From NCBI GenBank assembly GCA_036275915.1, contig DASUCV010000004.1, forward strand, positions 201,238 through 265,237: a stretch of 64,000 nucleotides of DNA, written 5' to 3'. Under the pieces are notes generated by a model. It made no database searches. It was given only the letters and a program-made list of their open reading frames with translations, and was not told the origin of the DNA. Both the position numbers and the translations under genes were made by a program. The DNA comes from Candidatus Polarisedimenticolaceae bacterium. Lineage in GTDB: Bacteria; Acidobacteriota; Polarisedimenticolia; Polarisedimenticolales; DASRJG01. Each line of letters begins with the position of its first letter. Positions within the stretch are counted from its first letter, which is position 1. Positions 1-64,000 of the stretch are shown in pieces.

Positions 1-2
1 AC

Positions 3-305
3 CCCGCGTTCGTCGAGTCATTCACCTGGACCGCCGACCGCTACCCCGGCCGCATGCTGGCGCTCGCCGCCATCGAGGACGGCCCCTTCCGTGAAGACCT
101 GCTCATGGTCATGCGGCGGAGGCTCGCGGTCGCGCGCGCCATGCCGCTCGTCATCGAGTATCTGGCCCGAGCCCGCGCCGGACGCTCCGACGCGGCAGCG
201 GTCCTTCAGTCGATCGAGCAGCAGCGCCACGACCTCTTGATCGTCCCCGACGCGCACGACGTCCTCGACGTCTTCCTGCGCTCCGCCCGCATCCCCATCC
301 GTTGA
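3..305 (+). CDS. 3' end of a gene starting upstream of the window; hypothetical protein
   Basis: Frame is open from position 3 (PAFVESFTWTADRYPGRMLALAAIEDGPF...) to TGA at 303-305. Sits directly upstream of the MFS gene. No family recognised. Confidence 0.45.
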   Translation, partial: PAFVESFTWTADRYPGRMLALAAIEDGPFREDLLMVMRRRLAVARAMPLVIEYLARARAGRSDAAAVLQSIEQQRHDLLIVPDAHDVLDVFLRSARIPIR

Positions 306-312
306 GGTGCCG

Positions 313-1611
313 ATGAATCCCGCGACACGAACCTACCGCCTCGTCATCCTCGCGCTCGCGAGCTTCATGATGTTCGGGAACTACTTCGCCTATGACAGCG
401 TGTCGGCCATCGAGACCTCGCTCATCAAGGGACTCGGCGCGGACCGCGCGTCGATCGGGTCGATGTACAGCTGGTACAGCTTCGCCGCGATCGCGGCCGT
501 CCTCGTCGGCGGCATCCTCATCGACAAGATCGGGACGCGCATGGCGAGCTTGCTCTTCTCGGTGCTCCTCACGGCCGGGGCCGTCGTCGTCGCGATCGCG
601 CCGTCGGTCGGTTGGATGCAGTTCGGCCGCCTCCTCTTCGGTGCCGGCGCCGAGCCGCTCGCCGTCGCGCAGAGCGCGATCCTCGCACGATGGTTCAAGG
701 GGAAGGAGCTCGCGCTCTCGTTCGGCGTCGCCCTCACCGTGAGCCGCCTCGGCACCCTGTTCACCTTCAACACGGAGGCGCTCATCGCCGACCGCAGCGG
801 CTGGCGCGCGGCGCTCTGGGTCGCCGCGATCCTCTGCTTCATCAGCCTGCTCGCCAACCTCCTCTACAACGTACTCGACAAGAAGGCCGAGCCCGTCCTC
901 GGTCTCGGCGAGTCGGGCGCCGACGAGATCAACTGGTCGCAGCTCAAGAAGGGTGCCTTCCCGCCGTCGTTCTGGTACGTCACGCTCCTCTGCGTGACCT
1001 TCTACTCCGCGATCTTCCCCTTCACCGCGCTCGCGCCCGACTTCTTCCACAGCAAGTGGAACATCCCGCAGGCGAGCGGCGAAGGGCTCGGCTTCCTCTC
1101 CGGCATCTTCTACAACTTCACGCACATGTTCTCGACCGCGCAGGGCGTGACCTCGATCATCATCACCGCATCGATGATCTTCGCGCCGTTCGCCGGCCGC
1201 CTCGTCGACCGTATCGGAAAGCGCGCCAGCCTGATGATCCTCGGTTCGCTCCTCATGATCCCCGCGCACCTCGCGATGGGCATGACGATGATCAACCCTG
1301 TGCTTCCGATGATCGTCCTCGGCGCCGCCTTCGTCCTCGTCCCCGCCGCGATGTGGCCGGCCGTCCCGCTCGTCGTCGAGAAGGAGCGCGTCGGCACCGC
1401 GTTCGGCATCATGACCGCCGTCCAGAACATCGGCCTCCTCGCCTTCCCCTACTTGAACGGCACGCTCGTCGACAACACGAAGAGCTACACCGCCAGCCAG
1501 ACGATGTTCTCGTGCCTGGGGATCGCGGGATTGATCTTCGCAGTGCTCTTACTTGCCGCCGACAGAAAGGCGGGGAATGTGCTGGAGAGTCCGACGCCGC
1601 AGGAGGGTTGA
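313..1611 (+). CDS. MFS transporter
   Basis: About 430 aa and hydrophobic throughout, with roughly 12 predicted TM segments (LVILALASFMMFGNYFAYD..., ...LIFAVLLLAADRK). GAGG at 304-307 precedes ATG 313; GTG 307 is an alternative start. Confidence 0.85.
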   Translation: MNPATRTYRLVILALASFMMFGNYFAYDSVSAIETSLIKGLGADRASIGSMYSWYSFAAIAAVLVGGILIDKIGTRMASLLFSVLLTAGAVVVAIAPSVGWMQFGRLLFGAGAEPLAVAQSAILARWFKGKELALSFGVALTVSRLGTLFTFNTEALIADRSGWRAALWVAAILCFISLLANLLYNVLDKKAEPVLGLGESGADEINWSQLKKGAFPPSFWYVTLLCVTFYSAIFPFTALAPDFFHSKWNIPQASGEGLGFLSGIFYNFTHMFSTAQGVTSIIITASMIFAPFAGRLVDRIGKRASLMILGSLLMIPAHLAMGMTMINPVLPMIVLGAAFVLVPAAMWPAVPLVVEKERVGTAFGIMTAVQNIGLLAFPYLNGTLVDNTKSYTASQTMFSCLGIAGLIFAVLLLAADRKAGNVLESPTPQEG

Positions 1612-1635
1612 CAGCCGACTGTCAACCGTCGACGG

Positions 1636-2682
1636 TCAGGCAACGATCCTGTCGATGAGGGGAAAGACAATCGCGGCGGCGAGAGGCCTCATGACGAGCG
1701 TTGCGGGTACGGGAAGCAGGGATGCTCCGAGCAGGGCGATCCCCGACCAGCGTGAGGCTCCGCGAGGCAACACCAGTACGGATAGTCCCGCTCCCAACGT
1801 CGCCAAGAATGGAATCAGCGTCAGGAATACCGGGACGAACATCTTGTCCACCATCGCTTCATTCGCGAAGTAGTCTGCCCCCACCCAAGTAACAATCATC
1901 GTTCCTTCGAGGATCGCGAAGGCAACGACGAGATCGATGGCCATTCGAGGCCAGCGCATCAACAGACGCGGCGCGCCGATCGCTCCAACGGCCATCGAAG
2001 CGACGAAGGCGACCCAGAGAGATGTCTCAGCCGCGCCATGGGAATGGCGCTTCGATGGTCCGCCCGCTGGGTCGTCGTCTGACCGCAACTCATCGAACAG
2101 ACGGAGCGAGTGCTGAATCGACCTGATCTCGGGCTCCGCAGCAGAAAAATCCACAGCAAGCGTTCCGCAGTGGGAAACAAAGACGACGCTCGAATACGGC
2201 ACGACGAGCGTCGACATCTCGACCGGCATGCTGATGCCCTTGTACGAAGTATTTGCGGTGTAGAGGACGTGATTGGCCGGGTGGCCCGCTACGGAAACGC
2301 TTTCGGTACTGAGGATCTGAGCGCCGCCGGTGTTCGGATCGTCGTTCAGGTACTCGATCATCGATTCAGGTGAGAAATCACCACGGAACAGCTCTTCGGG
2401 TTTCCGTTTGCGGTACTCGGGATCCGAGATCACCTGCCACATGCAGCTGACGGGCATGCCTCCTTGCGCTCGCCCTTGGACGCTCGCACGCATCAGCGGA
2501 CGTGGCGGCTGCGCTTCCCACGACGCCGGAACGACGACAGAGAAGCCCCGCATTTTGAACCACACCCGCTGCGATCCCTCGTCGAGCGGCTGAAGCCACA
2601 CACCCTCGACCTTGCGGACGCACCCTTGCGCAGCGATCACGAGACACAGATTCGCGACCGCGAGGAGCACGCACCTGCGCAT
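1636..2682 (-). CDS. Hypothetical lipoprotein with a C-terminal multi-TM domain
   Basis: ATG at 2680-2682 gives MRRCVLLAVANLCLVIAAQGC, a lipobox-like signal. A soluble domain follows, then about 4 hydrophobic helices. The long N-terminal extension of ORF 1636..3264 is Arg/Pro-rich junk overlapping the next gene. The region is visibly more AT-rich than its flanks. Confidence 0.7.
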   Translation of the reverse strand: MRRCVLLAVANLCLVIAAQGCVRKVEGVWLQPLDEGSQRVWFKMRGFSVVVPASWEAQPPRPLMRASVQGRAQGGMPVSCMWQVISDPEYRKRKPEELFRGDFSPESMIEYLNDDPNTGGAQILSTESVSVAGHPANHVLYTANTSYKGISMPVEMSTLVVPYSSVVFVSHCGTLAVDFSAAEPEIRSIQHSLRLFDELRSDDDPAGGPSKRHSHGAAETSLWVAFVASMAVGAIGAPRLLMRWPRMAIDLVVAFAILEGTMIVTWVGADYFANEAMVDKMFVPVFLTLIPFLATLGAGLSVLVLPRGASRWSGIALLGASLLPVPATLVMRPLAAAIVFPLIDRIVA

Positions 2683-2687
2683 GCGAG

Positions 2688-3863
2688 CTAGCCCGCCGCC
2701 TTCCGCTCGGCGCTCATCTCCCCGGCCCCTTCTTCCGACGAAGGAAGGAGCGCACGGAACATCGCGCCGCCGCCGGGGGCGTCGTCGACCCAGATGGTGC
2801 CGCCGTGCGCCTCGACGGCGAGACGGCAGAACGTGAGGCCGAGACCGCGATTGGCGCCGGGGACGGTCTTGCGGCTCTCGAGGCGCTGGAACTTCTCGAA
2901 GATGCGCTCGCGGAATTCCGGCGGGACGCCGCGGCCCTGGTCGGCGACGGCGATCTCGACCCCTTCGTCGCACGGGATGACCTTGACGCTGATCTTGCCG
3001 TCGGTGGGCGAGTGCTCGATCGCGTTCGAGAGGAGGTTGTCGATGACGCGGCGCAGGATCGCGGCATCGCCGCGGATCGTCCCCTCTTCGCCGCCGACGG
3101 CGATGTCGAAGCTCACCTTGCGGTGAGTGGACGCATGCTCCATCTCCTGGCATGCCTTCTTGACGAGCGTGCGCGCGTCGACCGATTCGAGGTTGAGGTG
3201 GAGCTTGCCTTCCTCGAGCTGTCCGACGTCGAGGAGGTTCAGGATCATCTGGTGCATGCGCCACGCGGCGGCCTTCGAGCGCACGACGAGGTGGAGCGCG
3301 GGCTCGCCGACCTTGCGTTCCATCAACTCGAGGTTGCCGAGCACCGCGGCGAGCGGGTTCTTGAGGTCGTGGACGAGGGTCTGGGTGAGCGTCTCCTTGA
3401 GCGCTTCGAGCTCCTCGAGCTTCGCGTTCCGCGCGGCGAGCGTGGCGCGGGCTTCCTCGAGCTCCGCCATCAGGCGGCGCGCGCGCAGGAGCGAGCGAAC
3501 CTTCGCCATGAACTCCTCGCGGCGCACGGGCTTGGCGACGTAGTCGTCGGCGCCCGTGTCGAGGCCTTCGACCTTGTGCGGCGTGCCGTCCAAGGCCGTC
3601 ACGAGGACGACCTGGGCGAGGCGCGTGCGCGGGTCGGCCTTCAGGCGCCGGCAGACTTCGAGGCCGGAGAGGTCGGGCATCATCACGTCCAGGAGAACCA
3701 GGTCGGGAGGACGCTCGGCCGCCATCCTGAGCGCGCTCTCGCCGTCGGGGGCGAGACGGACCTCGTAGCCGGCGCTGACGAGGTACTCCTCGAGCAGGCG
3801 ACGGTTCCTGGGGTCGTCGTCGACGACGAGGACGTCGTGCGTCTTGGTCGCTGTGGCGTTCAT
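2688..3863 (-). CDS. Response-regulator receiver / histidine kinase hybrid (REC-HisKA-HATPase)
   Basis: Starts MNATATKTHDVLVVDDDPRN. Receiver motif LVLLDVMMPDLSG, H-box VHDLKNPL and G-box NRGLGLTF are present. ATG confirmed at 3861-3863. The rest of ORF 2688..5876 is the wrong frame over the upstream gene. Confidence 0.9.
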   Translation of the reverse strand: MNATATKTHDVLVVDDDPRNRRLLEEYLVSAGYEVRLAPDGESALRMAAERPPDLVLLDVMMPDLSGLEVCRRLKADPRTRLAQVVLVTALDGTPHKVEGLDTGADDYVAKPVRREEFMAKVRSLLRARRLMAELEEARATLAARNAKLEELEALKETLTQTLVHDLKNPLAAVLGNLELMERKVGEPALHLVVRSKAAAWRMHQMILNLLDVGQLEEGKLHLNLESVDARTLVKKACQEMEHASTHRKVSFDIAVGGEEGTIRGDAAILRRVIDNLLSNAIEHSPTDGKISVKVIPCDEGVEIAVADQGRGVPPEFRERIFEKFQRLESRKTVPGANRGLGLTFCRLAVEAHGGTIWVDDAPGGGAMFRALLPSSEEGAGEMSAERKAAG

Positions 3864-5917
3864 GCGGCTCCTTCCCATGGGGCCAGGTAAGACCGGACCT
3901 GCTGCGGGAACCGGGAGAGGCGGATCGGCTTCGCGATGTAGCCCGCGCATCCCGCTTCGCGCGCGCGCGCCTCGTCGGCGTCCTGCGCGTGCGCCGAGAG
4001 GGCGACGACCGGGATCTCGCGCGTCTGCGGGTCGGCCTTCAGGCGGCGCGTCGCCTCCATGCCGTCGAGGCCGGGAAGCTGGAGGTCCATCAAGATCAGG
4101 TGCGGGCGCTCGCGGCGCGCCAGCTCGATCCCCTCTTCGCCGGTGTCGGCCTCGAGGACGCGATAGCCGCGCGCCCTCAGGACGTTCCGCGCGAGCTTGC
4201 GGTTCACGGGGTTGTCCTCGACGACGAGGACGGTGAGGCCGCGCGCGTCCTGCGGCTCGGGTGCGGAAGCGGCGGCGTGGGCGGCCGGGGCGTTCATCGC
4301 CTGCGCCGGCCGCCCCGTCGTCTTCGCGCCGGGGAAGACGCACTGGAAGCACGATCCCTTGCCGACGCGCGACGTCACCGTCACGGCGCCGCTGTGGAGC
4401 GACATCATGCGGCGCACGAGAGCGAGGCCGAGGCCGGTCCCCTGGTACTTGCGTGAGTACGACCCGTCGACCTGGTAGAACTCGTGGAAGATCTTCTCCT
4501 GGTCTTCCTCGGGGATCCCGATGCCGGAGTCGGTGACGGTGACGACGAGGTCGTCGCCCTCGAACCGCGCCGCGGCTTCGACGTTGCCGTCGTCGGGAGT
4601 GAACTTCACGGCGTTGCTGAGAAGGTTGACGAGCACCTGCCGCACGAGGCGCGGATCGACGCGCGCCATGACGTCGTTCTCGCAGCGCATCTCGAGCTGC
4701 AGGCGCTTCTTCCCCGCCTGCGGTCGCAGCATCGAGAGCGAATCGCGGAGAAGCTCGACGATCGGGACGTCCTCGCGGTGCACCTCGAGCTTGCCGGCCT
4801 CGATCTTCGAGAGGTCGAGGATGTCGTTGATGAGCGCGAGGAGATGCTCGCCGCTGTCGCGGATGTCGGAGAGGAACTCGAGCTGGCGCGGGTTCAGCTC
4901 GCCGAAGTTCGGATCGGTCATGAGCTCGGAGAAGCCGATGACCGAGTTCAGGGGCGTTCGCAGCTCGTGGCTGACGTTGGCGAGGAACTCGCTCTTCGCG
5001 TTGCTCGCATCGGTCAGGGCGCGGTTCGCGTCCTGGAGCATGCGGTTCGCCGCCTCGAGCCCCTGGAGAGCGGTCGCCAGCTCGTGAGTGCGGAGGACGA
5101 CCTTCTGCTCGAGCTCGGCGTTCAGCGCCTCGATCTCGGCGACGCGCCGCTCGTGTTCCTGGAGCGCCTCCTGGTGCGCCTTGTAGAAGCCGAGGAGGAG
5201 CCAGCACGGCGGGATCGCGAGCGCGACGACCCAGGTGCCCCACGCCTGGAGCGCCGCCATCATCGCGGCGGCCAAGGTGAGTCCGGTGAAGTAGGCGACC
5301 GCGGTCCACTCGAAGCTCTCGCGCCAGACCTCGAACATCGGCATGCGCTGCTGGAGCGCGACGGCGATCGTGACGAGCCCCGTGTTGACGAGGAAGTACG
5401 CCGCCGTCGCCGCGACGAGCGGGAGGAGGCTCGGCCAGAACGTCCCGCCGATCTGACCGCCGGTGACCAGGTACGACCACGCCGCCGCGGCCGAGGCGCA
5501 GACGACCGCGCCGAGGTTGAACGCGGTGCGATCGATCTTGAGCTTCCGCCCGGGCCTGAGGAGAACACCGGTGAGACCGACGACCGCGACGACCATCGCG
5601 GCGAGCGGCCCGAGGGCGGCGACGGCGAGGAGGACGAACGGGTGGGTCGCGGTCAGCTCGGTCTTGAAGCGTGCGAAGCGGACCGGCCGCGCGCCCGCGA
5701 GCGCGGCGAGCGCCGCGAGGAGCGCGAACGTCTGGCCCGAGCCGCCCCATCCGCGCGCGATCCCGGCGGCGATCGCGGTCAAGGCTGCCGCGTCCACCGT
5801 CACGATGAACGGCACGAGCAAGCGCGAGCGGTTCTCGTCGGACCCCGTGGACACCTTCGTCGACCCCACGTCGCATGACCTGCGCCTTCGGTGCCGCGTC
5901 CGGAACCGAACTCGCAA
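3860..5917 (-). CDS. Membrane-bound hybrid sensor histidine kinase (multi-TM sensor, HisKA, HATPase, C-terminal REC)
   Basis: H-box SHELRTPLNSV, G2 box GTGLGLALV, receiver LILMDLQLPGLDG and an N-terminal hydrophobic multi-TM region. Its stop overlaps the downstream start by 4 nt (3860-3863). The exact start is uncertain: TTG at 5917, with in-frame GTGs downstream. Confidence 0.85.
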   Translation of the reverse strand: MRVRFRTRHRRRRSCDVGSTKVSTGSDENRSRLLVPFIVTVDAAALTAIAAGIARGWGGSGQTFALLAALAALAGARPVRFARFKTELTATHPFVLLAVAALGPLAAMVVAVVGLTGVLLRPGRKLKIDRTAFNLGAVVCASAAAAWSYLVTGGQIGGTFWPSLLPLVAATAAYFLVNTGLVTIAVALQQRMPMFEVWRESFEWTAVAYFTGLTLAAAMMAALQAWGTWVVALAIPPCWLLLGFYKAHQEALQEHERRVAEIEALNAELEQKVVLRTHELATALQGLEAANRMLQDANRALTDASNAKSEFLANVSHELRTPLNSVIGFSELMTDPNFGELNPRQLEFLSDIRDSGEHLLALINDILDLSKIEAGKLEVHREDVPIVELLRDSLSMLRPQAGKKRLQLEMRCENDVMARVDPRLVRQVLVNLLSNAVKFTPDDGNVEAAARFEGDDLVVTVTDSGIGIPEEDQEKIFHEFYQVDGSYSRKYQGTGLGLALVRRMMSLHSGAVTVTSRVGKGSCFQCVFPGAKTTGRPAQAMNAPAAHAAASAPEPQDARGLTVLVVEDNPVNRKLARNVLRARGYRVLEADTGEEGIELARRERPHLILMDLQLPGLDGMEATRRLKADPQTREIPVVALSAHAQDADEARAREAGCAGYIAKPIRLSRFPQQVRSYLAPWEGAA

Positions 5918-6047
5918 GTGCCCTCGCGAATATCGTTCTCGGTTCGGGGCGAAACCATTACGGAAACGTGAAGCGCGTGACGTGGCGCGTCGTTACGAAG
6001 CCGTCATGAGCTGAGGGAAAAGTCGGAAGTCGCCGTCGACGTCTTCT

Positions 6048-6125
6048 TGGCGTCCCCAGCGGGATTCGAACCCGCGTCGCCACCTTGAAAGGGTGGTGTC
6101 CTAGGCCAGACTAGACGATGGGGAC
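6048..6125 (-). tRNA. tRNA-Glu(UUC): tRNA-Glu (anticodon UUC), CCA encoded
   Basis: The reverse complement reads GTCCCCATCGTCTAGTCTGG...CCACC-CTTTCAA-GGTGG...GGTTCGAATCCCGCTGGGGACGCCA. The acceptor stem pairs 7/7 and the T-loop is GTTCGAATC. Confidence 0.9.
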
Positions 6126-6229
6126 CGAGACGGACGCCGGAGTGTAGCGGACGGCGGAAAGAGCTTCAACGGCCACGTCATTGGCTCGCCGCACGGATCG
6201 GCCTATGTTTCCGTTCGGAGGAGATCACC

Positions 6230-6667
6230 ATGGCCGGCTCACGCATGCGCACGCTCGTCCTCGGCTCCGCTTTCGCCGCGCTCGCCGCGACCTCGGCGGT
6301 GCTGGCGGACACCCAGCCCCTCGCGCTCTCCGGGACGTACCAGGTCGAGAGGCCGCACGTCCGCTCGTCGACCGTCTCGATGACGTTCAAGGCGACGATC
6401 ACGAACAGCGGCGGCCAGGACGTCAAGGGTCCCGTCGTCCTCAGGCACCCCAACGTCATCCAGAAGGTGTGGCACCGGTTCGGCGAGCAGACGATCCCGG
6501 CCGGCAAGAACGTGACGGTGAGCGGCGTCGTCGAGGTCCCGCGCAAGGAGTACGACGAGTGGGCGACCGGGAGCCCGTCGCTCTTCTTCTACTCGCAGAA
6601 CGATCGCGGCGACATCAAGACGTTCCGCATCCCGCTGAGCGCCGTCCCCGCTCCCAAGACCAAGTAG
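6230..6667 (+). CDS. Secreted hypothetical protein
   Basis: GGAGGAG RBS before ATG 6230. Sec-type signal MAGSRMRTLVLGSAFAALAATSAVLA. No family recognised. Confidence 0.7.
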   Translation: MAGSRMRTLVLGSAFAALAATSAVLADTQPLALSGTYQVERPHVRSSTVSMTFKATITNSGGQDVKGPVVLRHPNVIQKVWHRFGEQTIPAGKNVTVSGVVEVPRKEYDEWATGSPSLFFYSQNDRGDIKTFRIPLSAVPAPKTK

Positions 6668-6671
6668 CTGC

Positions 6672-7109
6672 TTGGCCGTCGCGATCGAGCACGTCCAGGA
6701 CGTCGCCGCCTGGATCCGCGGAGAGGTACCGGCGTGGGCGTTCGGCGTGCGTTACACCGCGGCGCACAGCCTGAGGACCGCCGTCGGCGACCCGTACGGG
6801 CAGCCCTTCGAGTACTCGCCGCGCTACGCCGGCATGCGCCTCATGCGCGCGATCGAGGACGGCCGCGCGGTCGGCTTCGCCCTCTACGAGCGCAGCGAGG
6901 AGCTGGCGAAGCGTCACCTCCACCACATCGCCCGCGACCCCGGCTGCAAGGGACGCAGGATCAACGCCGCCCTCTTCCGGGCGGTCCTGGACGCGATGCG
7001 CGAGCGGCCGATCCTCCCGTGGCCGATCACCCAGGACGGCCGCCTGGCGCTGATCCGCTGGGAATCGCTCGACGACGAAGCCGGCGAGTGGCAGTACTGG
7101 GAGGCGTGA
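6672..7109 (+). CDS. Hypothetical protein, possibly GNAT-like fold
   Basis: TTG start 4 nt after the previous stop. CKGRRINAALFRAVL resembles the GNAT Q/RxxGxG/A-plus-helix motif. Ends ...GEWQYWEA, resembling the tail of the 8512 gene. The assignment is weak. Confidence 0.55.
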   Translation: MAVAIEHVQDVAAWIRGEVPAWAFGVRYTAAHSLRTAVGDPYGQPFEYSPRYAGMRLMRAIEDGRAVGFALYERSEELAKRHLHHIARDPGCKGRRINAALFRAVLDAMRERPILPWPITQDGRLALIRWESLDDEAGEWQYWEA

Positions 7110-7113
7110 TCGG

Positions 7114-7584
7114 TCAGGAGCGCCGCACGGCGGCGAGCGCCGCCACCAGCTTCCCGTTGCAGTCGCGCCCGTCGAACGTCCCCGTGAGCTGCGTGAAGGC
7201 GTCGTTCACGCGGCCGTCCGGCGTGTCGAACGAGCCCGAGTGGCACGGCAAGGTCTCGGTCGTCGTCATGACGAACCCGTTCCCCGCCTGCGCCCCCTGA
7301 ATCGTCCCCGCGATGCCGTTCGAGAGCGTGAGCGTGCCCGAGAGCGCGTTCGTGTCGGTGTCGGCGACGAGCACGATCGTCCCCGTCAGCTTCGTGCCCT
7401 TCGGAAGCGCGTTCCCGCCGGTCACCGTCAGCGTCGCGTCCCACGTCCCCGATAGACTCGTAGGGCCGCCCGGTCCGGACGGCGGCGGCGACGACGAGGA
7501 CGAATCGGTCGGCGCCGACACGTTCGTGCATGCGGCCAAGAGGGCGAGCAGGGCCGAAAGGGCGAAGGCCTTGGACGGGGTCAT
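7114..7584 (-). CDS. Lipoprotein, hypothetical
   Basis: MTPSKAFALSALLALLAAC lipobox followed by a Ser/Pro-rich linker. ATG at 7582-7584. Confidence 0.7.
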   Translation of the reverse strand: MTPSKAFALSALLALLAACTNVSAPTDSSSSSPPPSGPGGPTSLSGTWDATLTVTGGNALPKGTKLTGTIVLVADTDTNALSGTLTLSNGIAGTIQGAQAGNGFVMTTTETLPCHSGSFDTPDGRVNDAFTQLTGTFDGRDCNGKLVAALAAVRRS

Positions 7585-7624
7585 CGAGACAGAGCCTACC
7601 CCGCCGCGTCGTGTAAGGCGACAC

Positions 7625-7639
7625 TTGACGATTCGTCAA
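7625..7639. promoter_or_regulatory. Perfect 7-1-7 palindrome TTGACGA-T-TCGTCAA upstream of the TA pair; candidate operator overlapping a -35-like TTGACG
   Basis: Read directly from the sequence. Lies 20 nt upstream of the GTG at 7659. A TAACCT -10-like hexamer sits 16 nt downstream of the TTGACG. Confidence 0.4.
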
Positions 7640-7658
7640 TCGGGTGTAACCTCCGTCC

Positions 7659-7964
7659 GTGGAGGAGCCGTACGATCACGAGACCGCCCGGCGGATCGTC
7701 CGGCGCATCCTCGGCGAGAGGGGCATGACGACGTTCGGCAGCGCCGCGAAGGAAGCGATGATGCGCGAGGACCTGACGAGCGCCGACGTCGTCAACGTCC
7801 TCCGCGGCGGCGCCGTCCGTAGCCTCGAGGTCGAGCACGGTATCCAGCGCTACCGGAGCCGCACGAAGACCATGTCGGTCGACTTCGCGTTCCGCGGCCC
7901 CGAATCGGGCCGGGGCGAGCCCGACGAGGTCGTCATCGTCGGCGCTAGGAGGCACGGCTCATGA
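7659..7964 (+). CDS. DUF4258-like putative toxin
   Basis: The core FGSAAKEAMMREDLTSADVVNVLRGGAV...VDFAF...VVIVGA resembles the DUF4258 pattern (f-s-hA-keRm-eR-i-...-V--vl--G). Overlaps the MqsA-like gene by 4 nt. An alternative start is ATG 7725, preceded by GAGGGG. Confidence 0.7.
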   Translation: MEEPYDHETARRIVRRILGERGMTTFGSAAKEAMMREDLTSADVVNVLRGGAVRSLEVEHGIQRYRSRTKTMSVDFAFRGPESGRGEPDEVVIVGARRHGS

Positions 7965-8449
7965 CCTGCGTGGAATGCGGCGGCACCCTTCGTCCCGCCG
8001 GGACGACCCATCCTTACGTCGAGTCCGGCCTCCCCCACGTCGTCCTGCGGGGCGTCGAGGTCCGCAAGTGCGCGCGCTGCGGCCACGTCGAGGTGGCGAT
8101 CCCCAACATCACCGGCCTCCACGCCTCCCTCGCGCGCGCCATCGTCGCTCGCCCGTCGGCGCTGAGCCGCGAGGAGTTCCGCTTCCTCCGCCAGTACCTC
8201 GGCCACTCCTCCCGCGACTTCGCGAAGATGCTCGGCGTCACGGCGGAGACGATGTCGCGCTGGCAGAGCGGGAAGCACGAGATCCCCCGCACCGCCGATC
8301 TCCTCGTGCGCCTCCTCGTCACACGCACGCAGCCGCGCATGGACTACACCGACGAGCTGCTCACCAAGATGAAGCCGCGGCCTGCCAAGCCCCCCAAGCT
8401 CGCCCTCCGCCTCAAGGGAAATGCTTGGGAGCCGGTCCGAGCGGCGTAA
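7961..8449 (+). CDS. MqsA/YgiT-type antitoxin (N-terminal zinc ribbon plus HTH-XRE)
   Basis: Zinc ribbon CVECGG...CARCGH. HTH segment SREEFRFLRQYLGHSSRDFAKMLGVTAETMSRWQSGKHEIPRTADLLVRLL is typical of the MqsA family. Confidence 0.85.
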   Translation: MTCVECGGTLRPAGTTHPYVESGLPHVVLRGVEVRKCARCGHVEVAIPNITGLHASLARAIVARPSALSREEFRFLRQYLGHSSRDFAKMLGVTAETMSRWQSGKHEIPRTADLLVRLLVTRTQPRMDYTDELLTKMKPRPAKPPKLALRLKGNAWEPVRAA

Positions 8450-8511
8450 TGCGCTGTTGACTCGGGGCCGCCGCCTTTGGCATAAAGCCGCGCGTTGACC
8501 TAGGGGGTCGG

Positions 8512-8955
8512 ATGGCGACGACGATTGCACCGCTTGCGGACGTCCCCGGCTGGCTCGCGACCGATCCTCCCGGCTGGGCCGCCGACGCCCATCGCGAGAC
8601 GCTCCAGGTCTGGCAAGGCTCGAGCGACGACGGCAAGACCCGCATCCGCGGCGTGCTCGCCCTGAACGAGGAGGGCGACACGATCGGCGTGGCCACGTGC
8701 ACGGACCCGCTCAACGGAACGGGCGAGCGCCCGCGCCTCATCTTCGTCCAGCGCGACAAGGACCACTCGTACCGCGGCACCGGCTACGCGCTCTTCCGCG
8801 CGCTCACCCTGTCCGTGCGCGGCCGCCCCATCGCCGCCGTACCCTTCGGCCACGAAGGCGCCCCCGCGATGCGCGGCTGGGGCTTCACCGAGAAAGACGG
8901 CGCGTGGGAATACCACGAGCCGCCGAACGATGACGCCGTACCGCCGGGGGTTTGA
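8512..8955 (+). CDS. Hypothetical protein, possibly GNAT-like fold (resembles the 6672 gene)
   Basis: AGGGGG RBS before ATG. YRGTGYALFRAL motif. The tail WGFTEKDGAWEYHEP resembles the tail of the 6672 product. Confidence 0.55.
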   Translation: MATTIAPLADVPGWLATDPPGWAADAHRETLQVWQGSSDDGKTRIRGVLALNEEGDTIGVATCTDPLNGTGERPRLIFVQRDKDHSYRGTGYALFRALTLSVRGRPIAAVPFGHEGAPAMRGWGFTEKDGAWEYHEPPNDDAVPPGV

Positions 8956-8961
8956 GGCGGA

Positions 8962-11502
8962 TTACCGACTCAGGACGACGCTTCCGGTCTTGCGCACCCG
9001 GACGGTGTTCCCGTTCACGTCGTCGAGCGAGGACGCATCGACGGCGACGGAAGCCGGCCCCGAGCTGAGCGGCTTGGGCGCTCCGACGGCCACGGCCGTC
9101 CACGCGGTGGTTCCAGTGCACGACACCGACACGTCGAACGTCGCGACGGTCGTCCGCTGCCGAATCACCCCATGGAGGGCAACGACCGCCGGCTTGGAGC
9201 ATGTAACCTGGCCACCCACGGAAGCTTCACTGGTCTGCGGGTCGAAGGAGCACGCGGCATTCAACTTCAAGCCGAGGTCGAGCAGAGTGCGGGCGTCGAC
9301 CGAGAATCGCAAGACAGGCGGAGAGTCGTTGGCATCGGCGTCGACCATGAGGTAGTAGGTCTTGCCCTTCTTGCCTTCGAAGGTCAACGCCGTGTGCTCG
9401 CAACCGATGCGATGGAGCGCCCCGCGCGAGCCCGTCCACGCGGAGACGGACGCCGCGTAGTCGCTCCCGGCGGTGCTCGCGGTCACCTGCGCGTGCGCCG
9501 GCATCTTCAGCACGTACCACACCGTGCGCATGCGACCACCGCAGCTCTTGGGGTCGTCCCTCCCGACCCACGCACCGCTCGTGTCGACCTCGTCCACGAA
9601 CGGCGTGGCGGTGATTCGCGTCGCGTCGTGGATGTCGTCGTTTGCGGGTCGTGGCGGGATGGTCGAGGCGGCCGCGACGCGAAAAACGTTTGCGCCCCCT
9701 TGCACGAGGAAGTAGTAGGTGTGCACCGCCGTGGCATCGAATCGGATGCCACCGTTGCCGCAAGCGATCTTCTGGAGCGCTCCCTTTTCGCCGATGTAGA
9801 CCGCGATCATCGATCCTTGCGGACCGCTCAGGCCGGCGGTTGCGATGACCGACACCGCCTTCGCCGGGTGGAACGCGTACCACGCGGAAGCGACTCCGTA
9901 GCCGGGACAGAAGTAGTCGAAGGGATCGTCGATGCCGACCGTGGCCCCGCTCGTATCCATCGTGTACTCGAACGGAAGTGACGAGAACGCGATCGCGTCC
10001 TCGATCTCGTCGTTCTTGAGCCGGACCTGGATGCGCGTGAGGCTGCGATCGACGTCGCCGAGCGCGTCCTGCGCGGCGAGCCGCACCGTGTAGCGGCCGA
10101 TCTGCCCCACGGAAGGCGTCCAGCTGAGCGTCCCGGTGTCGTCCCCGTTGTCGGTGAACGAAGCTCCCGGCGGCAAATCGGACGCGCTCAAGCTGACCGG
10201 ATCGGCCCCCTTGTGATGCGCCCTCACGTCGACGCTGAGCGCGCGATCCTCCGCCACCGACGACATCTCCGGCGCGGTGACGAGGAGCGGCACGTCCGCG
10301 TTGATGCGAAGCTCTCCGTGGAGCGCCGCGGTGGCCCCGTCGCAGTGCTGCTCGAACGTCGTCCAGAATGACGCGATGTCGGTCACCGGTCCGTACTGGA
10401 TTTGCTTCACGTCGAAGCTTCCGTCCACCGTGGAGCAGTAGTGGTCGCCTCGCGCCAGGAGACCCGGCATGGAAGGATCCTGCGCGGGGAACATCGTCGC
10501 CCCCGCGTAGGTGCCCACACCGAGGGGCACGGAAAACGGTGCCCCGAATTGAAGCTGCCACGATTGTGAGTAATCGGGGAGGTACAGAAAGAGAGTGTCG
10601 ATACCCGCCCTCGAATTCTTCTCCGTGGTGTAACGGCCGTCGCCGGCGTTGAAGAACGCCAAACGCCCCTCCCCCGCGGGATCGCCCGGCTCGCTCTCGA
10701 TGTAGAGCGACGTCGTCCCGAGGACCTCGATTCTCGTCGTGGTCTCGTCGATGTCTCCGGCGCCGTTGTCCGCGCGGAAGCTCACGTCGTACTTCCCGTA
10801 GCGGTCGAATCCGGGGGTCCAGGAAAAGGTTCCCGTGCCGTCGCCGTGGTCGATGAACGCCGCATCCGACGGCAATCCAGCCGCGGTCAGCGCGACCGGG
10901 CGCCCTTCGACGTCGGTCGCAGAGACGTCGAACCGCAGCGGCGCGTCCCGGTCGACGATCTCGCCCAGCGGGGCCGTCAGCGCGACGACGACGTCTGCGT
11001 TGAACCTGAGCTCGCCCCGCAGTGCCGGCCGCTGGCCCGCGCAACGCTGCTCGAACACCGCCCAGAAGGACGTCGCATTGCCCGCATCGTCGTAGACCGC
11101 TTCCTTTACCTGGAAGCTTCCTCGGATACGGTCGCAACCGCCGTTCCGACCGTAGACCACGAGCCCCGGCACACTATCGTCCCAGTAGGGCGGCCACGCG
11201 TCGCGGTAGGTGCCGACGGCCGGCAGCTCGCGCGCCAACCCCGTGAACTGCAGAACCCACTCCGTCCGGTAGTCGGGCGTCTCGAAGAGGAAAGACGCCC
11301 CGCCGTACAGGACGCTCAAAGTTCCGTCCGCCGGCGTGTAGAACAGATTCTGACCGTCGCCGGCGGACGCCCCCGGTTCGCTCACGAGACGCAGGGACGT
11401 CTCCGCCGCGAACGACCGGCCGCGGGCCGCAACGAGCAAGAGGAGCGTGAGCGCCAGCACCCAGCCGGCGCGCCTGGAATGACCGCTCTTCGGGGCCCGC
11501 AT
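8962..11502 (-). CDS. Large secreted multidomain protein with an internal roughly 245-aa tandem duplication, cadherin-like Ig segments and two PPC-like domains
   Basis: Signal peptide AGWVLALTLLLLVAARG. Two repeats share ...FWxxFEQxCxGxxxALxGELRxNADV...GTxSWTP.... Two NDxIxDA...VWY... domains follow. Confidence 0.8.
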   Translation of the reverse strand: MRAPKSGHSRRAGWVLALTLLLLVAARGRSFAAETSLRLVSEPGASAGDGQNLFYTPADGTLSVLYGGASFLFETPDYRTEWVLQFTGLARELPAVGTYRDAWPPYWDDSVPGLVVYGRNGGCDRIRGSFQVKEAVYDDAGNATSFWAVFEQRCAGQRPALRGELRFNADVVVALTAPLGEIVDRDAPLRFDVSATDVEGRPVALTAAGLPSDAAFIDHGDGTGTFSWTPGFDRYGKYDVSFRADNGAGDIDETTTRIEVLGTTSLYIESEPGDPAGEGRLAFFNAGDGRYTTEKNSRAGIDTLFLYLPDYSQSWQLQFGAPFSVPLGVGTYAGATMFPAQDPSMPGLLARGDHYCSTVDGSFDVKQIQYGPVTDIASFWTTFEQHCDGATAALHGELRINADVPLLVTAPEMSSVAEDRALSVDVRAHHKGADPVSLSASDLPPGASFTDNGDDTGTLSWTPSVGQIGRYTVRLAAQDALGDVDRSLTRIQVRLKNDEIEDAIAFSSLPFEYTMDTSGATVGIDDPFDYFCPGYGVASAWYAFHPAKAVSVIATAGLSGPQGSMIAVYIGEKGALQKIACGNGGIRFDATAVHTYYFLVQGGANVFRVAAASTIPPRPANDDIHDATRITATPFVDEVDTSGAWVGRDDPKSCGGRMRTVWYVLKMPAHAQVTASTAGSDYAASVSAWTGSRGALHRIGCEHTALTFEGKKGKTYYLMVDADANDSPPVLRFSVDARTLLDLGLKLNAACSFDPQTSEASVGGQVTCSKPAVVALHGVIRQRTTVATFDVSVSCTGTTAWTAVAVGAPKPLSSGPASVAVDASSLDDVNGNTVRVRKTGSVVLSR

Positions 11503-11642
11503 CGTTGGCTGTATTCTGACCGACCTTCGCCGTCCGATGACGACCGATTCGGTCCGCCGATCCCCCTCACCTCACGACGGATTCGGAGCGTGATTGCGCA
11601 GTCATACGGAAAACCGGCGTACCGATCAACCAGAATCTGCCT

Positions 11643-13382
11643 TCAGTGGAGGTCGTAGTAGTAGGTCTTCCCGTCGTCGAGCCCCGGCTCGTCGTACGAG
11701 GTGACGACCTGGTGATCGATGAGCGTCATCACGTTCACCTTGAAATCGGGATCCTCCGCACGTCGCAGCGTGTACGGTGCGGTCCCTCCGGTCCACGTCA
11801 GGTGAACGCTCCCGGCGCGCTTGCCGATATGGAGCTGGATCGGCGGCGCTCCGAACCCCAGGACACGACCGTCGCGCGTGCCGACATAGACGCGGCCGAA
11901 TCCGATCCCCGGCGGGTTGAACTTCGACCCGGTTCCGACCGGAGCGGCGTACCGCAGCACCGGTGCCCCACCGGTGGGGACGGCATCGTAGGCCCGCAGC
12001 TCCGCGCCGGCCCCGGATTCGTCGGCCATGTAGACGATCCAAACGAGCGCGGATCCACTCTGCATGCCGTTGCTCGTCACGACGGTCGAGCTGGACCCGA
12101 AACCGAAGTCGTCCGCCGAGCTCGCCACGAGCGTGAAGGTCGGCGTGCCGTTGTGGTCGGTCGCGAGCTTCATGACGCGCAGGGGTGAGCTCTCCAGGCC
12201 GCTCGTCGGGAAGTAGACGTACCCTCCGTCCCCCGGCCAGCACGATGGACGTGCCCAAACGCCGCCGAGCCCCGGGATCTCGTCGAGGACATCGTCCCCT
12301 TGGTTCGTCCCCTCCTGGCAACCGCCGAGATGATCGCGGTTCAACACGTAGAGGAGCCCCTCCTTGCCGATCTCGAGCGCGACGTGCGGGTACTTCGCCG
12401 TCCCGAAGTCGTCCGGAAGGGCGATCGGCCCTCCCGAGCCGAGGTCGGTATCGGAATAGTCCAGCGTCGGCCCGTCCCACGCCGAGAAGAAATCCGTGGC
12501 CGCGAGCGTTCCGTCCGCCTGAACGTTCAGCCTCACGACCGATTGGCCGAGGTCCGCCGGAGGCGCGTCGCCGGGGATCGGCTGCCCGGGCGAACCGCCG
12601 TTGCCGGTCGCCACGATGAGACGTCCCGGACCGTCGGAGACGATCCCTCCCCCGGACTGCCAGATCGCCGCCCCGTCGCCGCCCAGGGTTCCGCGAGACG
12701 TCCACAGCGCCTTGAGCTCGCCGCTCGTCGACACGCCGGCGATCCAACCCTGCCACGGCGACGTATCGCAAATCCCGCCGAACCCGGCGTACACGACGCC
12801 GTCCATGAGGAGGAGGCCCGTCCGCTGGAGCTCGTACGTCGCGCCGAAGACCTGCTCGCTGTTCTGGGCCTTCCCCGCGATCGCAACGGGGAAGCTCGGC
12901 CGCTCCACGCCCGTGATCAGGTCGACCGCATGAGCGAAATAGGCCGCCGGCCCCGACGTCCCGCTCGCGTACGTCTTGGAGAAGAAGTACGCCGTGTTCG
13001 TCGCCTCATCGACGACCGGCGTGCCCGTGATACCGATCCACGGCGCGAGATCCGGACATTCGATGTCCGCTGCTTTCCATGGCTGCGCGACCTGCCGGCG
13101 CCAGAGGACCGCCCCGGATTCCGGATCGATCCGATAGATCCAATTCTCCTCGGTCGCCACGAACAGCGACCGGTTGATCACCAGCGGCTGCGCGTAGACC
13201 TGCCCCTGAATCTGGATGTTGAACCGCTGACTGAAGCCCCCGCCGGCGACGAACGACGGCGCGAGCCACGCCTGGTCCGGATACCACCCCGTGCGCCGAT
13301 CATCGGCGGCGTTCGTCACACCCGCGGCACGCGCCGAGAGCGGAATCGCGAGCGCGAGGACGACGACAACCGTTCGTCTCAT
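11643..13382 (-). CDS. Secreted PQQ-like beta-propeller repeat protein with a C-terminal FN3-like domain
   Basis: Signal MRRTVVVVLALAIPLSARA. Motifs YAQPLV, WIYRIDPESGAVLW, GGIVSD and LYVLNRDHLGG are typical of PQQ-repeat propeller proteins. The tail reads HLTWTGGTAPYTLRR...GKTYYYDLH. Confidence 0.85.
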   Translation of the reverse strand: MRRTVVVVLALAIPLSARAAGVTNAADDRRTGWYPDQAWLAPSFVAGGGFSQRFNIQIQGQVYAQPLVINRSLFVATEENWIYRIDPESGAVLWRRQVAQPWKAADIECPDLAPWIGITGTPVVDEATNTAYFFSKTYASGTSGPAAYFAHAVDLITGVERPSFPVAIAGKAQNSEQVFGATYELQRTGLLLMDGVVYAGFGGICDTSPWQGWIAGVSTSGELKALWTSRGTLGGDGAAIWQSGGGIVSDGPGRLIVATGNGGSPGQPIPGDAPPADLGQSVVRLNVQADGTLAATDFFSAWDGPTLDYSDTDLGSGGPIALPDDFGTAKYPHVALEIGKEGLLYVLNRDHLGGCQEGTNQGDDVLDEIPGLGGVWARPSCWPGDGGYVYFPTSGLESSPLRVMKLATDHNGTPTFTLVASSADDFGFGSSSTVVTSNGMQSGSALVWIVYMADESGAGAELRAYDAVPTGGAPVLRYAAPVGTGSKFNPPGIGFGRVYVGTRDGRVLGFGAPPIQLHIGKRAGSVHLTWTGGTAPYTLRRAEDPDFKVNVMTLIDHQVVTSYDEPGLDDGKTYYYDLH

Positions 13383-13469
13383 CGAAGGTCCCTCTTGCGA
13401 GTAGACCTCGTGGGCAGCGCCGGAGTTTAGTGCGAAACCAATGGAAATGCGATTTCGCGGCCGCCGCGA

Positions 13470-13658
13470 TCAGGCGCGGCGCAGGCTCACGGCGAGCTTC
13501 CCGTCGCGGCCGCGACGCACCGTCATCTGCCAGGGCTCGCAGCACACTTCGCAATCCTGGACCATCTCACCGACGGACTCGGGGTCGAGGAAGACGGACT
13601 GCCACTCCCCGCAGTAGGGGCACTGGACGGAAACTTCGTCTTCCGCAGGCTCGGACAT
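13470..13658 (-). CDS. CPXCG-motif cysteine-rich small protein
   Basis: MSEPAEDEVSVQCPYCGEW...CEVCCEPW. ATG at 13656-13658. The upstream part of ORF 13470..13706 is probably not translated. Confidence 0.75.
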   Translation of the reverse strand: MSEPAEDEVSVQCPYCGEWQSVFLDPESVGEMVQDCEVCCEPWQMTVRRGRDGKLAVSLRRA

Positions 13659-13738
13659 CGAAGGACCCTCGTGGAGACTCGGTGGTCCTCCCATTCTCAA
13701 CCTCACGGCTCTTCGTCGCCAAAGCGATGATGCGGGAT

Positions 13739-13813
13739 TGGTGAGCCGTGCTGGATTTGAACCAGCGACCCTCAGCTTAAGAGGCTGGTGCTCTACCCCT
13801 GAGCTAACAGCCC
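13739..13813 (-). tRNA. tRNA-Lys(CUU): tRNA-Lys (anticodon CUU), CCA encoded
   Basis: The reverse complement reads GGGCTGTTAGCTCAGGGGTAGAGCACCAGCCTCTTAAGCTGAGGGTCGCTGGTTCAAATCCAGCACGGCTCACCA. The anticodon loop is CT-CTT-AA. Confidence 0.9.
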
Positions 13814-13944
13814 ACGCAATGTGCGCTCAGGGAAGCACTCACAATTCTTGGAAGTCGCCCCAGCGTCGGCCAAGCGACTTGACCCTGCCCGGCGATCGGC
13901 GTAAGACAACGCACAACGGTTGTCGACGCAAGGGGGAGGACACC

Positions 13945-16900
13945 ATGGGCCCCTCGAGAGGTCTCGCGTCTCTCCTCGTCGTGGCTTCACTCGGTGCGGC
14001 AAGCTTCGCCGCGCTCTCGCCGGCAACGGACGATCGCGTCGCCGCGCGGCGCGCGGTCGAGCAGGTCTACTGGAATCACCGGCTGTGGCCCGATGACAAT
14101 CCGCAGGCCAAGCCGATGTTCGATCAGGTCGTTCCGGACTCGGCCGTCCGTGCGCGTGTCGAGGAGACGTGGCGCAAGGCCGCCGCCCTCGAGGTTCTCA
14201 GCGGCCGGCCGGTCACCCCCGCGATGCTTCAGGTCGAGCTCGACCGCATGGCGCGATCGACGCGAGCGCCGCTCGTCCTTCGCGAGATCTTCGACGCCTT
14301 GGGAAACGATCCGGCCCGGATCGTCGACGCCGTAGTGCGTCCCGCGCTGACCGAGCGTCTCCTGCGCGAGGCCTACGGCGACGGGTTCGACGCATGGTGG
14401 AACGACGTGCGGATGACCTTCGCCGCGGCGCCTTCTCCTCTGTCCTCGGCGGAATTCGTCCTCCCGACGATCGGTGGCGACGCGTGTACGCCTCTTGCGT
14501 GGGAGCCGACGTGCTGCGCCGATGGTCCGCCTGACGGCGCGACGGGCGCGCAGGCGGTATGGACGGGCTCGGAGATGATCGTCTGGGGCGGGGCGAGCGC
14601 GGCGGTGAATGCGCCGCTCGGCAAGCGATACGACCCGGCAACGGACACGTGGACCGCGATGGCGGTCGCCAACGAGCCGAGCGCGCGTATCCAGCACACC
14701 GCCGTCTGGACGGGGAGCGAGATGATCGTGTGGGGCGGGGGTGCCCCCGACGGAAGCGCGGCGCTCGGTACCGGCGGACGGTACAACCCGTCCACCGACA
14801 CGTGGGCCTCGACCTCGACCGCAGGAAGCGCGCCTTCGCCGCGCGGGTTGCACACCGCAGTGTGGACCGGGACCCGCATGATCGTTTGGGGAGGCGGTGA
14901 AGGCTCGGTCGATCTGCGCACGGGAGCGCGGTACGACCCGGCGACCGATAGCTGGGCCGCGACTTCCGTTGCGGGCCAAGCGCCCGACGCTCGACATGCG
15001 CACACCGCGGTGTGGACCGGATCACGGATGATCGTGTGGGGTGGAAATAGCAGTTCGGTCGGCCTGCTCGCCACGGGTGCCCTGTACGACCCCGCGGCCG
15101 ATACATGGAGTGCGACCAAGCCGCAGGGAGCGCCGGGGGCGCGATACGCTCACACCGCAGTGTGGACCGGGACCGTGATGATCGTCTGGGGCGGCCTGGA
15201 TAGCCTGGGAAGCGGCATCAACTCGGGCGGTCGCTACGACCCCGCGCAGAACAAGTGGACCGCGACGTCGACGGGAGCGGGCGTGCCGACCGGGCGGTTC
15301 TCGCACACGGCGGTGTGGACGGGAACGCGGATGCTGATCTGGGGTGGCAACGACAATGGGCCCGCTCACCAGCTCGGGGACGGGGCCCGGTACGACCCGG
15401 CTTCGGATACCTGGACTTCCATGTCGCTCGCGGGAGCGCCGGCGGCCCGCAGGTCCCACGTCGGCGTCTGGACCGGGACGCGGCTCGTCGTGTGGGGAGG
15501 CGAGACGGGGTTCAGCTCCGTCGAGCGCCTCGACAGCGGAGGACGGTACGACCCGGTGGCGGACACGTGGCTCCCGACGCGCACCAATCCTTCCGATCCG
15601 AAGCGAACGTCCCATACGGCGACCTGGACCGGGGCCGAGCTGATCGTCTTCGGGGGGATCCGGAGCTTCACCACCTCCCCTGCTCAGGTCGCGGATCCCC
15701 GGCGTTATGACCCGGCGACCGACACCTGGTCGATGACCGCGTCGACGAACGTTCCGTCGATACGGAGCGGACACATTGCGGTGTGGACCGGATCCGAAGT
15801 CATCGTCTGGGGCGGCACGAACGGCACGGACCTCGGCGACGGCGGGCGCTACGACCCGGCGGCGGATACCTGGACGCCGATTCCCGCCGCCGGCGGACCG
15901 TCGCCGCGCAGCGGCCACACCGCCGTTTGGACCGGAGCGCGGATGGTGATCTGGGGCGGCGGAGCGAGCACGAACACCGGGGCGCTCTACGATCCCGGAA
16001 GCGGGAGCTGGTCGACGACCTCGGTGGGGGCGAATGTGCCCAGCGGGCGTTCCGGGCATTCGGCCGTCTGGACGGGCCACGAGATGGTCGTCTGGGGCGG
16101 AGGCACGGCGAACACCGGTGGGCGTTACATCCCGGCGCAGGATGCATGGCTTCCGACTTCCACCGCCGGCGCGCCGTCTGGACGTCAGTATCACACCGCG
16201 GTCTGGACCGGATCGAAGATGATCATCTGGGGCGGCCTCGTAGGTCCCGGCAACACGAGCACCGGTGGCGCGTACGACCCGTTCAACGATGCCTGGACGC
16301 CGACCTCGCTCGCGAGCGGTGTCCCCACGGGCCGCTCCAACCACGCGGCCGCGTGGACCGGAACCGAGATGGTGGTCTGGGGCGGCAACTCGTCGGGAAC
16401 GATGCTGGGCGACGGAGGGCGTTACGACCCCGCGACCGACTCTTGGACCCCGATCGGCGCCGGCGCGACGTCGCCCTCGCCGCGCCGCGGACACTCGGCG
16501 AGCTGGATCGGCACCGAAGTGCTCGTCTGGGGCGGCGACGACGGAAACGAGTTCTTCAACACGGGCGCGGGACTCTGCCTCGACTCCTGCGCCTCGCCCG
16601 GTTTCTGGTATCCCGACGTCGACGGCGACGGGTTCGGTGCGATCGGCGTCACGGTGCAGGCCTGCAACGCGCCGGCCGGCTACGTGATGACGAGCGGCGA
16701 CTGCGATGATCGGCGCCCCGAGATCCATCCGGGCGCCGCCGAGATCTGCAACGCGCTGGACGACAACTGCGACGGCACGGTGGACGAAGGCTTTCCGGTC
16801 GCAGGATCGCCCGGACTCCTCGTGAACCACGCCGGGGACTCGGCGCTCCTGTCATGGAGCCCCGCCGGTGGCGTGGCCTTCGACGTCGAGGATGGGGTCA

Positions 16901-17136
16901 TCGAGTATCTCAAGTCGTTCGGGACGTTCACCTACTCGTGCCAGCTCGGAGTCGTGTCGAATTACGCGGGGACCTCGGTCACCGATCCACGTGTCAACGG
17001 CGTCGGCCAAACGCTCTACTACCTCGTCCGCGGTCATAGCTGCAGCGGCGCCATCGGGAGCTGGAGCAGCGGCGCGCCGTCCGAGCTGGCCGGACGCGAT
17101 TCCGAGCTGTCCGTCCCGCACGGGACGTGTCCCTGA
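13945..17136 (+). CDS. Secreted Kelch-repeat paralog E: signal peptide, conserved N-domain, 14 Kelch-like blades, one MopE-like Cys motif, C-terminal ...CP module
   Basis: AGGGGGAGGA RBS before ATG 13945. MGPSRGLASLLVVASLGAASFA signal. EQVYWNHRLWPDDNP N-domain. 14 occurrences of the (H)TAVWTGxxMIVWGG blade signature. YPDVDGDGFG...[25 protein letters not shown]. Ends PHGTCP. The first 69 codons of ORF 13738.. overlap the tRNA and were rejected. Confidence 0.9.
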   Translation: MGPSRGLASLLVVASLGAASFAALSPATDDRVAARRAVEQVYWNHRLWPDDNPQAKPMFDQVVPDSAVRARVEETWRKAAALEVLSGRPVTPAMLQVELDRMARSTRAPLVLREIFDALGNDPARIVDAVVRPALTERLLREAYGDGFDAWWNDVRMTFAAAPSPLSSAEFVLPTIGGDACTPLAWEPTCCADGPPDGATGAQAVWTGSEMIVWGGASAAVNAPLGKRYDPATDTWTAMAVANEPSARIQHTAVWTGSEMIVWGGGAPDGSAALGTGGRYNPSTDTWASTSTAGSAPSPRGLHTAVWTGTRMIVWGGGEGSVDLRTGARYDPATDSWAATSVAGQAPDARHAHTAVWTGSRMIVWGGNSSSVGLLATGALYDPAADTWSATKPQGAPGARYAHTAVWTGTVMIVWGGLDSLGSGINSGGRYDPAQNKWTATSTGAGVPTGRFSHTAVWTGTRMLIWGGNDNGPAHQLGDGARYDPASDTWTSMSLAGAPAARRSHVGVWTGTRLVVWGGETGFSSVERLDSGGRYDPVADTWLPTRTNPSDPKRTSHTATWTGAELIVFGGIRSFTTSPAQVADPRRYDPATDTWSMTASTNVPSIRSGHIAVWTGSEVIVWGGTNGTDLGDGGRYDPAADTWTPIPAAGGPSPRSGHTAVWTGARMVIWGGGASTNTGALYDPGSGSWSTTSVGANVPSGRSGHSAVWTGHEMVVWGGGTANTGGRYIPAQDAWLPTSTAGAPSGRQYHTAVWTGSKMIIWGGLVGPGNTSTGGAYDPFNDAWTPTSLASGVPTGRSNHAAAWTGTEMVVWGGNSSGTMLGDGGRYDPATDSWTPIGAGATSPSPRRGHSASWIGTEVLVWGGDDGNEFFNTGAGLCLDSCASPGFWYPDVDGDGFGAIGVTVQACNAPAGYVMTSGDCDDRRPEIHPGAAEICNALDDNCDGTVDEGFPVAGSPGLLVNHAGDSALLSWSPAGGVAFDVEDGVIEYLKSFGTFTYSCQLGVVSNYAGTSVTDPRVNGVGQTLYYLVRGHSCSGAIGSWSSGAPSELAGRDSELSVPHGTCP

Positions 17137-17154
17137 GGGTGGCGCAGGGACACG
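17126..17154. terminator. 10-bp inverted repeat (CGTGTCCCTG / CAGGGACACG, 9-nt loop) spanning the stop codon of paralog E
   Basis: Read directly from the sequence. The left arm is the Cys-Pro-stop codons of gene E. The right arm is the reverse-complemented Cys-Pro end of a relic paralog. There is no U-tract, so a terminator role is inferred only. Confidence 0.35.
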
Positions 17155-17197
17155 GACTCGAATTCGGCCTCGGCGCCCCCGCGCTGTGAACGCGTCG
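17145..17197 (-). pseudogene. Relic of the 3' end of a minus-strand Kelch/TSP3 paralog
   Basis: CAGGGACACGGACTCGAATTCGGCCTCGGCGCCCCCGCGCTGT matches the 3' ends of genes A-D (TTAGGGACACGGGTTCGCGTTCGGCCTCGGCGTCCCCGCGCTGT). It would encode ...SAGAPRPNSSPCP but has no stop codon and no upstream body. Confidence 0.45.
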
Positions 17198-17239
17198 TCG
17201 TCAGTCCTCGCCGAGAAACTCGGTCGCTTCCCGCGATTC

Positions 17240-17314
17240 TGGTGAGCCGTGCTGGATTTGAACCAGCGACCCTCAGCTTAAAAGGCTGGTGCTCTACCCC
17301 TGAGCTAACGGCCC
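17240..17314 (-). tRNA. tRNA-Lys(UUU): tRNA-Lys (anticodon UUU), CCA encoded
   Basis: The reverse complement reads GGGCCGTTAGCTCAGGGGTAGAGCACCAGCCTTTTAAGCTGAGGGTCGCTGGTTCAAATCCAGCACGGCTCACCA. It differs from the 13739 copy only at position 5 and at anticodon position 34. Confidence 0.9.
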
Positions 17315-17354
17315 ACGCAATGTGCGCTCAGGGTAGCACCGCGACGACAGACCC

Positions 17355-17861
17355 TCACGACCCCGAGCGCCACGCGATCGTTCCATCGAGCGTGCAGGTC
17401 TCGGTTCCGGAGCCGTCGGTCATCGTGAAGCCCTTCAGGGTGAGACGATCGGAGGTGGAATCCGAGCGGAACGTCGCCGGCCCGCACGCCTTCGGCGTTC
17501 CGACGCCGCACACCGTGTTGCCGTCCACGACCTCATCGAAGTTCGGCGAGTAATGCCACCACGAATGGTCGACCCACAGCACGGCGTGGCTCGAGTGGTC
17601 GATCACGACGATCACGTCGTGAACCGTCTGCCCGACGGCCTGGCTCATGTACAGCTCGTCCCTCGTCGCGTCGACCACGCTGAGATCGGCGTAACCGTCG
17701 AGCTGCCCGTCGCCGCTCGACGGCTGCGATGCCGAGACCGTCAGCATGTCAGGGGTAGGGCTCGTATCCATAAGTTGGTTGGCGCCCACGCACCCGGCCA
17801 GGACGAGGAGCCCCGCTCCTAGAGACACCTTGGTCAGGACTCGTCGTATCTGAGGCGTCAT
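17355..17861 (-). CDS. Lipoprotein, hypothetical (paralog 1)
   Basis: Lipobox GLLVLAGC. Ends ...GTETCTLDGTIAWRSGS. Shares DHS-H and CTLDG..AWR motifs with the 18057 gene. Confidence 0.75.
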   Translation of the reverse strand: MTPQIRRVLTKVSLGAGLLVLAGCVGANQLMDTSPTPDMLTVSASQPSSGDGQLDGYADLSVVDATRDELYMSQAVGQTVHDVIVVIDHSSHAVLWVDHSWWHYSPNFDEVVDGNTVCGVGTPKACGPATFRSDSTSDRLTLKGFTMTDGSGTETCTLDGTIAWRSGS

Positions 17862-17987
17862 GGCAGAAATGTACGAAGGCTATTGCGCCGAGAGCGCTGC
17901 CAATTCACGAGCTCACAGCGCGTCAAACCCATCGCCCGAGACGACAATGCCGAAAGGCCGTCTAGGGGCGCGATCGCCAGGTCTCGC

Positions 17988-18056
17988 TCACGATCCCGTC
18001 GCCCACTCGATCGTCCCATCGAGTGTCGAGGTCTGGAAGTTTTGCTCGCGTGCCGT
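17988..18056 (-). pseudogene. Post-stop duplicate of the lipoprotein C-terminal tail (relic of a third paralog, or a readthrough extension)
   Basis: In frame directly after the TGA of gene 18057..18581: TAREQNFQTSTLDGTIEWATGS-stop. Compare the tail of gene 17355, TETCTLDGTIAWRSGS-stop. Nucleotide similarity to 17355-17400 is visible. Confidence 0.4.
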
Positions 18057-18581
18057 TCAGCGTCCGTAGAGCGTCCGCCACGCCAACAGCCCGTCGAGCG
18101 TGCAAGACTCCGTGCCTCCCGCTCCCACGAGCCGCAGGCCCGTGAACATCAGCCGATCCCCTCTCCCGTCGCGCGCGAATGAGACGTGGCTGCAAGGTAC
18201 GTCGGACCCCTCCTCGCATTGCGTGTCGCCGTCCGTGATGACCTCGTCATCCGGCAACACTTGCGACCAGACGTGGCGAATGGACTTGATCTCGTGAGTC
18301 GAGTGGTCGAGCGAGATGGTGACGTTGTGGGTGATGTCGCCGATCGTCCGGACTTGTTCTACACGGTCGAACGCGCCGTCTCGATGAGCGTCCACACCGA
18401 TGCCCATTTCCGCGTCGCCATTCGCGGGTTGAGCCGCCGAGATCGTCAGGCCTGGCGATGACGGAGTCTCGCTGGGCGGCGGCGCGCTCGTGAGATTGGA
18501 CGATTGCTTACAAGCCGGAAGGCCGACAATCCCAATTCCGAGGAACAACGAAACAAGGATGCGCCGTCGATGAGATTCCAT
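18057..18581 (-). CDS. Lipoprotein, hypothetical (paralog 2)
   Basis: Lipobox GIVGLPAC. Ends ...GGTESCTLDGLLAWRTLYGR. Confidence 0.75.
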   Translation of the reverse strand: MESHRRRILVSLFLGIGIVGLPACKQSSNLTSAPPPSETPSSPGLTISAAQPANGDAEMGIGVDAHRDGAFDRVEQVRTIGDITHNVTISLDHSTHEIKSIRHVWSQVLPDDEVITDGDTQCEEGSDVPCSHVSFARDGRGDRLMFTGLRLVGAGGTESCTLDGLLAWRTLYGR

Positions 18582-18652
18582 GGATGACCCCCCACTCTCC
18601 CAAGATCATCGCATAGTCCGAGGTGCGGGGGCTCACCCAATCCGGGGAGACA

Positions 18653-21598
18653 TCACGGACAGGTGCTGCTCGCCCGCTCCGTGTCCGGCACCCCGTTGAT
18701 CTCGGAGTAGCCGTAGGTCCCCGCTCCGGCGCACGCGTTCGCGCCGCGCACGAGGTACCAGTAGCCGGCGCCGTCGAGCGGGACGTCGGAGTCGGTGGCG
18801 GAGGTGCCGGCGATGGCGCCGGAGCAGAGCTCGTCGTCGCCGCCGGGGCCGACGGGGAGCGAAGCAAGGTCGCCGCGGAGGAGGTCCGATGACGTCGCGC
18901 CGAGGGCTGCGTTCCAGCTCACGAGCGCGTCGGTGCCGTTGCGATCGACACGCAGGCCGGTGTCGACCTCCGCGGGGGCGGTGACCGGGGTTCCTGCGCA
19001 GACGCCGGCGGCGCAGGCGTCGCCGGAGGTGCAGGCGTTCTGGTCGTCGCAACCGGTGCCGTCGGGGAGCTCGGTCGCGTTGCAGTCGCCGGTTCCGCTG
19101 TCGCACGCGTTGACGTGGCAGCCGTCGACCGGGGCGCAGACGACGGGGACGTGGGCGCAGCCCGTCGCCGAGCTGCACGAGTCGGTCGTGCACGGATCGT
19201 TGTCGGAGCAATCGAGCGGGGTGTGCGTGCAGCCGAGGACCTGGTCGAAGCGGTCGGTCGTGCAGGCATCCTGGTCGTTGCAGAACGTTCCCATCTTGAA
19301 TGCGCCGCGGCCGTGCGTGAACGAGACGATCGTACCGGTCGAGGACTGTGCGACGAGATCGAAGACGGCGGCGTTGGGGTGGCCGCCCATGAACACTTCC
19401 CAGCTCTGTCCCGCGTCGAGGCTGCGGAAGATGCCGACGTCGGAGCCGGCGTAGAGGACGCTGGGGTTATCGGGATCGATGAGGACGGCGTTCATCGGCA
19501 CGTTCGGGATGCCGGCGTCGATCGCCGTCCACGTCGGCGTCGTGTCGAGCGCGTTCGTCGTGCGGTAGAGGTGGGGGCCCGAGAAGCCGCCGGTCGCGAT
19601 GACGACCGTCGCAGGGCTGGTCGGATCGACGGCGATGTCGGCGACGTTGATCGAGAAGTTGAGGTTGCCGTTCGCAAATCGCCAATCGCTTCCCGAATCC
19701 GTGGTCAAGAGGATGTGCCCGGCGCTGTCGACGGCGTAGTAGGTGTCGCACTGCGCGTCGGCGTCGGCCCAGGCGAGGGCGACCATGCTCTGGAACTCGG
19801 GGCTGTTCGACGTCCAATTGGCGGTCGCGTCGTCGGTGCGCCAGACGTTGTTCGATCCGGCGATGAGGACCTGCGAGTTGCTCGGGCACATGACGTAAGG
19901 CGCGACGAACGGCGCGGCGTTGGTGTTCGCGTCGGCGAGACCGTTCGTTCCGGAGAACCAGCTCGCGCCGCCGTTCTGCGTCTTCAGGATGTTGAGGTGC
20001 TGCGTCGAGCCGTACCACACGCTGCCCGGGCTCGCGGAGTCGATCGCCGCGTATCCGCCGTCTCCGGTGACCTCGAGGCTCCAGCTCGCGGTGCCGTCGA
20101 ACCGCTGCACGCCGTTGTCCTGCGCGCCGGCGAGCGCGCGCGTACCGTCCTGCGGGTCGAGCGCGCCGCCCGGGTAGAACTGCGCCAGCTGGAGGCCGGG
20201 GTTGCGGCTCGTCCAGAGGCCGCCGTTGTTCGTCGTCGTGAAGACGCCGCCGTCGTTCCCGAGCCAGACCTCCGATCCCTTGAACGCGACCGCGTGCTGG
20301 TCGGCGTGCACCGACTGCGGGCAGACGGCGCCCCACGTCGACCCGCCGTCCCCCGAGCGCCAGATCCCCGTGCCGCCGAGCCAGACGCCGTGATCGGGCG
20401 CGACGCCGAGCACGAGGTCGTACCAGCACTGCCCCGACGTGCCGCCCGTGTACGTGCACGGATCGGAGAAGGTCCAGTACTGGCAGGCGCCGCTCGGCTT
20501 CGTCACCACGGACCACGACGTCCCCGAGCTGGTCGATTTGTACGTGTCGAGGTGCCGGCCGTTCGACGCGTTCTCGAACGTGGCGTAAACGGTCGTGTTC
20601 GTCACCGGATCGACGGCGACGGCGACGCGGCCGACCGACGACGGAAGGCCGCCCGCGAGCTTCGTCCAGGTCGTGCCGCCGTTCGTCGTCTTCCAGACGC
20701 CGCTGTGGTTCGCGCCGGCGTAGATGATGTTCGGGTTCGTCGGGTCGGCCGCGAGGTCGTGGATCGCCGCGTTCGAGCCGATCTGCGTCGAACCGAGCAC
20801 ATGGAGCCAGGTCGCGCCGGCGTCGGTCGAGCGCCAGACGCCGTAGGTCCCGGCCGGGCCGGCGAAGCAGAGGAAGCCGCCGATGCCGCCGCCGTTCGCC
20901 GCCCAGAGGATGTTCGGGTTCCCCGGATGGACGAGGATCTTGGTGACGCTGGTATTCGCGAACGGCGTCGCGCCGAGGAGGGTCCACGTGGCGCCGCCGT
21001 CGGTCGAGCGGAGGATGCCCGCGCCGAAGTACGAGTCGCACGACTGGTTCCCCTCGCCGGTCCCGGCGTAGATCACGTTGCCGTTCGACGGCGCGATCGC
21101 GATCGAGCCGATCGCGAGCGAGGCCTGCGTGTCGGTCATGGGCGTCCAGGTCGCGCCGTGGTCGGTCGTCTTCCAGACGCCGCCCTGCGCGCCCCCGACG
21201 TAGGCGATGTTCGCGTTCGTGGGGTTGATCGCGATCGCGGTGACCCGCCCGCTGAAGGCGTACGAGCCGTCGAGCTCGGGCGCCGGCCCGATCGGCGCCC
21301 ACCCGTCTCCCGCGATGCGCTGGAGCGGCCCCGGCCGGAGAAGGCCCTTCGCGATGTTCGCCTTCAGCTCCGCGATCGCCTTGTTGCGCCCGTCGGCGCG
21401 AAGGAACCCGTCGGGGCCCGCGCGCCTCGCGGCGAACCACTGGCTGCGCTCGAAGAGGAGGTCCGGCCCTTCTTTCTCGCCGATCTCGGCCTTCTTGTGG
21501 TCTTCGCCGGCATCCGGATCGGCGGCGGGCGCCGCGGCGCGAGCGGCGGCCGCCAGGAGCAGAGTCGTCGCAATCGCACCGAGCGCCTTGAGCTTCAT
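18653..21598 (-). CDS. Secreted BNR/Asp-box (sortilin/VPS10-like, GH74-like) repeat protein with a Cys-rich region and C-terminal ...CP module
   Basis: Signal MKLKALGAIATTLLLAAAARA. Repeated Asp-box-like motifs (TTDHGATW, STDGGATW, STDAGATW, TTNGGTTW, SGDGGSTW, SLDAGQSW). CxDxxxCTxDxC-type Cys-rich segment. The tail reads ALVSWNAALGA...GYWYLVRGANACAGAGTYGY...ASSTCP. Confidence 0.85.
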   Translation of the reverse strand: MKLKALGAIATTLLLAAAARAAAPAADPDAGEDHKKAEIGEKEGPDLLFERSQWFAARRAGPDGFLRADGRNKAIAELKANIAKGLLRPGPLQRIAGDGWAPIGPAPELDGSYAFSGRVTAIAINPTNANIAYVGGAQGGVWKTTDHGATWTPMTDTQASLAIGSIAIAPSNGNVIYAGTGEGNQSCDSYFGAGILRSTDGGATWTLLGATPFANTSVTKILVHPGNPNILWAANGGGIGGFLCFAGPAGTYGVWRSTDAGATWLHVLGSTQIGSNAAIHDLAADPTNPNIIYAGANHSGVWKTTNGGTTWTKLAGGLPSSVGRVAVAVDPVTNTTVYATFENASNGRHLDTYKSTSSGTSWSVVTKPSGACQYWTFSDPCTYTGGTSGQCWYDLVLGVAPDHGVWLGGTGIWRSGDGGSTWGAVCPQSVHADQHAVAFKGSEVWLGNDGGVFTTTNNGGLWTSRNPGLQLAQFYPGGALDPQDGTRALAGAQDNGVQRFDGTASWSLEVTGDGGYAAIDSASPGSVWYGSTQHLNILKTQNGGASWFSGTNGLADANTNAAPFVAPYVMCPSNSQVLIAGSNNVWRTDDATANWTSNSPEFQSMVALAWADADAQCDTYYAVDSAGHILLTTDSGSDWRFANGNLNFSINVADIAVDPTSPATVVIATGGFSGPHLYRTTNALDTTPTWTAIDAGIPNVPMNAVLIDPDNPSVLYAGSDVGIFRSLDAGQSWEVFMGGHPNAAVFDLVAQSSTGTIVSFTHGRGAFKMGTFCNDQDACTTDRFDQVLGCTHTPLDCSDNDPCTTDSCSSATGCAHVPVVCAPVDGCHVNACDSGTGDCNATELPDGTGCDDQNACTSGDACAAGVCAGTPVTAPAEVDTGLRVDRNGTDALVSWNAALGATSSDLLRGDLASLPVGPGGDDELCSGAIAGTSATDSDVPLDGAGYWYLVRGANACAGAGTYGYSEINGVPDTERASSTCP

Positions 21599-21661
21599 CG
21601 CCTCCCCCGCGGAATGGACGGGAAGATGATACGAGGCGTCGATCCGATATGCCCGCGCCGT

Positions 21662-22522
21662 CTAGGGACAGGGGATCGCATTCTCGCGAGGCGTCCCCGC
21701 GCTGTCGGCTCCCAGGTCCCCCTCGATTCCCGCGGTGATCCCCGCGACGAGGAAGAACTGCGCCTGGCCCGCCTCTGGCACGGCCTCGTCCCCGAGGTAC
21801 GGGTTGAACACGCCGCACACCTGCTCCGCGAGCGCGTTCGATCCGGGGGTCTGCGCGTACGCCCCGGTCGCCTTCAAGATCGAGAGGTCGCCTTCGTAGA
21901 CGCTCCACCGCGACGACCCGATCTCGTCCTGCCACTCGATGTAGTCCTTGTCGTCGGTGCCGAGGATGTAGATGACGCCGTCGTCGAGATCGCACACGTC
22001 GCCTTCGCCGTCGGCGTCGATGTCGGACTGCGTCGGGTTCGCGACGAAGACGCAGTTGTCGCAGGCGTCACCCCAGCCGTCGCCGTCGAAGTCGTCCTGC
22101 GCCGGATTGAACGTCTCGGGACAGTCGTCGCAGGCGTCCCCGACGTGGTCGCCGTCCGTGTCGGCCTGATCCGGGTTGAACGCCGACCGGCAGTTGTCGC
22201 ACGCGTTGTGGACGCCGTCGCCGTCGGAGTCGACGCCGTCGGCGTCTTCGTCGACGAGGCCGTTGCAGTCGTTGTCGAGGCCGTCGCAGATCTCCGCGGC
22301 CCCCGGATGAACCGACGCGTGCGCGTCGTCGCAGTCGCTCGCGTCCGCGACCCAGCCGCGAGGCACCGGGCCGTGGCACACGGTGATCGAGATCGCGGGA
22401 TCGCCGAACCCGTCACCGTCCGCGTCCCGATGGAAGACGTTGCAGGCGCCGTGCGTACTCCCCGCGACCGCTGCGTGAAGCAGCACGGCCGCAAGCGAGG
22501 CACCGCACGCCACCGGGATCAT
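21662..22522 (-). CDS. Small secreted tail-only paralog: signal peptide, MopE-like motif, about 4 thrombospondin type-3 repeats, C-terminal ...CP module
   Basis: GGAGA RBS before ATG 22522 ([21 protein letters not shown]). [67 protein letters not shown] and [12 protein letters not shown]. Ends ...[31 protein letters not shown]. Confidence 0.85.
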
Positions 22523-22665
22523 CGTCTCCCCTGCCTTCGAGAACAGGTACCGCAGGGGTGCCCGAAGCACCACGACTTTCTTTTACGTAGGCCGTCTTCA
22601 GGGGTTCAGGATGGACTTCGAGCGAAGGTTCGGGGTAGCGTTCGACGCTTCAAGAGGAGTCGGTC

Positions 22666-24738
22666 ATGCGCGCTCTCCGTCTCGCCGTCGCCGTTGCCCT
22701 TCTGGCCGCGCCTTTCGTGGCGCGTGCCGCCGATGACGATCCCTATCAGTGGCTGGAAGAGGTCGAGGGCACCCGCTCTCTCTCGTGGGTCAAGGAGCAG
22801 AACACGAGGTCGCTCGGCGAGCTGCAGGCGGTGAAGGAGTACCAGCCGATCTACGACAAGACGCTTTCGATCTACGACTCGCAGGACAAGATCGCGTTTC
22901 CGAACGTCATGGGCAGGTACATCTACAACTTCTGGCAGGACAAGGCGCACGCGCGCGGGATCTGGCGCCGCACTTCGATCTCGTCGTACAAGACGGCTTC
23001 ACCCCAGTGGGACACCGTGATCGACCTCGACGCGCTCTCGCGCGACGACAAGGCCACCTGGGTCTGGAAGGGAGCGGACTGCGCGCACCCGGATTTCCGG
23101 CGGTGCCTGATCAACCTGTCACGCGGCGGCGGCGACGCCGTCGTGGTGCGCGAGTTCGACACCGAGACGAAGAGCTTCGTGAAGGACGGCTTCACCCTTC
23201 CCGAGGCGAAGACCGAAGCGTCGTTCAAGGACCTCGACACGCTCTGGGTCTCGACCGATTTCGGTCCCGACACGCTGACGACCTCGGGCTATGCGCGCAT
23301 CGTGAAGCTCTGGAAGCGCGGCACGCCGCTCGCTTCGGCGAAGACGGTCTTGACGGCGAAGAAGGAGGACGTCGGCGTCGGTGCGGGAACGGAGTTCACC
23401 GCGGACGGCAAGTACGACCTCGTCGGCGTCAATCCGACGATCTTCACGCGGCGGAGCTATCTCATGGTCGGCGACCGCCTCGTGCACCTCTCCCTTCCGG
23501 AGGATGCGGACTTCCGTGGGATCTTCCGCGACCGGGCGATCTTCGAGGTCAGGAGCGACTGGAAGCCCGGGGCGACGACGTACAAGCAGGGCTCGCTCCT
23601 CGCGGTGGCGATCGACGACCTCCTCGCCGACCGCGACACCGTCTCGACGATCTTCGAGCCTTCGGAGCGTGTCTCCTTGGGCGAGGTGCGTCTCACCAAG
23701 GACCAGATCGTCATGTCGACCCTCGACAACGTGCGCTCCAAGCTCTACCGCGTGAACCTGGGAGACGCCGGCTGGACGAAGGAGGAGATCGCCCTCCCCG
23801 GCCAGGGCAACGCCGACATCGTGGGAACGTCGCGGGACAACGAGATCTTCTTCTACCAGTATCAAGACTTCCTCACCCCGTCGTCGCTCTTCCTCGTCGA
23901 GAAGGAGGCGACGACGAAGATCAAGTCGCTCCCCGCCTACTTCGATGCCGCCGGGATGAGCGTCAACCAGTACGAGGCGACGTCGAAGGACGGGACCAAG
24001 ATCCCCTACTTCGTCGTAGCGCCGAAGGGGTTCAAGGCCGACGGCACCGCGTCCACGCTGCTCTACGCGTACGGCGGCTTCGAGGTCGCCGAGCAGCCGA
24101 GCTACAGCGGCGTCGTCGGCTCCGCGTGGCTCGCGCGCGGCGGCGTGTACGTGCTCGCCAACATCCGCGGCGGCGGCGAGTTCGGGCCGGCGTGGCACCT
24201 GGCCGCGATCAAGGCGAATCGGCTCAAGACCAACGAGGACTTCGTGGCGGTCGCTCAGGACCTCATCGCCAAGAAGATCACGACGTCACGCCACCTCGGG
24301 ATCATGGGCGGAAGCAACGGCGGCCTCCTCGTCGGGACAGCGTTCACGCTCCAGCCGGACCTCTTCCACGCCGTCGTCTGCCAGGTCCCCCTTCTCGACA
24401 TGAAGCGCTACTCGCACCTCCTCGCCGGAGCCTCGTGGATGGACGAGTACGGCGACCCGGACAAGCCGGAGGACTGGAGCTACATCCAGACGTTCTCGCC
24501 CTACCAGCTCGTGAAGAAGGACGTCCAGTACCCGCGCGTCTTCTTCTGGACGACGACGAAGGACGACCGCGTGCATCCGGCGCACGCGCGCAAGATGGTC
24601 GCGAAGATGCTCGGTCAAGGCCACGACGTCCTCTACTTCGAGAACGTCGAAGGCGGCCACGGCACCGGCGGCGTCAACTCGCAGAAGGCGCTGACGGTCG
24701 CGCTCCAGTACGCCTACCTGTGGAAGACGCTCGAGTGA
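22666..24738 (+). CDS. Secreted prolyl oligopeptidase family (S9A) serine peptidase
   Basis: Signal MRALRLAVAVALLAAPFVARA, then DDPYQWLEEVEG..SLSWVKEQN, typical of the POP N-terminus. Catalytic GGSNGGLL. DDRVHP and EGGHG supply the Asp/His region. Confidence 0.92.
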   Translation: MRALRLAVAVALLAAPFVARAADDDPYQWLEEVEGTRSLSWVKEQNTRSLGELQAVKEYQPIYDKTLSIYDSQDKIAFPNVMGRYIYNFWQDKAHARGIWRRTSISSYKTASPQWDTVIDLDALSRDDKATWVWKGADCAHPDFRRCLINLSRGGGDAVVVREFDTETKSFVKDGFTLPEAKTEASFKDLDTLWVSTDFGPDTLTTSGYARIVKLWKRGTPLASAKTVLTAKKEDVGVGAGTEFTADGKYDLVGVNPTIFTRRSYLMVGDRLVHLSLPEDADFRGIFRDRAIFEVRSDWKPGATTYKQGSLLAVAIDDLLADRDTVSTIFEPSERVSLGEVRLTKDQIVMSTLDNVRSKLYRVNLGDAGWTKEEIALPGQGNADIVGTSRDNEIFFYQYQDFLTPSSLFLVEKEATTKIKSLPAYFDAAGMSVNQYEATSKDGTKIPYFVVAPKGFKADGTASTLLYAYGGFEVAEQPSYSGVVGSAWLARGGVYVLANIRGGGEFGPAWHLAAIKANRLKTNEDFVAVAQDLIAKKITTSRHLGIMGGSNGGLLVGTAFTLQPDLFHAVVCQVPLLDMKRYSHLLAGASWMDEYGDPDKPEDWSYIQTFSPYQLVKKDVQYPRVFFWTTTKDDRVHPAHARKMVAKMLGQGHDVLYFENVEGGHGTGGVNSQKALTVALQYAYLWKTLE

Positions 24739-24742
24739 TCGC

Positions 24743-25906
24743 TTAGGGACACGGGTTCGCGTTCGGCCTCGGCGTCCCCGCGCTGTCCGTCCCCAGCGAT
24801 CCCTCGACACCGCCGGTCACGCCGGTGACGAGGCTGAACTCCACCTGTGCGCTCCCCGGCACGATCGTGTCGAGCGAGAACGGGTCAGTGACGCCGCACG
24901 ACTTCGACGCGAGCGGGTTCGACCCCGGCGCTTGCGTGTACGTGCCCGACAAGCGGAGCACCGAGAGATCGCCGGTGTACACGTTGAACGCCGACGGTCC
25001 GGACTCCTGCTGCCACTCGACGTAGCTCTTGTCGTCGGTGCCGAAGATGTAGATCAAACCGTCGTTGAGGTCGCAGACGTCGCCCTCGCCGTCCTGGTCG
25101 AAATCCGATTGCGAGGGATTGAAATCGAACGCGCAGTTGTCGCAGTTGTCCCCGACCTTGTCTCCATCGGTGTCGATCTGCGAGGGGTTCGACGCGTGCG
25201 GGCAGTTATCGCAAGCATCACCGATCGCATCGCCATCGGCATCGGCCTGTGACGGGTTCGACACAGTCGGGCAATTGTCACAGACGTTCCCCACGTGGTC
25301 GCCGTCGGTGTCGGTCTGGGTCGGATTCGCGACCGTCGGGCAGTTGTCGCAGGCGTTGTGAATGCCGTCGCCGTCGGTGTCGACGCCGAGCGCGTTGTCA
25401 TCGACGAGACCGTTGCAGTCATCGTCGATGCCGTTGCACACCTCCACCGCGCCGGGATGGATCGCCGGATTCGCGTCGTTGCAGTCGTTCGCGCAGATCC
25501 GATAGCCGTCTCCGTCGGCGTCGGCTTCGTTGGCCGGCACCGCGGGCCAATTCGGGTCGGAGCAGTTGTTGTTCTTGCCGTCGCAGAGCTGCGGAGCGCC
25601 CGGATAGATCGTGGGGTCGTTGTCGTTACAGTCGCCCTGGCAGATCCGGAAGGCATCGCCGTCCGCGTTGGCTTCGTTCGCGGGCACGGTCGGCCAGCTC
25701 GGGTCGAAGCAGTTGTTGTTCTTCCCGTCGCAGAGCTGCGGGGCGCCGGGGTAGACCGTCGGGTCGTTGTCGTTGCAATCGGTACCGGCGGCGACGTACC
25801 CCGCCGGGGGGATTCCGGCGCAGCCGGTCGCCGGCTTCGTCGCATCGCCGTAACCGTCGCCATCCACATCCCGATAGAACGTCGCGACGGTGGCGCAGGC
25901 ACAATA
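24743..25906 (-). repeat. Conserved 3' module of paralog A (MopE-like, TSP3 and C-terminal domain coding), copy 1 of 4
   Basis: Long runs of identical nucleotides with 28833-, 32689- and 36701-, for example GGCCTCGGCGTCCCCGCGCTGT and GGTGACGAGGCTGAACTCCACCTG. The inner boundary is approximate. Confidence 0.7.
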
Positions 25907-28822
25907 CGCGCCTCCGTTCGACGCGAAAGGTAGTCCGCCCCAGACAAGGAACTGTGAACCGCTCCAAGCCGCGACGTGGTTGGTGCGCGGGCTCGGCGCA
26001 CCTTGCGACGTGGTCGTCCGCCATGTGTCGGAAGACGGGTTGTACCGGCCCCCGGTTGCTACGCTGCGCTGGTTCGACTGAGCATCGCGGTAGTCACCGC
26101 CCCAAACGATGAGCTCGACGCCGGTCCACGCATACGACGGGGACTCCACACCACGCGGCGCGCCCACGTTCGAGCCGGTGGTCCAAACATCCGACGTCGG
26201 GTTGTACCGCGACGGAAAGTTCGGCAATGGCTCGGGGTTCCAAAATCCGCCCCAGACGACTAGCTCGCTTCCCGTCCACACCCCGGCCAAGCTCGATCGT
26301 TGCTGAGGCTCTCCCACGGTCGAAATTCCCAGCCAAGAGTCCGAAGCGGGATCGTACCGGCCGCCAGGGCTGACTCCGCCCCCGCCCCAGACCAGCATGC
26401 GCGAGCCGGTCCATACGGCGATGTGCCCGCCGCGCCCCGCCGGTGCCCCGGTGGTGGTCGTCGGCACCCAGCTATTCGCGACGGGGTCGTACTTTCCCCC
26501 GGTGTTGAATTGGTTCCCCGAGTCGCCGCCGCCCCACACGATCATCTGCAAACCGGTCCAGACGGCAGAGGCACCCGATCGAGGGGCCGGAGCGTTCACC
26601 GTTGAGGTCGCCGACCATGCATTGCCGGCCGGGTCGTACTGCCCGCCGGTATTCGTGGTGGGAAGGCCACCCCAAACGACCATGCGAGTACCGGTCCAGA
26701 CCGCCGTGTGACTCGTGCGTGCGCTCGGCGCGTTGACGAGAGAGGTCGGCGTCCACGTGTCGATCGCCGGCGAGTACCGTGCACCGGAGGCCGTAGGCGT
26801 GGCGTCGGGCACGACGCCGCCGCCCCACATGATCATCTCGCTTCCGGTCCACACCGACGCCGTGAACCGGACGGGAGCGGGTAGCGTTCCGGTACCTGTC
26901 TTGATCCAGGTATCGGTGACCGGGTTGTACCGTCCACCGGTGTTCAAGTAGCCGCCGCCCCACACGATCATCTCGCTGCCGGACCAGATCGCCGTGGCGT
27001 TCCCGCGGGCGTCGGGAGTGTTAACCGACGACACGCTGCTCCAGAGATCGGTTACGGGGTCGTAGCGCGCGCTCCCCAACGAAGGATGGCTCCCATCCCA
27101 GACAATCATCCGCTGACCGGTCCAGACAGCCACTTCTCCTGACTCGACGGCGGCGGAATTGAGAGTGCTCATGATCTGCCAGCTATCGGCGGACGGGTCG
27201 TAGCGATAACCGGGGTTGGTCGGCGCGCCGAAGATGTTTCCGGCCCAGACGATCATGCGCGTCCCGGCCCAGACCGCGAGATGCTGGTAGCGCGAGCCGG
27301 GGCCCCCGGTCGTGGTGGTCGGTGTCCACGTGTCGGTCACCGGATCGTAGCGTCCGCCGGTGTTCGTGGCGCCGCCGCCGCCGTAACCGCCCCACACGAT
27401 CATCCGGTTGATGCCGTCGCCGGCCCACAGCGCCGTATGGAGGTATCGGCCCGCCGGCGCGCTCGTGAGGCTCGTGGGCGTCCAGGAGTCGGTCGACGGC
27501 GAGTAGCGGCCTCCCGTATTCAGGAACGCGCTCGTAGACCCTCCCCACACGACCATCTGCGTCCCCGTCCACACGGCGGTGGCGAAACCTCGCGGAGAGG
27601 GCGCGCCCGTCGAGGCGATGAGCTGCCACGTGTCCGAGGTCGGGTTGTATCGCGCGCCGTCGCCCAACGCCGCTTGCGTCACGTCCTGTCCGCCCCAGAC
27701 GATGAGCTCGGAGCCGCTCCACACGCCGACGTGCAGGTAGCGAGCGGACAGCGGCGAAGTCGCCATGCGCGTCCAGGCATCGGTCGCCGGGGAGTACCGC
27801 CAGCCGTCGCCCAACATGTAGAAAACACTGAGGTCGCGCCGGCCTCCCCAGATCAGCATCTCGCTGCCGGTCCAGACCGCGACGTGATCCTGGCGGGGAT
27901 CGGGAACGTCTTGCTTCGTCGGGGTCCACGTGTCGTCGGTACAGCTCGAGGCGGCGGGCGCGGGAACGGTGAGCGATGTCACCGCGGGCACCGTCGTCGG
28001 CGCGGCGAATGTGCCGGCGTTCGCACCCCACCATGCGTCGAACGTCTTCCGGTCCCACATGACCGACGCGACGCGGATCTCGTCGGCGCTCGCGCTCAGC
28101 ACGGCGATCGCCTCGAATCCGTTCTCGGACTCGCGCGCCGGTCCGATGCGGCCGACCGGCAGCGCGGATCCCGACTCGACGCCGAGCTGTCCGGCGAGTC
28201 CGGTCATCAGAGCTCTCCAGCGTTCGTCGTCGAGCGATGTCGGCACGGACGCATCGGCGGCATGCGTCCAGGTGGTCTCGGTGTAGTGTTCTCCCGCAGC
28301 GCGCATCGCCTCGACCGACACGAGCCCCGCGTAGAGTCGATTCACACGCCGACGGTCGTCGCCACCGAACCGGTCATCCTGATCGTAGAGATACCGCACC
28401 GCTCGATCGACGAGGATTGGCCGGACGAGGCATTCGCCGATGAGCGCCGGATCGTCGTGCAGCGCCACGAACAACTCGCGGAGCATCGCCCCGTCGCGGG
28501 TCTCGCTCGCCATCCGATTCAGCTCGAATTGGATCTCGGCGGCGGAGATCGATCGGCCCCACAGATTCTCCAGCGCCGACGCTTTCCGAAGATCGTCCTC
28601 GACCCTCGCGCGGATGACGGAGTCGGGCGTGACTTCCGACAAAGGCGGTTTGGTGCCAGGGTTCTCCTTGGGCCAGATGCGGTGCGACCAATACACCTGC
28701 TCGATCGCCTTCTGAGCGGTCACCCGCTCGTCGAGCGTGAGTGTGCGGGTACCTCCCGCGCGAGCGAGAGTCGCCGCGGTCATGGCGAAGCCGATCGTCA
28801 CCACGATGCACCGCTTCGTCAT
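24743..28822 (-). CDS. Giant secreted Kelch/MopE/TSP3 paralog A (1359 aa)
   Basis: ATG 28822 ([22 protein letters not shown]). N-domain ...[18 protein letters not shown].... 14 WTG..M.VWGG blades. 3 MopE-like [23 protein letters not shown] units. 5 DxDxDG TSP3-type units. Ends [11 protein letters not shown]. The extra 37 codons of ORF ..28933 overlap gene B and were rejected. Confidence 0.9.
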   Translation of the reverse strand: MTKRCIVVTIGFAMTAATLARAGGTRTLTLDERVTAQKAIEQVYWSHRIWPKENPGTKPPLSEVTPDSVIRARVEDDLRKASALENLWGRSISAAEIQFELNRMASETRDGAMLRELFVALHDDPALIGECLVRPILVDRAVRYLYDQDDRFGGDDRRRVNRLYAGLVSVEAMRAAGEHYTETTWTHAADASVPTSLDDERWRALMTGLAGQLGVESGSALPVGRIGPARESENGFEAIAVLSASADEIRVASVMWDRKTFDAWWGANAGTFAAPTTVPAVTSLTVPAPAASSCTDDTWTPTKQDVPDPRQDHVAVWTGSEMLIWGGRRDLSVFYMLGDGWRYSPATDAWTRMATSPLSARYLHVGVWSGSELIVWGGQDVTQAALGDGARYNPTSDTWQLIASTGAPSPRGFATAVWTGTQMVVWGGSTSAFLNTGGRYSPSTDSWTPTSLTSAPAGRYLHTALWAGDGINRMIVWGGYGGGGATNTGGRYDPVTDTWTPTTTTGGPGSRYQHLAVWAGTRMIVWAGNIFGAPTNPGYRYDPSADSWQIMSTLNSAAVESGEVAVWTGQRMIVWDGSHPSLGSARYDPVTDLWSSVSSVNTPDARGNATAIWSGSEMIVWGGGYLNTGGRYNPVTDTWIKTGTGTLPAPVRFTASVWTGSEMIMWGGGVVPDATPTASGARYSPAIDTWTPTSLVNAPSARTSHTAVWTGTRMVVWGGLPTTNTGGQYDPAGNAWSATSTVNAPAPRSGASAVWTGLQMIVWGGGDSGNQFNTGGKYDPVANSWVPTTTTGAPAGRGGHIAVWTGSRMLVWGGGGVSPGGRYDPASDSWLGISTVGEPQQRSSLAGVWTGSELVVWGGFWNPEPLPNFPSRYNPTSDVWTTGSNVGAPRGVESPSYAWTGVELIVWGGDYRDAQSNQRSVATGGRYNPSSDTWRTTTSQGAPSPRTNHVAAWSGSQFLVWGGLPFASNGGAYCACATVATFYRDVDGDGYGDATKPATGCAGIPPAGYVAAGTDCNDNDPTVYPGAPQLCDGKNNNCFDPSWPTVPANEANADGDAFRICQGDCNDNDPTIYPGAPQLCDGKNNNCSDPNWPAVPANEADADGDGYRICANDCNDANPAIHPGAVEVCNGIDDDCNGLVDDNALGVDTDGDGIHNACDNCPTVANPTQTDTDGDHVGNVCDNCPTVSNPSQADADGDAIGDACDNCPHASNPSQIDTDGDKVGDNCDNCAFDFNPSQSDFDQDGEGDVCDLNDGLIYIFGTDDKSYVEWQQESGPSAFNVYTGDLSVLRLSGTYTQAPGSNPLASKSCGVTDPFSLDTIVPGSAQVEFSLVTGVTGGVEGSLGTDSAGTPRPNANPCP

Positions 28823-28832
28823 CACCCACCCC

Positions 28833-30150
28833 CTACGGACACGGGTTCGTATTCGCCCTCGGCGTCCCCGCGCTGTCCGTCCCCAGCGATCCCTCGACAC
28901 CGCCGGTGACGCCGGTGACGAGACTGAACTCAACTTGGCTACTGCCCGGCACGATCGTATCGAGCGAGAACGGGTCGGTGACTTGGCAGGCCCTCGACGC
29001 CAGCGGATTCGATCCCGGCGCCTGTGTGTATGTGCCGGACAAGCGGAGCACGGAGAGATCGCCGGTGTAGACGTTGAACGCGGTCGGACCCGTCTCCTGC
29101 TGCCACTCGACGTAGCTCTTGTCGTCGGTGCCGAAGATGTAGATCAGCCCGTCGTTGACGTCGCAGGCGTCCCCTTCGCCGTCGTGGTCGAAGTCGGATT
29201 GCGTCGGGTTGTAGTCGACCGGGCAGTTGTCGCACTGGTCGCCGATCTTGTCGCCGTCGCCATCGGCCTGAGCCGCGTTTGGTGCCAACGGGCAGTTGTC
29301 ACAGGCGTCGCCCAGCCCATCGCCGTCGGAGTCGAGCTGGCTCGCGTTCGCGACCGTGACGCAGTTGTCGCAAGCGTTCCCCACGTGGTCGCCATCACTG
29401 TCGGTCTGCGTCGCGTTCGAGACCGTCGGGCAGTTGTCGCAGGCGTTGTGGATGCCGTCGCCGTCGGTGTCGACACCTTGCGCATTCTCGTCGACTTGTC
29501 CGTTGCAGTTGTCGTCGATCCCGTTGCAGATCTCCGCCGCACCGGGGTGAACGGCCGGGTTCGCGTCGTTGCAATCGTTGGCGCAGATGCGGTAGCCGTC
29601 GCCGTCCGCATCGGCTTCGTTCGCGGGGACCGTCGGCCAGGACGGATCGTTGCAGTTGTTGTTCTTGCCGTCGCAGAGCTGCGGCGCGTTCGGGTACACG
29701 GTTGCGTCGCCGTCGTTGCAATCGCCCTGGCAGACGCGGAATCCGTCGTGGTCGGCGTCCAGCTCGCTTGGCGGAAGGGCCGGCCAGCCCGGCGACGAGC
29801 AGTTGTTGTTCAGCCCGTCGCAGATCTCCGGAGCCCCGGGGTAGACCTTGTTGTTGTTGTCGTTGCAGTCGCCGCCGCACGTGGTGAAGCCGTCATTGTC
29901 GACGTCGAACCCCTCGTCGATCTTTCCGTCGCAATTGTCGTCGATGCCGTTGCAGACCTCCGTCGCGTTCGGGTGGACCGCAGGATCGGCGTCGTTGCAG
30001 TCCCCGCGACTGCGAGAATAACCAGCCGGCTTGTCGCAGGCCTGGACCGTATCGCTCGCCACGCCGTACCCGTCCCCGTCGACGTCGCGGTACCACGTCG
30101 CCGGGGTGCACGGGGTCGTGCAGTAGCGCGCCCCGTTCGAATTCAGCGGC
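28833..30150 (-). repeat. Conserved 3' module of paralog B, copy 2 of 4
   Basis: Same as copy 1. Contains one additional MopE-like unit that is shared with D. The inner boundary is approximate. Confidence 0.65.
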
Positions 30151-32669
30151 ACTCCGGCGAAGACCAGCATCTGCCGGTCCATGCGCACCGCGCCATGCAT
30201 GGCGCGCGGGTACGGTGCGCCGGTGATCGACGTCGTCGACCACGTGTTCGCCACCGGATTGAATCGAGCGCCGGTCGCCGTGGAAGTGTTGCCGCTCACG
30301 GGAGTGTCCTGGCCTCCCCACACGATCGCCTCAGTGCCGGTCCACACGATCGAGTGATCGAACCGCTCCGACGGAGTGCCGGCGCCGGTGGAGCTTGCGG
30401 TCCACGCGTCGCCCGCGGGATCGTAGAGGCCGCCGGTGTTCAATCCCGGCCCGCCCTGAACGGCGCGTCCGCCCCAAACGAACAGATTCGAGCCGGTCCA
30501 GACGCCTTCCGGGATGCTGCGTGGCGCCGGGGCGTTGACGGTGGATACCGCCATCCATGCGTCGCCGACCGGGTCGTAGCTGCCGCCCGTATTGGTGTCC
30601 GAACCGCCCCAGATCAGCATGCGTGACCCGGTCCAGACCGCCACGTGGTCCGAACGTCCCGAAGGAAGCGGTCCGGTAGTGCTCGTCGGGCTCCAGGTGT
30701 CGGCAACCGGATCGTAGCGTGCGCCGGTGTTGAGATTGTTTCCGCCCCACACCACGACGCGGGCACCGGTCCAGACCGTGGACGATCCCGTGCGATTCGA
30801 TGGGGCGCCCGCGGTCGCGACCGGACGCCATAGATTCGCCTGCGGATCGAACCGGGAGAATCCCTCGTTGCCTCCGCCGACAAACATCTCGATCCCGGTC
30901 CAGACGGGGTGACCGCCCAATGCGTTGGGGAGCGGCGTCCAGCTATCGAGAGCAGGGTCGTATTTCGATCCGTGAAGTATGGGGTTAGGGTTCGTCGGCG
31001 CGTCCCCACCTTGGACGATCGCCTCCGCTCCCGTCCAGATGATCCCCGGGTTGCGCCGGACCGACGCCACCGAAGCGGGCGCCGCAGTAGCGACCCAGAT
31101 GTTGGTCGTCGGGTTGTAACGTCCGCCCGTCCTGAGGCTGCTGTCGCCGCTCGAAACCTGCCCGCCCCAGACGATGACTTCGCTTCCGCTCCAGACCGCG
31201 GTGCTTCCCAAGCGAGGACTCGGCGCCCCCGTTAGGGACGTCGCGGTCCAAGAATCGGACACCGGATCGTACAAACCGCCGGCGGAGCTGACATTGCTTC
31301 CGAAGACGAACATCTTCGATCCGGTCCAGACGGCGACGTCTCCTCCGAACGCGCCTGCCGTGGAGACCGGCGCCCACGCATCGTTCACCGCGTCGTAGCG
31401 ACTTCCGCACACGATCATGCGTGTTCCCGTCCAGACGGGGTGTGCCACTGAGCATCCCGTGGGTCCGGCGGCCATCGTTTGCCACGTGTTCGTGGCCGGA
31501 TCGTAACGACCTCCTGAGTTCAGCGTGGCTCCAAGCTCGGAGCCGCCATAAATCAGCATCCGCTGACCCGTCCAAACCGCGGCATGACCCTGTCGCGGGA
31601 GCGGCACGTTGATCGTCTCGAAATCGGTCGCCGTCCACGTGTCGGTCGATGGGTTGTACTTCGCGCCGGTGTTCGTCTCCCCAGCAGACGCCACCCCGCC
31701 CCAGATGACCATCTCCGTACCGGTCCATACGGCAGTGTGTTTGTAACGGGCGGAGGGGGCCGCACCGGACGTCGAAGTCGGCGTCCAGCTGTCGGTCGCA
31801 GGGTTGTAGCGGGATCCGGTGTTGGTGAGGGATATCGAGAACGGGCTCGCACCGGCCCCGCCCCACACGATCATCGAGGTTCCTGTCCAGACCGCCGTCG
31901 TCCCATAGCGCCCCGGGCCACCGGACAAGCTCATCGTCGTCCACGTGTCGGTCGCGGGGTTGTAGCGAAATCCATCGGGCGCATAGACGTTGTCGCTCTG
32001 GCCGCCCCACACGAGCATTTCGGTTCCGGTCCACACGGCCACGTGGTTCGCGCGCGGCTCCGGCGGATCCGCCTTGAGCGTCTGCCACGTCCCGTCCGTG
32101 CAAGCCGGCGTGTCGATGTCGGGAGGCCGCAGCTCTCCGAGCGCTTCGGGAGCGACCGGGTCGAAGGACCGTTTCGCGTCGGCCCACCAAGCCTCGAACG
32201 GCACCTTCCCGGTAGACGGCAGGTCGACGTCGTACCAGTTACGCATGAGGCGTTCGGCCAGGACAGGCCGCACAACGACTTCGGCGAAGACGTTCAGGTC
32301 CCCTCCAAGGGCGTCGATGAGCTCTTGGAGCATCGATGGATCCTTCGTGTTGTGACCCATTCGATCGATCTCGGCTTGGAGCTGCGTCGTGTCGAGCCCT
32401 CGCATCCAATACCTGTCCAGAGCGGCGTTCTTCCTCAGAGCTTCCTGGACGTCCGCGCGGATCGCCTCGTCGGAGAGCACCGCGGAGAGTGGCGGCTTCG
32501 GGGCGGGGTTCTCGTTGGGCCAAATCCTGTGGCGCCAGTACACCTCTTCGACGGCCCGCCGCGCCGCGACTCGCTCATCGAGACTCAGCGATCGCGTTGG
32601 CCCGGCGGCGGACGCCGCAAACGAGATGACGGCCCCGACCCCGATTGCGATCGCCATGCGCGTTTTCAT
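28833..32669 (-). CDS. Giant secreted Kelch/MopE/TSP3 paralog B (1278 aa)
   Basis: Signal [39 protein letters not shown]. 14 blades. An extra ...[26 protein letters not shown]... unit. Ends [11 protein letters not shown]. Lies 10 nt upstream of A. Confidence 0.9.
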
Positions 32670-32688
32670 CGTCGGCCTCCAGCGACAC

Positions 32689-33855
32689 TCAAGGACACGG
32701 ATTCGCGTTCGGCCTCGGCGTCCCCGCGCTGTTCGTTCCCAGCGATCCCTCGATACCGCCAGTCACGCCGGTGACGAGGCTGAACTCCACCTGTGCGCTC
32801 CCCGGCACGATCGTGTCGAGCGAGAACGGGTCGGTGACCTGGCAGGCTCTCGACGCGAGCGGATTCGACCCCGGCGCCTGCGTGTACGTTCCGCTCAGTC
32901 TCAGGACCGAGAGATCGCCGGTGTACACGTTGAACGCCGACGGCCCCGTCTCCTGCTGCCACTCGACGTACGTCTTGTCGTCGGTGCCGAAGATGTAGAT
33001 CAGGCCGTCGTTGACGTCGCAGACGTCGCCTTCGCCGTCGTGGTCGAAGTCGGATTGCGTCGGGTTGTAGTCGGAGAGGCAGTTGTCGCAGGCGTCCCCG
33101 ACCCTGTCGGCATCCGTATCGAGCTGCGAGACGTTCGGCGCCAACGGACAGTTGTCGCACGCGTCGCCGATCGTGTCGGCATCGGTGTCGGTTTGGCTCG
33201 GGTTGGCGATCGACGGGCAGTTGTCGCAGGCGTTCCCCAGGTGATCGCCGTCCGTGTCGGTCTGGGTCGCGTTCGAGACCGTCGGGCAGTTGTCGCAGGC
33301 GTTGTGAATACCGTCGCCGTCGGTATCGACGCCGAGCGCGTCCTCGTCGACCTGACCGTTGCAGTTGTCGTCAATGCCGTTGCAGATCTCGGCGGCGCCG
33401 GGATGGATGGCAGGATTCGAATCGTTGCAGTCGTTCTGGCAGATGCGGTAGCCGTCGCCGTCGGCGTCGGCTTCGTTCGCCGGCACCGCCGGCCATGACG
33501 GATCCGAGCAGTTGTTGTTCTTCCCGTCGCAGAGCTGCGGGGCGCCCGGGTACACCGTTGCGTCGTTGTCGTTGCAATCGCCCTGGCAGATACGGAAGGC
33601 GTCACCGTCGGCGTTGGCTTCGTTCGCCGGCACTGTCGGCCAGCTCGGATCCGAGCAATTGTTGTTCTTGCCGTCGCAGAGCTGCGGCGCCCCCGGGTAG
33701 ACCGTCGGGTCGTTGTCGTTGCAGTCGCCTGCCGTCGCCGCGTACCCGGCCGGCGGGATTCCGGTACAACCCATCGCGGTCGTCGAGGCGACGCCGAACC
33801 CGTCGCCGTCGGCGTCGCGGTAGAACGTCGCCGGCGTCGTGCAGGCGCAGTACCG
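32689..33855 (-). repeat. Conserved 3' module of paralog C, copy 3 of 4
   Basis: Aligns by eye with 24743-25906 over more than 1 kb, with most positions identical. The inner boundary is approximate. Confidence 0.7.
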
Positions 33856-36690
33856 ACCGCCGTTGGACAGGTTGGCCCCGCTCCAGACGATCATCTCGGA
33901 GCCGGTCCAAACAGAATTCGCGAATTCACGACCTGAGGGCGCCCCTTGAGTGGTGCCGGTTCGCCACGAATCGGCCGACGGGTTGTAGCGCCACGTCGTG
34001 TTCGTGAAGATGTATCCGCTGAACGTCAGCATTTCGATCCCGGACCAAGCGCTTGCCGCTACCTTGTTGCCCGGTGAGCCAGTGGTCGAGACCGGGTGCC
34101 AAACGTCGGCGACCGGGTCGTATCGGCCGCCTCCTAGGCGCCCCCAGACGATCATCTCGGTCCCGCTCCAAACCGACGTCATCCCGTCCTGCCACGACGG
34201 CTGGTTCGCCGTCGCGATCGCCGTCCAGACGTCCGCGACCGGATCGTAGCTACCTCCCGAAGTCGTCCCGGACTGATTGCCTCCCCAGGTCACCATGCGT
34301 GAGCCTGTCCAGACACCGACTGCATCACGTCGAACTTGCGGAGCTCCGTTGAGATTGGTCGCGGCCCACGTATCGGCCACGGGATCGTATCGAGCGCCGG
34401 AATTGAGGAGCCCGCCTCCCGACGCATAGCCCGACCAAACGATCATCCGCGTTCCGCTCCAGACGGCGACGTGTTCCTGGCGGCTCGCGGGCGCGTTCGT
34501 CAGCGACGTCGCGGTCCATGAGTTGGTCGCGGGGTCGTAGCGTCCACCGGTGTTCGTGACGGTCGATCCTGGAGCAGAGCCTCCCCAGACGATCATCCTC
34601 GTGCCGCTCCACACCGCGGTATGTAGATCACGAGCGGCCGGCGCGTTGGTCGACGACGTGGGGGTCCACGCGTCGAGTGCCGGCGAGTAGCGGGATCCCG
34701 AGGCCAACAGCCCCGTGATGTCAGATCCGCCCCAAACCACCATCTCGGAACCGGTCCACACCGACGTCGAATTGATGCGTGACGTGGGCACGGTCCCGGC
34801 CTGCGTGGCTACCCAACTGTCGGTCGCCGGGTTGTACCTGCCGCCATCGTTCCTGGAGGCGGAGGCATTTCCCCCCCATACGACCATCTCCGTCCCGGTC
34901 CACACCGCGGTATGAGAGTGGCGCGCGGCCGGCGCGTTCGTCAGCGAAGTCGCACTCCAAGTGTCGGCGACGGGATCGTACCGCCCCCCCGCGTTCGTGT
35001 TCGCCCCGCCCGGCGGCAATCCGCCCCAGACGATCATCCTGGACCCGGTCCACAACGCGCTATGCAAGTACGTGACCGTCGGCTGGTTGGTCGTCGAGAT
35101 CGGTTGAAAGGTATTGGTCGCCGGGTCGTAGCGCTGACCCGGAGCGTTGGCGGCGCTGAGCAAGCCACCCCAGAGGATCATTCTCGAGCCTGTCCAGACG
35201 GCGGAGTGCGAGTAGTTGGCGGGCGGCGCGCTGTTCAGGTCGGTCGCCGTCCAACTGTCGCTCGCCGGGTTATAACGACCTCCAGTATTCGTCGGGGGGT
35301 AGCCGCCCCACACGATCATCTCGGAACCGGTCCAGACGGCCGTGTGGAGATAGCGTGCTACCGGCGCATTGGTGAGAGTCGTCGCCGCCCATGAGTCGGT
35401 CGCTGGCGCGTATCGTCCGCCGCTGTTGAAGAAGCCTGCGCCGTTGCCCCCCCAAACGATCATCTGGCTTCCCGTCCAAACGGCCGAAGGGTTTCCACGC
35501 AAAGCCGGCGCACCGGTCGCCGAGATCGAATTCCAGGTATCCGAAGCCGGGTTGTACCTGCCGCCACCGCTGATCGTGTTGCTCTGATTGTCCATCCCGC
35601 CCCAGACGATCAACTCGGTACCGGTCCACACGAAAGCGAACTGGCCACGAGCGGCGGGCGCACCGGTCCGGGCGATGCGCGTCCAGGTATTGCTGGCGGG
35701 CGAGTATCGCCATCCGTCGTTCCAAACGCGGTTCTCGCTCTCGCCGCCCCAGATCAGCATCTCGCTCCCGGTCCAGACCGCGGCGTGGTAGTAGCGCGAG
35801 TCGGGAACGTCCTGCTTCGTCGGTTGCCATGTGTCGTCCGTGCATCCCGCGTCCGGCAGCGCGAGCACGAGTCCGGTCGTGGCGACGGCAGAGGAGTCTG
35901 CCGAGAGCGTGCCTGACGTCCGCTCCCACCAGAGGTCGAACGGCGTGCGGTCCCAGACGATCGAAACGAACCGTATCTCGTCCGGAGAAGCTTTCTCGAG
36001 TCGAATCGCATCGAACCCCGTCGAGGATTCCCGCAGAGGGCTGAGGCGGCCGAGAGGAAGCTTCGTCGGATCGCTCGTTGGTTCCGGCATCCCGAAGCGC
36101 GCACCGAGGCGCTGAACATCGCTCGCCCACTCGTCGTCACGACGATCGCTCCGCCGCCAGGTCAGCGTCTCGACGTGGTCGCCCGAGGGCCGCTGACCAT
36201 TCCACAAGCGCTCGGCGCGGGCGCGGTCGGCGCCTCCATATCGCTCATCAGAGTCGTAGAGGTGTCGTGTCATGCGATCAGCCAAGATGGGACGGACCAA
36301 GCATTCGGCCACCAAGACCGGGTCGTCGCGCAGGGCCGCGATGAGCTCCCTGAGCATGTTCCCGTCTCGTGTCTCGGCCGCGATCCGATTCATCTCAGCT
36401 TGAACTTCTTCCGGAGAGATCGATCGTCCCCAGATCGTCTCCACGGCCCGCGACTTCCGGAGATCATCCTCGACCTTCGCGCGGATCGCGGAGTCGGGCA
36501 TGACTTCCGACAGCGGCGGCTTGGGGCCTGGGTTCTCCTTGGGCCAGATGCGGTGCGACCAGTAGACCTGCTCGATCGCCTTCTGAGCGGCCACGCGCTC
36601 CTCGAGGGTAAGGACGCGCGCTTCCTCCGCGCGAGCGAGAGTCGCCGCCACGGCGACGCCGACCATCACCACGATGCACCGCTTCGTCAT
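32689..36690 (-). CDS. Giant secreted Kelch/MopE/TSP3 paralog C (1333 aa)
   Basis: Signal [21 protein letters not shown], the same start as [19 protein letters not shown]. 14 blades. Ends [11 protein letters not shown]. Lies 19 nt upstream of B. Confidence 0.9.
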
Positions 36691-36700
36691 CGTCGACCTC

Positions 36701-38020
36701 CTACGGGCAAGGATTCGCGTTCGGCCTCGGCGTCCCCGCGCTGTTCGTTCCCAGCGACCCCTCGACGCCTCCGGTCACTCCCGTGACGAGGCTGAACTCC
36801 ACCTGCCCGCTCCCCGGCACGATCGTGTCGAGCGAGAACTGGTCGGTGACCTGGCAGGCCCTCGACGCGAGCGGATTCGACCCCGGCGCCTGCGTGTACG
36901 TGCCGGACAAGCGGAGCACGGAGAGATCGCCGGTGTAGACGTTGAACGCCGACGGTCCCGTCTCCTGCTGCCACTCGACGTACGTCTTGTCGTCAGTGCC
37001 GAAGATGTAGATCAGGCCGTCGTTGAGGTCGCAGGCGTCGCCCTCGCCGTCGTGGTCGAAGTCGGATTGCGTGGGATTGGGTTCGGCGATGCAGTTGTCG
37101 CAGTTGTCTCCGACTTTGTCGCCGTCGGTGTCGACTTGCGACGGGTTTGGCGCGAGCGGGCAGTTGTCGCACGCGTCGCCGATCGCGTCGCCGTCGACAT
37201 CTGACTGCGAGGCGTTCGAGGTGTTCGGGCAATTGTCACAGGCGTTGCCGACATGATCCCCATCGCTGTCCGTCTGGGTCGGGTTCGAGATCGTCGGACA
37301 GTTGTCGCAGGCGTTGTGCACGCCGTCCCCATCCGTGTCGACTCCCTGCGCGTTCTCGTCGACCTGCCCGTTGCAGTTGTCGTCGATGCCGTTGCAGATC
37401 TCCGCGGCACCAGGATGGACCGCGGGGTTCGAATCATTGCAATCGTTCTGGCAGATCCGATACCCGTCGCCGTCGGCGTCGGCCTCGTTCGCCGGCACCG
37501 TGGGCCACGACGGATCGGAGCAGTTGTTGTTCTTGCCATCGCAGAGCTGCGGCGCGCCCGGATAGACGGTCGCGTCGTTGTCGTTGCAATCGCCCTGACA
37601 GATGCGGAACGCGTCGCCGTCGGCGTTGGCTTCGTTGGCGGGCACCGTGGGCCACGACGGGTCCGAGCAGTCGTTATTCTTGCCGTCGCAGAGCTGCGGC
37701 GCGCCCGGATAGACGGTCGGATCGTTGTCGTTGCAATCTCCCTGGCACGTCGTGAACGCATCGCCATCGACATTGAACCCTTCGTCGATGCGGCCGTCGC
37801 AGTTGTCGTCGATGCCGTTGCAAACCTCGACGGCGCTCGGCTTGATCGCCGGGTTGGCATCGTTGCAGTCGCCGCGCGACGCGACGTAACCGGCGGGCTT
37901 GTCGCACGACGTCGTCGTGACGTTGTCGTCGCCGTAGCCGTCGCCGTCGGCATCGCGGTACCAGGTCGAGAGCGCGCATGTCCCGAGGCAGTAGCGGCCA
38001 CCTCCCGATGTCTGCGGGCT
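36701..38020 (-). repeat. Conserved 3' module of paralog D, copy 4 of 4
   Basis: Same as copy 2. The inner boundary is approximate. Confidence 0.65.
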
Positions 38021-40915
38021 ACCGCCCCAGACGATCATCTCGGTGCCCGCGACGACACCGGCGTGACCCGACCGCACGTCGGGAACGAGCCCCGTGACGG
38101 ATGTCGGCTGCCAGGTGTCGGACGCCAGGTTGTAACGGCCTCCGCTGTTGTAGAGATAGCCCGCCATCTGGAAGTTCGCGCCGCCCCAGACGATCATCTC
38201 GGTGCCGTTCCAGAGCGCCGTGTGGGAGATACGCGCACCCGGAGCGCTCGCGGTGCTCGTCGTGCCGAACGTGTCGGTCGCCGGGTTGTAGCGCAGCCCC
38301 GTGTTGAGTTGGCTCCCACCAGCTGAACCGCCCCAGATGATCATCTCGGTTCCAGTCCAGACCGCGCTGGCGTCGGTGCGAGCCGCGGGTGCGCCGAAGC
38401 CGGAGTACGTCGGCGTCCACGAATCGGTCGCGAGATCGTACCGGCCGCCGGTATTCGTCGGATTGTTGTTGGCCTGGCCACCCCACACGACGAGCTTCGA
38501 TCCCGTCCACGTGAACGCCATCCCCGAGCGCTGGGAAGGCGCTCCCGTCGTCGACACGGGGGACCATGTATTCGACGAAGGATCGTAGATCGAGCCCGTG
38601 TTCAGGAAGTTGCTCCCGCCGGCGTCACCGCCCCAGATGATCAGACGCGTCCCCGTCCAGACACCTGCATGCGACGAGCGCGCTTGCGGAATGTTCGCCG
38701 TGGGGATCCACGCATCCGCGACCGGGTCATACCTTCCCGTCGAGGTTCCTCCGTTGAACCCGCAGCTGACGATCATCGCTTTTCCGGTCCAGACCGCCGT
38801 GTGGCCGGACCTCGCTGCCGGCGCGTTGGTCGTCGCCGTCAACGTCCACGCATCGAGCGCCGGGCTGTATCGGCCGCCCGTGTTGAGATAGGCCGTCTGG
38901 CCGGTGTTCGTCTGCTCGCCGCCCCACACGATCATCTCGGCGCCGGTCCACACCGACCCGGCCTTGTTGGCCGGCGGCGGACGCAGACTTCCTTCCGAGA
39001 TCGGGGTCCACGTATCCGTCGCCGGCGAGTACCTCGCCCCGCTGCGCAGCACCTGCGAGAAATAAGAGGTGCGACCACCCCAGACGATCATCTCCGAGCC
39101 GGTCCAGACGGTCGAGTGCTTCCAGCGGCCGGTCGGCACTCCGGGCCCGGTGCTCGTCGGCGCCCACGTATTCGTCGACGGGTTGTAGCGTCCACCGGTC
39201 GTGAAGCCGGGTCCGCTGGTTTCGCTCGTCGTCCCGCCCCAGACGATCATCTCCGTTCCCGTCCAGACGCCCTGCGGCCAGTCGCGCTTCGGCGGGACGT
39301 TCGCGCCGGTGCTCGTCGGGGCCCACGTGTCGGTCGAGGGATCGTAAAGACCGCCGGTGTTGTCCTGCTGTCCTCCCCACACGATCATCCGGCTCCCGGT
39401 CCAGACGGCGACGTGATTGCTGCGTGCGGTCGGCGTCGTCGCGTCGAATCTCGTCGGCGTCCACGAGTCGGTCGTAGGGTTGTACCTGCCGCCGGTGGCG
39501 CCCGCGCTGCCGCCCCAGACGATCATCTCTGTTCCGGTCCAGACGGCGCTGTGACCGACGCGACCGGTCGGAACGTTCGTCTGCGAGAACGGAATCCAAG
39601 CGTTGAGCGGGAGGCTGTAGCGCGAGCCGAGGTCGGACGTGCCGCCCGACGCGGGGTTCCCGCCCCAGATGATCATCTGCGTTCCGGTCCAGACTGCGGT
39701 GTGGCCGTAGCTGCCGCGGCTCGCGGGGGCGTTGGGTGGGATCGGCGTCCAGGTATCGGTCGCGGGGTTGTAGCGGGATCCGTCGTTGAGCGCCCCGATC
39801 CAATTCGTGTACCCCCCGTAGACGAGCATCTCGCTGCCGGTCCACAGCGCGGTGTGCGAGCGGCGGGCGACGGGCGCCCCCACCATCGTCGTCGCCGACC
39901 AGGTGTCGGTCGCCGGGTTGTAGCGATAGCCGGCCTGCGAAAGGCTGCCGCCCTCGTTCGGCTGGTCGGAGCCGCCCCAGACGATCATCTCCGATCCGGT
40001 CCAGACGCCCGTGTGGTAGTTTCGCGGATCGGGACCGTCGCTCCCCAAGCGCTTCCAGGTGTCGTTCGTGCAGGCGGCGTCCGGAAGGGCCGGTACTGCG
40101 ATCGCGTCGGCGGCGAGCGCCGAGCTCGGCTCGACCGTCGCCGCAGTGCTCTTCCACCATGCATCGAACGCCGGCTTGTCCCAGCGGACGGTCGCCGCCG
40201 TAATGGCGTCGGCGTCGGACGAAACGATCCGCGTGAGGGTGTAGGCCGCGTCGTCCTCTTGAAGCAGACCGTCGTTCTTCTCGAGCCAGGCACGACGTTC
40301 CTCGAACTCCGGCGGCGCAAGAACGACGGCGTCACCTGCAGCTTGGGCTCCGCGCCGCCATGTCGTCTCTCGGAAGCCCGGTCCCGAGCGATGCATCGCG
40401 GGGATGGACGTCAGGACCGCGGCGCCGCGCTCCGCGCTCTCCCTCGTACTGCTTTGAATTGCGCCGTCCGAGGCGAAGAATTGATGGACGAGCCGGTCCG
40501 CGAGAATTGGACGCACGAGCGCCTCGGCGATCAGTCTTGGATCGTTGTTGAGGGCGTCGAGCAGCTCGCGCAGGACGTCCGGCGCTTGCGTGCCGGCCGT
40601 CATGCGCTCGAGCTCGGCCTGAATCTCGGGCGCGGTGAGCGGATGATTCCAGCGCGTGGCCAAGACTGCCGATTGCCGCAGCGCGAGATCGACCTTCCCT
40701 CGAAGCACCTCGGGCGTCACGACCGTGTCGAAGGCGGGCCGAGGCTCGGTGCTCGCCCAAATCCTGTGCCGCCAGTACACCTCCTCGATCGACTTCTGGG
40801 CCGCGATGCGCTCTTCGAGGGTCAGCGCTCGAGGCGTCGCGTGGGCTGCACCTGTCATGAAGAAGGAAAGGGAAACCGCGACCACCGCGGCGCGAAGCCG
40901 GCGTTGACGGCCCAT
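36701..40915 (-). CDS. Giant secreted Kelch/MopE/TSP3 paralog D (1404 aa)
   Basis: Signal [40 protein letters not shown]. 14 blades. A ...[26 protein letters not shown]... unit as in B. Ends [11 protein letters not shown]. Lies 10 nt upstream of C. Confidence 0.9.
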
Positions 40916-41072
40916 GACTGCCTCCCCCGCCGCCGGATCGACGACCGGCGGTCCTCCGTTGCGGACGTGTTACGCCGATAACTCGATGGCGTCAAGACAA
41001 TGAAGCGATTTGTCACACGCCCGAAGCCACGTGGCGGAGGCGGCGATGTTGCGGCCTCTCGGCAAAGGACTT

Positions 41073-42317
41073 ATGGTTCGCGATCGCGTGCGCATTCTCT
41101 ACGTTTCTCAGTATTTCCCCCCCGAAGCCGGCGCACCTTCGGCGCGCGTCCACGAGCTGGCGCGCGCCTGGGTCGCGGCGGGCCACGACGTCACGGTTCT
41201 CACGGCGTTCCCCCATCACCCGACGGGTATCAAGAAGAAGGAAGACCGCCGTGTCCTGACGCGCCGCGAGACGGTCGACGGGATCGACGTCATCCGGTCG
41301 TACGTCTACGCCGCGCCGAACCAGGGGACCGGGAAGCGCATGCTGTCCTATGCGTCGTTCATGGCGTCCGCGGCGGTGATCGGCCCCTTGCGCGCGAAGC
41401 GGCCCGACGTCGTCATCGCAACGTCACCGCAGCTCCTCTGCGGGGCGGCCGGCTGGGCGGTCGCGCGCATCCTGCGCGCGCCGTTCGTCTTCGAGGTCCG
41501 CGATCTCTGGCCCGAGTCGATCCTCGCCGTCGATGCGCTCCCCGACTCGTTCGTCGTGCGGCGCCTCCGCGGTCTGTCGCGTTTCCTTTATCGGCACAAC
41601 GAGCAGCTCGTGGCGGTCGGCGAAGGCTACAAGAGGAAGATCGTCGAGCTGTACGGCATCGACGCGTCGCGCATCGAGGTGGTCACGAACGGGATCGATA
41701 CGTCGACTTTCATCCCCGGCATTCGAGACAACGAGGTCCGGCGTGCGTACGGATGGGGCGATCGCTTCGTGGCGCTCTACCTGGGGACGCATGGGATGGC
41801 GCACGCCCTGGACAAGGTCCTCGAGTCCGCTGCGGCGCTCCGCTCACGCCCGGACATCTTGTTCGTGCTCGTCGGCGAGGGAGCGGAGAAGGCGAACCTC
41901 AAAGCGCAAGCTCAACGGCTCGCCTTGCCGAACGTCCAGTTCATCGATCAACAGCCGAAGGCGCGCGTGCCTCTCTTCTACGCGGCGTGCGATCTCGGCC
42001 TCGTCACGCTCAGAAACACGCCGCTCTTCCAGGAGGTGCTCCCCTCGAAGATCTTCGAGTACCTCGGCATGGAGCGCCCGATCCTGATCAGCGTCGACGG
42101 CGAGGCGCGGCGTCTCGTCGAGGCGTCGGGCGGAGGACGCTTCGTCCCACCCGAGAACGTCCCCGCGATGACCGAGGCGATCCTCGCGGTCGAACGAGAC
42201 CGCGCGACGTGGGCGGCCGCCGGCCCCCGCGCGCGCGCCTACGTGCTCGAGCACTACGATCGACGGCAGACCGCGGAGCGTTACCTCCGGATCTTGGAGA
42301 GAGTCGCCGCGCGCTAG
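41073..42317 (+). CDS. Family 4 glycosyltransferase (WcaI-like)
   Basis: VRILYVSQYFPPEAGAPSARVHELA...ATSPQL...FVFEVRDLWPES... matches the WcaI-type GT4 N-terminus. The start is chosen at ATG 41073 (MVRDRVRILYV); ATG 41046 and the start at 41010 are alternatives. Confidence 0.85.
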   Translation: MVRDRVRILYVSQYFPPEAGAPSARVHELARAWVAAGHDVTVLTAFPHHPTGIKKKEDRRVLTRRETVDGIDVIRSYVYAAPNQGTGKRMLSYASFMASAAVIGPLRAKRPDVVIATSPQLLCGAAGWAVARILRAPFVFEVRDLWPESILAVDALPDSFVVRRLRGLSRFLYRHNEQLVAVGEGYKRKIVELYGIDASRIEVVTNGIDTSTFIPGIRDNEVRRAYGWGDRFVALYLGTHGMAHALDKVLESAAALRSRPDILFVLVGEGAEKANLKAQAQRLALPNVQFIDQQPKARVPLFYAACDLGLVTLRNTPLFQEVLPSKIFEYLGMERPILISVDGEARRLVEASGGGRFVPPENVPAMTEAILAVERDRATWAAAGPRARAYVLEHYDRRQTAERYLRILERVAAR

Positions 42318-43642
42318 GACCCGACCGCCGCGAGCTTCCGCTCGAGCAGGCTCCCCGGCCGGACGATGCTCTGCGCACGATCCGGGCCGACCGAGACCAT
42401 TGCGACCTCGGTGCCGATGATCGCGCCGAGGCGCTCGAGGTAGGCGCGCGCGGCGGGCGGCAGCGCATCCCACGTCGTGATCCCGGTCGTGTCGGTCTTC
42501 CATCCGGGCAGGCGCTCGTAGACCGGCTGAAGTCTCATCGCGTCGGAGACGACCGGGGGGAAGGAGCGCACCGGCTTGCCGCCCTGCGTGTAGCCGGTGC
42601 AGACCGGGATCTCATCGAACGCGTCGAGGACGTCGAGCAGCATGATGCAGACGGTGTCGAAGCGGTTGATCCGCTGCGCGTAAGCCGCCGCGGCGCCGTC
42701 GAACCACCCGCACCGGCGCGGGCGGCCGGTCACGGTGCCGAACTCGCGGCCGCGCTTGCGGAGCGTCTCGCCGAAGCCTTCGGGGCCGTCAAGGAGCTCG
42801 GTCGGCATCGGCCCGCTGCCGACGCGGCTGCAGTACGCCTTGAAGACGCCGGCGATCGCGTCGACGCGTCGCGGCGAGACGCCGAGGCCGGCGCAGAGAC
42901 CGCCCGCCACCGTCGACGACGAGGTCACGAACGGGTACGAGCCGTGGTCGAGATCGAGGAGCGTGCCCTGCGCACCTTCGAAGAGGATGGAGCGCCCTTC
43001 GTCCATCCAGTCGTTCAGGAGCAGGGACGTGTCGGCGACGAAGGGCCGGAGTCGCTCCGCGTACGCCGTCGCCTCCGCCGCCATCGCCGCGGGATCTCCC
43101 GGATCGTCCCCCGCCTCGCGCAGGCGCCGGCCGTACTCACCGGCGACGAGACGCCCGATCTTGAGCGTCAGGTCCTTCGGATCGTAGAGATCGCCGACGC
43201 GCAGGCCGACCCGCGCGGCCTTCGCCTCGTACGTCGGCCCGATCCCGCGCTGGGTCGTGCCGATGCGCGCCGCGTCCCCCGCCTCGCGCTCGCGCGCGGC
43301 GTCGATGCGCGCCATCAGCGGGAGGATCACGTGCGCGCGGTCGCTGATGAAGAAGCGGCCGTCGAGCGAGATTCCGGCGCTCGCGAGGCCGTCGAGCTCG
43401 GCGATGAGCTTCGCCAAGTCGAGGACCGTCCCGTTTCCGATGACGATGCGCGCGTCGGGCCGGAAGACGCCGGACGGGATGTGCTGAAGCGCGTGGCGCT
43501 TGCCGCCGATCGTGACGGTGTGGCCCGCGTTGGGCCCTCCCTGATAGCGCGCGACGACGTCGAAGCGGTCGGAGAGGAGATCGACGACCTTCCCCTTGCC
43601 CTCATCTCCCCATTGCGCGCCGACGACCGCGAGGTTTCCCAT
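42314..43642 (-). CDS. purA: Adenylosuccinate synthase
   Basis: MGNLAVVGAQWGDEGKGKVVDLL...QGGPNAGHTV...TTQRGIGPTY...TGRPRRCGW. ATG at 43640-43642. Confidence 0.95.
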   Translation of the reverse strand: MGNLAVVGAQWGDEGKGKVVDLLSDRFDVVARYQGGPNAGHTVTIGGKRHALQHIPSGVFRPDARIVIGNGTVLDLAKLIAELDGLASAGISLDGRFFISDRAHVILPLMARIDAAREREAGDAARIGTTQRGIGPTYEAKAARVGLRVGDLYDPKDLTLKIGRLVAGEYGRRLREAGDDPGDPAAMAAEATAYAERLRPFVADTSLLLNDWMDEGRSILFEGAQGTLLDLDHGSYPFVTSSSTVAGGLCAGLGVSPRRVDAIAGVFKAYCSRVGSGPMPTELLDGPEGFGETLRKRGREFGTVTGRPRRCGWFDGAAAAYAQRINRFDTVCIMLLDVLDAFDEIPVCTGYTQGGKPVRSFPPVVSDAMRLQPVYERLPGWKTDTTGITTWDALPPAARAYLERLGAIIGTEVAMVSVGPDRAQSIVRPGSLLERKLAAVGS

Positions 43643-43667
43643 GCGGGCGCGATGGTAGCATCGCGTC

Positions 43668-45191
43668 ATGCGTGTTTCGATCGATGGATCCTCCCTCACG
43701 CTCGAGGCGGTCGAAGAGATCGCGCTCGGCGCGTCGTGCACGTTGACGCCGCGCGCGCGCCGCGCCGTCGCCGCCTCGCGGCGCGCGGTCGAGAAGGCGG
43801 CGCGCGGCGATCGCCAGGTCTACGGCGTCAACACGGGCTTCGGCCACCTCGCGAACGTGCGCATCGCGCCCGAGAACCTCGCCGAGCTGCAGGTCAACCT
43901 CATCCGCAGCCACGCGGCGGGGACGGGGCCGGCCCTCCCGCGAGAGACGGTCCGCGCGATCCTGGCCCTTCGAGCGAACTGCCTCGCGCGCGGCCACTCG
44001 GGACTTCGAGCCGAAACCTTGGAGGCGATGCTCGCCTTCCTCCGCGCCGACATCGTTCCCGTCGTGCCCGCGAAAGGCTCCGTCGGCGCGTCAGGCGATC
44101 TCGCGCCGCTCGCGCACGTCGCGCTCGCGCTCATCGGCGAAGGCGACGTGTTCCATCGCGGCCGGCGGATCGCCGCCGCGGCGGCGCTCAAGCGCGCACG
44201 TCTCTCCCCCGTCGTGCTCGAGCCGAAGGAAGGGATCGCGCTCATCAACGGCACGCAGGTCATGACCGCGATCGGCGGACTGGCTCTTCTGCGCGCCGAG
44301 CGCCTCGCGGTTCAAGCGGACATCGTCGGCGCGATGACCCTCGAGGCGCTCAAGGGATCGCATCGCGCCTTCGATCCGCGCATCCACCGCGCGCGCCCTC
44401 AGCGTGGCCAGCAGGTCTCGGCGGAGAATCTACGGAAGGTCCTGCGGGACAGCGCGATCGAGGATTCCCACCGCGATTGCGGGAGAGTGCAAGACGCCTA
44501 CTCGCTGCGATGCATGCCCCAGGTCCACGGTGCCGCGCGCGACGGGTTCCGCTACGTCCGCGAGATCTTGACGATCGAGATCAATGCCTCGACCGACAAT
44601 CCGATGGTGTTCGCGGAGCGCGGCGACCTCGTCTCCGGCGGCAACTTCCACGGGCAGCCGGTCGCGGTCGCGCTCGATCAGCTCGCGATCGCGGCGTGCT
44701 CGCTCGCGACGATCAGCGAGCGGCGCATCGAGCGGCTCGTCAATCCCGCGCTCTCCGACCTCCCCGCCTTCCTGGCCGAGGACGCCGGGCTGAACTCGGG
44801 CCTGATGATGGCGCACGTCACCGCGGCCGCTCTCGTCTCGGAGAACAAGGTGCTCGCTCACCCCGCGAGCGTGGACACGATTCCCACCTCCGCGGGGAAG
44901 GAAGACCACGTCTCGATGGGGGTCCACGCCGCGAGGAAGGCGGAGGAGATCGTGAGGAACGCGGAGACGGTGCTCGCGATCGAGACGATCGCCGCCGCGC
45001 AGGCGCTCGACTTCCTGGCGCCGCTGACGCCCGGCGCCGGCGTCGCCGCAGCGCATCGCGCGTTCCGCCGTGTCGTGAAACGCCTGAGGCGCGACCGCGT
45101 GCTCGCGCCGGACATCGAGAAGGCGAGGGAAGCGATCGTCGCTGGCGCGTTGCGTGAGGCGGCCGAGAAGGTGGTCGGAAGACTCAGTTAA
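43668..45191 (+). CDS. hutH: Histidine ammonia-lyase
   Basis: YGVNTGFGHLA. The MIO-forming GSVGASGDLAPLAHV motif. IRSHAAG carries the Ser-His pair typical of HAL rather than TAL or PAL. Confidence 0.93.
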   Translation: MRVSIDGSSLTLEAVEEIALGASCTLTPRARRAVAASRRAVEKAARGDRQVYGVNTGFGHLANVRIAPENLAELQVNLIRSHAAGTGPALPRETVRAILALRANCLARGHSGLRAETLEAMLAFLRADIVPVVPAKGSVGASGDLAPLAHVALALIGEGDVFHRGRRIAAAAALKRARLSPVVLEPKEGIALINGTQVMTAIGGLALLRAERLAVQADIVGAMTLEALKGSHRAFDPRIHRARPQRGQQVSAENLRKVLRDSAIEDSHRDCGRVQDAYSLRCMPQVHGAARDGFRYVREILTIEINASTDNPMVFAERGDLVSGGNFHGQPVAVALDQLAIAACSLATISERRIERLVNPALSDLPAFLAEDAGLNSGLMMAHVTAAALVSENKVLAHPASVDTIPTSAGKEDHVSMGVHAARKAEEIVRNAETVLAIETIAAAQALDFLAPLTPGAGVAAAHRAFRRVVKRLRRDRVLAPDIEKAREAIVAGALREAAEKVVGRLS

Positions 45192-45260
45192 CAGTTCACA
45201 GTTCACAGTTCACAGTTCACAGTCCGGAGACTGTTGACTGTGAACTGTCGACTGTCGACT
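45185..45260. repeat. Long imperfect inverted repeat whose arms are tandem heptamers (CAGTTCA x5 / GACTGTN x4); probable bidirectional terminator
   Basis: Left arm 45185-45224, loop CGGA 45225-45228, right arm 45229-45260. About 32 paired positions, including 3 G-U wobble pairs, with 3 mismatches. Lies between the hutH stop (45189-45191, inside the first heptamer) and the tRNA-Ala 3' end (45270). Confidence 0.6.
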
Positions 45261-45269
45261 TTCCCGGGG

Positions 45270-45345
45270 TGGTGGACGGCAAGGGGATCGAACCCTCGAC
45301 CTCGGCGTTGCGAACGCCGCGCTCTCCCAGCTGAGCTAGCCGCCC
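45270..45345 (-). tRNA. tRNA-Ala(CGC): tRNA-Ala (anticodon CGC), CCA encoded
   Basis: The reverse complement reads GGGCGGCTAGCTCAGCTGGGAGAGCGCGGCGTTCGCAACGCCGAGGTCGAGGGTTCGATCCCCTTGCCGTCCACCA. The G3:U70 pair is present. Confidence 0.9.
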
Positions 45346-45365
45346 GTTTTTCTCCCGGACCCAGG

Positions 45366-45440
45366 TGGTGGGGCGTGCAGGATTTGAACCTGCGACTTCC
45401 ACCGTGTGAAGATGGCACTCTACCGCTGAGTTAACGCCCC
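45366..45440 (-). tRNA. tRNA-Val(CAC): tRNA-Val (anticodon CAC), CCA encoded
   Basis: The reverse complement reads GGGGCGTTAACTCAGCGGTAGAGTGCCATCTTCACACGGTGGAAGTCGCAGGTTCAAATCCTGCACGCCCCACCA. The acceptor stem pairs 7/7. Confidence 0.9.
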
Positions 45441-45480
45441 TTTGTCGTCGCACTCGGCTTCGCCGTGCCCGAAGCGCGCT

Positions 45481-45720
45481 TTATAGCACACGCCCGACCG
45501 CGACCGCGATCTCGAACACCCCACCCTCGCGCGGGGTCTCGCCGAGGTAGACGTGTCCTTCGATGTTGCAGAAGGCGAGGACGTCGAGAGGAGCGGCCGG
45601 GTCGGTGGCGACGAGGACGACGCGGCGCCCTGCGGGGAGGCCGCGCAGCTTCCTTTTGAGTCGGAGGACCGGCACCGGGCAGTAGAGCCCGCGCGCGTCG
45701 ACGATCTCGTTTTCGGCCAC
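45481..45720 (-). CDS. TusA/SirA-like sulfurtransferase family protein
   Basis: VAENEIVDARGLYCPVPVLRLKRKLRGL contains the CPxP active-site motif. GTG start at 45718-45720; TTG 45729 is an alternative. The upstream part of ORF ..45861 was rejected. Confidence 0.75.
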   Translation of the reverse strand: MAENEIVDARGLYCPVPVLRLKRKLRGLPAGRRVVLVATDPAAPLDVLAFCNIEGHVYLGETPREGGVFEIAVAVGRVL

Positions 45721-45768
45721 GAGGGGCAACTTAGCATTTCTCCGGGACCGGACCCTATATTCCCCCCG

Positions 45769-47064
45769 ATGTCCGATCCCGTAGGCGCGCGTGTCCTCCT
45801 CGTCACCGACGATCCCCTGGGATCGCGCTCCCTCGCGGAATGGATCGGACAGACGGGACATCAGGTCGAGACGGTGGCCGGGACCGATGACATCGCCGGC
45901 GAGGACGACGACGCGCTCGGCCTCGTCGTCACCGACCTCGACACCGACGACGCCCGGTCCCGGGCTCTTCTCGAGAGCTTCGCCTCAGGCACGCTCTTCC
46001 GCACGACACCGAAGCTCCACGTCTTTCGCGACCTCGCGCTCCTGCGCACGATGCGCGCCGCCGACCCCGCGCTCGCCGCGACGACGATCCCGGCGCCGCC
46101 GAAGGCGGAGGATCTCCAGGCCCGCGTACGGCTCGCGATCGAGATCGGCCGGCTCGAGCGCCTGCTCGCGCGGCACTCGGTCCGCGACTCGCTCACAGGG
46201 CTCACGAACCGCCGTTACCTGCTTCTCCGGCTCGAGGAGGAGATCGCGCGCGCGCGCCGCTACGGGACGCCCGTGTCGCTCGCCCTCTTCGACGTCGATC
46301 ATCTGAAAGACATCAACGACGGTCACGGCCAGGCCGCGGGTGACGCCGCGATCCGCCATGTCGGACGGATCTTGAGGCGCCACGTGCGGCGCGAGGACGC
46401 GATGGGGCGCCTCGGCGCCGACGTCTTCGGCGTCGTCCTCGCCGGGAGCCGGTACCGCGGCGCCGCGACGATGGCGAACAAGGTCCGCACCGAGGCCGAG
46501 GAGGCCGACCTCGAGCACGAAGGAACGACGTTCGCGATGCGCCTCTCGGCGGGGATCTCGACCTTCCCGGACAACAAGGCGATCACGGGCGCGGACGACC
46601 TCGTGCGCGTCGCCGAGGACGCCGTGCGCCGCGCGAAGTCGCGCGGCGGCAACCGCGTGTTCATCGACGAGGGTGTGCTGCGCCAGGAGCGCCGGGTCGT
46701 CCTCGTGGCCGACCCCGACGCGGAGCTGCTCGAGCTGGCCGAGGACCTGCTCACGCTCGACGACTTCCGCGTCGTGAAGGCGGGCACGGGGCGCGCGGCG
46801 CTCGAGGCGTTGCGTTTCCGGCTTCCCGACCTGGCGGTGGTCGAGCTCGGCATGCGCGAGCGCGACGGCGGCGTTCCGCTCGTCGAGCGCATCCAGGAGC
46901 TCTACCCCGGGAGCCGCTTCCCGATCGTCGGGCTCCTCGAAGGCGGGAGCGCCGATCCGGAGTCGCTCTCCCGCCTCGGTGTCGACCGGTTCATCACGAA
47001 GCCGTTTTCGCTGAGCCTCCTCAGGAGCGCCGCCCGCGAGCTTCTCGAGTCGTACAGGGTGTAG
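45769..47064 (+). CDS. REC-like / degenerate GGDEF / REC-like protein (likely c-di-GMP binding, not synthesising)
   Basis: ATG 45769 (MSDPVGARVLLVTDDP). GGDEF-domain hallmarks DSLTGLTNRRY and FDVDHLKDINDGHG, but the signature is GADVF (46414-46428), with RRED 5 residues upstream (46387-46398). The C-terminal receiver-like domain has LAVVELGM. Confidence 0.85.
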   Translation: MSDPVGARVLLVTDDPLGSRSLAEWIGQTGHQVETVAGTDDIAGEDDDALGLVVTDLDTDDARSRALLESFASGTLFRTTPKLHVFRDLALLRTMRAADPALAATTIPAPPKAEDLQARVRLAIEIGRLERLLARHSVRDSLTGLTNRRYLLLRLEEEIARARRYGTPVSLALFDVDHLKDINDGHGQAAGDAAIRHVGRILRRHVRREDAMGRLGADVFGVVLAGSRYRGAATMANKVRTEAEEADLEHEGTTFAMRLSAGISTFPDNKAITGADDLVRVAEDAVRRAKSRGGNRVFIDEGVLRQERRVVLVADPDAELLELAEDLLTLDDFRVVKAGTGRAALEALRFRLPDLAVVELGMRERDGGVPLVERIQELYPGSRFPIVGLLEGGSADPESLSRLGVDRFITKPFSLSLLRSAARELLESYRV

Positions 47065-47087
47065 GATCGCCGCGGAAGGTTTTCTTC

Positions 47088-47525
47088 ATGCGCGCCGCCC
47101 TCATCGGACTCGCCCTCGTCCTGGCCGCAGCGGCGAGCCCAGCCGCGCCGCAGGGCGACGACGGCGGGCGCCAGGCCGCGATGCGCTTCGGCCGTGCGCT
47201 GACGAGCGGCAAGGCCGATGCGCTCCGCCCGATCCTGCCGCAGAAGGGTAAGGTCAAGCTCACGCTCGCGGTGTTGGCGCAGGAGGACGGCGCGTTCGCG
47301 GCGAGCCAGGTCGAGGCGCTCTTCCGGGAGTTCCTCGCCGGGGGCAAAGTCACGAGCTTCGAGGTGACCCGCTTCGAGGGTGACGGCAAGGCCGGGGCGT
47401 TCGCGCACGCGAACGCAACGGTGGTCGACCACGAGGGGCACACCGTCAAGCTCGGGATCCATCTGTGGCTCGAGCCCGAGGGCGATCGCTGGGTGCTGCG
47501 GGAGGTCAAGGAAAGCACCGGATGA
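47088..47525 (+). CDS. Secreted hypothetical protein
   Basis: Signal MRAALIGLALVLAAAASPAAP. Its stop overlaps the start of the downstream kinase (ATGA at 47522-47525). Confidence 0.65.
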   Translation: MRAALIGLALVLAAAASPAAPQGDDGGRQAAMRFGRALTSGKADALRPILPQKGKVKLTLAVLAQEDGAFAASQVEALFREFLAGGKVTSFEVTRFEGDGKAGAFAHANATVVDHEGHTVKLGIHLWLEPEGDRWVLREVKESTG

Positions 47526-50500
47526 CGAAGGGCCGCGTCGCGCTCTGGCTCCTCGTCCCCGCCCTCATCGTCGCCGGAAGCTACGCCCGCGGATGGCGGC
47601 TCGGCGCGGCCCGGGCCGGCGGGGAGGAAGCGCGCCTCCGCGTGGCTGCCGGGTTCCTCGACCGCGAGCTTCAGTCCCGTGTCCTCGCGGCGACGCGCTA
47701 CGCGCTCGCGCTGCGCGACCACGGACTCGAGGCTGCCGATCCCCTGCCGAAGGCGCTATCCGATCGACTCGAGGGGGCCGGCGTGCTCCGCGCGGGCGCC
47801 TTCGAGCGATGGACCGGGACGCCGGCCGAGCCTCAGGAGTTCGGACCCGAGCCGGGCGTCCGCCTCTCGCGGCGGGGCATCAGAACGAGCCTGCTCGTGA
47901 GGACCCCGGCCGATGCCGACGGCCGCGCGGGAGCCGCATCGTTCGTGCTCGAGATCCGCTCGGGAGCGGTCGGGGCGGCGCGATGGCTCCCGACGGGATC
48001 GCCCGCGATCACGGCGCAGCTCGACGACGCGGCTCCTCCCGCATCGCCGGGTTACGACGCCGGGCCTCCGGCGCGGCTCGTGTGGGAGTGGCGCGACCGC
48101 GAGGGGCACCGCGTGGCGGCGATCGTGCTCGAGGACCGGCCTGCCGCCTCGGCGGCGGCCCGTGCGCGCGCGATCGGGTGGGCCTGGTCGGCGCTCGCGC
48201 TGGCGCTCCTCGCCCCTCTCGTGTGGGCCCGCCGCGCGGGAGCCGGCGATGGACGCCGTGCGCTCGCCCTCATCGCCCTGATCCTCGTCGTCCGCGCGGC
48301 GCTCGCCGCCGGACGGACTCTCGAGGAGCTCCTCCCGCGCGAGGTCGCCACCGCGAGCCTCTACGGCCGCGGAGGGGCGCTCGGCTGGCTCGCATCTCCC
48401 GCGGCCCTCGCCGCGACGGCCTGGGCGTTCTACCTCGTCGCGATGATCGTCGCCCGGTGGGCGGCCCGGCATCGCGACGACCCCGGATTCCGGCGAGCCG
48501 CCGTCGCCGCGATCGCCGCCGCCGGTGTCGTTGCTGCGATCGCGCTCGGCGGGTCGCTCGCGCGCGATGCGCGTATCCCGGTCCCCCGCCTCGCCCTCGC
48601 CGTCCCCGGCTCGCTGCTCCTCGCGATCGCGCTGGCGCTCGTCCTCGCCGGGACGGCGGAGGCGGCGGCCACGGCGCTCCTCCTCTCGCGCCGCTCCGGC
48701 ACCTCGCGGACCGCCGTGGCCGTCGCGCTCGTGCCGGTCACCTTGATCGCGCTCGCCAACCTCCACCGCACCGAGGTTCGGATGATCGAAGACCGCTTGC
48801 GCGTCGAGTTCGCGCCGCTCGTGCGCGATCAGAGCGCGCGGCGGCGGGTCGCCTTGACGGCGAGCGTCGGCGAAGCCGCGGCGAATCCGGACGTCGCGCG
48901 CGCGCTCGCGCGCTATCCCGAGGACGACGATCCGTTCCTCGCGTACGGCCTGTGGACATCCTCGGCGCTCTTCCATCAAGGGTTCGCCTCGTCGCTCAAC
49001 CTCTACGACGCCGCGGGGGTACGGCGAGGGCATTTCGAGTTCGCCTTCCCGCAAGTCGGAGGCGCCGGCGAGGCGGCTCCGCGGGCCGCAAACGGGCCGG
49101 TGACCGTCGCGAAGGAGACGATCCCGATCGGATCGTCCTCCCTCGTCGTCCTCCACGCCGAGGCCACCGTGCGCGATGCCGAGGGAGCGATCCTGGGCCG
49201 CGTGGTCGGCCACGTCCTCGAGGACCCGTCGAACCTGCCGTTCCTTCCGGGGAGCGCGCCGTACCTCCAGGCGTTGGGACACGGGGCCGTCTCCCCGGAC
49301 GACGCCGCGCGCGATGCGCCGGACTACGTGCTGTTCGACGAGACCGGCCACGTCGACCTGACGACCGTGCACCAGCCCCCGGCCCCCGACGCCGCCCTGC
49401 GCGCCGCGGCCGCCGCCTCGCGGGTGGTCGGCGTCGGCGCCGGCGACACGCGGTTCCTCGCCCTCCCGATCGAGGACGGCCGCCGCCTTCACCTGCTGAT
49501 GGCGCCCGCCCCGACCTGGCTCGACGCGACCGCGGACGTGGTCCGCATGCTCCTCCTCGGCGTCGCGGTCCTCGCGATCGCCGCGCTCTGGCGGATCGTG
49601 GTCACGCCCGGAGGGCTCGAGTCCCTGCCCGATCTCGTCCGCGGCTCGCTGCGGCGGAAGCTGCTCGCCGCGGGCCTCGCGGCGTCGATCATCCCGCTGG
49701 TCGCGATGGCGCTCCTCCTCCGCGCGTCGATCGAGCGGCGGAGCGAGGCGAGCCTCGCCGACACCGCGGCGACGGTCGTCGGCGCCGCGCAGCGCGTCGT
49801 GGAGGACTACCAGAGCGTCGGCGACGACGACCAGGCGGCACCGCCGCTGCGCCTGAACGACGAGGCCCTCTCGTGGCTGAGGCGCGTCGTCGGCCAGGAG
49901 ATCCATCTCTTCGAGGGCGGCGAGGTCGCCGCGACCTCGAAGCCGGAGCTCTTCGACTCGGGGCTCGTGAGGACGCGCCTCGCGGGCGAGGTCGACCGCG
50001 CGATCGTTCACGCCGGCCAGCCGTTCGTTCTCCGGAACGAGAAGCTCGGGGAGATCCCGCTCCCCGTCGCCTACGCCCCGGTCGACGTGCGCGGCGGCCC
50101 GACGGATGCCGTCATCGCCGTTCCTCTCGTCGTCGAGTCGCGCGCCGCGTCGCGCTCGGTGGAGCGCCTCGTCGAGATGCTGCTCCTCTTGACGACCGCG
50201 CTCGTCGGCCTCCTCGCCGGGACGTCCGCTCTCCTCGCGCGCTCGGTCGCGCGGCCGATCCGGCGGATCGCCGATGCGTCGCGGCGGATCGCCGAGGGTG
50301 ACTACGACGCCCGCCTCGCCTCCTCCTCGCGCGACGAGCTCGGGGCGCTCGTCGGCGACTTCAACCGCATGGCCCGCTCCCTCGCCGACCAAAGGGCCGA
50401 CCTGACGCGGCGCCGCGATTACATCGAAGCGCTCCTCCGGCACGCCACGACGGGGGTCATCTCGACCGACGCGTCGGGGATCGTGGTGACGATCAACCCG

Positions 50501-51430
50501 GCCGCGGAGACGCTCCTCGGCGGAGCGGGGCGCGCGCCGCGCCGTGGCGCCGCGCTCGACGACGAGCTGGCGCCCGCCCTGCGCGCCGCCCTCGCCGCTC
50601 AAGGCTTCGCGCCGGATCCGGTCGAGGTCGACCTCCCGGCGGGCGACCGTCCGGTGCGCCTACGCGTCGTGCGGGTCCCGCTCCCCGATCCCGCCGGCGG
50701 CGACACCGGCTCGCTCGTGCTCCTGGACGACGTGACGAGCCAGGTGCGGATGCACCAGCTCGCCGCGTGGGCCGAGATGGCGCGCGCGATCGCTCACGAG
50801 ATCAAGAACCCGTTGACCCCGATCCAGCTCTCCGCCGAGCACGTGAGGCGCCTGCTCGCCGATCGCGGCGTGCTGCCCGAGGCCGAGATCGAGGCGTGCC
50901 TCGAGACGATCACCCGCCAGGTGCGCGAGCTCAGGGAGATCTCGACCGCGTTCTCGGCCTACGCGAAGATCCCCGATCTCGCGCTCGAGCGCCTCGAGCC
51001 CGACGCGTTCCTCCGGGACGTGGCCGCGCCGTACCGCGTGGCCCCTCCCCCCGGCGTGCGCGTCGAGGAGGACCTCACGCCGGCCCACGAGATCCTCGCC
51101 GACCGTCGCAGCCTCGCGCGGGCCGTGGTGAACTTGATCGAGAACGCGCTCCAGGCGATGCAGCACGGCGGGACGCTCCGCGTGCGGACGCGCGACCTCG
51201 GCGCCGATCGTGTCGCGCTCGAGGTGGAGGACGACGGCCCCGGCCTCGCCCCGGAGGTGCGGCGTCATCTCTTCGAGCCGTACTTCTCGACGAAGAGCGC
51301 GGGCACCGGCCTCGGCCTCGCGATCGCGCGCCGGGTCGTCGAAGCGCACGGCGGGACGATCGAGGCCGCGAGCGCCGAAGGGCGAGGCACCGTCTTCCGC
51401 ATCGTCTTGCCCGTGGCGCCTCCCGTCTGA
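47522..51430 (+). CDS. Large NtrY-like sensor histidine kinase (multi-TM N-terminal region, HAMP, PAS, HisKA, HATPase)
   Basis: ATG 47522 (MTKGRVALWLLVPALIVAG). HAMP-like SVARPIRRIADASRRIAEGDYD. H-box ARAIAHEIKNPLTPIQLSAEH, typical of NtrY. GTGLGLAIARRVVEAHGG. Confidence 0.85.
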   Translation: MTKGRVALWLLVPALIVAGSYARGWRLGAARAGGEEARLRVAAGFLDRELQSRVLAATRYALALRDHGLEAADPLPKALSDRLEGAGVLRAGAFERWTGTPAEPQEFGPEPGVRLSRRGIRTSLLVRTPADADGRAGAASFVLEIRSGAVGAARWLPTGSPAITAQLDDAAPPASPGYDAGPPARLVWEWRDREGHRVAAIVLEDRPAASAAARARAIGWAWSALALALLAPLVWARRAGAGDGRRALALIALILVVRAALAAGRTLEELLPREVATASLYGRGGALGWLASPAALAATAWAFYLVAMIVARWAARHRDDPGFRRAAVAAIAAAGVVAAIALGGSLARDARIPVPRLALAVPGSLLLAIALALVLAGTAEAAATALLLSRRSGTSRTAVAVALVPVTLIALANLHRTEVRMIEDRLRVEFAPLVRDQSARRRVALTASVGEAAANPDVARALARYPEDDDPFLAYGLWTSSALFHQGFASSLNLYDAAGVRRGHFEFAFPQVGGAGEAAPRAANGPVTVAKETIPIGSSSLVVLHAEATVRDAEGAILGRVVGHVLEDPSNLPFLPGSAPYLQALGHGAVSPDDAARDAPDYVLFDETGHVDLTTVHQPPAPDAALRAAAAASRVVGVGAGDTRFLALPIEDGRRLHLLMAPAPTWLDATADVVRMLLLGVAVLAIAALWRIVVTPGGLESLPDLVRGSLRRKLLAAGLAASIIPLVAMALLLRASIERRSEASLADTAATVVGAAQRVVEDYQSVGDDDQAAPPLRLNDEALSWLRRVVGQEIHLFEGGEVAATSKPELFDSGLVRTRLAGEVDRAIVHAGQPFVLRNEKLGEIPLPVAYAPVDVRGGPTDAVIAVPLVVESRAASRSVERLVEMLLLLTTALVGLLAGTSALLARSVARPIRRIADASRRIAEGDYDARLASSSRDELGALVGDFNRMARSLADQRADLTRRRDYIEALLRHATTGVISTDASGIVVTINPAAETLLGGAGRAPRRGAALDDELAPALRAALAAQGFAPDPVEVDLPAGDRPVRLRVVRVPLPDPAGGDTGSLVLLDDVTSQVRMHQLAAWAEMARAIAHEIKNPLTPIQLSAEHVRRLLADRGVLPEAEIEACLETITRQVRELREISTAFSAYAKIPDLALERLEPDAFLRDVAAPYRVAPPPGVRVEEDLTPAHEILADRRSLARAVVNLIENALQAMQHGGTLRVRTRDLGADRVALEVEDDGPGLAPEVRRHLFEPYFSTKSAGTGLGLAIARRVVEAHGGTIEAASAEGRGTVFRIVLPVAPPV

Positions 51431-51445
51431 CTTATACTCGCGCCC

Positions 51446-51853
51446 GTGTGGTACGACGAAGGCGTCCGCTTCCGCTGCCGGCCCGATTGCGGTCGCTGCT
51501 GCACGCGCCACGGCGACTACGATTACGTCTACTTGAACCGCGCCGACGTCGCGCGCCTGGCGGCCCATCTCGAGCTCGAGACGGCCGAGTTCAGGAAACG
51601 GTACACCGCGAAAGACGAAGGCCACACGATCCTCAAGATGGACGGCCCGGCCTGCCCCTTCCTCGACGGAACGCGATGCTCGGTCTACCCGGCGCGGCCT
51701 TCGCAATGCGGCACGTTCCCGTTCTGGCCGGAGAACCTCGCGAGCAAGAAGACCTGGGAAGCTCTGAACGAGTTCTGTCCGGGGATCGGCGAGGGGGAGA
51801 TCGTCCCCCTCCATGTCATCCGCGAGCAGCTCCGGAAGCACACCGCATCGTGA
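51446..51853 (+). CDS. YkgJ-family cysteine-cluster protein
   Basis: CRPDCGRCCTRHG...CPFLDGTRCSVYPARPSQCGTFPFWP. GTG start. Confidence 0.8.
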   Translation: MWYDEGVRFRCRPDCGRCCTRHGDYDYVYLNRADVARLAAHLELETAEFRKRYTAKDEGHTILKMDGPACPFLDGTRCSVYPARPSQCGTFPFWPENLASKKTWEALNEFCPGIGEGEIVPLHVIREQLRKHTAS

Positions 51854-53397
51854 AGCGGGCCCTTCTCGCCGCCATCGTCGTCGTCCTCGTCGCCTGCTCT
51901 AGCCCGAAGACCGAGCGCGGCGGAACGCTCGTCGTCGGCTCGACCACCGACGTCGATGCGTGGAACGAGTACGTCTCCCAGCAAACCTTCGCCTTGAACC
52001 TCCTGCGGCGGGTCTACGCGCGGCTCGCCCAGGAGCAGGGGGACACGCGCGATCATCCGCCGTCGTTCGAGCCGCTCCTCGCGAAGTCGTGGACGACCTC
52101 GCCCGACGGTCTCACCCTCACCTTCACGCTGCGCGACGCGATGTGGAGCGACGGCACGCCGGTCACGGCCGGAGACGTGCGGTTCACGTGGACCGCGCAG
52201 ACTTCTCCCGACGTGGCCTGGACCGGCGCTTCGTTCAAGGAGCACGTGAAAGACGTCGAGGTGAGGGACGCGAAGACCGTCGCGTTCCATTTCGACCGCG
52301 CGTACCCCGAGATGCTCGCCGACGCCGTCGAGGGCGGCATCGTCCCCGAGCACGTCTTCGGGAAGGTCCCGTTCGCGTCGTGGCGGACCTACGACTGGTC
52401 GCAGGTCAAGATCGCCTCGGGGCCGTTCGTCCTCGAGAGCTGGCGGCCGGCGGAAGAGATCGTGCTCAAGCGCAACCCCCGCTACTTCGACGCGGAGCGC
52501 CCGCGCGTCGACGCCGTCGCCGTCCGCGTCGTTCCCGACATGGGGAACCTCAAGACGCAGCTCCTCGCCGGCACGGTCGACCTGGTCGACGGGGTGCCGC
52601 CGTCGGACGCGGCACACCTCAGCGCAGGGCAGGGCATCACGCTCGTCGCCTACGACAATCCGATGTTCGACTACATCGGCTGGAACTGCGCGAAGAAGCC
52701 GTTCGACGACCCCGAGGTCCGGCGCGCGCTCACCCTCGGCATCGACCGCCAGGCGATCGTCGAGGAGGTGCTCTACGGCTACGGCCGGATCTCGACCGGT
52801 CCTTTGCTCTCGAGCTGGTGGCCGGCCGATCCCGATCAGAAGGCGTGGCCGTACGATCCGAGGGAAGCGCAGCGCCTCCTCGCCGCGAAAGGGTACGACG
52901 CGGCGCACCCGCTCGCCTTCGAGCTGACGACGAACTCCGGCAACCGCGTCCGCGAGGCGGTGTCGGTGAAGATCCAGGCGCAGCTGGCGAAGATCGGCGT
53001 CCAGGTGACCCCGCACTCGTACGAGATGAAGACGTTCCGGGAAAAGAACTCCAAGGGCGACTTCGACGCCTACGTCGCCGGGTGGCGGTTCGGCGGCAAG
53101 CTCGACCTGAAGTCGATCTTCGGGTCGACGGAGAAGCCTCCCGGCGGGTCGAACGTCGTTTCCTACGCGTCGCCCGAGGCCGACCGCATCCTCGACGCCA
53201 TCGGCAACGCTAGCGACTGGCAGACCGCCAAGGCCTCGTACGCGGCGCTCGCCAAGCGGCTCCACGACGACCAGCCGTACACGTTCCTCTACGAGAGCCG
53301 GCGGCTCCTCGCGGTTCGCGACCGCGTGCACGGCGTGAAGGTCGACGTCCCCGCCGACCCGTTCGCCCGGATCGACGGCATTTGGCTCGCGCCGTGA
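51850..53397 (+). CDS. ABC transporter substrate-binding lipoprotein, peptide/nickel (family 5) type
   Basis: GTG 51850 overlaps the previous stop by 4 nt. VKRALLAAIVVVLVACSS lipobox. Length and motifs (KSWTTSPDGLTLTFTLRDAMWSDG, NPRYFD) fit SBP family 5. Confidence 0.88.
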   Translation: MKRALLAAIVVVLVACSSPKTERGGTLVVGSTTDVDAWNEYVSQQTFALNLLRRVYARLAQEQGDTRDHPPSFEPLLAKSWTTSPDGLTLTFTLRDAMWSDGTPVTAGDVRFTWTAQTSPDVAWTGASFKEHVKDVEVRDAKTVAFHFDRAYPEMLADAVEGGIVPEHVFGKVPFASWRTYDWSQVKIASGPFVLESWRPAEEIVLKRNPRYFDAERPRVDAVAVRVVPDMGNLKTQLLAGTVDLVDGVPPSDAAHLSAGQGITLVAYDNPMFDYIGWNCAKKPFDDPEVRRALTLGIDRQAIVEEVLYGYGRISTGPLLSSWWPADPDQKAWPYDPREAQRLLAAKGYDAAHPLAFELTTNSGNRVREAVSVKIQAQLAKIGVQVTPHSYEMKTFREKNSKGDFDAYVAGWRFGGKLDLKSIFGSTEKPPGGSNVVSYASPEADRILDAIGNASDWQTAKASYAALAKRLHDDQPYTFLYESRRLLAVRDRVHGVKVDVPADPFARIDGIWLAP

Positions 53398-53401
53398 CGC
53401 C

Positions 53402-54373
53402 GTGGCCGGCCTGATCCTCCGCCGCGTCCTGCTCGCGATCCCGCTCCTCCTCGGCGTCTCGACGCTCACGTTCCTGCTGCTCGAGGCGGCGCCCGGGAAG
53501 CCGATCGACTACCTCCTCGGAGACCGGCCGGTTCCCGAGGAGACGCGCGCGAGGATCGAGGCGGCGTACGGCCTCGACCGCCCGGCGTGGGCTCGCTATG
53601 CGACCTGGATCGGCCATGCGGCGACCGGAGATCTCGGATGGTCGCTCTCGCGCGGGCGTCCGGTCTCCCGCGTCCTCGCCGACGCATTGCCGCCGACACT
53701 CGGCCTCGCCGCGCTCGCCCTCGCGATCCAGCTCGCCCTCGGCGTCGCTCTCGGCGCCCTTCACGTCGCGCGCCCGCGCAGCTCCGCCGACCACGCGCTC
53801 ACGCTCGTCGGCGTGACGCTCGCCTCGGCACCGCCGTTCTGGCTCGCGTTGATGGCGATCCTGCTCTTCGCCGTCGCCGTGCCGCTCTTCCCCCCTTCGT
53901 CGTCCCACGCGATCGGGGCGTCGTCGTGGCCGTGGCCGGCGCGCGCCGTCGACGCGGTCTGGCACGCCGCCCTTCCCGCTCTCGTCCTCGGACTGGGGTC
54001 GGCGGGGATCGTCGCCCGCTTCGTGCGCGCCGGACTCCTGCGCTCGCTCGGCGAGGGGTTCGTGCGAGCGGCCCGCGCGCGCGGCGGGACGCGCGCACGC
54101 ATCGTGCTCCTCCATGCGGGTCCCGCGGCCGCGCCGCCCGTCGTCACGCTGGTCGGGCTGCAGCTCCCCGTCCTCGTCTCCGGCGCGCTCGTCATCGAGG
54201 TCGTCTTCGGCTGGCCGGGGATGGGCCGCGTCGCTTACGACGCCGTCATGGCGCAGGACCTCCCGGTCGCGCTCGCGTCGGTCCTGCTCGCGACGGTGCT
54301 CGTCGTCGCCGGCAGCCTCGGCGCCGATCTCGCCCAGGCCGCTCTCGATCCGCGCCTCCGGGGCCGCGGATGA
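53402..54373 (+). CDS. ABC transporter permease (DppB/OppB-like)
   Basis: LILRRVLLAIPLLLGVSTLTFLLLEAAPG N-terminus, typical of this family. Multi-TM. Confidence 0.88.
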   Translation: MAGLILRRVLLAIPLLLGVSTLTFLLLEAAPGKPIDYLLGDRPVPEETRARIEAAYGLDRPAWARYATWIGHAATGDLGWSLSRGRPVSRVLADALPPTLGLAALALAIQLALGVALGALHVARPRSSADHALTLVGVTLASAPPFWLALMAILLFAVAVPLFPPSSSHAIGASSWPWPARAVDAVWHAALPALVLGLGSAGIVARFVRAGLLRSLGEGFVRAARARGGTRARIVLLHAGPAAAPPVVTLVGLQLPVLVSGALVIEVVFGWPGMGRVAYDAVMAQDLPVALASVLLATVLVVAGSLGADLAQAALDPRLRGRG

Positions 54374-55317
54374 AGAAGCGTGGCGCGCGCCTCGGCGTGG
54401 TCGTGCTCGCCGCGTTTTGTCTCGCCGCCGCGGCGGCGCCGCTGCTGCCCCTCCGCGATCCCGCGGCGCAGCCCGACGGATTGGTGCTCAGGAGCCTCGC
54501 TCCTGGGACGCGCGTCCCCGCCGTCCGCCTCCGTTCCGGGGAGCTTCGCTACGCCCACGAGGTCCGCGCCCTGCCGGACGGGACCCGCAGCCTGAGGCGC
54601 GGCGAGAGCTGGACGACGATCGCCGCCGCGGATCTCGACCCGGCGCATCCCGACGCGCGTCCGCTCTTCTTCCTCGGCACCGATGCGTACGGCCGGGACC
54701 TCGCGAGCCGGCTCGTGTGGGGAGCGCGCGTGTCGCTCGCCGCGGGGATCCTCGCCGCGGCGATGGCGGTCCTCCTCGGCGGCGCCGTCGGCCTCGCGGC
54801 CGGCCTCGGCGGCCCGATCGTCGACGAAGCGCTCATGCGGCTCACCGACGCCGCCCTCGCCGTTCCCCGCCTCTTCCTCCTCGTGCTCCTGGCGGCGCTC
54901 TTCCGTCCCTCGCTCGCCACCATCGTCGTCCTCATCGGCCTCACGACGTGGATGCCGGCCGCGCGCCTCGTGCGCGCGGAGGCGAAGGCGGTCCGCGCGC
55001 GCGAGTTCGTCCTTTCGGCGCGCGCCCTCGGCGCCTCGCCCCTCGCGATCGCGCTCCGTCACGTTCTCCCCCACGCGACGGCGGTGCTCGGTGTCGAGGC
55101 CGCGCTCCGGCTCGGCCAGAGCGTTCTCCTCGAAGCGTCGCTCTCGTTCCTGGGCTTGGGCGTCCCGCCGCCCCTCGCGTCGTGGGGGAGCCTCATCGCC
55201 GACGGCCGCGACCGGATCCTCGACGCGTGGTGGATCGCGACCTGGCCGGGCCTCGCGATCGTGCTCGTCGTGGTCGCCGCAAGCCTAATCGCGGACGGGG
55301 TCCGTGAGAGTTTCTAA
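54370..55317 (+). CDS. ABC transporter permease (DppC/OppC-like)
   Basis: ATG 54370 overlaps the previous stop by 4 nt. LGTDAYGRDLASRLVWGARVSL and the EAA-like region ARALGASPLAIALRHVLPH. Confidence 0.88.
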   Translation: MKKRGARLGVVVLAAFCLAAAAAPLLPLRDPAAQPDGLVLRSLAPGTRVPAVRLRSGELRYAHEVRALPDGTRSLRRGESWTTIAAADLDPAHPDARPLFFLGTDAYGRDLASRLVWGARVSLAAGILAAAMAVLLGGAVGLAAGLGGPIVDEALMRLTDAALAVPRLFLLVLLAALFRPSLATIVVLIGLTTWMPAARLVRAEAKAVRAREFVLSARALGASPLAIALRHVLPHATAVLGVEAALRLGQSVLLEASLSFLGLGVPPPLASWGSLIADGRDRILDAWWIATWPGLAIVLVVVAASLIADGVRESF

Positions 55318-55361
55318 TTGATTCGCCCGCTGCTATGCTCGATCGTGACGGAGGTTCTCTC

Positions 55362-56615
55362 GTGATCGCCATCGTCCGGACCTCGACGCTCGCCTTCGGT
55401 CTCGCCCTCCTCCCCGCCGCCGCACTCGGTCAAGACGCGCCCCCGGCGCCGGCTCCTGCGCCCGCGCCCACACCCGCACCGGCGGCCGCTCCTCCCGCGG
55501 ACAACCCTTCGCTCCAGGCGGCGAAGGACGCCTTCAAGAAGGGGAGCTGGGCCGAGGCCGACGACGCGGCGGTGAAAGCGCTCGGGGTCGACTCGAAGAA
55601 CCTCGAGGCCCTCTACATCGCGGGGGCCGCCGAGCGTCAGATCAACAAGCTCGACGACGCGGAGACGCATCTCAAGGCGCTCGTCGACGCCTCGCCGAAC
55701 TTCCCGCAGTCGAACTTCCAGCTCGGCTACGTCTACTTCCTCCAGGCCGAGCAGATGGCGCGCGACGGCAAGTTCGAGCCCGCCAAGGCGCGTTATACGG
55801 ACGCCGCGGACCAGTTCGCGAAGGAGACGGCCCGGAACGACAAGCACGTGCCGTCGCTCTCGAGCCGCGCGATCGCCTTGACGCGCGCCGGCAAGCTCGA
55901 CGACGCGGTCCCCGCCTACGAGGGGTGGATCGCGGCCGTGCCGCAGAAGAACGACCCGGTCGTCGCGCTCGCGTCGGCCTATGCCGCGGCCGGGAAGTCA
56001 ACCGAGGCGATGGCGACGCTCGACCGCCTCCCCGACAAGACGCCGAAGGCGGCGTTCGACGCGGTGATGGCGGCCGCCAACGTCTTCGTCGCGAAGCGAG
56101 ACTGGGGGGCGGCGGTGCCGTTCCTCGAGAAGGCCGCTGCGACCGACGAGTCCTCGACACGCGCGGTCGCGCTCCTCGCCGAAGCGTGCGCCCGCTCCGG
56201 GCTCACCGCCGAAGCGGTCACCCATCTCCAGAAGCTGCTGACGATGGAACCCACGCCGGAAGAGGCCGAATCGGTCGGCGAGGCGATCAAGGCCTCCGTC
56301 GGCGACGGCAAGAGCTCCCCCTCGGTCCAAGGGGTCGAGCCGCCCGCGACCCTGCGCGTCCCCTCTCCCCGGTATCCCAAGGGACAGGACACGTCCGTGC
56401 AGACCGACGTCCTCATCCTCGCGGAGATCAGCGGGACCGGGGCCGTCATGGGCACGGTGCTCGTGCCGAACCGCATCTGGAAGGACATCCGTTCGAGCGG
56501 ATTCGAGGCCGAGGCCCAAGACGCCGTCAAGCGCGGGAAGTTCGCGCCGGGCACCAAGAACGGCCAGCCTGCCGAGCTGTGGACGGTCGTCGCGGTCAAG
56601 TTCGCGCGTCAGTAG
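55362..56615 (+). CDS. TPR-repeat protein with a C-terminal TonB-like domain
   Basis: GGAGG 7 nt before GTG 55362; ATG 55335 is an alternative. Signal peptide, Pro/Ala-rich linker (PAPAPAPAPTPAPAAAPP) and TPR-like helices. The C-terminus ...RVPSPRYPKG...GKFAPGTKNGQPAELWTVVAVKF resembles the TonB C-terminal domain. Confidence 0.75.
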   Translation: MIAIVRTSTLAFGLALLPAAALGQDAPPAPAPAPAPTPAPAAAPPADNPSLQAAKDAFKKGSWAEADDAAVKALGVDSKNLEALYIAGAAERQINKLDDAETHLKALVDASPNFPQSNFQLGYVYFLQAEQMARDGKFEPAKARYTDAADQFAKETARNDKHVPSLSSRAIALTRAGKLDDAVPAYEGWIAAVPQKNDPVVALASAYAAAGKSTEAMATLDRLPDKTPKAAFDAVMAAANVFVAKRDWGAAVPFLEKAAATDESSTRAVALLAEACARSGLTAEAVTHLQKLLTMEPTPEEAESVGEAIKASVGDGKSSPSVQGVEPPATLRVPSPRYPKGQDTSVQTDVLILAEISGTGAVMGTVLVPNRIWKDIRSSGFEAEAQDAVKRGKFAPGTKNGQPAELWTVVAVKFARQ

Positions 56616-57265
56616 CGGTCGGACGACTCCTGCGCGATGCGCCGCTCGGCGCGCCGCACCGCCTGGATGAGCAGCTCCAGGCGATCGAGATCCTTCTTCC
56701 CCGGCACGACCTCGACCTCGTCCAGGAGATCGATGCCGTAGGGGCGCGCGTCGTCGATCGCCATTCCGGCGAGCGTGGGTGTGAGCGGGCCGCCGACGAC
56801 GATCCGGCCGTAGTTCCCGAACGTGCGGATGCGCCGCCACTCGAGGGGCCGCAGGTCCTCCGTCGCCGGGTCGGGCCTGAAATCGAGGAGATAGGTCGTC
56901 GACGGGTAGAGGCTCATCGCGTCGGGATCGAAATCCGGCCCGGCGCGGAACGCCTTGATCCACCGGTACGGCGCGGCGGCGGCGCAGTATCCCGGGCTCT
57001 CCGATCCGTGGAACTGGAGGAGGCTGATCCCCGTCCGCCGCGCGATGTCGAGCACCTGGATGAGCGGCGCGTCCGCGAAGACGCCGACGGTGACGACGAA
57101 CGCCGGCAGACGCTCGACGATCTGGCGTGCGAGCTCCGGGTCGATCGCCCGCGGGCTGCCGGGACGGAAGTCGAACCCGAGCGCATCGGCACCGAGGTGA
57201 ACGGCTTCGTGGGCGTCGCGCTCCTCGGTGATCCCGCACACCTTGACGACGACGCGCAGGCTCAT
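56609..57265 (-). CDS. trpF: Phosphoribosylanthranilate isomerase
   Basis: VKVCGITEERDAHEAVHLGADALGFDF...LLQFHGSES. Confidence 0.9.
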   Translation of the reverse strand: MSLRVVVKVCGITEERDAHEAVHLGADALGFDFRPGSPRAIDPELARQIVERLPAFVVTVGVFADAPLIQVLDIARRTGISLLQFHGSESPGYCAAAAPYRWIKAFRAGPDFDPDAMSLYPSTTYLLDFRPDPATEDLRPLEWRRIRTFGNYGRIVVGGPLTPTLAGMAIDDARPYGIDLLDEVEVVPGKKDLDRLELLIQAVRRAERRIAQESSDRY

Positions 57266-57822
57266 GCGATCGCGAGGAAGCGCTCGAACAGGCGCCCGCC
57301 CTCCTCGGTCAGGATCGATTCGGGGTGGAATTGCACGCCGTGCACCGGCCGGGTGCGGTGGCGGAGCCCCATGATCGTCCCGTCATCCGAGAACGCGCAG
57401 GCCTCGAGCTCCGCGGGGAGGGCCTCGGGATCGACGGCGAGCGAGTGATAGCGCGTCGCCTCGAACGGGCTCGGCACGCCGGCGAAGACGCCGCGGCCGT
57501 CGTGGCGGATCGCCGACGTCCTGCCGTGGACGAGCGCCTTCGCCGGAACGATCGCGCCTCCGAACGCGACCGCGATCGCCTGATGCCCGAGACAGACGCC
57601 GAGGATCGGGAGGGTGGACGGCGCGCTCTTGATCGTCTCGACGCTCGTCCCTGCGTCTTCCGGACGGCCCGGCCCCGGCGAGACGACGAGGGCGTCGAAC
57701 GCATCGAAGTCCTGCTCGCCATCCGACGGGACGACCTCGACCGTCGCCCCGAGCCTACGGAGCGCCTGGACCAGATTCCACGTGAACGAGTCGTGGTTGT
57801 CGACGAGGAGGACCCGCATCAC
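57262..57822 (-). CDS. trpG: Anthranilate / aminodeoxychorismate synthase glutamine amidotransferase component II
   Basis: RVLLVDNHDSFTWNLV...PGPGRPEDAG...ILGVCLGHQAIA...GVQFHPES. Confidence 0.9.
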   Translation of the reverse strand: MMRVLLVDNHDSFTWNLVQALRRLGATVEVVPSDGEQDFDAFDALVVSPGPGRPEDAGTSVETIKSAPSTLPILGVCLGHQAIAVAFGGAIVPAKALVHGRTSAIRHDGRGVFAGVPSPFEATRYHSLAVDPEALPAELEACAFSDDGTIMGLRHRTRPVHGVQFHPESILTEEGGRLFERFLAIA

Positions 57823-58415
57823 TCGACGAAGAACTTCACGAAGATCGGGTCGGCGAGCTCGGGCGCGGTCATCGCGAGCTCGAACTTGTGCCCCTTCAGG
57901 CCGGTCGCGGGCGCCGGGAAGTAGAGCATGTCGATGACGTAGCCGTAGCGCGGCAGCTCGACGTGGTCGGTGACGACCGTGCCGACGCTGCGCGTCGGAG
58001 AGAACTTGCTCGGGTACGGGTTCATCGCCCCGAACCGGTTGAAGACGATCTCCGGCAGCTCCTGCAGGTCACGGTCGAGATCGAGGAACTCGTAGTTGTC
58101 GAGCAGCTCCTTGGGGGAGGCACACGGATAGCGGGCGCCCTTCTCGTCGGTGAGCGTGAACGACTCGCGGGTCAGCGCCATCTGCTTGACTCCGCGGTTC
58201 GCGATCGCGATCTCGACCGGGACGTACTTCTCCTTCTCGCGGTAGCGCGTCGCGCGGGTGTCGACGATCAAGGTCACGAGCTTGCCTTCTTCGATGAAGG
58301 CGAACTTCGAAAGCTTCCGGTCGGTCGACGGCGCGGTCTGCCCGGTCATCGGCTGGCGGGTCGCGCAGGCGGCGAGCGTCAGGACGAGGAGGGTCAAGGG
58401 GCCGGATCGGCGCAT
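57819..58415 (-). CDS. Lipoprotein, hypothetical
   Basis: ATG 58415 (MRRSGPLTLLVLTLAAC lipobox). Its stop overlaps the trpG start by 4 nt. Confidence 0.7.
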   Translation of the reverse strand: MRRSGPLTLLVLTLAACATRQPMTGQTAPSTDRKLSKFAFIEEGKLVTLIVDTRATRYREKEKYVPVEIAIANRGVKQMALTRESFTLTDEKGARYPCASPKELLDNYEFLDLDRDLQELPEIVFNRFGAMNPYPSKFSPTRSVGTVVTDHVELPRYGYVIDMLYFPAPATGLKGHKFELAMTAPELADPIFVKFFVE

Positions 58416-58461
58416 GGGAGGGTCCTCTCCAGGCGGAGCGTAGGATGCGCCCGCGGACGCG

Positions 58462-59925
58462 TCAAGCGGAGCCGTGTGTCCTGTACGGTGCCGCCGCAGC
58501 AGCGAAGACCGCCGCACCGACGTCGAGCCCGGTCAGAATCGCGCACTGGCGCGCCGCCTGCGCCGCGAGCAGGTCGAGGCCGTCGGCCACGGCGAGACCG
58601 CGCGCACGCGCCGCGCGGACGAGCGGCGTCTCGCGCGGGCCGTATGCCGCATCCAGCACCATCCGGCCGACGAGGGACCGTGGCGGGACGACCTCCTCGC
58701 CGGCCGCGCCGAGCGGCGTCGCCTGGACGAGCACGTCCCAGGGCGCCCCGGCGAGGCGGCCCCACGGTGCCGCGGCGGCGCCGATCGCGGCCGCGGTCTC
58801 CGCCCCGCGCTCGCTGCGGTGGTACAGGGTGACCACGGCCCCCTGGCGCACGAGGACGGCGCCGATCGCCCGGGCGGTTCCTCCGGCGCCGGCGACGGCG
58901 ACGCGCGTTCCCCTGAGGGTGATCCGGCGGCGGATCAGCTCGAGCGCCGCGGGCGCGTCCGTGTTGTAGCCGTGCCAGGCCCCCTCGGCGCGCACGGTGT
59001 TGACCGCGCCGGAGGCCGCGTCGCCGTGCAAGCGCGCGCAGCGGGCGGCGACCGCCTCCTTGAGAGGGATCGTCACGCCGAAGCCGTCGAGCCGGAGCGG
59101 CGACCGCTCGTCGGCTGCCGACGCGAGATCGCCGGCGTCGCCGGTCGGGAGAGGCACGTAGACCGCGTCGATCCCGAGCGCCCGGTACGCCGCGGCATGG
59201 AGGGCCGGCGAGAGGCTCGCCGCCGCGTTCGCGCCCGCGATGCCGAATCGCCGCGTCGACGGGGACAGGGCGAGCACGCGGTGGACGTGAAGGAGCGCGT
59301 CGCTCGTGAGCTGCCCCGAGGCGGTCTCCCGGCCGGGAGCGGCGGCGCCGTAGGTGCCCCACGAGCCCCACGCGAGCGCGAAGATTCGGCTCGGGATCCC
59401 CGCGTCTCCGGTGGCGAACGCCGCGAGCGGGCGAGCGTCCGCGCGCGCGCGACGGAGAAGATCGGCGATCGCCCCGAGGTCGGTGAGAGCGGTCGCCGCC
59501 GGGACGATCTTGAGGCGCGCGGCGCGCGATCCCGCCATCGCGTCGTAGAGCGCGGTCAGCTCGGGGAGGAGCGACCGGGCTCCGTGATGCGACAGGATCG
59601 TCCTCGCGGCGTCCGGGCCGTCGGCGAGCTCCGCGACAGGACCGCCGTGCTCGACGTCGACGAACGCGGCGCCGGCGTCGAGTGCGGAGCGCAAGAGCGC
59701 CCGTTTCTCCTCGACGCTCCCCGAGAACCGGCCGCCGTCGGCGCGGTCGCGGACCGCGACGATGATCCGCCGCGGCGCCCTCGCCACGATGCCGCCGAGA
59801 TCCCCTGCGCGCAGGAGGTCCGCGCGAATCTCCACGAGCCCGGCGGCGGACGGGGTCTCGTCGATCCGCGCCAGGACGCGCTCGGGAGTCTCCTCGAGGA
59901 TCGAGTGGACGACCTCGCCTCTCAC
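58462..59925 (-). CDS. aroDE: Bifunctional 3-dehydroquinate dehydratase (type I) / shikimate dehydrogenase
   Basis: The N-half has LVEIRADLL, ILSHHG and ARLKIVPAA (type I DHQase-like). The C-half has FGVTIPLKEAV, NTV, GYNTD and AGAGGTARA (AroE). The GTG start at 59923-59925 overlaps the priA stop by 4 nt. Confidence 0.85.
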   Translation of the reverse strand: MRGEVVHSILEETPERVLARIDETPSAAGLVEIRADLLRAGDLGGIVARAPRRIIVAVRDRADGGRFSGSVEEKRALLRSALDAGAAFVDVEHGGPVAELADGPDAARTILSHHGARSLLPELTALYDAMAGSRAARLKIVPAATALTDLGAIADLLRRARADARPLAAFATGDAGIPSRIFALAWGSWGTYGAAAPGRETASGQLTSDALLHVHRVLALSPSTRRFGIAGANAAASLSPALHAAAYRALGIDAVYVPLPTGDAGDLASAADERSPLRLDGFGVTIPLKEAVAARCARLHGDAASGAVNTVRAEGAWHGYNTDAPAALELIRRRITLRGTRVAVAGAGGTARAIGAVLVRQGAVVTLYHRSERGAETAAAIGAAAAPWGRLAGAPWDVLVQATPLGAAGEEVVPPRSLVGRMVLDAAYGPRETPLVRAARARGLAVADGLDLLAAQAARQCAILTGLDVGAAVFAAAAAPYRTHGSA

Positions 59926-61922
59926 AGCAGGCTCACGGGATCGACGTCGACGTGGATGCTGCGGCGCAGCGCCGTCGCCTCGAACGGCGCGAGCGCCGAC
60001 GCGACCGCCTCGACGAGACGGCGGCGACCCGCGGACCGGACGAGGATCTGCATGCGGTAGAGCCCACGAAGGCGCTCGATCGGCGCGGGCCCAGGCCCCA
60101 AGACGGTGAGCGGCCCATCGGCCGCCGCCGCTTCGAGCGCTTGCGCCACCTCGCCGGCGATCCGCCACGCCTGGCTCAGATCGCGGTGGCTCACCATGAT
60201 CTGGACGAGGGCGGCGAGCGGCGGATAGCGCATCGCACGGCGGTAGCGCATCTCGGCGTCGTAGAAGGCGAGGTAGTCCTGGCTCGCCGCGTGCCGCAGC
60301 ACCGGATGACCGGGATCGAACGCCTGCGCGATGACCTCGCCCGGCCGCTCGCCGCGCCCCGCGCGCCCCGCGACCTGCGTCAGGAGCTGGAAGGCGCGCT
60401 CGCCCGCGCGGAAGTCCGGGAGGCCGAGCGCGTGGTCGGCCGCGAGGATCCCGACGAGCGTGACGCGGGGGAAGTCATGCCCCTTCGCGATCATCTGGGT
60501 GCCGACGAGAACGTCGATCTCCCCCGCCTCGAAACGCCGGAGGATCTTCTCGTGCCCGCCTCGCCCGCGGACCGTGTCGCGATCCATGCGCGCGACCCGC
60601 GCCCCGGGCACCGCCGCCTTGATCTCGTCCTCGATCCGCTCGGTCCCCTCGCCCCACTCCCGGAGCGCATCGGAGCCGCACGCGGGACAGGCGTCGGGAC
60701 GGGCGGACTCGCGGCCGCATCCGTGGCATCGCAAGCGGCGCGCGGACTTGTGCCAGGTGAGCGCCACGCTGCAGCGCGTGCACGTGATCCGCTGTCCGCA
60801 CGCCGGGCAGAGGATCGCGGCGGACCACCCGCGGCGGTTCCTGAGCACGAGCGCCTGCTCGCCGCGCGCGAGGCACGCGCGCAGGGCCTCGGCGAGCGCG
60901 GGGGCGACCGGGAGCACGGCGCCGGCCCCGCGGAACGCCTCGCGCATGTCGACGAGGCGCACCTCGGGAAGTGGCCGCGCCTCGACCCGGCCGCCGAGCG
61001 CCAGGAGCGCGTAACGTCCCGTGCGCGCGTGATGGAACGACTCGAGCGACGGCGTCGCCGAGCCCAGCACGATCGCCGCGCGGGCGAGCCGCGCGCGCAC
61101 GACGGCGACGTCCCGTCCGTTGTAGCGCGGAGCGTCCTCCTGCTTGTACGAAGGGTCGTGCTCCTCGTCGATCACGATGAGGCCGGGATCGGCGAGCGGC
61201 GCGAACACCGCCGAGCGCGCGCCGACGACGAACCGCTTCGTTCCCGCGCGCACCGCCTCCCATGCCTCGCGGCGCACGCGCGGCGGGAGCGCCGAGTGCA
61301 GCACCGCCACCTGCCCGGGAAAGCGCGCCTCGAGACGGGTGACGAGGAGCGGCGTGAGCCCGATCTCGGGGACGAGATAGAGGACGCCGCGTCCCTCCGC
61401 GAGCGCGGCCTCGGCGGCGCGGAGGTAGACCTCGGTCTTCCCCGAGCCGGTGGCGCCCCAGAGGAGGAACGGCGCGAACGCCCGCGCGACGATGGCGGGA
61501 ACGAGCACGTCGAGCGCCGCGCGCTGCGCCGCGGTCGGGTCGTGCGCCGGCACCTCGCCCGCCGCGATGGGCACGGGGTCCGCGGCGATGCCGCGCTTCG
61601 TCCGGGGCGGCTCGGGGGGCAGCGCCGCCTCGATCGCCTCGCCCCACGAGCAGAGGTAGTAGTCGGCGACGAACTTCGTGAGCGCGAGGAGATCGGGCGG
61701 CAGCGCGGGGGCCTCCGCCGGGACGTCGGCGACGTCCTTGACGTCGATCCCTTCCGCGACGGCGGCGCCGGGCCACGCCACGACCGTGCCGAGAACGCTG
61801 CGGCGCCCGAGCGGCACGCGCACGCGGACGCCGACGGCGACGCGATCGCGGAGGGCTTCGGGAACGCGGTAGGTGAAGAGTCGCCGGAGCGGTACGGGGA
61901 CCGCCACCTCGGCGAGCGTCAC
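59922..61922 (-). CDS. priA: Primosomal protein N' (replication restart helicase)
   Basis: VAVPVPLRRLFTY. Walker A GATGSGKTEVY. DEEHD. The Cys-rich zinc region CPACGQRITCTRCSVALTWH...CHGCG...CPACGS. The GTG start at 61920-61922 overlaps the udg stop. Confidence 0.92.
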   Translation of the reverse strand: MTLAEVAVPVPLRRLFTYRVPEALRDRVAVGVRVRVPLGRRSVLGTVVAWPGAAVAEGIDVKDVADVPAEAPALPPDLLALTKFVADYYLCSWGEAIEAALPPEPPRTKRGIAADPVPIAAGEVPAHDPTAAQRAALDVLVPAIVARAFAPFLLWGATGSGKTEVYLRAAEAALAEGRGVLYLVPEIGLTPLLVTRLEARFPGQVAVLHSALPPRVRREAWEAVRAGTKRFVVGARSAVFAPLADPGLIVIDEEHDPSYKQEDAPRYNGRDVAVVRARLARAAIVLGSATPSLESFHHARTGRYALLALGGRVEARPLPEVRLVDMREAFRGAGAVLPVAPALAEALRACLARGEQALVLRNRRGWSAAILCPACGQRITCTRCSVALTWHKSARRLRCHGCGRESARPDACPACGSDALREWGEGTERIEDEIKAAVPGARVARMDRDTVRGRGGHEKILRRFEAGEIDVLVGTQMIAKGHDFPRVTLVGILAADHALGLPDFRAGERAFQLLTQVAGRAGRGERPGEVIAQAFDPGHPVLRHAASQDYLAFYDAEMRYRRAMRYPPLAALVQIMVSHRDLSQAWRIAGEVAQALEAAAADGPLTVLGPGPAPIERLRGLYRMQILVRSAGRRRLVEAVASALAPFEATALRRSIHVDVDPVSLL

Positions 61923-62587
61923 GGGTCCTCGTCGATCCGGGCGCGTGCCGCCTTCAGGTCCTCGAAGACGAGACGGCGGTTCTCCACCGTGTACGCGCGA
62001 AGCAGGTAGGCGGGATGGAAGGTGGGCATGACGGGAATGCCGCGGAACGATCCCCACGTCCCGCGCAGCGCCGTGATCCCCGACTTCGTCCCGAGCAGGG
62101 TCTTCGTCGCCGGCGAGCCGAGCGTGACGATGACCTTCGGCGCGATCGCCTCGATCTGACGGAAGAGGAACGGTGAGCAGGTCGCGACCTCGTCGGGCTC
62201 GGGATCGCGGTTCCCCGGCGGCCGGCACTTGACGACGTTCGCGATGTAGACCTCTTCGCGGGTGAGCCCGATCGCGCGGATCATCTCGTTCAGCTTCTGA
62301 CCCGCGCGGCCGACGAACGGCTCGCCCCGAGCGTCCTCGTCGGCGCCGGGCCCCTCGCCGACGATCATGAGCTTCGCCCGCGGGTTGCCGACGCCGAAGA
62401 CGATGTTCGTCCGCGTCTCGCACAGCTTGCAGCGCCGGCAATCGCCGAGATCCTGGCGGACCTCCGCCAGCGGGTCGGCGACCGGAACGGGCGGCTCCTT
62501 CCCGAACGACAGCTCACGAACGCCGATGTCGCCGAGGTAGCCGACCCACGAGGCGAGCGCCTTGCGGATCTCGCCCGTGTCGCTCAT
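61919..62587 (-). CDS. udg: Uracil-DNA glycosylase, family 4
   Basis: [27 protein letters not shown] and [11 protein letters not shown] 62587 overlaps the coaBC stop. Confidence 0.9.
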
Positions 62588-63753
62588 CGGAGCACGCGAT
62601 CCAGGATCGCCTCGGCGATCTCGGCCTTGCCGGCCTCGGCGACGTCGAGACGGCCCCCGTCCTTGCCCAAGATCGTCACCGCGTTCCGATCGGAGCCGAT
62701 GCCGATCCCCGTGGCGGAGACGTCGTTCGCGACGATGAAGTCGGCGTTCTTCGCGGCGAGCTTCTGCGCCGCATGCTCGGCGACGGCGTCGGTCTCGGCG
62801 GCGAAGCCGACGAGGATCTCTTCCCCCTTCGCGCGCCCCAGCTCGGCCAGGATGTCCGGCCCCTCGTCGAGGACGAGCGTGAGGGCACCGCCGGTCTTCT
62901 TGATCTTCTGCGCCTGCGGGACCGGCGCGTAGTCGGAGACGGCGGCGACCATGAAGATCGCGAAGCTCCCGGGCCGCTCGGCGAGGACGGCGTCGCGCAT
63001 CTCGCGTGCGGTCGAGACGGGAACGAGCCTCGCGCCGAACGGCGCGGGCAGGTCGACGGGACCGGAGACGAGGACGACTTCCGCCCCTCGCCGCGCCGCC
63101 GCGGCGGCGAGCGCGTACCCCATCTTTCCCGATGAGCCGTTCGAGAGGTAGCGCACCGGATCGAGCGGCTCGCGGGTCGGACCCGCGGTGACGACGATCT
63201 TCCGGCCCGCGAGCTCCGAACCGCGACGGGCCGCGGCGAGCGTCGCGGCGACGATCCGCGCCGGCTCGGCCAGACGCCCGACGCCCGTCTCGCGCTCGGC
63301 GAGCCATCCCTCCTCGGGCGGGACGATCACCGTCGCACGCCGCTTGAGCGCGATGACCGCATCCTGCGTCGCCGGATGGAGCCACATCCGCGTGTTCATG
63401 GCGGGCGCGACGACGACCGGCGCCGTGACGGCGAGATAGAAGGTCGAGAGCAGGTCGTCGGCGATGCCGTGTGCGAGCTTGCCGAGGACGTTCGCGGTCG
63501 CCGGGGCGACGACGAACGCGTCGAGGTCGCGCGCGAGGTCGACGTGATGGATCGTCGCGTCCGACGAGGCGTCGAAGGTGTCGGTCCACACCTTCCGCCC
63601 CGAGAGCGCCTGCAAGGTCAGGGGCGTGATGAAGCGCTCGGCGTTCCGGGTCATGAGAACCTGGACGGAAGCGCCCGCTTCGGTGAGGCCGCGGACGACC
63701 TCGCACGCCTTGTAGGCTGCGATCCCGCCCGTGACTCCGAGCGCGATCTTCAC
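62584..63753 (-). CDS. coaBC: Bifunctional phosphopantothenoylcysteine decarboxylase / phosphopantothenate-cysteine ligase
   Basis: GTG 63753 (VKIALGVTGGIAAYKACEVVRGL). PATANVLGKLAHGIADDLL. The C-terminal CoaB half has SNGSSGKMGYALA. Confidence 0.93.
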   Translation of the reverse strand: MKIALGVTGGIAAYKACEVVRGLTEAGASVQVLMTRNAERFITPLTLQALSGRKVWTDTFDASSDATIHHVDLARDLDAFVVAPATANVLGKLAHGIADDLLSTFYLAVTAPVVVAPAMNTRMWLHPATQDAVIALKRRATVIVPPEEGWLAERETGVGRLAEPARIVAATLAAARRGSELAGRKIVVTAGPTREPLDPVRYLSNGSSGKMGYALAAAAARRGAEVVLVSGPVDLPAPFGARLVPVSTAREMRDAVLAERPGSFAIFMVAAVSDYAPVPQAQKIKKTGGALTLVLDEGPDILAELGRAKGEEILVGFAAETDAVAEHAAQKLAAKNADFIVANDVSATGIGIGSDRNAVTILGKDGGRLDVAEAGKAEIAEAILDRVLR

Positions 63754-63757
63754 GGTG

Positions 63758-63976
63758 CTAGCCTTCGGACTCGGCCGGCGTCTCCGGCTGCGCGGGCTCG
63801 CTTCCGTCCCACGCCTCGACCACACCGGCGGCGACCTCTTCCTGGGCCATCACGGTCGGCTTGTGCGAGACGGTCTCGACGCGCGGCAGGGCTCCCTGCT
63901 GGAGCTGCTCGGCGCGTAGCGCCGCCAGCATGACGAACCGGTACTTGCTGCCGAACGACTCCGGAATCTTGAACAT
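63758..63976 (-). CDS. rpoZ: DNA-directed RNA polymerase subunit omega
   Basis: AGGAG RBS before ATG 63976 (MFKIPESFGSKYRFVMLAALRAEQLQ). Confidence 0.88.
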   Translation of the reverse strand: MFKIPESFGSKYRFVMLAALRAEQLQQGALPRVETVSHKPTVMAQEEVAAGVVEAWDGSEPAQPETPAESEG

Positions 63977-64000
63977 GAACGCTCCTGTCACGAAGGAAAG

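What the first reader, a model, noticed from the sequence alone, without database searches (positions are those of the whole stretch)
13945..40915. Seven secreted proteins with different heads share one C-terminal roughly 100-aa module that ends exactly in Cys-Pro-stop
The C-termini are HGTCP (paralog E), SSTCP (BNR/sortilin-like protein), AIPCP (tail-only protein), NANPCP (A, C, D) and NTNPCP (B). A common core lies upstream of each: W ... (F/Y).V..G.L..L ... C ... D..(V/L)P..G....(F/Y)(F/Y)LV.G ... G..G..G..S.G..R.....CP. The module has no hydrophobic helix or basic tail. It therefore does not look like a PEP-CTERM, MYXO-CTERM, LPXTG or GlyGly-CTERM sorting signal. It looks like a small folded beta-domain, possibly with a disulfide between the internal Cys and the penultimate Cys. 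Different N-terminal heads (14-blade Kelch, BNR propeller, or none) on the same tail within 27 kb suggests a common anchoring, export or recognition function.
Basis: partly seen in the sequence, partly recalled or inferred. Interest (0 to 1): 0.75.

Follow-up and report, generated by a model that had tools for sequence, protein, structure and literature searches.

The report
Disulfide-capped FN3 end domain ending Cys-Pro
Seven exported proteins in this acidobacterial genome share a real C-terminal domain of about 100 residues, but it is an uncatalogued variant of the common fibronectin type III fold whose Cys-Pro ending belongs to the domain, not a new kind of sorting signal.

Summary
Exactly seven ORFs in the window end in Cys-Pro-stop, and all carry a homologous module of about 105 aa. 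The stop codons are mixed (TGA, TAG, TAA), so they are true stops.

The module is a divergent fibronectin type III (FN3) domain. The profile of two of its three subtypes matches the C. thermocellum Fn3-like module 3mpc at E=8e-9. AlphaFold models have pLDDT 86-91, and all 50 top Foldseek hits for the BNR-type tail are FN3 domains.

No Pfam or NCBIfam model covers it, yet it defines a large family: 3,390 clusters at 50% identity. The genomes found are nearly all Acidobacteriota. The window comes from a Candidatus Polarisedimenticolaceae MAG.

Of 327 copies, 304 (93%) end exactly at the protein C-terminus. Genuine internal or N-terminal copies also exist, including three in one protein, and they are followed by TSP3 repeats, cohesin, Lcl_C or an SGL propeller. 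Most still end in Cys or Cys-Pro.

The module has no TM helix or basic tail. It matches no T9SS or tripartite-signal model and has no conserved neighbouring enzyme.

Best reading: a disulfide-stapled FN3 end-cap on Ca-binding stalks, probably a non-cleaved docking tip. A dedicated sorting role is not excluded but is disfavoured.

The parts
16819..17136 (+). FN3-CP module of paralog E (type III, 3 Cys, ends HGTCP, stop TGA). The gene is 13945-17136.
   Evidence: Pfam finds Kelch repeats and a MopE motif upstream.
18653..18979 (-). FN3-CP module of the BNR/sortilin-like protein (type II, 3 Cys, ends SSTCP, stop TGA). The gene is 18653-21598.
   Evidence: AF2 model m821ca2c6b0fc has pLDDT 85.6. 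All top 50 Foldseek hits are FN3 domains. Dicty_CTDC Cys-rich repeats lie upstream.
21662..21979 (-). FN3-CP module of the tail-only protein (type I, 2 Cys, ends AIPCP, stop TAG). The gene is 21662-22522, or 22573 by the PGAP start. Its architecture is signal peptide + MopE + TSP3 repeats + module.
   Evidence: It is identical to P0171 / HEX4823300.1, named 'MopE-related protein'.
24743..25060 (-). FN3-CP module of paralog A (type I, ends NANPCP, stop TAA). The gene is 24743-28822.
   Evidence: AF2 model m0a58ebd88e37 has pLDDT 91.4. Foldseek gives only weak hits, and they are FN3 domains.
28833..29150 (-). FN3-CP module of paralog B (type I, ends NTNPCP, stop TAG). The gene is 28833-32669.
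32689..33006 (-). FN3-CP module of paralog C (type I, ends NANPCP, stop TGA). The gene is 32689-36690.
36701..37018 (-). FN3-CP module of paralog D (type I, ends NANPCP, stop TAG). The gene is 36701-40915.
25061..25735 (-). Stalk of paralog A, about 225 aa, made of MopE-like Cys motifs and TSP type 3 Ca-binding repeats immediately upstream of the module. Equivalent stalks occur in B, C, D and the tail-only protein. Stalk and module behave as one conserved 3' cassette.
   Evidence: Pfam finds PF11617 and PF02412. The stalk is 76-87% identical among A-D, against 41-58% for the heads. Among 81 family representatives, MopE occurs in 48 and TSP_3 in 31.

Best explanation
The shared tail is a divergent fibronectin type III beta-sandwich. 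It forms the last module of a recurrent C-terminal 'stalk and cap' cassette in Sec-exported proteins of Polarisedimenticolia-like Acidobacteriota. The cassette is Cys-rich MopE or Dicty-type motifs, then Ca-binding TSP3 repeats, then the FN3 module.

The Cys-Pro ending is the domain's own structural terminus. After the last strand, a Gly-rich segment of about 20 residues (G..G..G..S.G..R.....CP) runs back across the pole of the sandwich that lies farthest from the stalk. There the penultimate Cys is pinned by a disulfide to the conserved internal Cys at the start of strand C'. Pro caps the chain. The protein normally stops there because nothing follows. Where other modules do follow, the boundary Cys, usually as Cys-Pro, is mostly retained.

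In type I, the most conserved non-core motifs are [11 protein letters not shown] and [15 protein letters not shown]. Both sit at that distal pole. Paralogs with diverged heads keep nearly identical tails under purifying selection. The most likely role is therefore a non-cleaved, protease-resistant docking tip that binds a common partner, either a cell-envelope or matrix component or another protein. The N-terminal heads (Kelch, BNR and others) would then be presented on a rigid stalk.

Shown: the homology, the FN3 fold class, the terminal bias, the internal copies, the absence of signal-type features and the selection pattern. Inferred: the disulfide pairing, the location of the conserved loops at the distal pole and the docking function.
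For: - **Sequence homology to FN3.** The type II/III profile matches 3mpc_A (Fn3-like module of C. thermocellum CtXyl5A) at E=8e-9 and 5g56 at 1.5e-7. The alignment covers the strand B Trp and the strand F YYxV motif.
- **Predicted fold.** The BNR-tail model has pLDDT 85.6 and seven strands. All 50 top Foldseek PDB hits are FN3 domains, the best with TM 0.6-0.7 and rmsd about 2 A. The type I model has pLDDT 91.4 and hits only FN3 domains, but weakly.
- **One family.** Types I and II/III are homologous (hhalign 98%, E 2.5e-13).
- **Family size and ending.** There are 3,390 clusters at 50% identity with E<=1e-3. CP ends 114 of 120 and 131 of 145 sequences. 304 of 327 copies end exactly at the protein C-terminus.
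- **Internal copies.** Most of them still end in C or CP and are followed by recognised domains.
- **Cysteines.** Both Cys are present in 283 of 331 aligned copies. Most apparent exceptions are type II/III rows, where the internal-Cys column is shifted in the alignment. P0218 has lost both together. The tail-only protein has an even Cys count, with the TSP3 Cys accounting for the rest.
- **Selection.** Among A-D the tail is 92-97% identical, the stalk 76-87% and the heads 41-58%. In the tail, 16-28 codons differ synonymously against 3-8 non-synonymously.
- **Diverse heads.** In 81 representatives they include Kelch, NHL, DUF5122, BNR, LamG, M64 peptidase, arylsulfotransferase and beta-helix.
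- **No signal features.** There is no TM or basic tail, no sorting-signal, T9SS or other model hit, and no conserved neighbouring gene in 26 related loci.
Against: - The exactness of the ending is stronger than a merely structural end requires. 93% of copies stop right after CP, and very few have even 1-2 extra residues. This could reflect a need for a free C-terminus.
Both rest on FN3 topology and the DSSP strings.
- Types II and III have three Cys, so the pairing there is ambiguous.
- A few type I sequences lack the internal Cys but keep the terminal one (P0047, P0196, P0106).
- Three divergent subtypes coexist in one genome. This fits a single common partner poorly.
- No binding partner, cellular localisation or expression data exist.
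Confidence: 0.55

Rival explanations
1. The module is a dedicated C-terminal export or attachment domain, analogous to the beta-sandwich CTD of type IX secretion substrates. An as yet unknown acidobacterial machinery would recognise it. The penultimate Cys or the free Cys-Pro carboxyl end would serve as the recognition or attachment point, and the domain might then be removed.
For: - 93% of copies lie at the exact C-terminus.
- The module is attached to many unrelated heads, and head-less proteins also occur.
- Several copies occur per genome and in tandem arrays.
- The tail is much more conserved than the heads among paralogs.
- Its size and beta-sandwich fold resemble those of T9SS CTDs.
Against: - Bona fide internal and N-terminal copies exist, including three in one protein.
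- No T9SS CTD model (TIGR04183 or PF18962 type), or any other sorting model, matches even at E up to 10.
- No conserved neighbouring gene was found in 26 loci.
- The adjacent S9 peptidase recurs in only 1 of 26 loci.
- Three subtypes sharing 21-28% identity coexist in one genome.
- From general knowledge, not tested here: T9SS is not known in Acidobacteriota.
Confidence: 0.15
2. The module is a passive structural spacer or stability cap with no specific partner. Its terminal position and the shared CP-stop are simply inherited, because the whole 3' cassette (stalk + FN3 + stop codon) spreads by duplication and recombination. The stop cannot move upstream without losing the stapling Cys.
For: - FN3 modules commonly act as spacers. 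The nearest solved relative is the Fn3 module of the multi-modular CtXyl5A.
- The stalk and tail are inherited together.
- Tandem paralog arrays occur in several genomes.
- One-residue changes or extensions (CPP, CPR, CPH, CR, CQ, CT) are tolerated.
Against: - Long non-core loops are nearly invariant across genomes in type I (45 invariant columns in 8 sequences sharing 65-92% identity).
- Non-synonymous changes in the tail are far fewer than synonymous ones, while the heads diverge.
- Both observations point to a functional surface, not a spacer. A spacer at the very end of a protein spaces nothing.
Confidence: 0.25
3. The shared ending is trivial: either a chance coincidence, or the result of Sec/UGA read-through or annotation artefacts among recent paralogs.
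For: Five of the seven proteins are paralogs. Three of the seven stops are TGA.
Against: - The stops are mixed TGA, TAG and TAA, and the downstream frames hold no conserved continuation.
- HMM E-values are 1e-28 to 1e-53, and only these seven ORFs match.
- Thousands of homologs elsewhere have the same ending.
Confidence: 0.02

Closest known systems
Bacterial Fn3-like modules, e.g. the Fn3 module of Clostridium thermocellum CtXyl5A (PDB 3mpc, 5g56), and the FN3 superfamily in general
   Same: The sequence is homologous over strands A-F (E=8e-9), including the strand B Trp and the strand F YYxV motif. The predicted fold is the same seven-strand sandwich (TM 0.6-0.7 to many FN3 structures). The module is one unit of multi-modular exported proteins.
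   Different: Pfam fn3 (PF00041) does not detect it. It has a Gly-rich C-terminal extension that ends in an invariant Cys-Pro, together with a conserved internal Cys. Type I has a helix-plus-loop insertion ([11 protein letters not shown]) between strands C and C' and a degenerate G strand. It is strongly biased to the extreme C-terminus.
Type IX secretion C-terminal domains (CTD; TIGR04183/PF18962 type A, and type B)
   Same: It is a beta-sandwich of about 80-100 aa at the extreme C-terminus of diverse exported proteins, with many copies per genome.
   Different: No model matches. Internal and N-terminal copies exist. The genomes found are almost all Acidobacteriota, where, from my own knowledge, T9SS is not known. 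There is no evidence of cleavage or of PorU/PorV-type partners.
[quoted passage not shown]
   Same: It has an invariant Cys near the C-terminus of surface or secreted proteins. CGP-CTERM also has Pro close to the Cys. The proteins share a TSP3-repeat context with the MYXO-CTERM protein MtsC (partial NF047638 hits through the TSP3 repeats only).
   Different: Those signals are short motifs followed by a transmembrane helix and an Arg cluster, and CPBP/Rce1-like intramembrane proteases process them. Here the chain ends one residue after the Cys, with no TM helix and no basic cluster, and the Cys lies inside a folded 100-aa domain.
Thrombospondin signature domain (TSP type 3 repeats followed by a C-terminal beta-sandwich domain)
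   Same: The architecture is analogous in type I: Ca-binding, disulfide-linked TSP3 repeats lead directly into a C-terminal beta-sandwich.
   Different: The C-terminal domain here is an FN3 of about 105 aa, not the L-lectin-like TSP_C domain of about 230 aa. Pfam TSP_C does not match. The resemblance is architectural only.

Membership tests
FN3 superfamily (fibronectin type III-like beta-sandwich) | Seven-strand Greek-key beta-sandwich fold | tested here: met
   AF2 models have pLDDT 91.4 and 85.6. For the BNR-type tail, all 50 top Foldseek hits are FN3 domains; the best have TM 0.6-0.7 and rmsd about 2 A. For type I only FN3 hits appear, and they are weak (TM 0.45-0.5, E>=0.03).
FN3 superfamily (fibronectin type III-like beta-sandwich) | Detectable sequence homology to an established FN3 domain (strand B Trp, strand F Tyr-corner motif) | tested here: met
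   The type II/III profile matches 3mpc_A at E=8e-9 and 5g56_A at 1.5e-7, aligning LxW...Y.V.R...YYYVV. The type I-dominated profile matches only at E=0.015, but type I is linked to types II/III by hhalign at E 2.5e-13.
FN3 superfamily (fibronectin type III-like beta-sandwich) | Match to the Pfam fn3 model PF00041 | tested here: not met
   No Pfam hit at E up to 10 on any of the seven tails, and none on the module in 81 full-length representatives.
T9SS C-terminal sorting domain | Match to CTD models (TIGR04183/PF18962, or the type B CTD) | tested here: not met
   No such hits in Pfam or NCBIfam at E up to 10 or on the full proteins. The only T9SS-named hit is a weak PorZ match (E 1.5e-4) at residues 87-146 in the N-terminal part of the BNR/sortilin-like protein.
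T9SS C-terminal sorting domain | Obligately at the extreme C-terminus | tested here: not met
   304 of 327 copies are terminal, but 7 are followed by more than 30 residues, including folded domains.
T9SS C-terminal sorting domain | Co-occurrence with T9SS machinery (PorU/PorV/SprA etc.) in the same genome | not testable with these tools
   Only 64 kb of the 855-kb contig and flanks of +/-8 kb at related loci were available. None of the genes I annotated in the window is a T9SS component.
Tripartite C-terminal sorting signals (PEP-CTERM, MYXO-CTERM, GlyGly-CTERM, LPXTG, CGP-CTERM etc.) | [quoted passage not shown] | tested here: not met
   Maximum KD(15) in the last 60 aa is 0.4-1.4. There is one K/R in the last 15 aa. 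The chain ends one residue after the Cys. The family definition is taken from Haft 2023.
Tripartite C-terminal sorting signals (PEP-CTERM, MYXO-CTERM, GlyGly-CTERM, LPXTG, CGP-CTERM etc.) | Match to the NCBIfam/TIGRFAM sorting-domain HMMs | tested here: not met
   No such hits. The NF047638 (MtsC) hits cover only the TSP3 repeats.
Selenoprotein / UGA read-through | Conserved in-frame UGA with a conserved downstream continuation | tested here: not met
   The stops are TGA x3, TAG x3 and TAA x1, and the downstream sequence is not conserved.
Thrombospondin C-terminal domain (TSP_C) | L-lectin-like domain of about 230 aa after the TSP3 repeats; Pfam TSP_C | tested here: not met
   The module is about 105 aa and FN3-like, and TSP_C does not match.

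The most novel reading that the evidence does not exclude
The CP-terminated FN3 module is the recognition and attachment domain of an undescribed surface-display or secretion pathway in Acidobacteriota. It would be functionally analogous to the T9SS CTD or to sortase-type systems but mechanistically different. The exposed penultimate Cys, or the Cys-Pro carboxyl end at the distal tip, would be the point of covalent or high-affinity attachment to the envelope.
Probability: 0.15. Interest if true: 0.75.

Novelty: new variant of a known kind. Interest (0 to 1): 0.35.

Why it matters
Acidobacteriota are abundant in soils and sediments but hard to culture, and how they display or release their many large extracellular proteins is poorly understood. 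This module marks a large, unannotated set of such proteins: about 3,400 clusters at 50% identity. PGAP currently labels them only 'hypothetical', 'MopE-related' or 'kelch repeat-containing'.

A family model would improve annotation and give a handle for finding the exported repertoire of these organisms. If the conserved distal tip proves to be a docking site, it would identify a common anchoring principle for diverse heads. If it is only a stabilising cap, it is an ordinary FN3 variant. In either case the claim of a new sorting signal should not be made on present evidence.

Tried and rejected
1. **Selenocysteine or read-through after CP.** Rejected, because the stop codons are mixed and nothing downstream is conserved.
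2. **The signal-peptide-bearing S9 prolyl oligopeptidase (22666-24738) as a cognate processing enzyme.** It lies between the tail-only gene and paralog A. A similar gene lies near a module gene in only 1 of 26 related loci, at 33% identity. I treat it as coincidental.
3. **Conserved-neighbour search.** All-against-all BLAST of ORFs of at least 150 aa across 26 loci plus the window found no recurrent neighbour other than module proteins and their shadow ORFs.
4. **Family libraries.** Pfam and NCBIfam scans of the tails at E up to 10 found nothing meaningful.
5. **Literature.** Searches for Polarisedimenticolia, MopE/TSP3/kelch and Cys-containing sorting signals found nothing about this module. 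Haft 2023 was used only for the definition of tripartite signals.
6. **The search for related loci with the mixed alignment A2.** It failed because no stretch was conserved enough. I re-ran it with a type I alignment, so the genome survey is biased towards type I.
7. **The search for homologous proteins.** It returned only short proteins or fragments of at most 192 aa. Full-length architectures came from the search of protein representatives, which lists only the best 150 of 3,390 hits. The terminal fraction among distant members is therefore unknown.
8. **Cys-Cys distance.** It could not be measured because model coordinates are not exposed.
9. **N-terminal domain of A-E.** It was checked against Pfam and PDB without result.

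Full report
**1. The observation**

A six-frame scan of the window finds exactly seven ORFs of at least 80 aa whose translation ends in Cys-Pro:

| Gene | Coordinates | Strand | Ending |
|---|---|---|---|
| E | 13945-17136 | + | HGTCP |
| BNR/sortilin-like | 18653-21598 | - | SSTCP |
| tail-only | 21662-22522 | - | AIPCP |
| A | 24743-28822 | - | NANPCP |
| B | 28833-32669 | - | NTNPCP |
| C | 32689-36690 | - | NANPCP |
| D | 36701-40915 | - | NANPCP |

D, C, B and A are separated by only 10-19 nt and form a tandem array. The stop codons are a mixture of TGA, TAG and TAA, and the sequence after them is not conserved. The proteins therefore really do end there, and a selenocysteine reading is excluded.

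An HMM of the seven tails recovers these seven ORFs at E 1e-28 to 1e-53 and nothing else in the window. Every protein has a hydrophobic, signal-like N-terminus. None has a hydrophobic or basic C-terminal segment.

A-D tails are 92-97% identical to one another. The tail-only protein is 59% identical to them, and E and BNR are 21-28% identical. Because E and BNR are so divergent, I tested their homology independently of the training set:
- hhalign of a type I profile against a type II/III profile gives probability 98% and E 2.5e-13.
- An HMM built without any type I sequence still finds the five type I tails.

The qualification is that A-E share the same head (an N-terminal helical domain plus 12-14 Kelch blades). 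The window therefore shows three independent head types, not seven.

**2. What the module is**

Neither Pfam (2025 copy) nor NCBIfam (release 20) has a model that touches the last 105 residues, even at E up to 10.

Sequence evidence places it in the FN3 superfamily. A profile of the type II/III modules matches the Fn3-like module of C. thermocellum CtXyl5A at E=8e-9 (3mpc) and 1.5e-7 (5g56). The alignment runs through the strand B Trp and the strand F 'YYYVV' motif.

Predicted structure agrees:
- The BNR-type tail gives a seven-strand sandwich with pLDDT 85.6. All 50 best PDB matches are FN3 domains; the best have TM 0.6-0.7 and rmsd about 2 A.
- The type I tail folds confidently (pLDDT 91.4, pTM 0.83). 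It is more derived, with a helix plus a long loop inserted after strand C and an irregular last strand. It matches FN3 structures only weakly.

The module is therefore an FN3 domain with a Gly-rich C-terminal extension that ends in an invariant Cys-Pro. Three subtypes are present in this window:
- Type I: ...PR.N.NPCP, two Cys.
- Type II: ...R.S[ST]TCP, three Cys.
- Type III: ...HGTCP, three Cys.

**3. Distribution**

The window is part of an 855-kb contig of a Candidatus Polarisedimenticolaceae MAG. PGAP calls the three proteins I looked up 'kelch repeat-containing', 'hypothetical' and 'MopE-related'.

An exhaustive HMMER search of 1.84 billion representative proteins finds 3,390 clusters at E<=1e-3, 944 at E<=1e-10 and 143 at E<=1e-30.

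A scan of GTDB representative genomes used type I patterns and is therefore biased towards type I. It finds 26 loci:
- Nearly all are in Acidobacteriota MAGs.
- One is in the isolate genome Acidobacteria bacterium Mor1.
- One is in a Verrucomicrobiia MAG.
- Some genomes hold several loci, and some loci hold tandem arrays.

Among 81 full-length representatives the heads are diverse: Kelch propellers (26), NHL, DUF5122, BNR, FG-GAP, LamG, M64 peptidase, arylsulfotransferase and beta-helix. The module is usually preceded by MopE motifs (48 of 81) and TSP3 repeats (31 of 81). Stalk plus module behaves as a cassette.

**4. Terminal signal or domain end?**

The terminal bias is strong:
- 114 of 120 and 131 of 145 database sequences end in CP.
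- Of 327 module copies that reach the end of the HMM, 304 stop exactly at the protein C-terminus. Nine have 1-2 extra residues, seven have 3-30, and seven are followed by more than 30 residues.

The internal cases are real domain architectures:

| Protein | Arrangement |
|---|---|
| P0166 | three copies between TSP3 repeats, ending ...DAC, ...DGCP and ...DSCP, each followed by D.D.DG |
| P0137 | one internal copy (...ESCP, then TSP3 repeats) and one terminal copy |
| ORF in L026 | signal peptide, then the module ending ...NPCPRGCG, then an SGL beta-propeller |
| ORF in L008 | module followed by an Lcl_C domain |
| P0233 | module followed by a cohesin domain |

The twist is that the Cys, usually as Cys-Pro, is retained in most internal copies. 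CP marks the domain boundary; it does not require a free carboxyl end.

No hydrophobic helix or basic tail is present. The Cys-containing sorting signals described by Haft (MYXO-, JDVT-, Synerg- and CGP-CTERM) are all tripartite. No T9SS CTD model matches. No gene recurs next to module genes in 26 loci. The secreted S9 prolyl oligopeptidase that sits between two of the genes here recurs in only one other locus.

**5. How it most likely works**

*Shown:* the fold class, the family, the terminal bias, the internal copies and the selection pattern.

Among A-D the heads are 41-58% identical, the stalks 76-87% and the tails 92-97%. In the tail, 16-28 codons differ synonymously against only 3-8 non-synonymously, and third positions differ at 18-28%. 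The tail is therefore held by purifying selection, not merely by recent gene conversion.

In type I, long non-strand segments ([11 protein letters not shown] and [15 protein letters not shown]) are nearly invariant across genomes.

*Inferred from FN3 topology and the DSSP strings:*
- The insertion after strand C and the post-G extension both lie at the pole opposite the domain's N-terminus, which is the far tip of the stalked molecule.
- The internal Cys sits at the start of strand C', on that same pole. The extension can cross the pole and be stapled there by a disulfide from the penultimate Cys. Pro is then the only unrestrained residue.

Support for this pairing:
- Both Cys are present in 283 of 331 aligned copies. 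Most apparent exceptions are alignment shifts in types II/III.
- P0218 has lost both Cys together.
- The tail-only protein has an even Cys count.

In types II/III the third Cys lies at the end of strand F, at the N-terminal pole. It may link to the preceding Cys-rich repeat. BNR has 23+3 Cys and E has 9+3.

The model has three steps:
1. Sec export.
2. Oxidative folding.
3. A Ca-stiffened stalk carrying a protease-resistant FN3 tip that docks non-covalently to a common partner and presents the variable N-terminal head.

My confidence is high (about 0.85) for 'FN3 domain with a structural Cys-Pro end'. It is modest (about 0.4) for the docking role. I rate the combined statement at 0.55.

**6. 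Rivals**

- **Dedicated export or attachment domain (T9SS-CTD-like), 0.15.** The terminal bias, head diversity and tail conservation favour it. The internal copies, the lack of any model match or conserved partner gene, and three coexisting divergent subtypes count against it.
- **Passive spacer or cap inherited as a cassette with its stop codon, 0.25.** It explains the shared stop. It fits poorly with the invariant loops and the strong purifying selection.
- **Chance or artefact.** Excluded.

**7. Comparison and novelty**

The module is a new, uncatalogued subfamily of a very well known fold. It works most like other FN3 or Ig-type terminal modules of bacterial surface proteins.

It is not a member of the T9SS CTD family, of the tripartite sorting signals or of TSP_C. 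In each case a defining feature was tested and not met.

I rate the novelty as a new variant of a known kind and the interest at 0.35. It is worth a family model and a proteomic check of the C-terminus, but present evidence does not support a new sorting mechanism.

Noticed in passing
window 22666-24738 (+): An S9 prolyl oligopeptidase with a signal peptide lies between the tail-only gene and paralog A, next to proteins ending ...NPCP. A similar gene lies near a module gene in only 1 of 26 related loci (L019, 33% identity), so the position is probably coincidental.
   Followed up: partly
window 13739-13813 (-) and 17240-17314 (-): Paralog E is bracketed by two tRNA-Lys genes (anticodons CTT and TTT). 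E also carries a different tail subtype from A-D. I did not examine whether this reflects an insertion or rearrangement.
   Followed up: no
window: N-terminal ~140 aa of A-E (e.g. residues ~25-170 of 24743-28822 (-)): A conserved helical N-terminal domain (R.LTL.ERV.AQ.AIE.VYW.HRIWP...VRP.L..R) has no Pfam or PDB sequence match. It also heads other family members (P0128, P0134, P0141, P0147). This is a second uncharacterised domain in the same proteins.
   Followed up: partly
window 11643-13382 (-): A secreted PQQ-like propeller protein ends ...VHLTWTGGTAPYTLRR...TSYDEPGLDDGKTYYYDLH-stop. By eye this looks like an FN3 domain that stops right after strand F, without the Cys-Pro extension. The module HMMs do not detect it.
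   Followed up: no
window 24743-40915 (-): In the tandem array D-C-B-A (10-19 nt spacers), identity rises from head (41-58%) to stalk (76-87%) to tail (92-97%). Third-codon-position divergence is also somewhat lower in the tail (0.18-0.28) than in the stalk (0.28-0.37). Some gene conversion on top of purifying selection is therefore possible.
   Followed up: partly
window 17355-17861 (-): A small ORF (168 aa) has a lipoprotein-like N-terminus (LLVLAGC) and no Pfam match. It lies between tRNA-Lys and the BNR gene.
   Followed up: no
L018 6603-8330 and 8406-10130 (Verrucomicrobiia MAG DASRAU010000037.1): This is the only non-acidobacterial genome hit. It has two tandem module-bearing genes, ending NPCP and NPCR. 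The cause could be horizontal transfer or mis-binning.
   Followed up: no
P0233 (328 aa, metagenome protein): A type I module, ending ...NPCT, is followed by a cohesin-like domain (PF00963, E 2.7e-5). This hints that some members take part in cohesin-type protein-protein assemblies.
   Followed up: no

Follow-up and report, generated by a model that had tools for sequence, protein, structure and literature searches.

Related systems

The Kelch repeats of the eukaryotic proteins KLHL, KEAP1, KLHDC2 and LZTR1 belong to the same repeat family (PF24681, PF24981) as those in the five bacterial genes analyzed here, termed G1–G5. In KEAP1 and the KLHL proteins the B-C loops form the substrate-binding face. 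Attractin and MEGF8, two extracellular proteins, likewise pair Kelch repeats with modules rich in Cys. The matching solved Kelch domains are single propellers of ~275–330 residues, whereas the array proteins have near-consensus blades that are predicted to form two seven-bladed propellers. The KLHL and KEAP1 Kelch domains are six-bladed. The blades of the array proteins follow a bacterial N-domain and are found without the BTB/BACK, CUB or EGF context.

Thrombospondin and COMP have Ca-binding repeats of the form D.D.DG..D.CDNC that are homologous to the repeats in G1–G4. However, G1–G4 have only five type-3 repeats and then a predicted Fn3-like sandwich, in place of the L-lectin-like C-terminal domain, and the coiled-coil, EGF and TSR parts are missing.

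TraA/TraB, a polymorphic surface receptor, and the array proteins are alike in design, with a signal peptide followed by a recognition head that varies and by Cys-rich repeats. In Myxococcus TraA, the variable head is on Cys-rich repeats that are hypothesized to be a display stalk (PMC6372800), and type-3 repeats occur in its partner, TraB (PMC6372800). The TraA head is PA14-like and the protein has a MYXO-CTERM end, whereas the array proteins have a Kelch head without MYXO-CTERM, and a TraB-like partner gene is absent from the locus.

Tandem seven-bladed propellers are present in the BT4663 sensor and in Aip1/WDR1, and 14 repeats would likewise make two in the array proteins. The repeat families differ, i.e., Reg_prop (BT4663) and WD40 (Aip1/WDR1) as opposed to Kelch, and the signaling and actin contexts are absent. 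In Aip1 an N-terminal strand completes the last blade, and the closure that appears probable for the array proteins is of this type.

NanM/YjhT, the sialic-acid mutarotase, shares Kelch blades with the array proteins and MtsC shares the type-3 repeats. Both were considered and rejected: the array proteins are members of neither family. NanM/YjhT is a single six-bladed propeller, as opposed to 14 blades, and its models score 38–51 bits against a cut-off of 256 (TIGR03547) and 20–34 against 416 (PRK14131). The MtsC model (NF047638) reaches ~92 bits against 350 and is matched only at profile positions 65–124; the C-terminus of G1–G4 is a folded domain (...NPCP) with no transmembrane segment or Arg-rich tail of the MtsC/MYXO-CTERM type. 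Copper radical oxidases (galactose/glyoxal) were also rejected, as Glyoxal_oxid_N and DUF1929 are absent at E ≤ 0.01 in Pfam and the blades follow a uniform consensus.

The locus

The window is a stretch of 64,000 nt in a MAG from an uncultured bacterium, Candidatus Polarisedimenticolaceae. The genes considered are as follows.

24743–28822, minus strand: G1, 1359 aa, ATG at 28822
28833–32669, minus strand: G2, 1278 aa
32689–36690, minus strand: G3, 1333 aa
36701–40915, minus strand: G4, 1404 aa
13945–17136, plus strand: G5, 1063 aa, divergent fifth paralog
21662–22573, minus strand: M7, HEX4823300, "MopE-related protein", 303 aa from GTG
18653–21598, minus strand: S6, 981 aa, directly downstream of M7

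The open reading frame coordinates agree with the original prediction of four co-directional genes of 1278–1404 aa with gaps of 10, 19 and 10 nt. All four are intact, and each has a GGAGG-like ribosome-binding site 5–8 nt 5' of its ATG. A longer alternative TTG frame of G1 from 28933 would run into G2. The fivefold amplification that was proposed is real, with G5 as the divergent copy; it has ~45% identity to G1 and is NCBI protein P0207, labeled "kelch repeat-containing protein". M7 and S6 are two further genes of the locus with the same C-terminal cassette.

Visual inspection of the protein sequences reveals Sec-type signal peptides in all of G1–G5, as was predicted. A lipobox, T9SS CTD, PEP-CTERM or MYXO-CTERM was not found in G1–G5 with NCBIfam profiles and sequence inspection. 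As no outer-membrane translocation or anchoring signal is recognized, the proteins could remain periplasmic. The PADLOC anti-phage defense models gave 0 matches for G3, G5, M7 and S6.

We tentatively propose that G1–G5 are Sec-exported modular binding proteins, each with a head, a stalk and a foot, whose loops have diversified between paralogs. The chances of this proposal as a whole may be somewhat below even.

C-terminal module

36704–37042, minus strand: C-terminal module of G4
32692–33030, minus strand: C-terminal module of G3
28836–29174, minus strand: C-terminal module of G2
24746–25084, minus strand: C-terminal module of G1
16789–17133, plus strand: C-terminal module of G5, divergent, ends ...HGTCP

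A C-terminal module ending in ...NPCP had been predicted for each copy; it is present in G1–G4, but that of G5 is divergent and ends ...TCP. The M7 protein consists of a signal peptide, one MopE motif, TSP type-3 repeats and the same module as G1–G4 (...IPCP). It has neither N-domain nor propeller and thus represents "stalk and foot only". An alternative start of M7 (ATG at 22522) gives 286 aa. The propeller of S6 is of the Sortilin/BNR type and is accompanied by Dicty_CTDC Cys-rich repeats and a divergent module (...STCP); S6 appears by sequence to be the same foot with a different head. No Pfam or NCBIfam model covers the module. In a Foldseek search with the M7 model it matches Fn3 domains with a TMt of ~0.5, and it is predicted to be an Fn3-like beta-sandwich.

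The C-terminal ~350 aa show 81–96% identity among G1, G3 and G4 and 69–92% in pairs with G2. Identical codons are mostly 63–88% in this region versus roughly 40–65% in the propellers, where synonymous sites are saturated. The 3' 300 nt of G1–G4 are 87–92% identical. These comparisons indicate that the C-terminal stalk and foot of G1–G4 have been partly homogenized. The locus amounts to a compact natural experiment: four heads are set on one homogenized stalk and foot, one copy has no head, and another carries a head of a different type. Such an arrangement could guide domain-swap and binding studies.

In the head-stalk-foot model, the foot would be the Fn3-like beta-sandwich with the final ...CP residues probably disulfide-stapled to the domain, and it would connect the Kelch heads, along with the other types of head that bear this foot, to one shared partner in the envelope or matrix. 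Alternatively, the module may be an unrecognized Acidobacteriota sorting or attachment tag, with the Kelch proteins as one class of cargo. In every case the module occupies the extreme C-terminus. It is on seven proteins within 27 kb with three head states, is homogenized among G1–G4, and is found in other Acidobacteriota on BNR_2, PPC, DUF7034 and TSP3-only proteins; a pair consisting of a 14-blade Kelch protein and a BNR protein, with the module, occurs again at another locus (L020). T9SS CTDs have a beta-sandwich fold, as this module is predicted to have, but the similarity is one of resemblance only: no CTD model is among the NCBIfam matches at E ≤ 0.01, and other sorting-signal models are also unmatched. 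Candidate processing or secretion genes are absent from the window and none recur beside relatives, the AF2 model shows an ordinary stable domain with the terminal Cys probably in an internal disulfide, and a search with the module yields 82 matches only. A sorting tag is therefore considered unlikely.

N-domain and family distribution

40466–40834, minus strand: N-domain of G4, aa 28–150
36247–36621, minus strand: N-domain of G3, aa 24–148
aa 25–149 of G2, minus strand: N-domain, short form, FEAWW at 158, without insert
aa 25–149 of G1, minus strand: N-domain
G5, plus strand: N-region, short form
aa 151–254 of G4, minus strand: alpha/beta insert, ends in FDAWW
aa 149–255 of G3, minus strand: alpha/beta insert
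aa 150–265 of G1, minus strand: alpha/beta insert

The N-domain is conserved and all-helical, as was predicted, but its length is about 125–145 aa and not ~170 aa. The variable linker that was described as following it does end in FDAWW, FEAWW or FDLWW; in G1, G3 and G4, however, this region is a conserved alpha/beta subdomain of ~100 aa, which many relatives also have in their "long form". No other part of these proteins is as conserved as the N-domain, which has 50–61% identity across phyla, the consensus ER.AA..AIE.VYW.HR.WP...KP...LQAE..RM...RP.L..R and invariant polar residues E19, H25, Q76, E78 and R81 (numbering of G3(22-1010)). It matched neither a family in Pfam or NCBIfam nor a sequence in the PDB. 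Conservation this strong would be in keeping with a unit that is catalytic or binds a partner, and the head-stalk-foot model leaves it unexplained.

A full-length search gives at least 7938 matches at E ≤ 1e-10. The N-domain profile made from the five copies detects 3027 clusters at 50% identity, in all of which the domain is N-terminal, and 115 of the 120 top full-length relatives carry it. By these matches G1–G5 can be assigned to an "N-domain + 7n Kelch" family, which has no curated model. The family spans several phyla, including Acidobacteriota and Verrucomicrobiota; it is found in high copy number per genome, with at least eight loci in a single MAG, and in tandem arrays. Close relatives are ~900–1800 aa, and the relatives have no conserved gene neighbors. 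Their GenBank names are "kelch repeat-containing" or "MopE-related".

A rare or special system is not supported, given the size of this family, its spread over phyla and the names already assigned. The array is real, but its proteins belong to a very large and widespread soil-bacterial family, and the locus adds no new principle. The family is common, but a characterized member or an established role was not found in a search of literature and databases. Acidobacteriota and Verrucomicrobiota dominate many soils and give large coding capacity to these proteins; identifying the ligand and location of the double propeller would account for a considerable part of soil-bacterial secretomes that lacks annotation.

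Kelch blades and propellers

37988–40072, minus strand: 14 Kelch blades of G4, aa 282–976, blade 8 begins near 38965
33847–35844, minus strand: 14 blades of G3, aa 283–948
30120–32102, minus strand: 14 blades of G2, aa 190–850, several degenerate
25901–27943, minus strand: 14 blades of G1, aa 294–974
14485–16578, plus strand: 14 blades of G5

The predicted count of 14 Kelch-like blades in every copy was reproduced with a regular expression in G1–G5. A blade HMM finds 14, 13, 14, 14 and 14, the shortfall in G2 being one degenerate blade. Profile searches with Pfam uphold the Kelch, MopE-type and TSP_3 assignments. Scores in G1–G5 are 219–367 bits for Kelch_KLHDC2 (PF24681) and 145–219 bits for Beta-prop_ATRN-LZTR1 (PF24981), both with a cut-off of 50. 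The AF2 model of G3 residues 22–1010 (pLDDT 88.6, pTM 0.84) displays 14 four-stranded blades. In Foldseek it has a TMt of 0.70–0.75 to Kelch domains, including KLHL and KEAP1, and 0.56 to a trypanosome tandem-propeller protein, and 715–740 columns are aligned to tandem-propeller proteins. Profile scores, modeled blades and Foldseek matches place G1–G5 in the Kelch beta-propeller repeat superfamily.

Relatives with the N-domain cluster at 7 (20 proteins), 14 (114) and 21 blades (10), and one relative of 4336 aa (P0340) has two internal cassettes, each an N-domain followed by exactly 7 blades. The count, the seven-blade unit, the pTM of the model and its tandem-propeller matches support the proposal of two seven-bladed propellers; a 7+7 split into closed rings is likely. 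The predicted Cys is present ahead of blade 1, and 101 of 142 fourteen-blade relatives have both a Cys before the first strand and a Cys behind the last RY. The N-terminal "C..D.W" strand probably completes the last blade and closes the propeller pair, with a disulfide probably joining the pre-blade Cys to that after the final "RY".

Another interpretation is that N-domain and seven-bladed propeller together are an undescribed extracellular receptor or enzyme cassette, used one to three times per protein in thousands of proteins of soil bacteria, with the ...CP module as a separate, unrecognized Acidobacteriota address that would bring different heads to one envelope site, and the array as a repertoire of specificities displayed by way of it. 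We regard this as quite unlikely.

Blades at the same position in different paralogs have an identity of 0.49, compared with 0.447 at other positions and 0.448 within one protein; they are barely individualized, and the scaffold is close to one consensus. The loop following WGG is where most entropy and variation in length are concentrated, and the B-C loops differ in length and sequence both between blades and between paralogs. Uniform blades with variable post-WGG loops would favor binding over catalysis. This bears on the possibility that the proteins are extracellular enzymes, with either catalytic propellers, as in galactose/glyoxal oxidase and NanM/YjhT, or a catalytic N-domain with substrate-holding propellers. 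Many relatives are labeled "N-acetylneuraminic acid mutarotase" by JGI, weak TIGR03547/NanM matches are present, the N-domain has its cross-phylum identity and invariant polar residues, and some relatives bear tails of the dockerin or BACON type, as glycan-degrading complexes typically do. However, the mutarotase models score 38–51 bits against cut-offs of 243–416, neither Glyoxal_oxid_N, DUF1929 nor another catalytic Pfam family is present, the N-domain has no Pfam, NCBIfam or PDB sequence match, and the near-identical consensus blades have no blade-specific conserved residues, unlike propeller enzymes. An enzymatic role thus appears improbable.

In the head-stalk-foot model, the head would be the N-domain (with the insert in G1, G3 and G4) followed by the two propellers, and the variable B-C loops would contact ligands. 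B-C loops are the ligand-binding face of other Kelch propellers. As these loops vary between paralogs, the four-gene array would offer several binding specificities on one type of stalk and foot.

MopE motifs and TSP type-3 repeats

37373–37867, minus strand: four MopE motifs of G4
33361–33723, minus strand: three MopE motifs of G3
29505–29999, minus strand: four MopE motifs of G2
25415–25777, minus strand: three MopE motifs of G1
G5, plus strand: one MopE motif
37022–37339, minus strand: five TSP type-3 repeats of G4
33010–33327, minus strand: five TSP type-3 repeats of G3
29154–29471, minus strand: five TSP type-3 repeats of G2
25064–25381, minus strand: five TSP type-3 repeats of G1

Cys residues and Ca-binding motifs are abundant in the tails. 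Cu-binding_MopE (PF11617) matches 3, 4, 3, 4 and 1 stretches in G1–G5 with 50–138 bits (cut-off 27), metal binding being putative. The prediction of 3–4 motifs per copy thus fits G1–G4 but not G5. Similarly, about five type-3 repeats per copy is correct by motif count for G1–G4, and G5 has no TSP_3 match in the Pfam search. TSP_3 (PF02412) scores are 39 (G1), 27.8 (G2), 20.4 (G3) and 27 bits (G4), that of G3 being below the cut-off of 25. G3 residues 1117–1237 match COMP (E 1.6e-31) and TSP-2 (E 4e-27). In the AF2 model of M7, pLDDT is >90 for the type-3 "wire", ~90 for the C-terminal module and low for the MopE motif region; the Foldseek matches of this model to TSP-1, TSP-2 and COMP have E values between 7e-7 and 1e-4.

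In the head-stalk-foot model, the stalk would consist of disulfide-rich MopE-type modules followed by a Ca2+-binding type-3 "wire". The homology to COMP and TSP-2, the partial MtsC matches (~92 bits), and the high copy number and tandem arrays are also consistent with structural matrix or cohesion proteins that undergo Ca2+-dependent self-association, like thrombospondin/COMP or Myxococcus MtsC, and are not specific receptors. This is improbable, as the MtsC matches are limited to the type-3 part and far under the cut-off of 350, MYXO-CTERM was not found, and no oligomerization domain, e.g., a coiled coil, was detected. Furthermore, most family members do not have TSP3 repeats, and the function of the head therefore cannot depend on them. 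The tails of relatives carry instead dockerin, Big_9/cadherin-like, BACON, HYR, fn3, Calx-beta, PKD or Pro-rich segments, which suggests that the C-terminus of the family acts as an attachment slot.

Location and recurrence of the full architecture

Periplasmic ligand-binding proteins, resembling the Bacteroides hybrid two-component double-propeller sensor without its kinase, would be compatible with the Sec signal, the lack of a recognized outer-membrane targeting signal and the ~740 Foldseek columns aligned to the BT4663 periplasmic double propeller, but this is very improbable, as the propellers are oriented differently (TMt 0.30, rmsd 16–18), transmembrane and kinase parts are absent, no transporter or regulator is among conserved neighbors, and the dockerin, cadherin-like, PKD and TSP3 tails of relatives are typical of extracellular proteins. 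In the head-stalk-foot model the location would be extracellular or at the surface.

The full architecture is found elsewhere in Acidobacteriota. It is present as two tandem genes in L002, and in L005, P0220, P0228, P0299 and P0330.

Gene organization and domain content

Four co-directional Kelch genes (G1–G4) are located within positions 24743–40915 and are separated by intergenic gaps of 10, 19 and 10 nt. A divergent paralog (G5) is found nearby.

36701–40915, minus strand: G4, intact ORF of 1404 aa
32689–36690, minus strand: G3, intact ORF of 1333 aa
28833–32669, minus strand: G2, intact ORF of 1278 aa
24743–28822, minus strand: G1, intact ORF of 1359 aa, read from ATG 28822
13945–17136, plus strand: G5, fifth paralog, 1063 aa

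A GGAGG- or GGGGG-type ribosome-binding site is present 5–8 nt ahead of every ATG in G1–G4. A mechanical ORF list starts G1 at TTG 28933, which produces a 101 nt overlap with the end of G2. The credible start is ATG 28822, which has a GGGGG ribosome-binding site and gives a normal signal peptide. Third-position GC is 0.81–0.85 in the paralog genes, as expected for real genes in a window of 68% GC. A scan of the window shows 0 promoter-like sites, and terminator-like sites only at a chance-level number. G5 already has a GenBank entry under the name 'kelch repeat-containing protein'. The original prediction described the genes accurately. A myxobacterial origin, suggested by the 68% GC and the MopE motifs, was rejected, since exact protein matches assign the window to an 855,314-bp contig of a Candidatus Polarisedimenticolaceae MAG (Acidobacteriota).

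Pfam searches detect Kelch propeller families at 145–367 bits (cut-off 50), the MopE-type motif PF11617 in 3, 4, 3, 4 and 1 copies in G1–G5, respectively, and TSP_3 in G1–G4, where motif counting shows five thrombospondin type-3 (TSP3) repeats per protein. Residues 1117–1237 of G3 match COMP (E 1.6e-31) and thrombospondin-2 (E 4e-27). The predicted FDAWW-type motif and the Cys ahead of blade 1 are present, as is the ...NPCP end, which in G5 reads ...TCP. The expectation of 14 blades in every copy also holds: a loose regular expression finds exactly 14 in all five proteins, and a blade HMM finds 14, 13, 14, 14 and 14 in G1–G5, missing one degenerate blade of G2. Membership tests place the proteins in neither the MtsC nor the T9SS CTD group, and PADLOC defence-system models give no matches to G3, G5, M7 or S6.

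A probable pair of seven-bladed propellers

Comparative data support the guess that the 14 blades form two seven-bladed propellers. Blade-HMM counts on N-domain proteins of at least 550 aa are 7 (20 proteins), 14 (114), 21 (10) and 13 (16), with few between; the 13-blade counts are probably undercounts, as in G2. Among the matches listed, the N-domain starts within ~110 residues of the N-terminus in all but P0340. This 4336 aa relative has two internal cassettes, each an N-domain (aa 230–342 and 924–1036) followed by exactly seven blades, which shows that the N-domain is not merely signal-proximal and that an N-domain plus one propeller is a mobile unit. P0340 also carries RCC1-like repeats and many Fn3-like modules.

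An AF2 model of G3 residues 22–1010, built with a 50-sequence alignment, has a mean pLDDT of 88.6 and a pTM of 0.84. Foldseek aligns it with tandem-propeller proteins over 715–740 columns, and the TMt with a trypanosome microtubule inner protein is 0.56. In the repeat register, a lone 'D.W' strand precedes blade 1 and an 'RY' strand follows blade 14. Cysteines both before the first strand and after the last are present in 101 of 142 fourteen-blade relatives. The N-terminal strand would thus complete the last blade, with the closure presumably locked by a disulfide. In Aip1-type tandem propellers, an N-terminal strand likewise completes the last blade.

The N-terminal region

The N-domain consists of seven helices in the G3 model (model residues 8–143). 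The segment that follows had been read as a variable linker. In G1, G3 and G4 it is instead an alpha/beta subdomain with three long strands plus two or three helices. Relatives divide by the distance between the VYW motif and FDAWW, which is ~113–123 aa in a short form, as in G2 and G5, and a conserved ~220–235 aa in a long form. Neither the N-domain nor the C-terminal module (C-module) has a Pfam match, even at E=10, or a PDB sequence match. A relationship to the SurA-type chaperone N-domain was rejected at an hhalign probability of 0.2%.

The best 120 matches of a first N-domain search were all 125–217 aa. Stand-alone small N-domain proteins were nevertheless rejected: the one long-contig match followed up, at L001, derives from a broken N-domain plus Kelch gene, and an exhaustive search returned many long proteins. 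At L001/L072 (contig_2974 of an uncultured Verrucomicrobiae MAG), family genes are broken into many short called ORFs, which look like frameshift errors or pseudogenes. Fragments of this type dominated the top ranks of word-indexed protein searches and could suggest false stand-alone N-domain proteins.

The stalk and the C-module

M7, a small neighbour of the array, lacks a head; behind its signal peptide it carries one MopE motif, TSP3 repeats and the same C-terminal cassette as the array proteins. Its AF2 model has a pLDDT of 74.8 overall and >90 in the TSP3 wire, which Foldseek matches to TSP-1, TSP-2 and COMP. The final ~100 residues of M7 match Fn3 domains (TMt ~0.5), so the C-module is an Fn3-like sandwich. 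Two of its cysteines are almost invariant (C236 and C285 of M7), which suggests that a disulfide staples the C-terminal ...CP.

M7 lies directly upstream of the co-directional S6 (pair at 18653–22573, minus strand). S6 combines a sortilin/BNR propeller and Dicty_CTDC repeats with a divergent version of the C-module. In other Acidobacteriota, C-modules terminate BNR_2, PPC, DUF7034 and TSP3-only proteins. At L020, in another Acidobacteriota MAG, a 14-blade Kelch protein and a BNR protein are again paired, both with C-modules.

Array history

The C-terminal ~350 aa are 81–96% identical among G1, G3 and G4 and 69–92% in pairs with G2, with mostly 63–88% identical codons, and the last 300 nt of the array genes are 87–92% identical. 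Between paralog propellers, amino acid identity is ~40–60% and codon identity roughly 40–65%. Hence the C-terminal cassette either has been homogenised or is younger than the heads.

MopE motif numbers alternate (four in G4 and G2, three in G3 and G1), the first 100 residues of G1 and G3 are 78% identical, and two junctions, G4/G3 and G2/G1, share a length of 10 nt and have similar DNA across them (repeat D9). This pattern points to an origin of the array by duplication of a two-gene unit. Between paralogs, the best-matching blade is the one at the equivalent position for only 1–6 of the 14, which precludes a blade-by-blade history.

Distribution of the family

An N-domain profile built from the five copies and searched against 1.84 billion representatives matches 3027 clusters at 50% identity, 2371 of these at E ≤ 1e-10. 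Species-representative genomes contain 247 matching loci, with a best match of 61% identity and many copies per genome. The hosts are Acidobacteriota (Terriglobia, Pyrinomonadaceae, Polarisedimenticolaceae), Verrucomicrobiota (Udaeobacter, Chthoniobacterales), Eisenbacteria and Fischerbacteria. Full-length G5 has at least 7938 matches at E ≤ 1e-10. The best 120 of these are 869–1791 aa with >940 bits, have the N-domain in 115 cases, and are named 'N-acetylneuraminic acid mutarotase', 'kelch repeat-containing', 'MopE-related' or hypothetical.

Tails in relatives include MopE, TSP3, Big_9/cadherin-like, HYR, dockerin, FG-GAP, fn3, Calx-beta, PKD, BACON and Pro-rich segments. Verrucomicrobial members mostly have Pro-rich TPRPRPTP tails, and Acidobacteriota often have ...CP modules (L002–L079, P0207–P0469). 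Forty-one other proteins in a limited sample have the C-module together with the N-domain and 13–14 or more blades. The complete architecture, with three to four MopE motifs and four TSP3 repeats, is found again in L002 (as two tandem genes), L005, P0220, P0228, P0299 and P0330. Tandem arrays of two or three copies are found at ~10 of 76 loci. Conserved operon partners were rejected: all-against-all clustering of 1003 adjacent ORFs from 78 loci yielded only further family copies, and two full-architecture relatives lie in unrelated gene contexts.

The array had been proposed as a possibly undescribed system. It is not special to this locus: the family is very large, occurs widely and carries generic annotations, and the locus represents a four-plus-one amplification within it. 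Questions about the function, the N-domain and the C-module concern the whole family rather than the window.

Possible function

All blades are close to the consensus H.AVWTG.EMIVWGG...(variable)...GGRYDP..D.W..TS...P..R. Blade identity is 0.49 at the same position between paralogs, barely more than at different positions (0.447) or within a protein (0.448). Entropy and length variation are highest in the B-C loop, which follows WGG and in KEAP1/KLHL-type Kelch domains is on the substrate-binding face. Uniform blades that carry variable face loops are more in keeping with a binding platform than with a single-active-site enzyme.

We tentatively favor a binding protein displayed outside the cytoplasm, in which N-domain and blades would form a head, the MopE motifs and TSP3 wire a stalk, and the C-module a foot; where the protein sits, what it binds and what the foot does are inferred. 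Features in keeping with such display are the Sec signal peptides, the disulfide-rich modules, the Ca-binding wire and the docking or spacer tails in relatives. A full-text literature search found no paper on the N-domain-Kelch14-TSP3 architecture, and only an analogy to Myxococcus TraA was useful, whose proposed design likewise places a variable head on a stalk rich in Cys (PMC6372800).

The C-module could be a sorting or attachment tag, a reading that would partly complement the display model and is supported by the module's promiscuous C-terminal placement, but neither a machinery nor a model match was found and the proposal is unlikely. The main weakness of the binding model is that the strongly conserved N-domain is unexplained by it. 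Enzymes are improbable: mutarotase membership was rejected with model scores far below cut-offs, and no catalytic family was detected. The N-domain could still be catalytic. Ca-dependent structural matrix proteins are similarly improbable, given that most relatives have no TSP3 repeats. A periplasmic binding protein deserves very little weight.

Surrounding genes

The Kelch genes are within a ~32-kb stretch rich in exported proteins, with neighbours at 8962–13382 (minus), 17355–17861 (minus) and 22666–24738 (plus). These neighbours include an 846 aa He_PIG/Big_9 Ig-domain protein, a small lipoprotein (lipobox LAGC), and a 579 aa PQQ-like propeller. Judged by eye, the C-terminal segment of this propeller is similar to the W...YYL-type tail modules of the locus. 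An S9 prolyl oligopeptidase with a signal peptide is also present (HEX4823301), and an S9 peptidase adjoins a family member in L012. M7 is annotated as 'MopE-related protein' (HEX4823300). No secretion or sortase-like genes were seen in the flanks (41010–47064 and 47465–63825), which consist of ordinary chromosomal genes. These include a GT4 glycosyltransferase, purA, histidine ammonia-lyase (HEX4823308), a GGDEF response regulator, a large HAMP/PAS histidine kinase, an ABC permease, a TPR/TonB_C protein, trpF, priA and coaBC.
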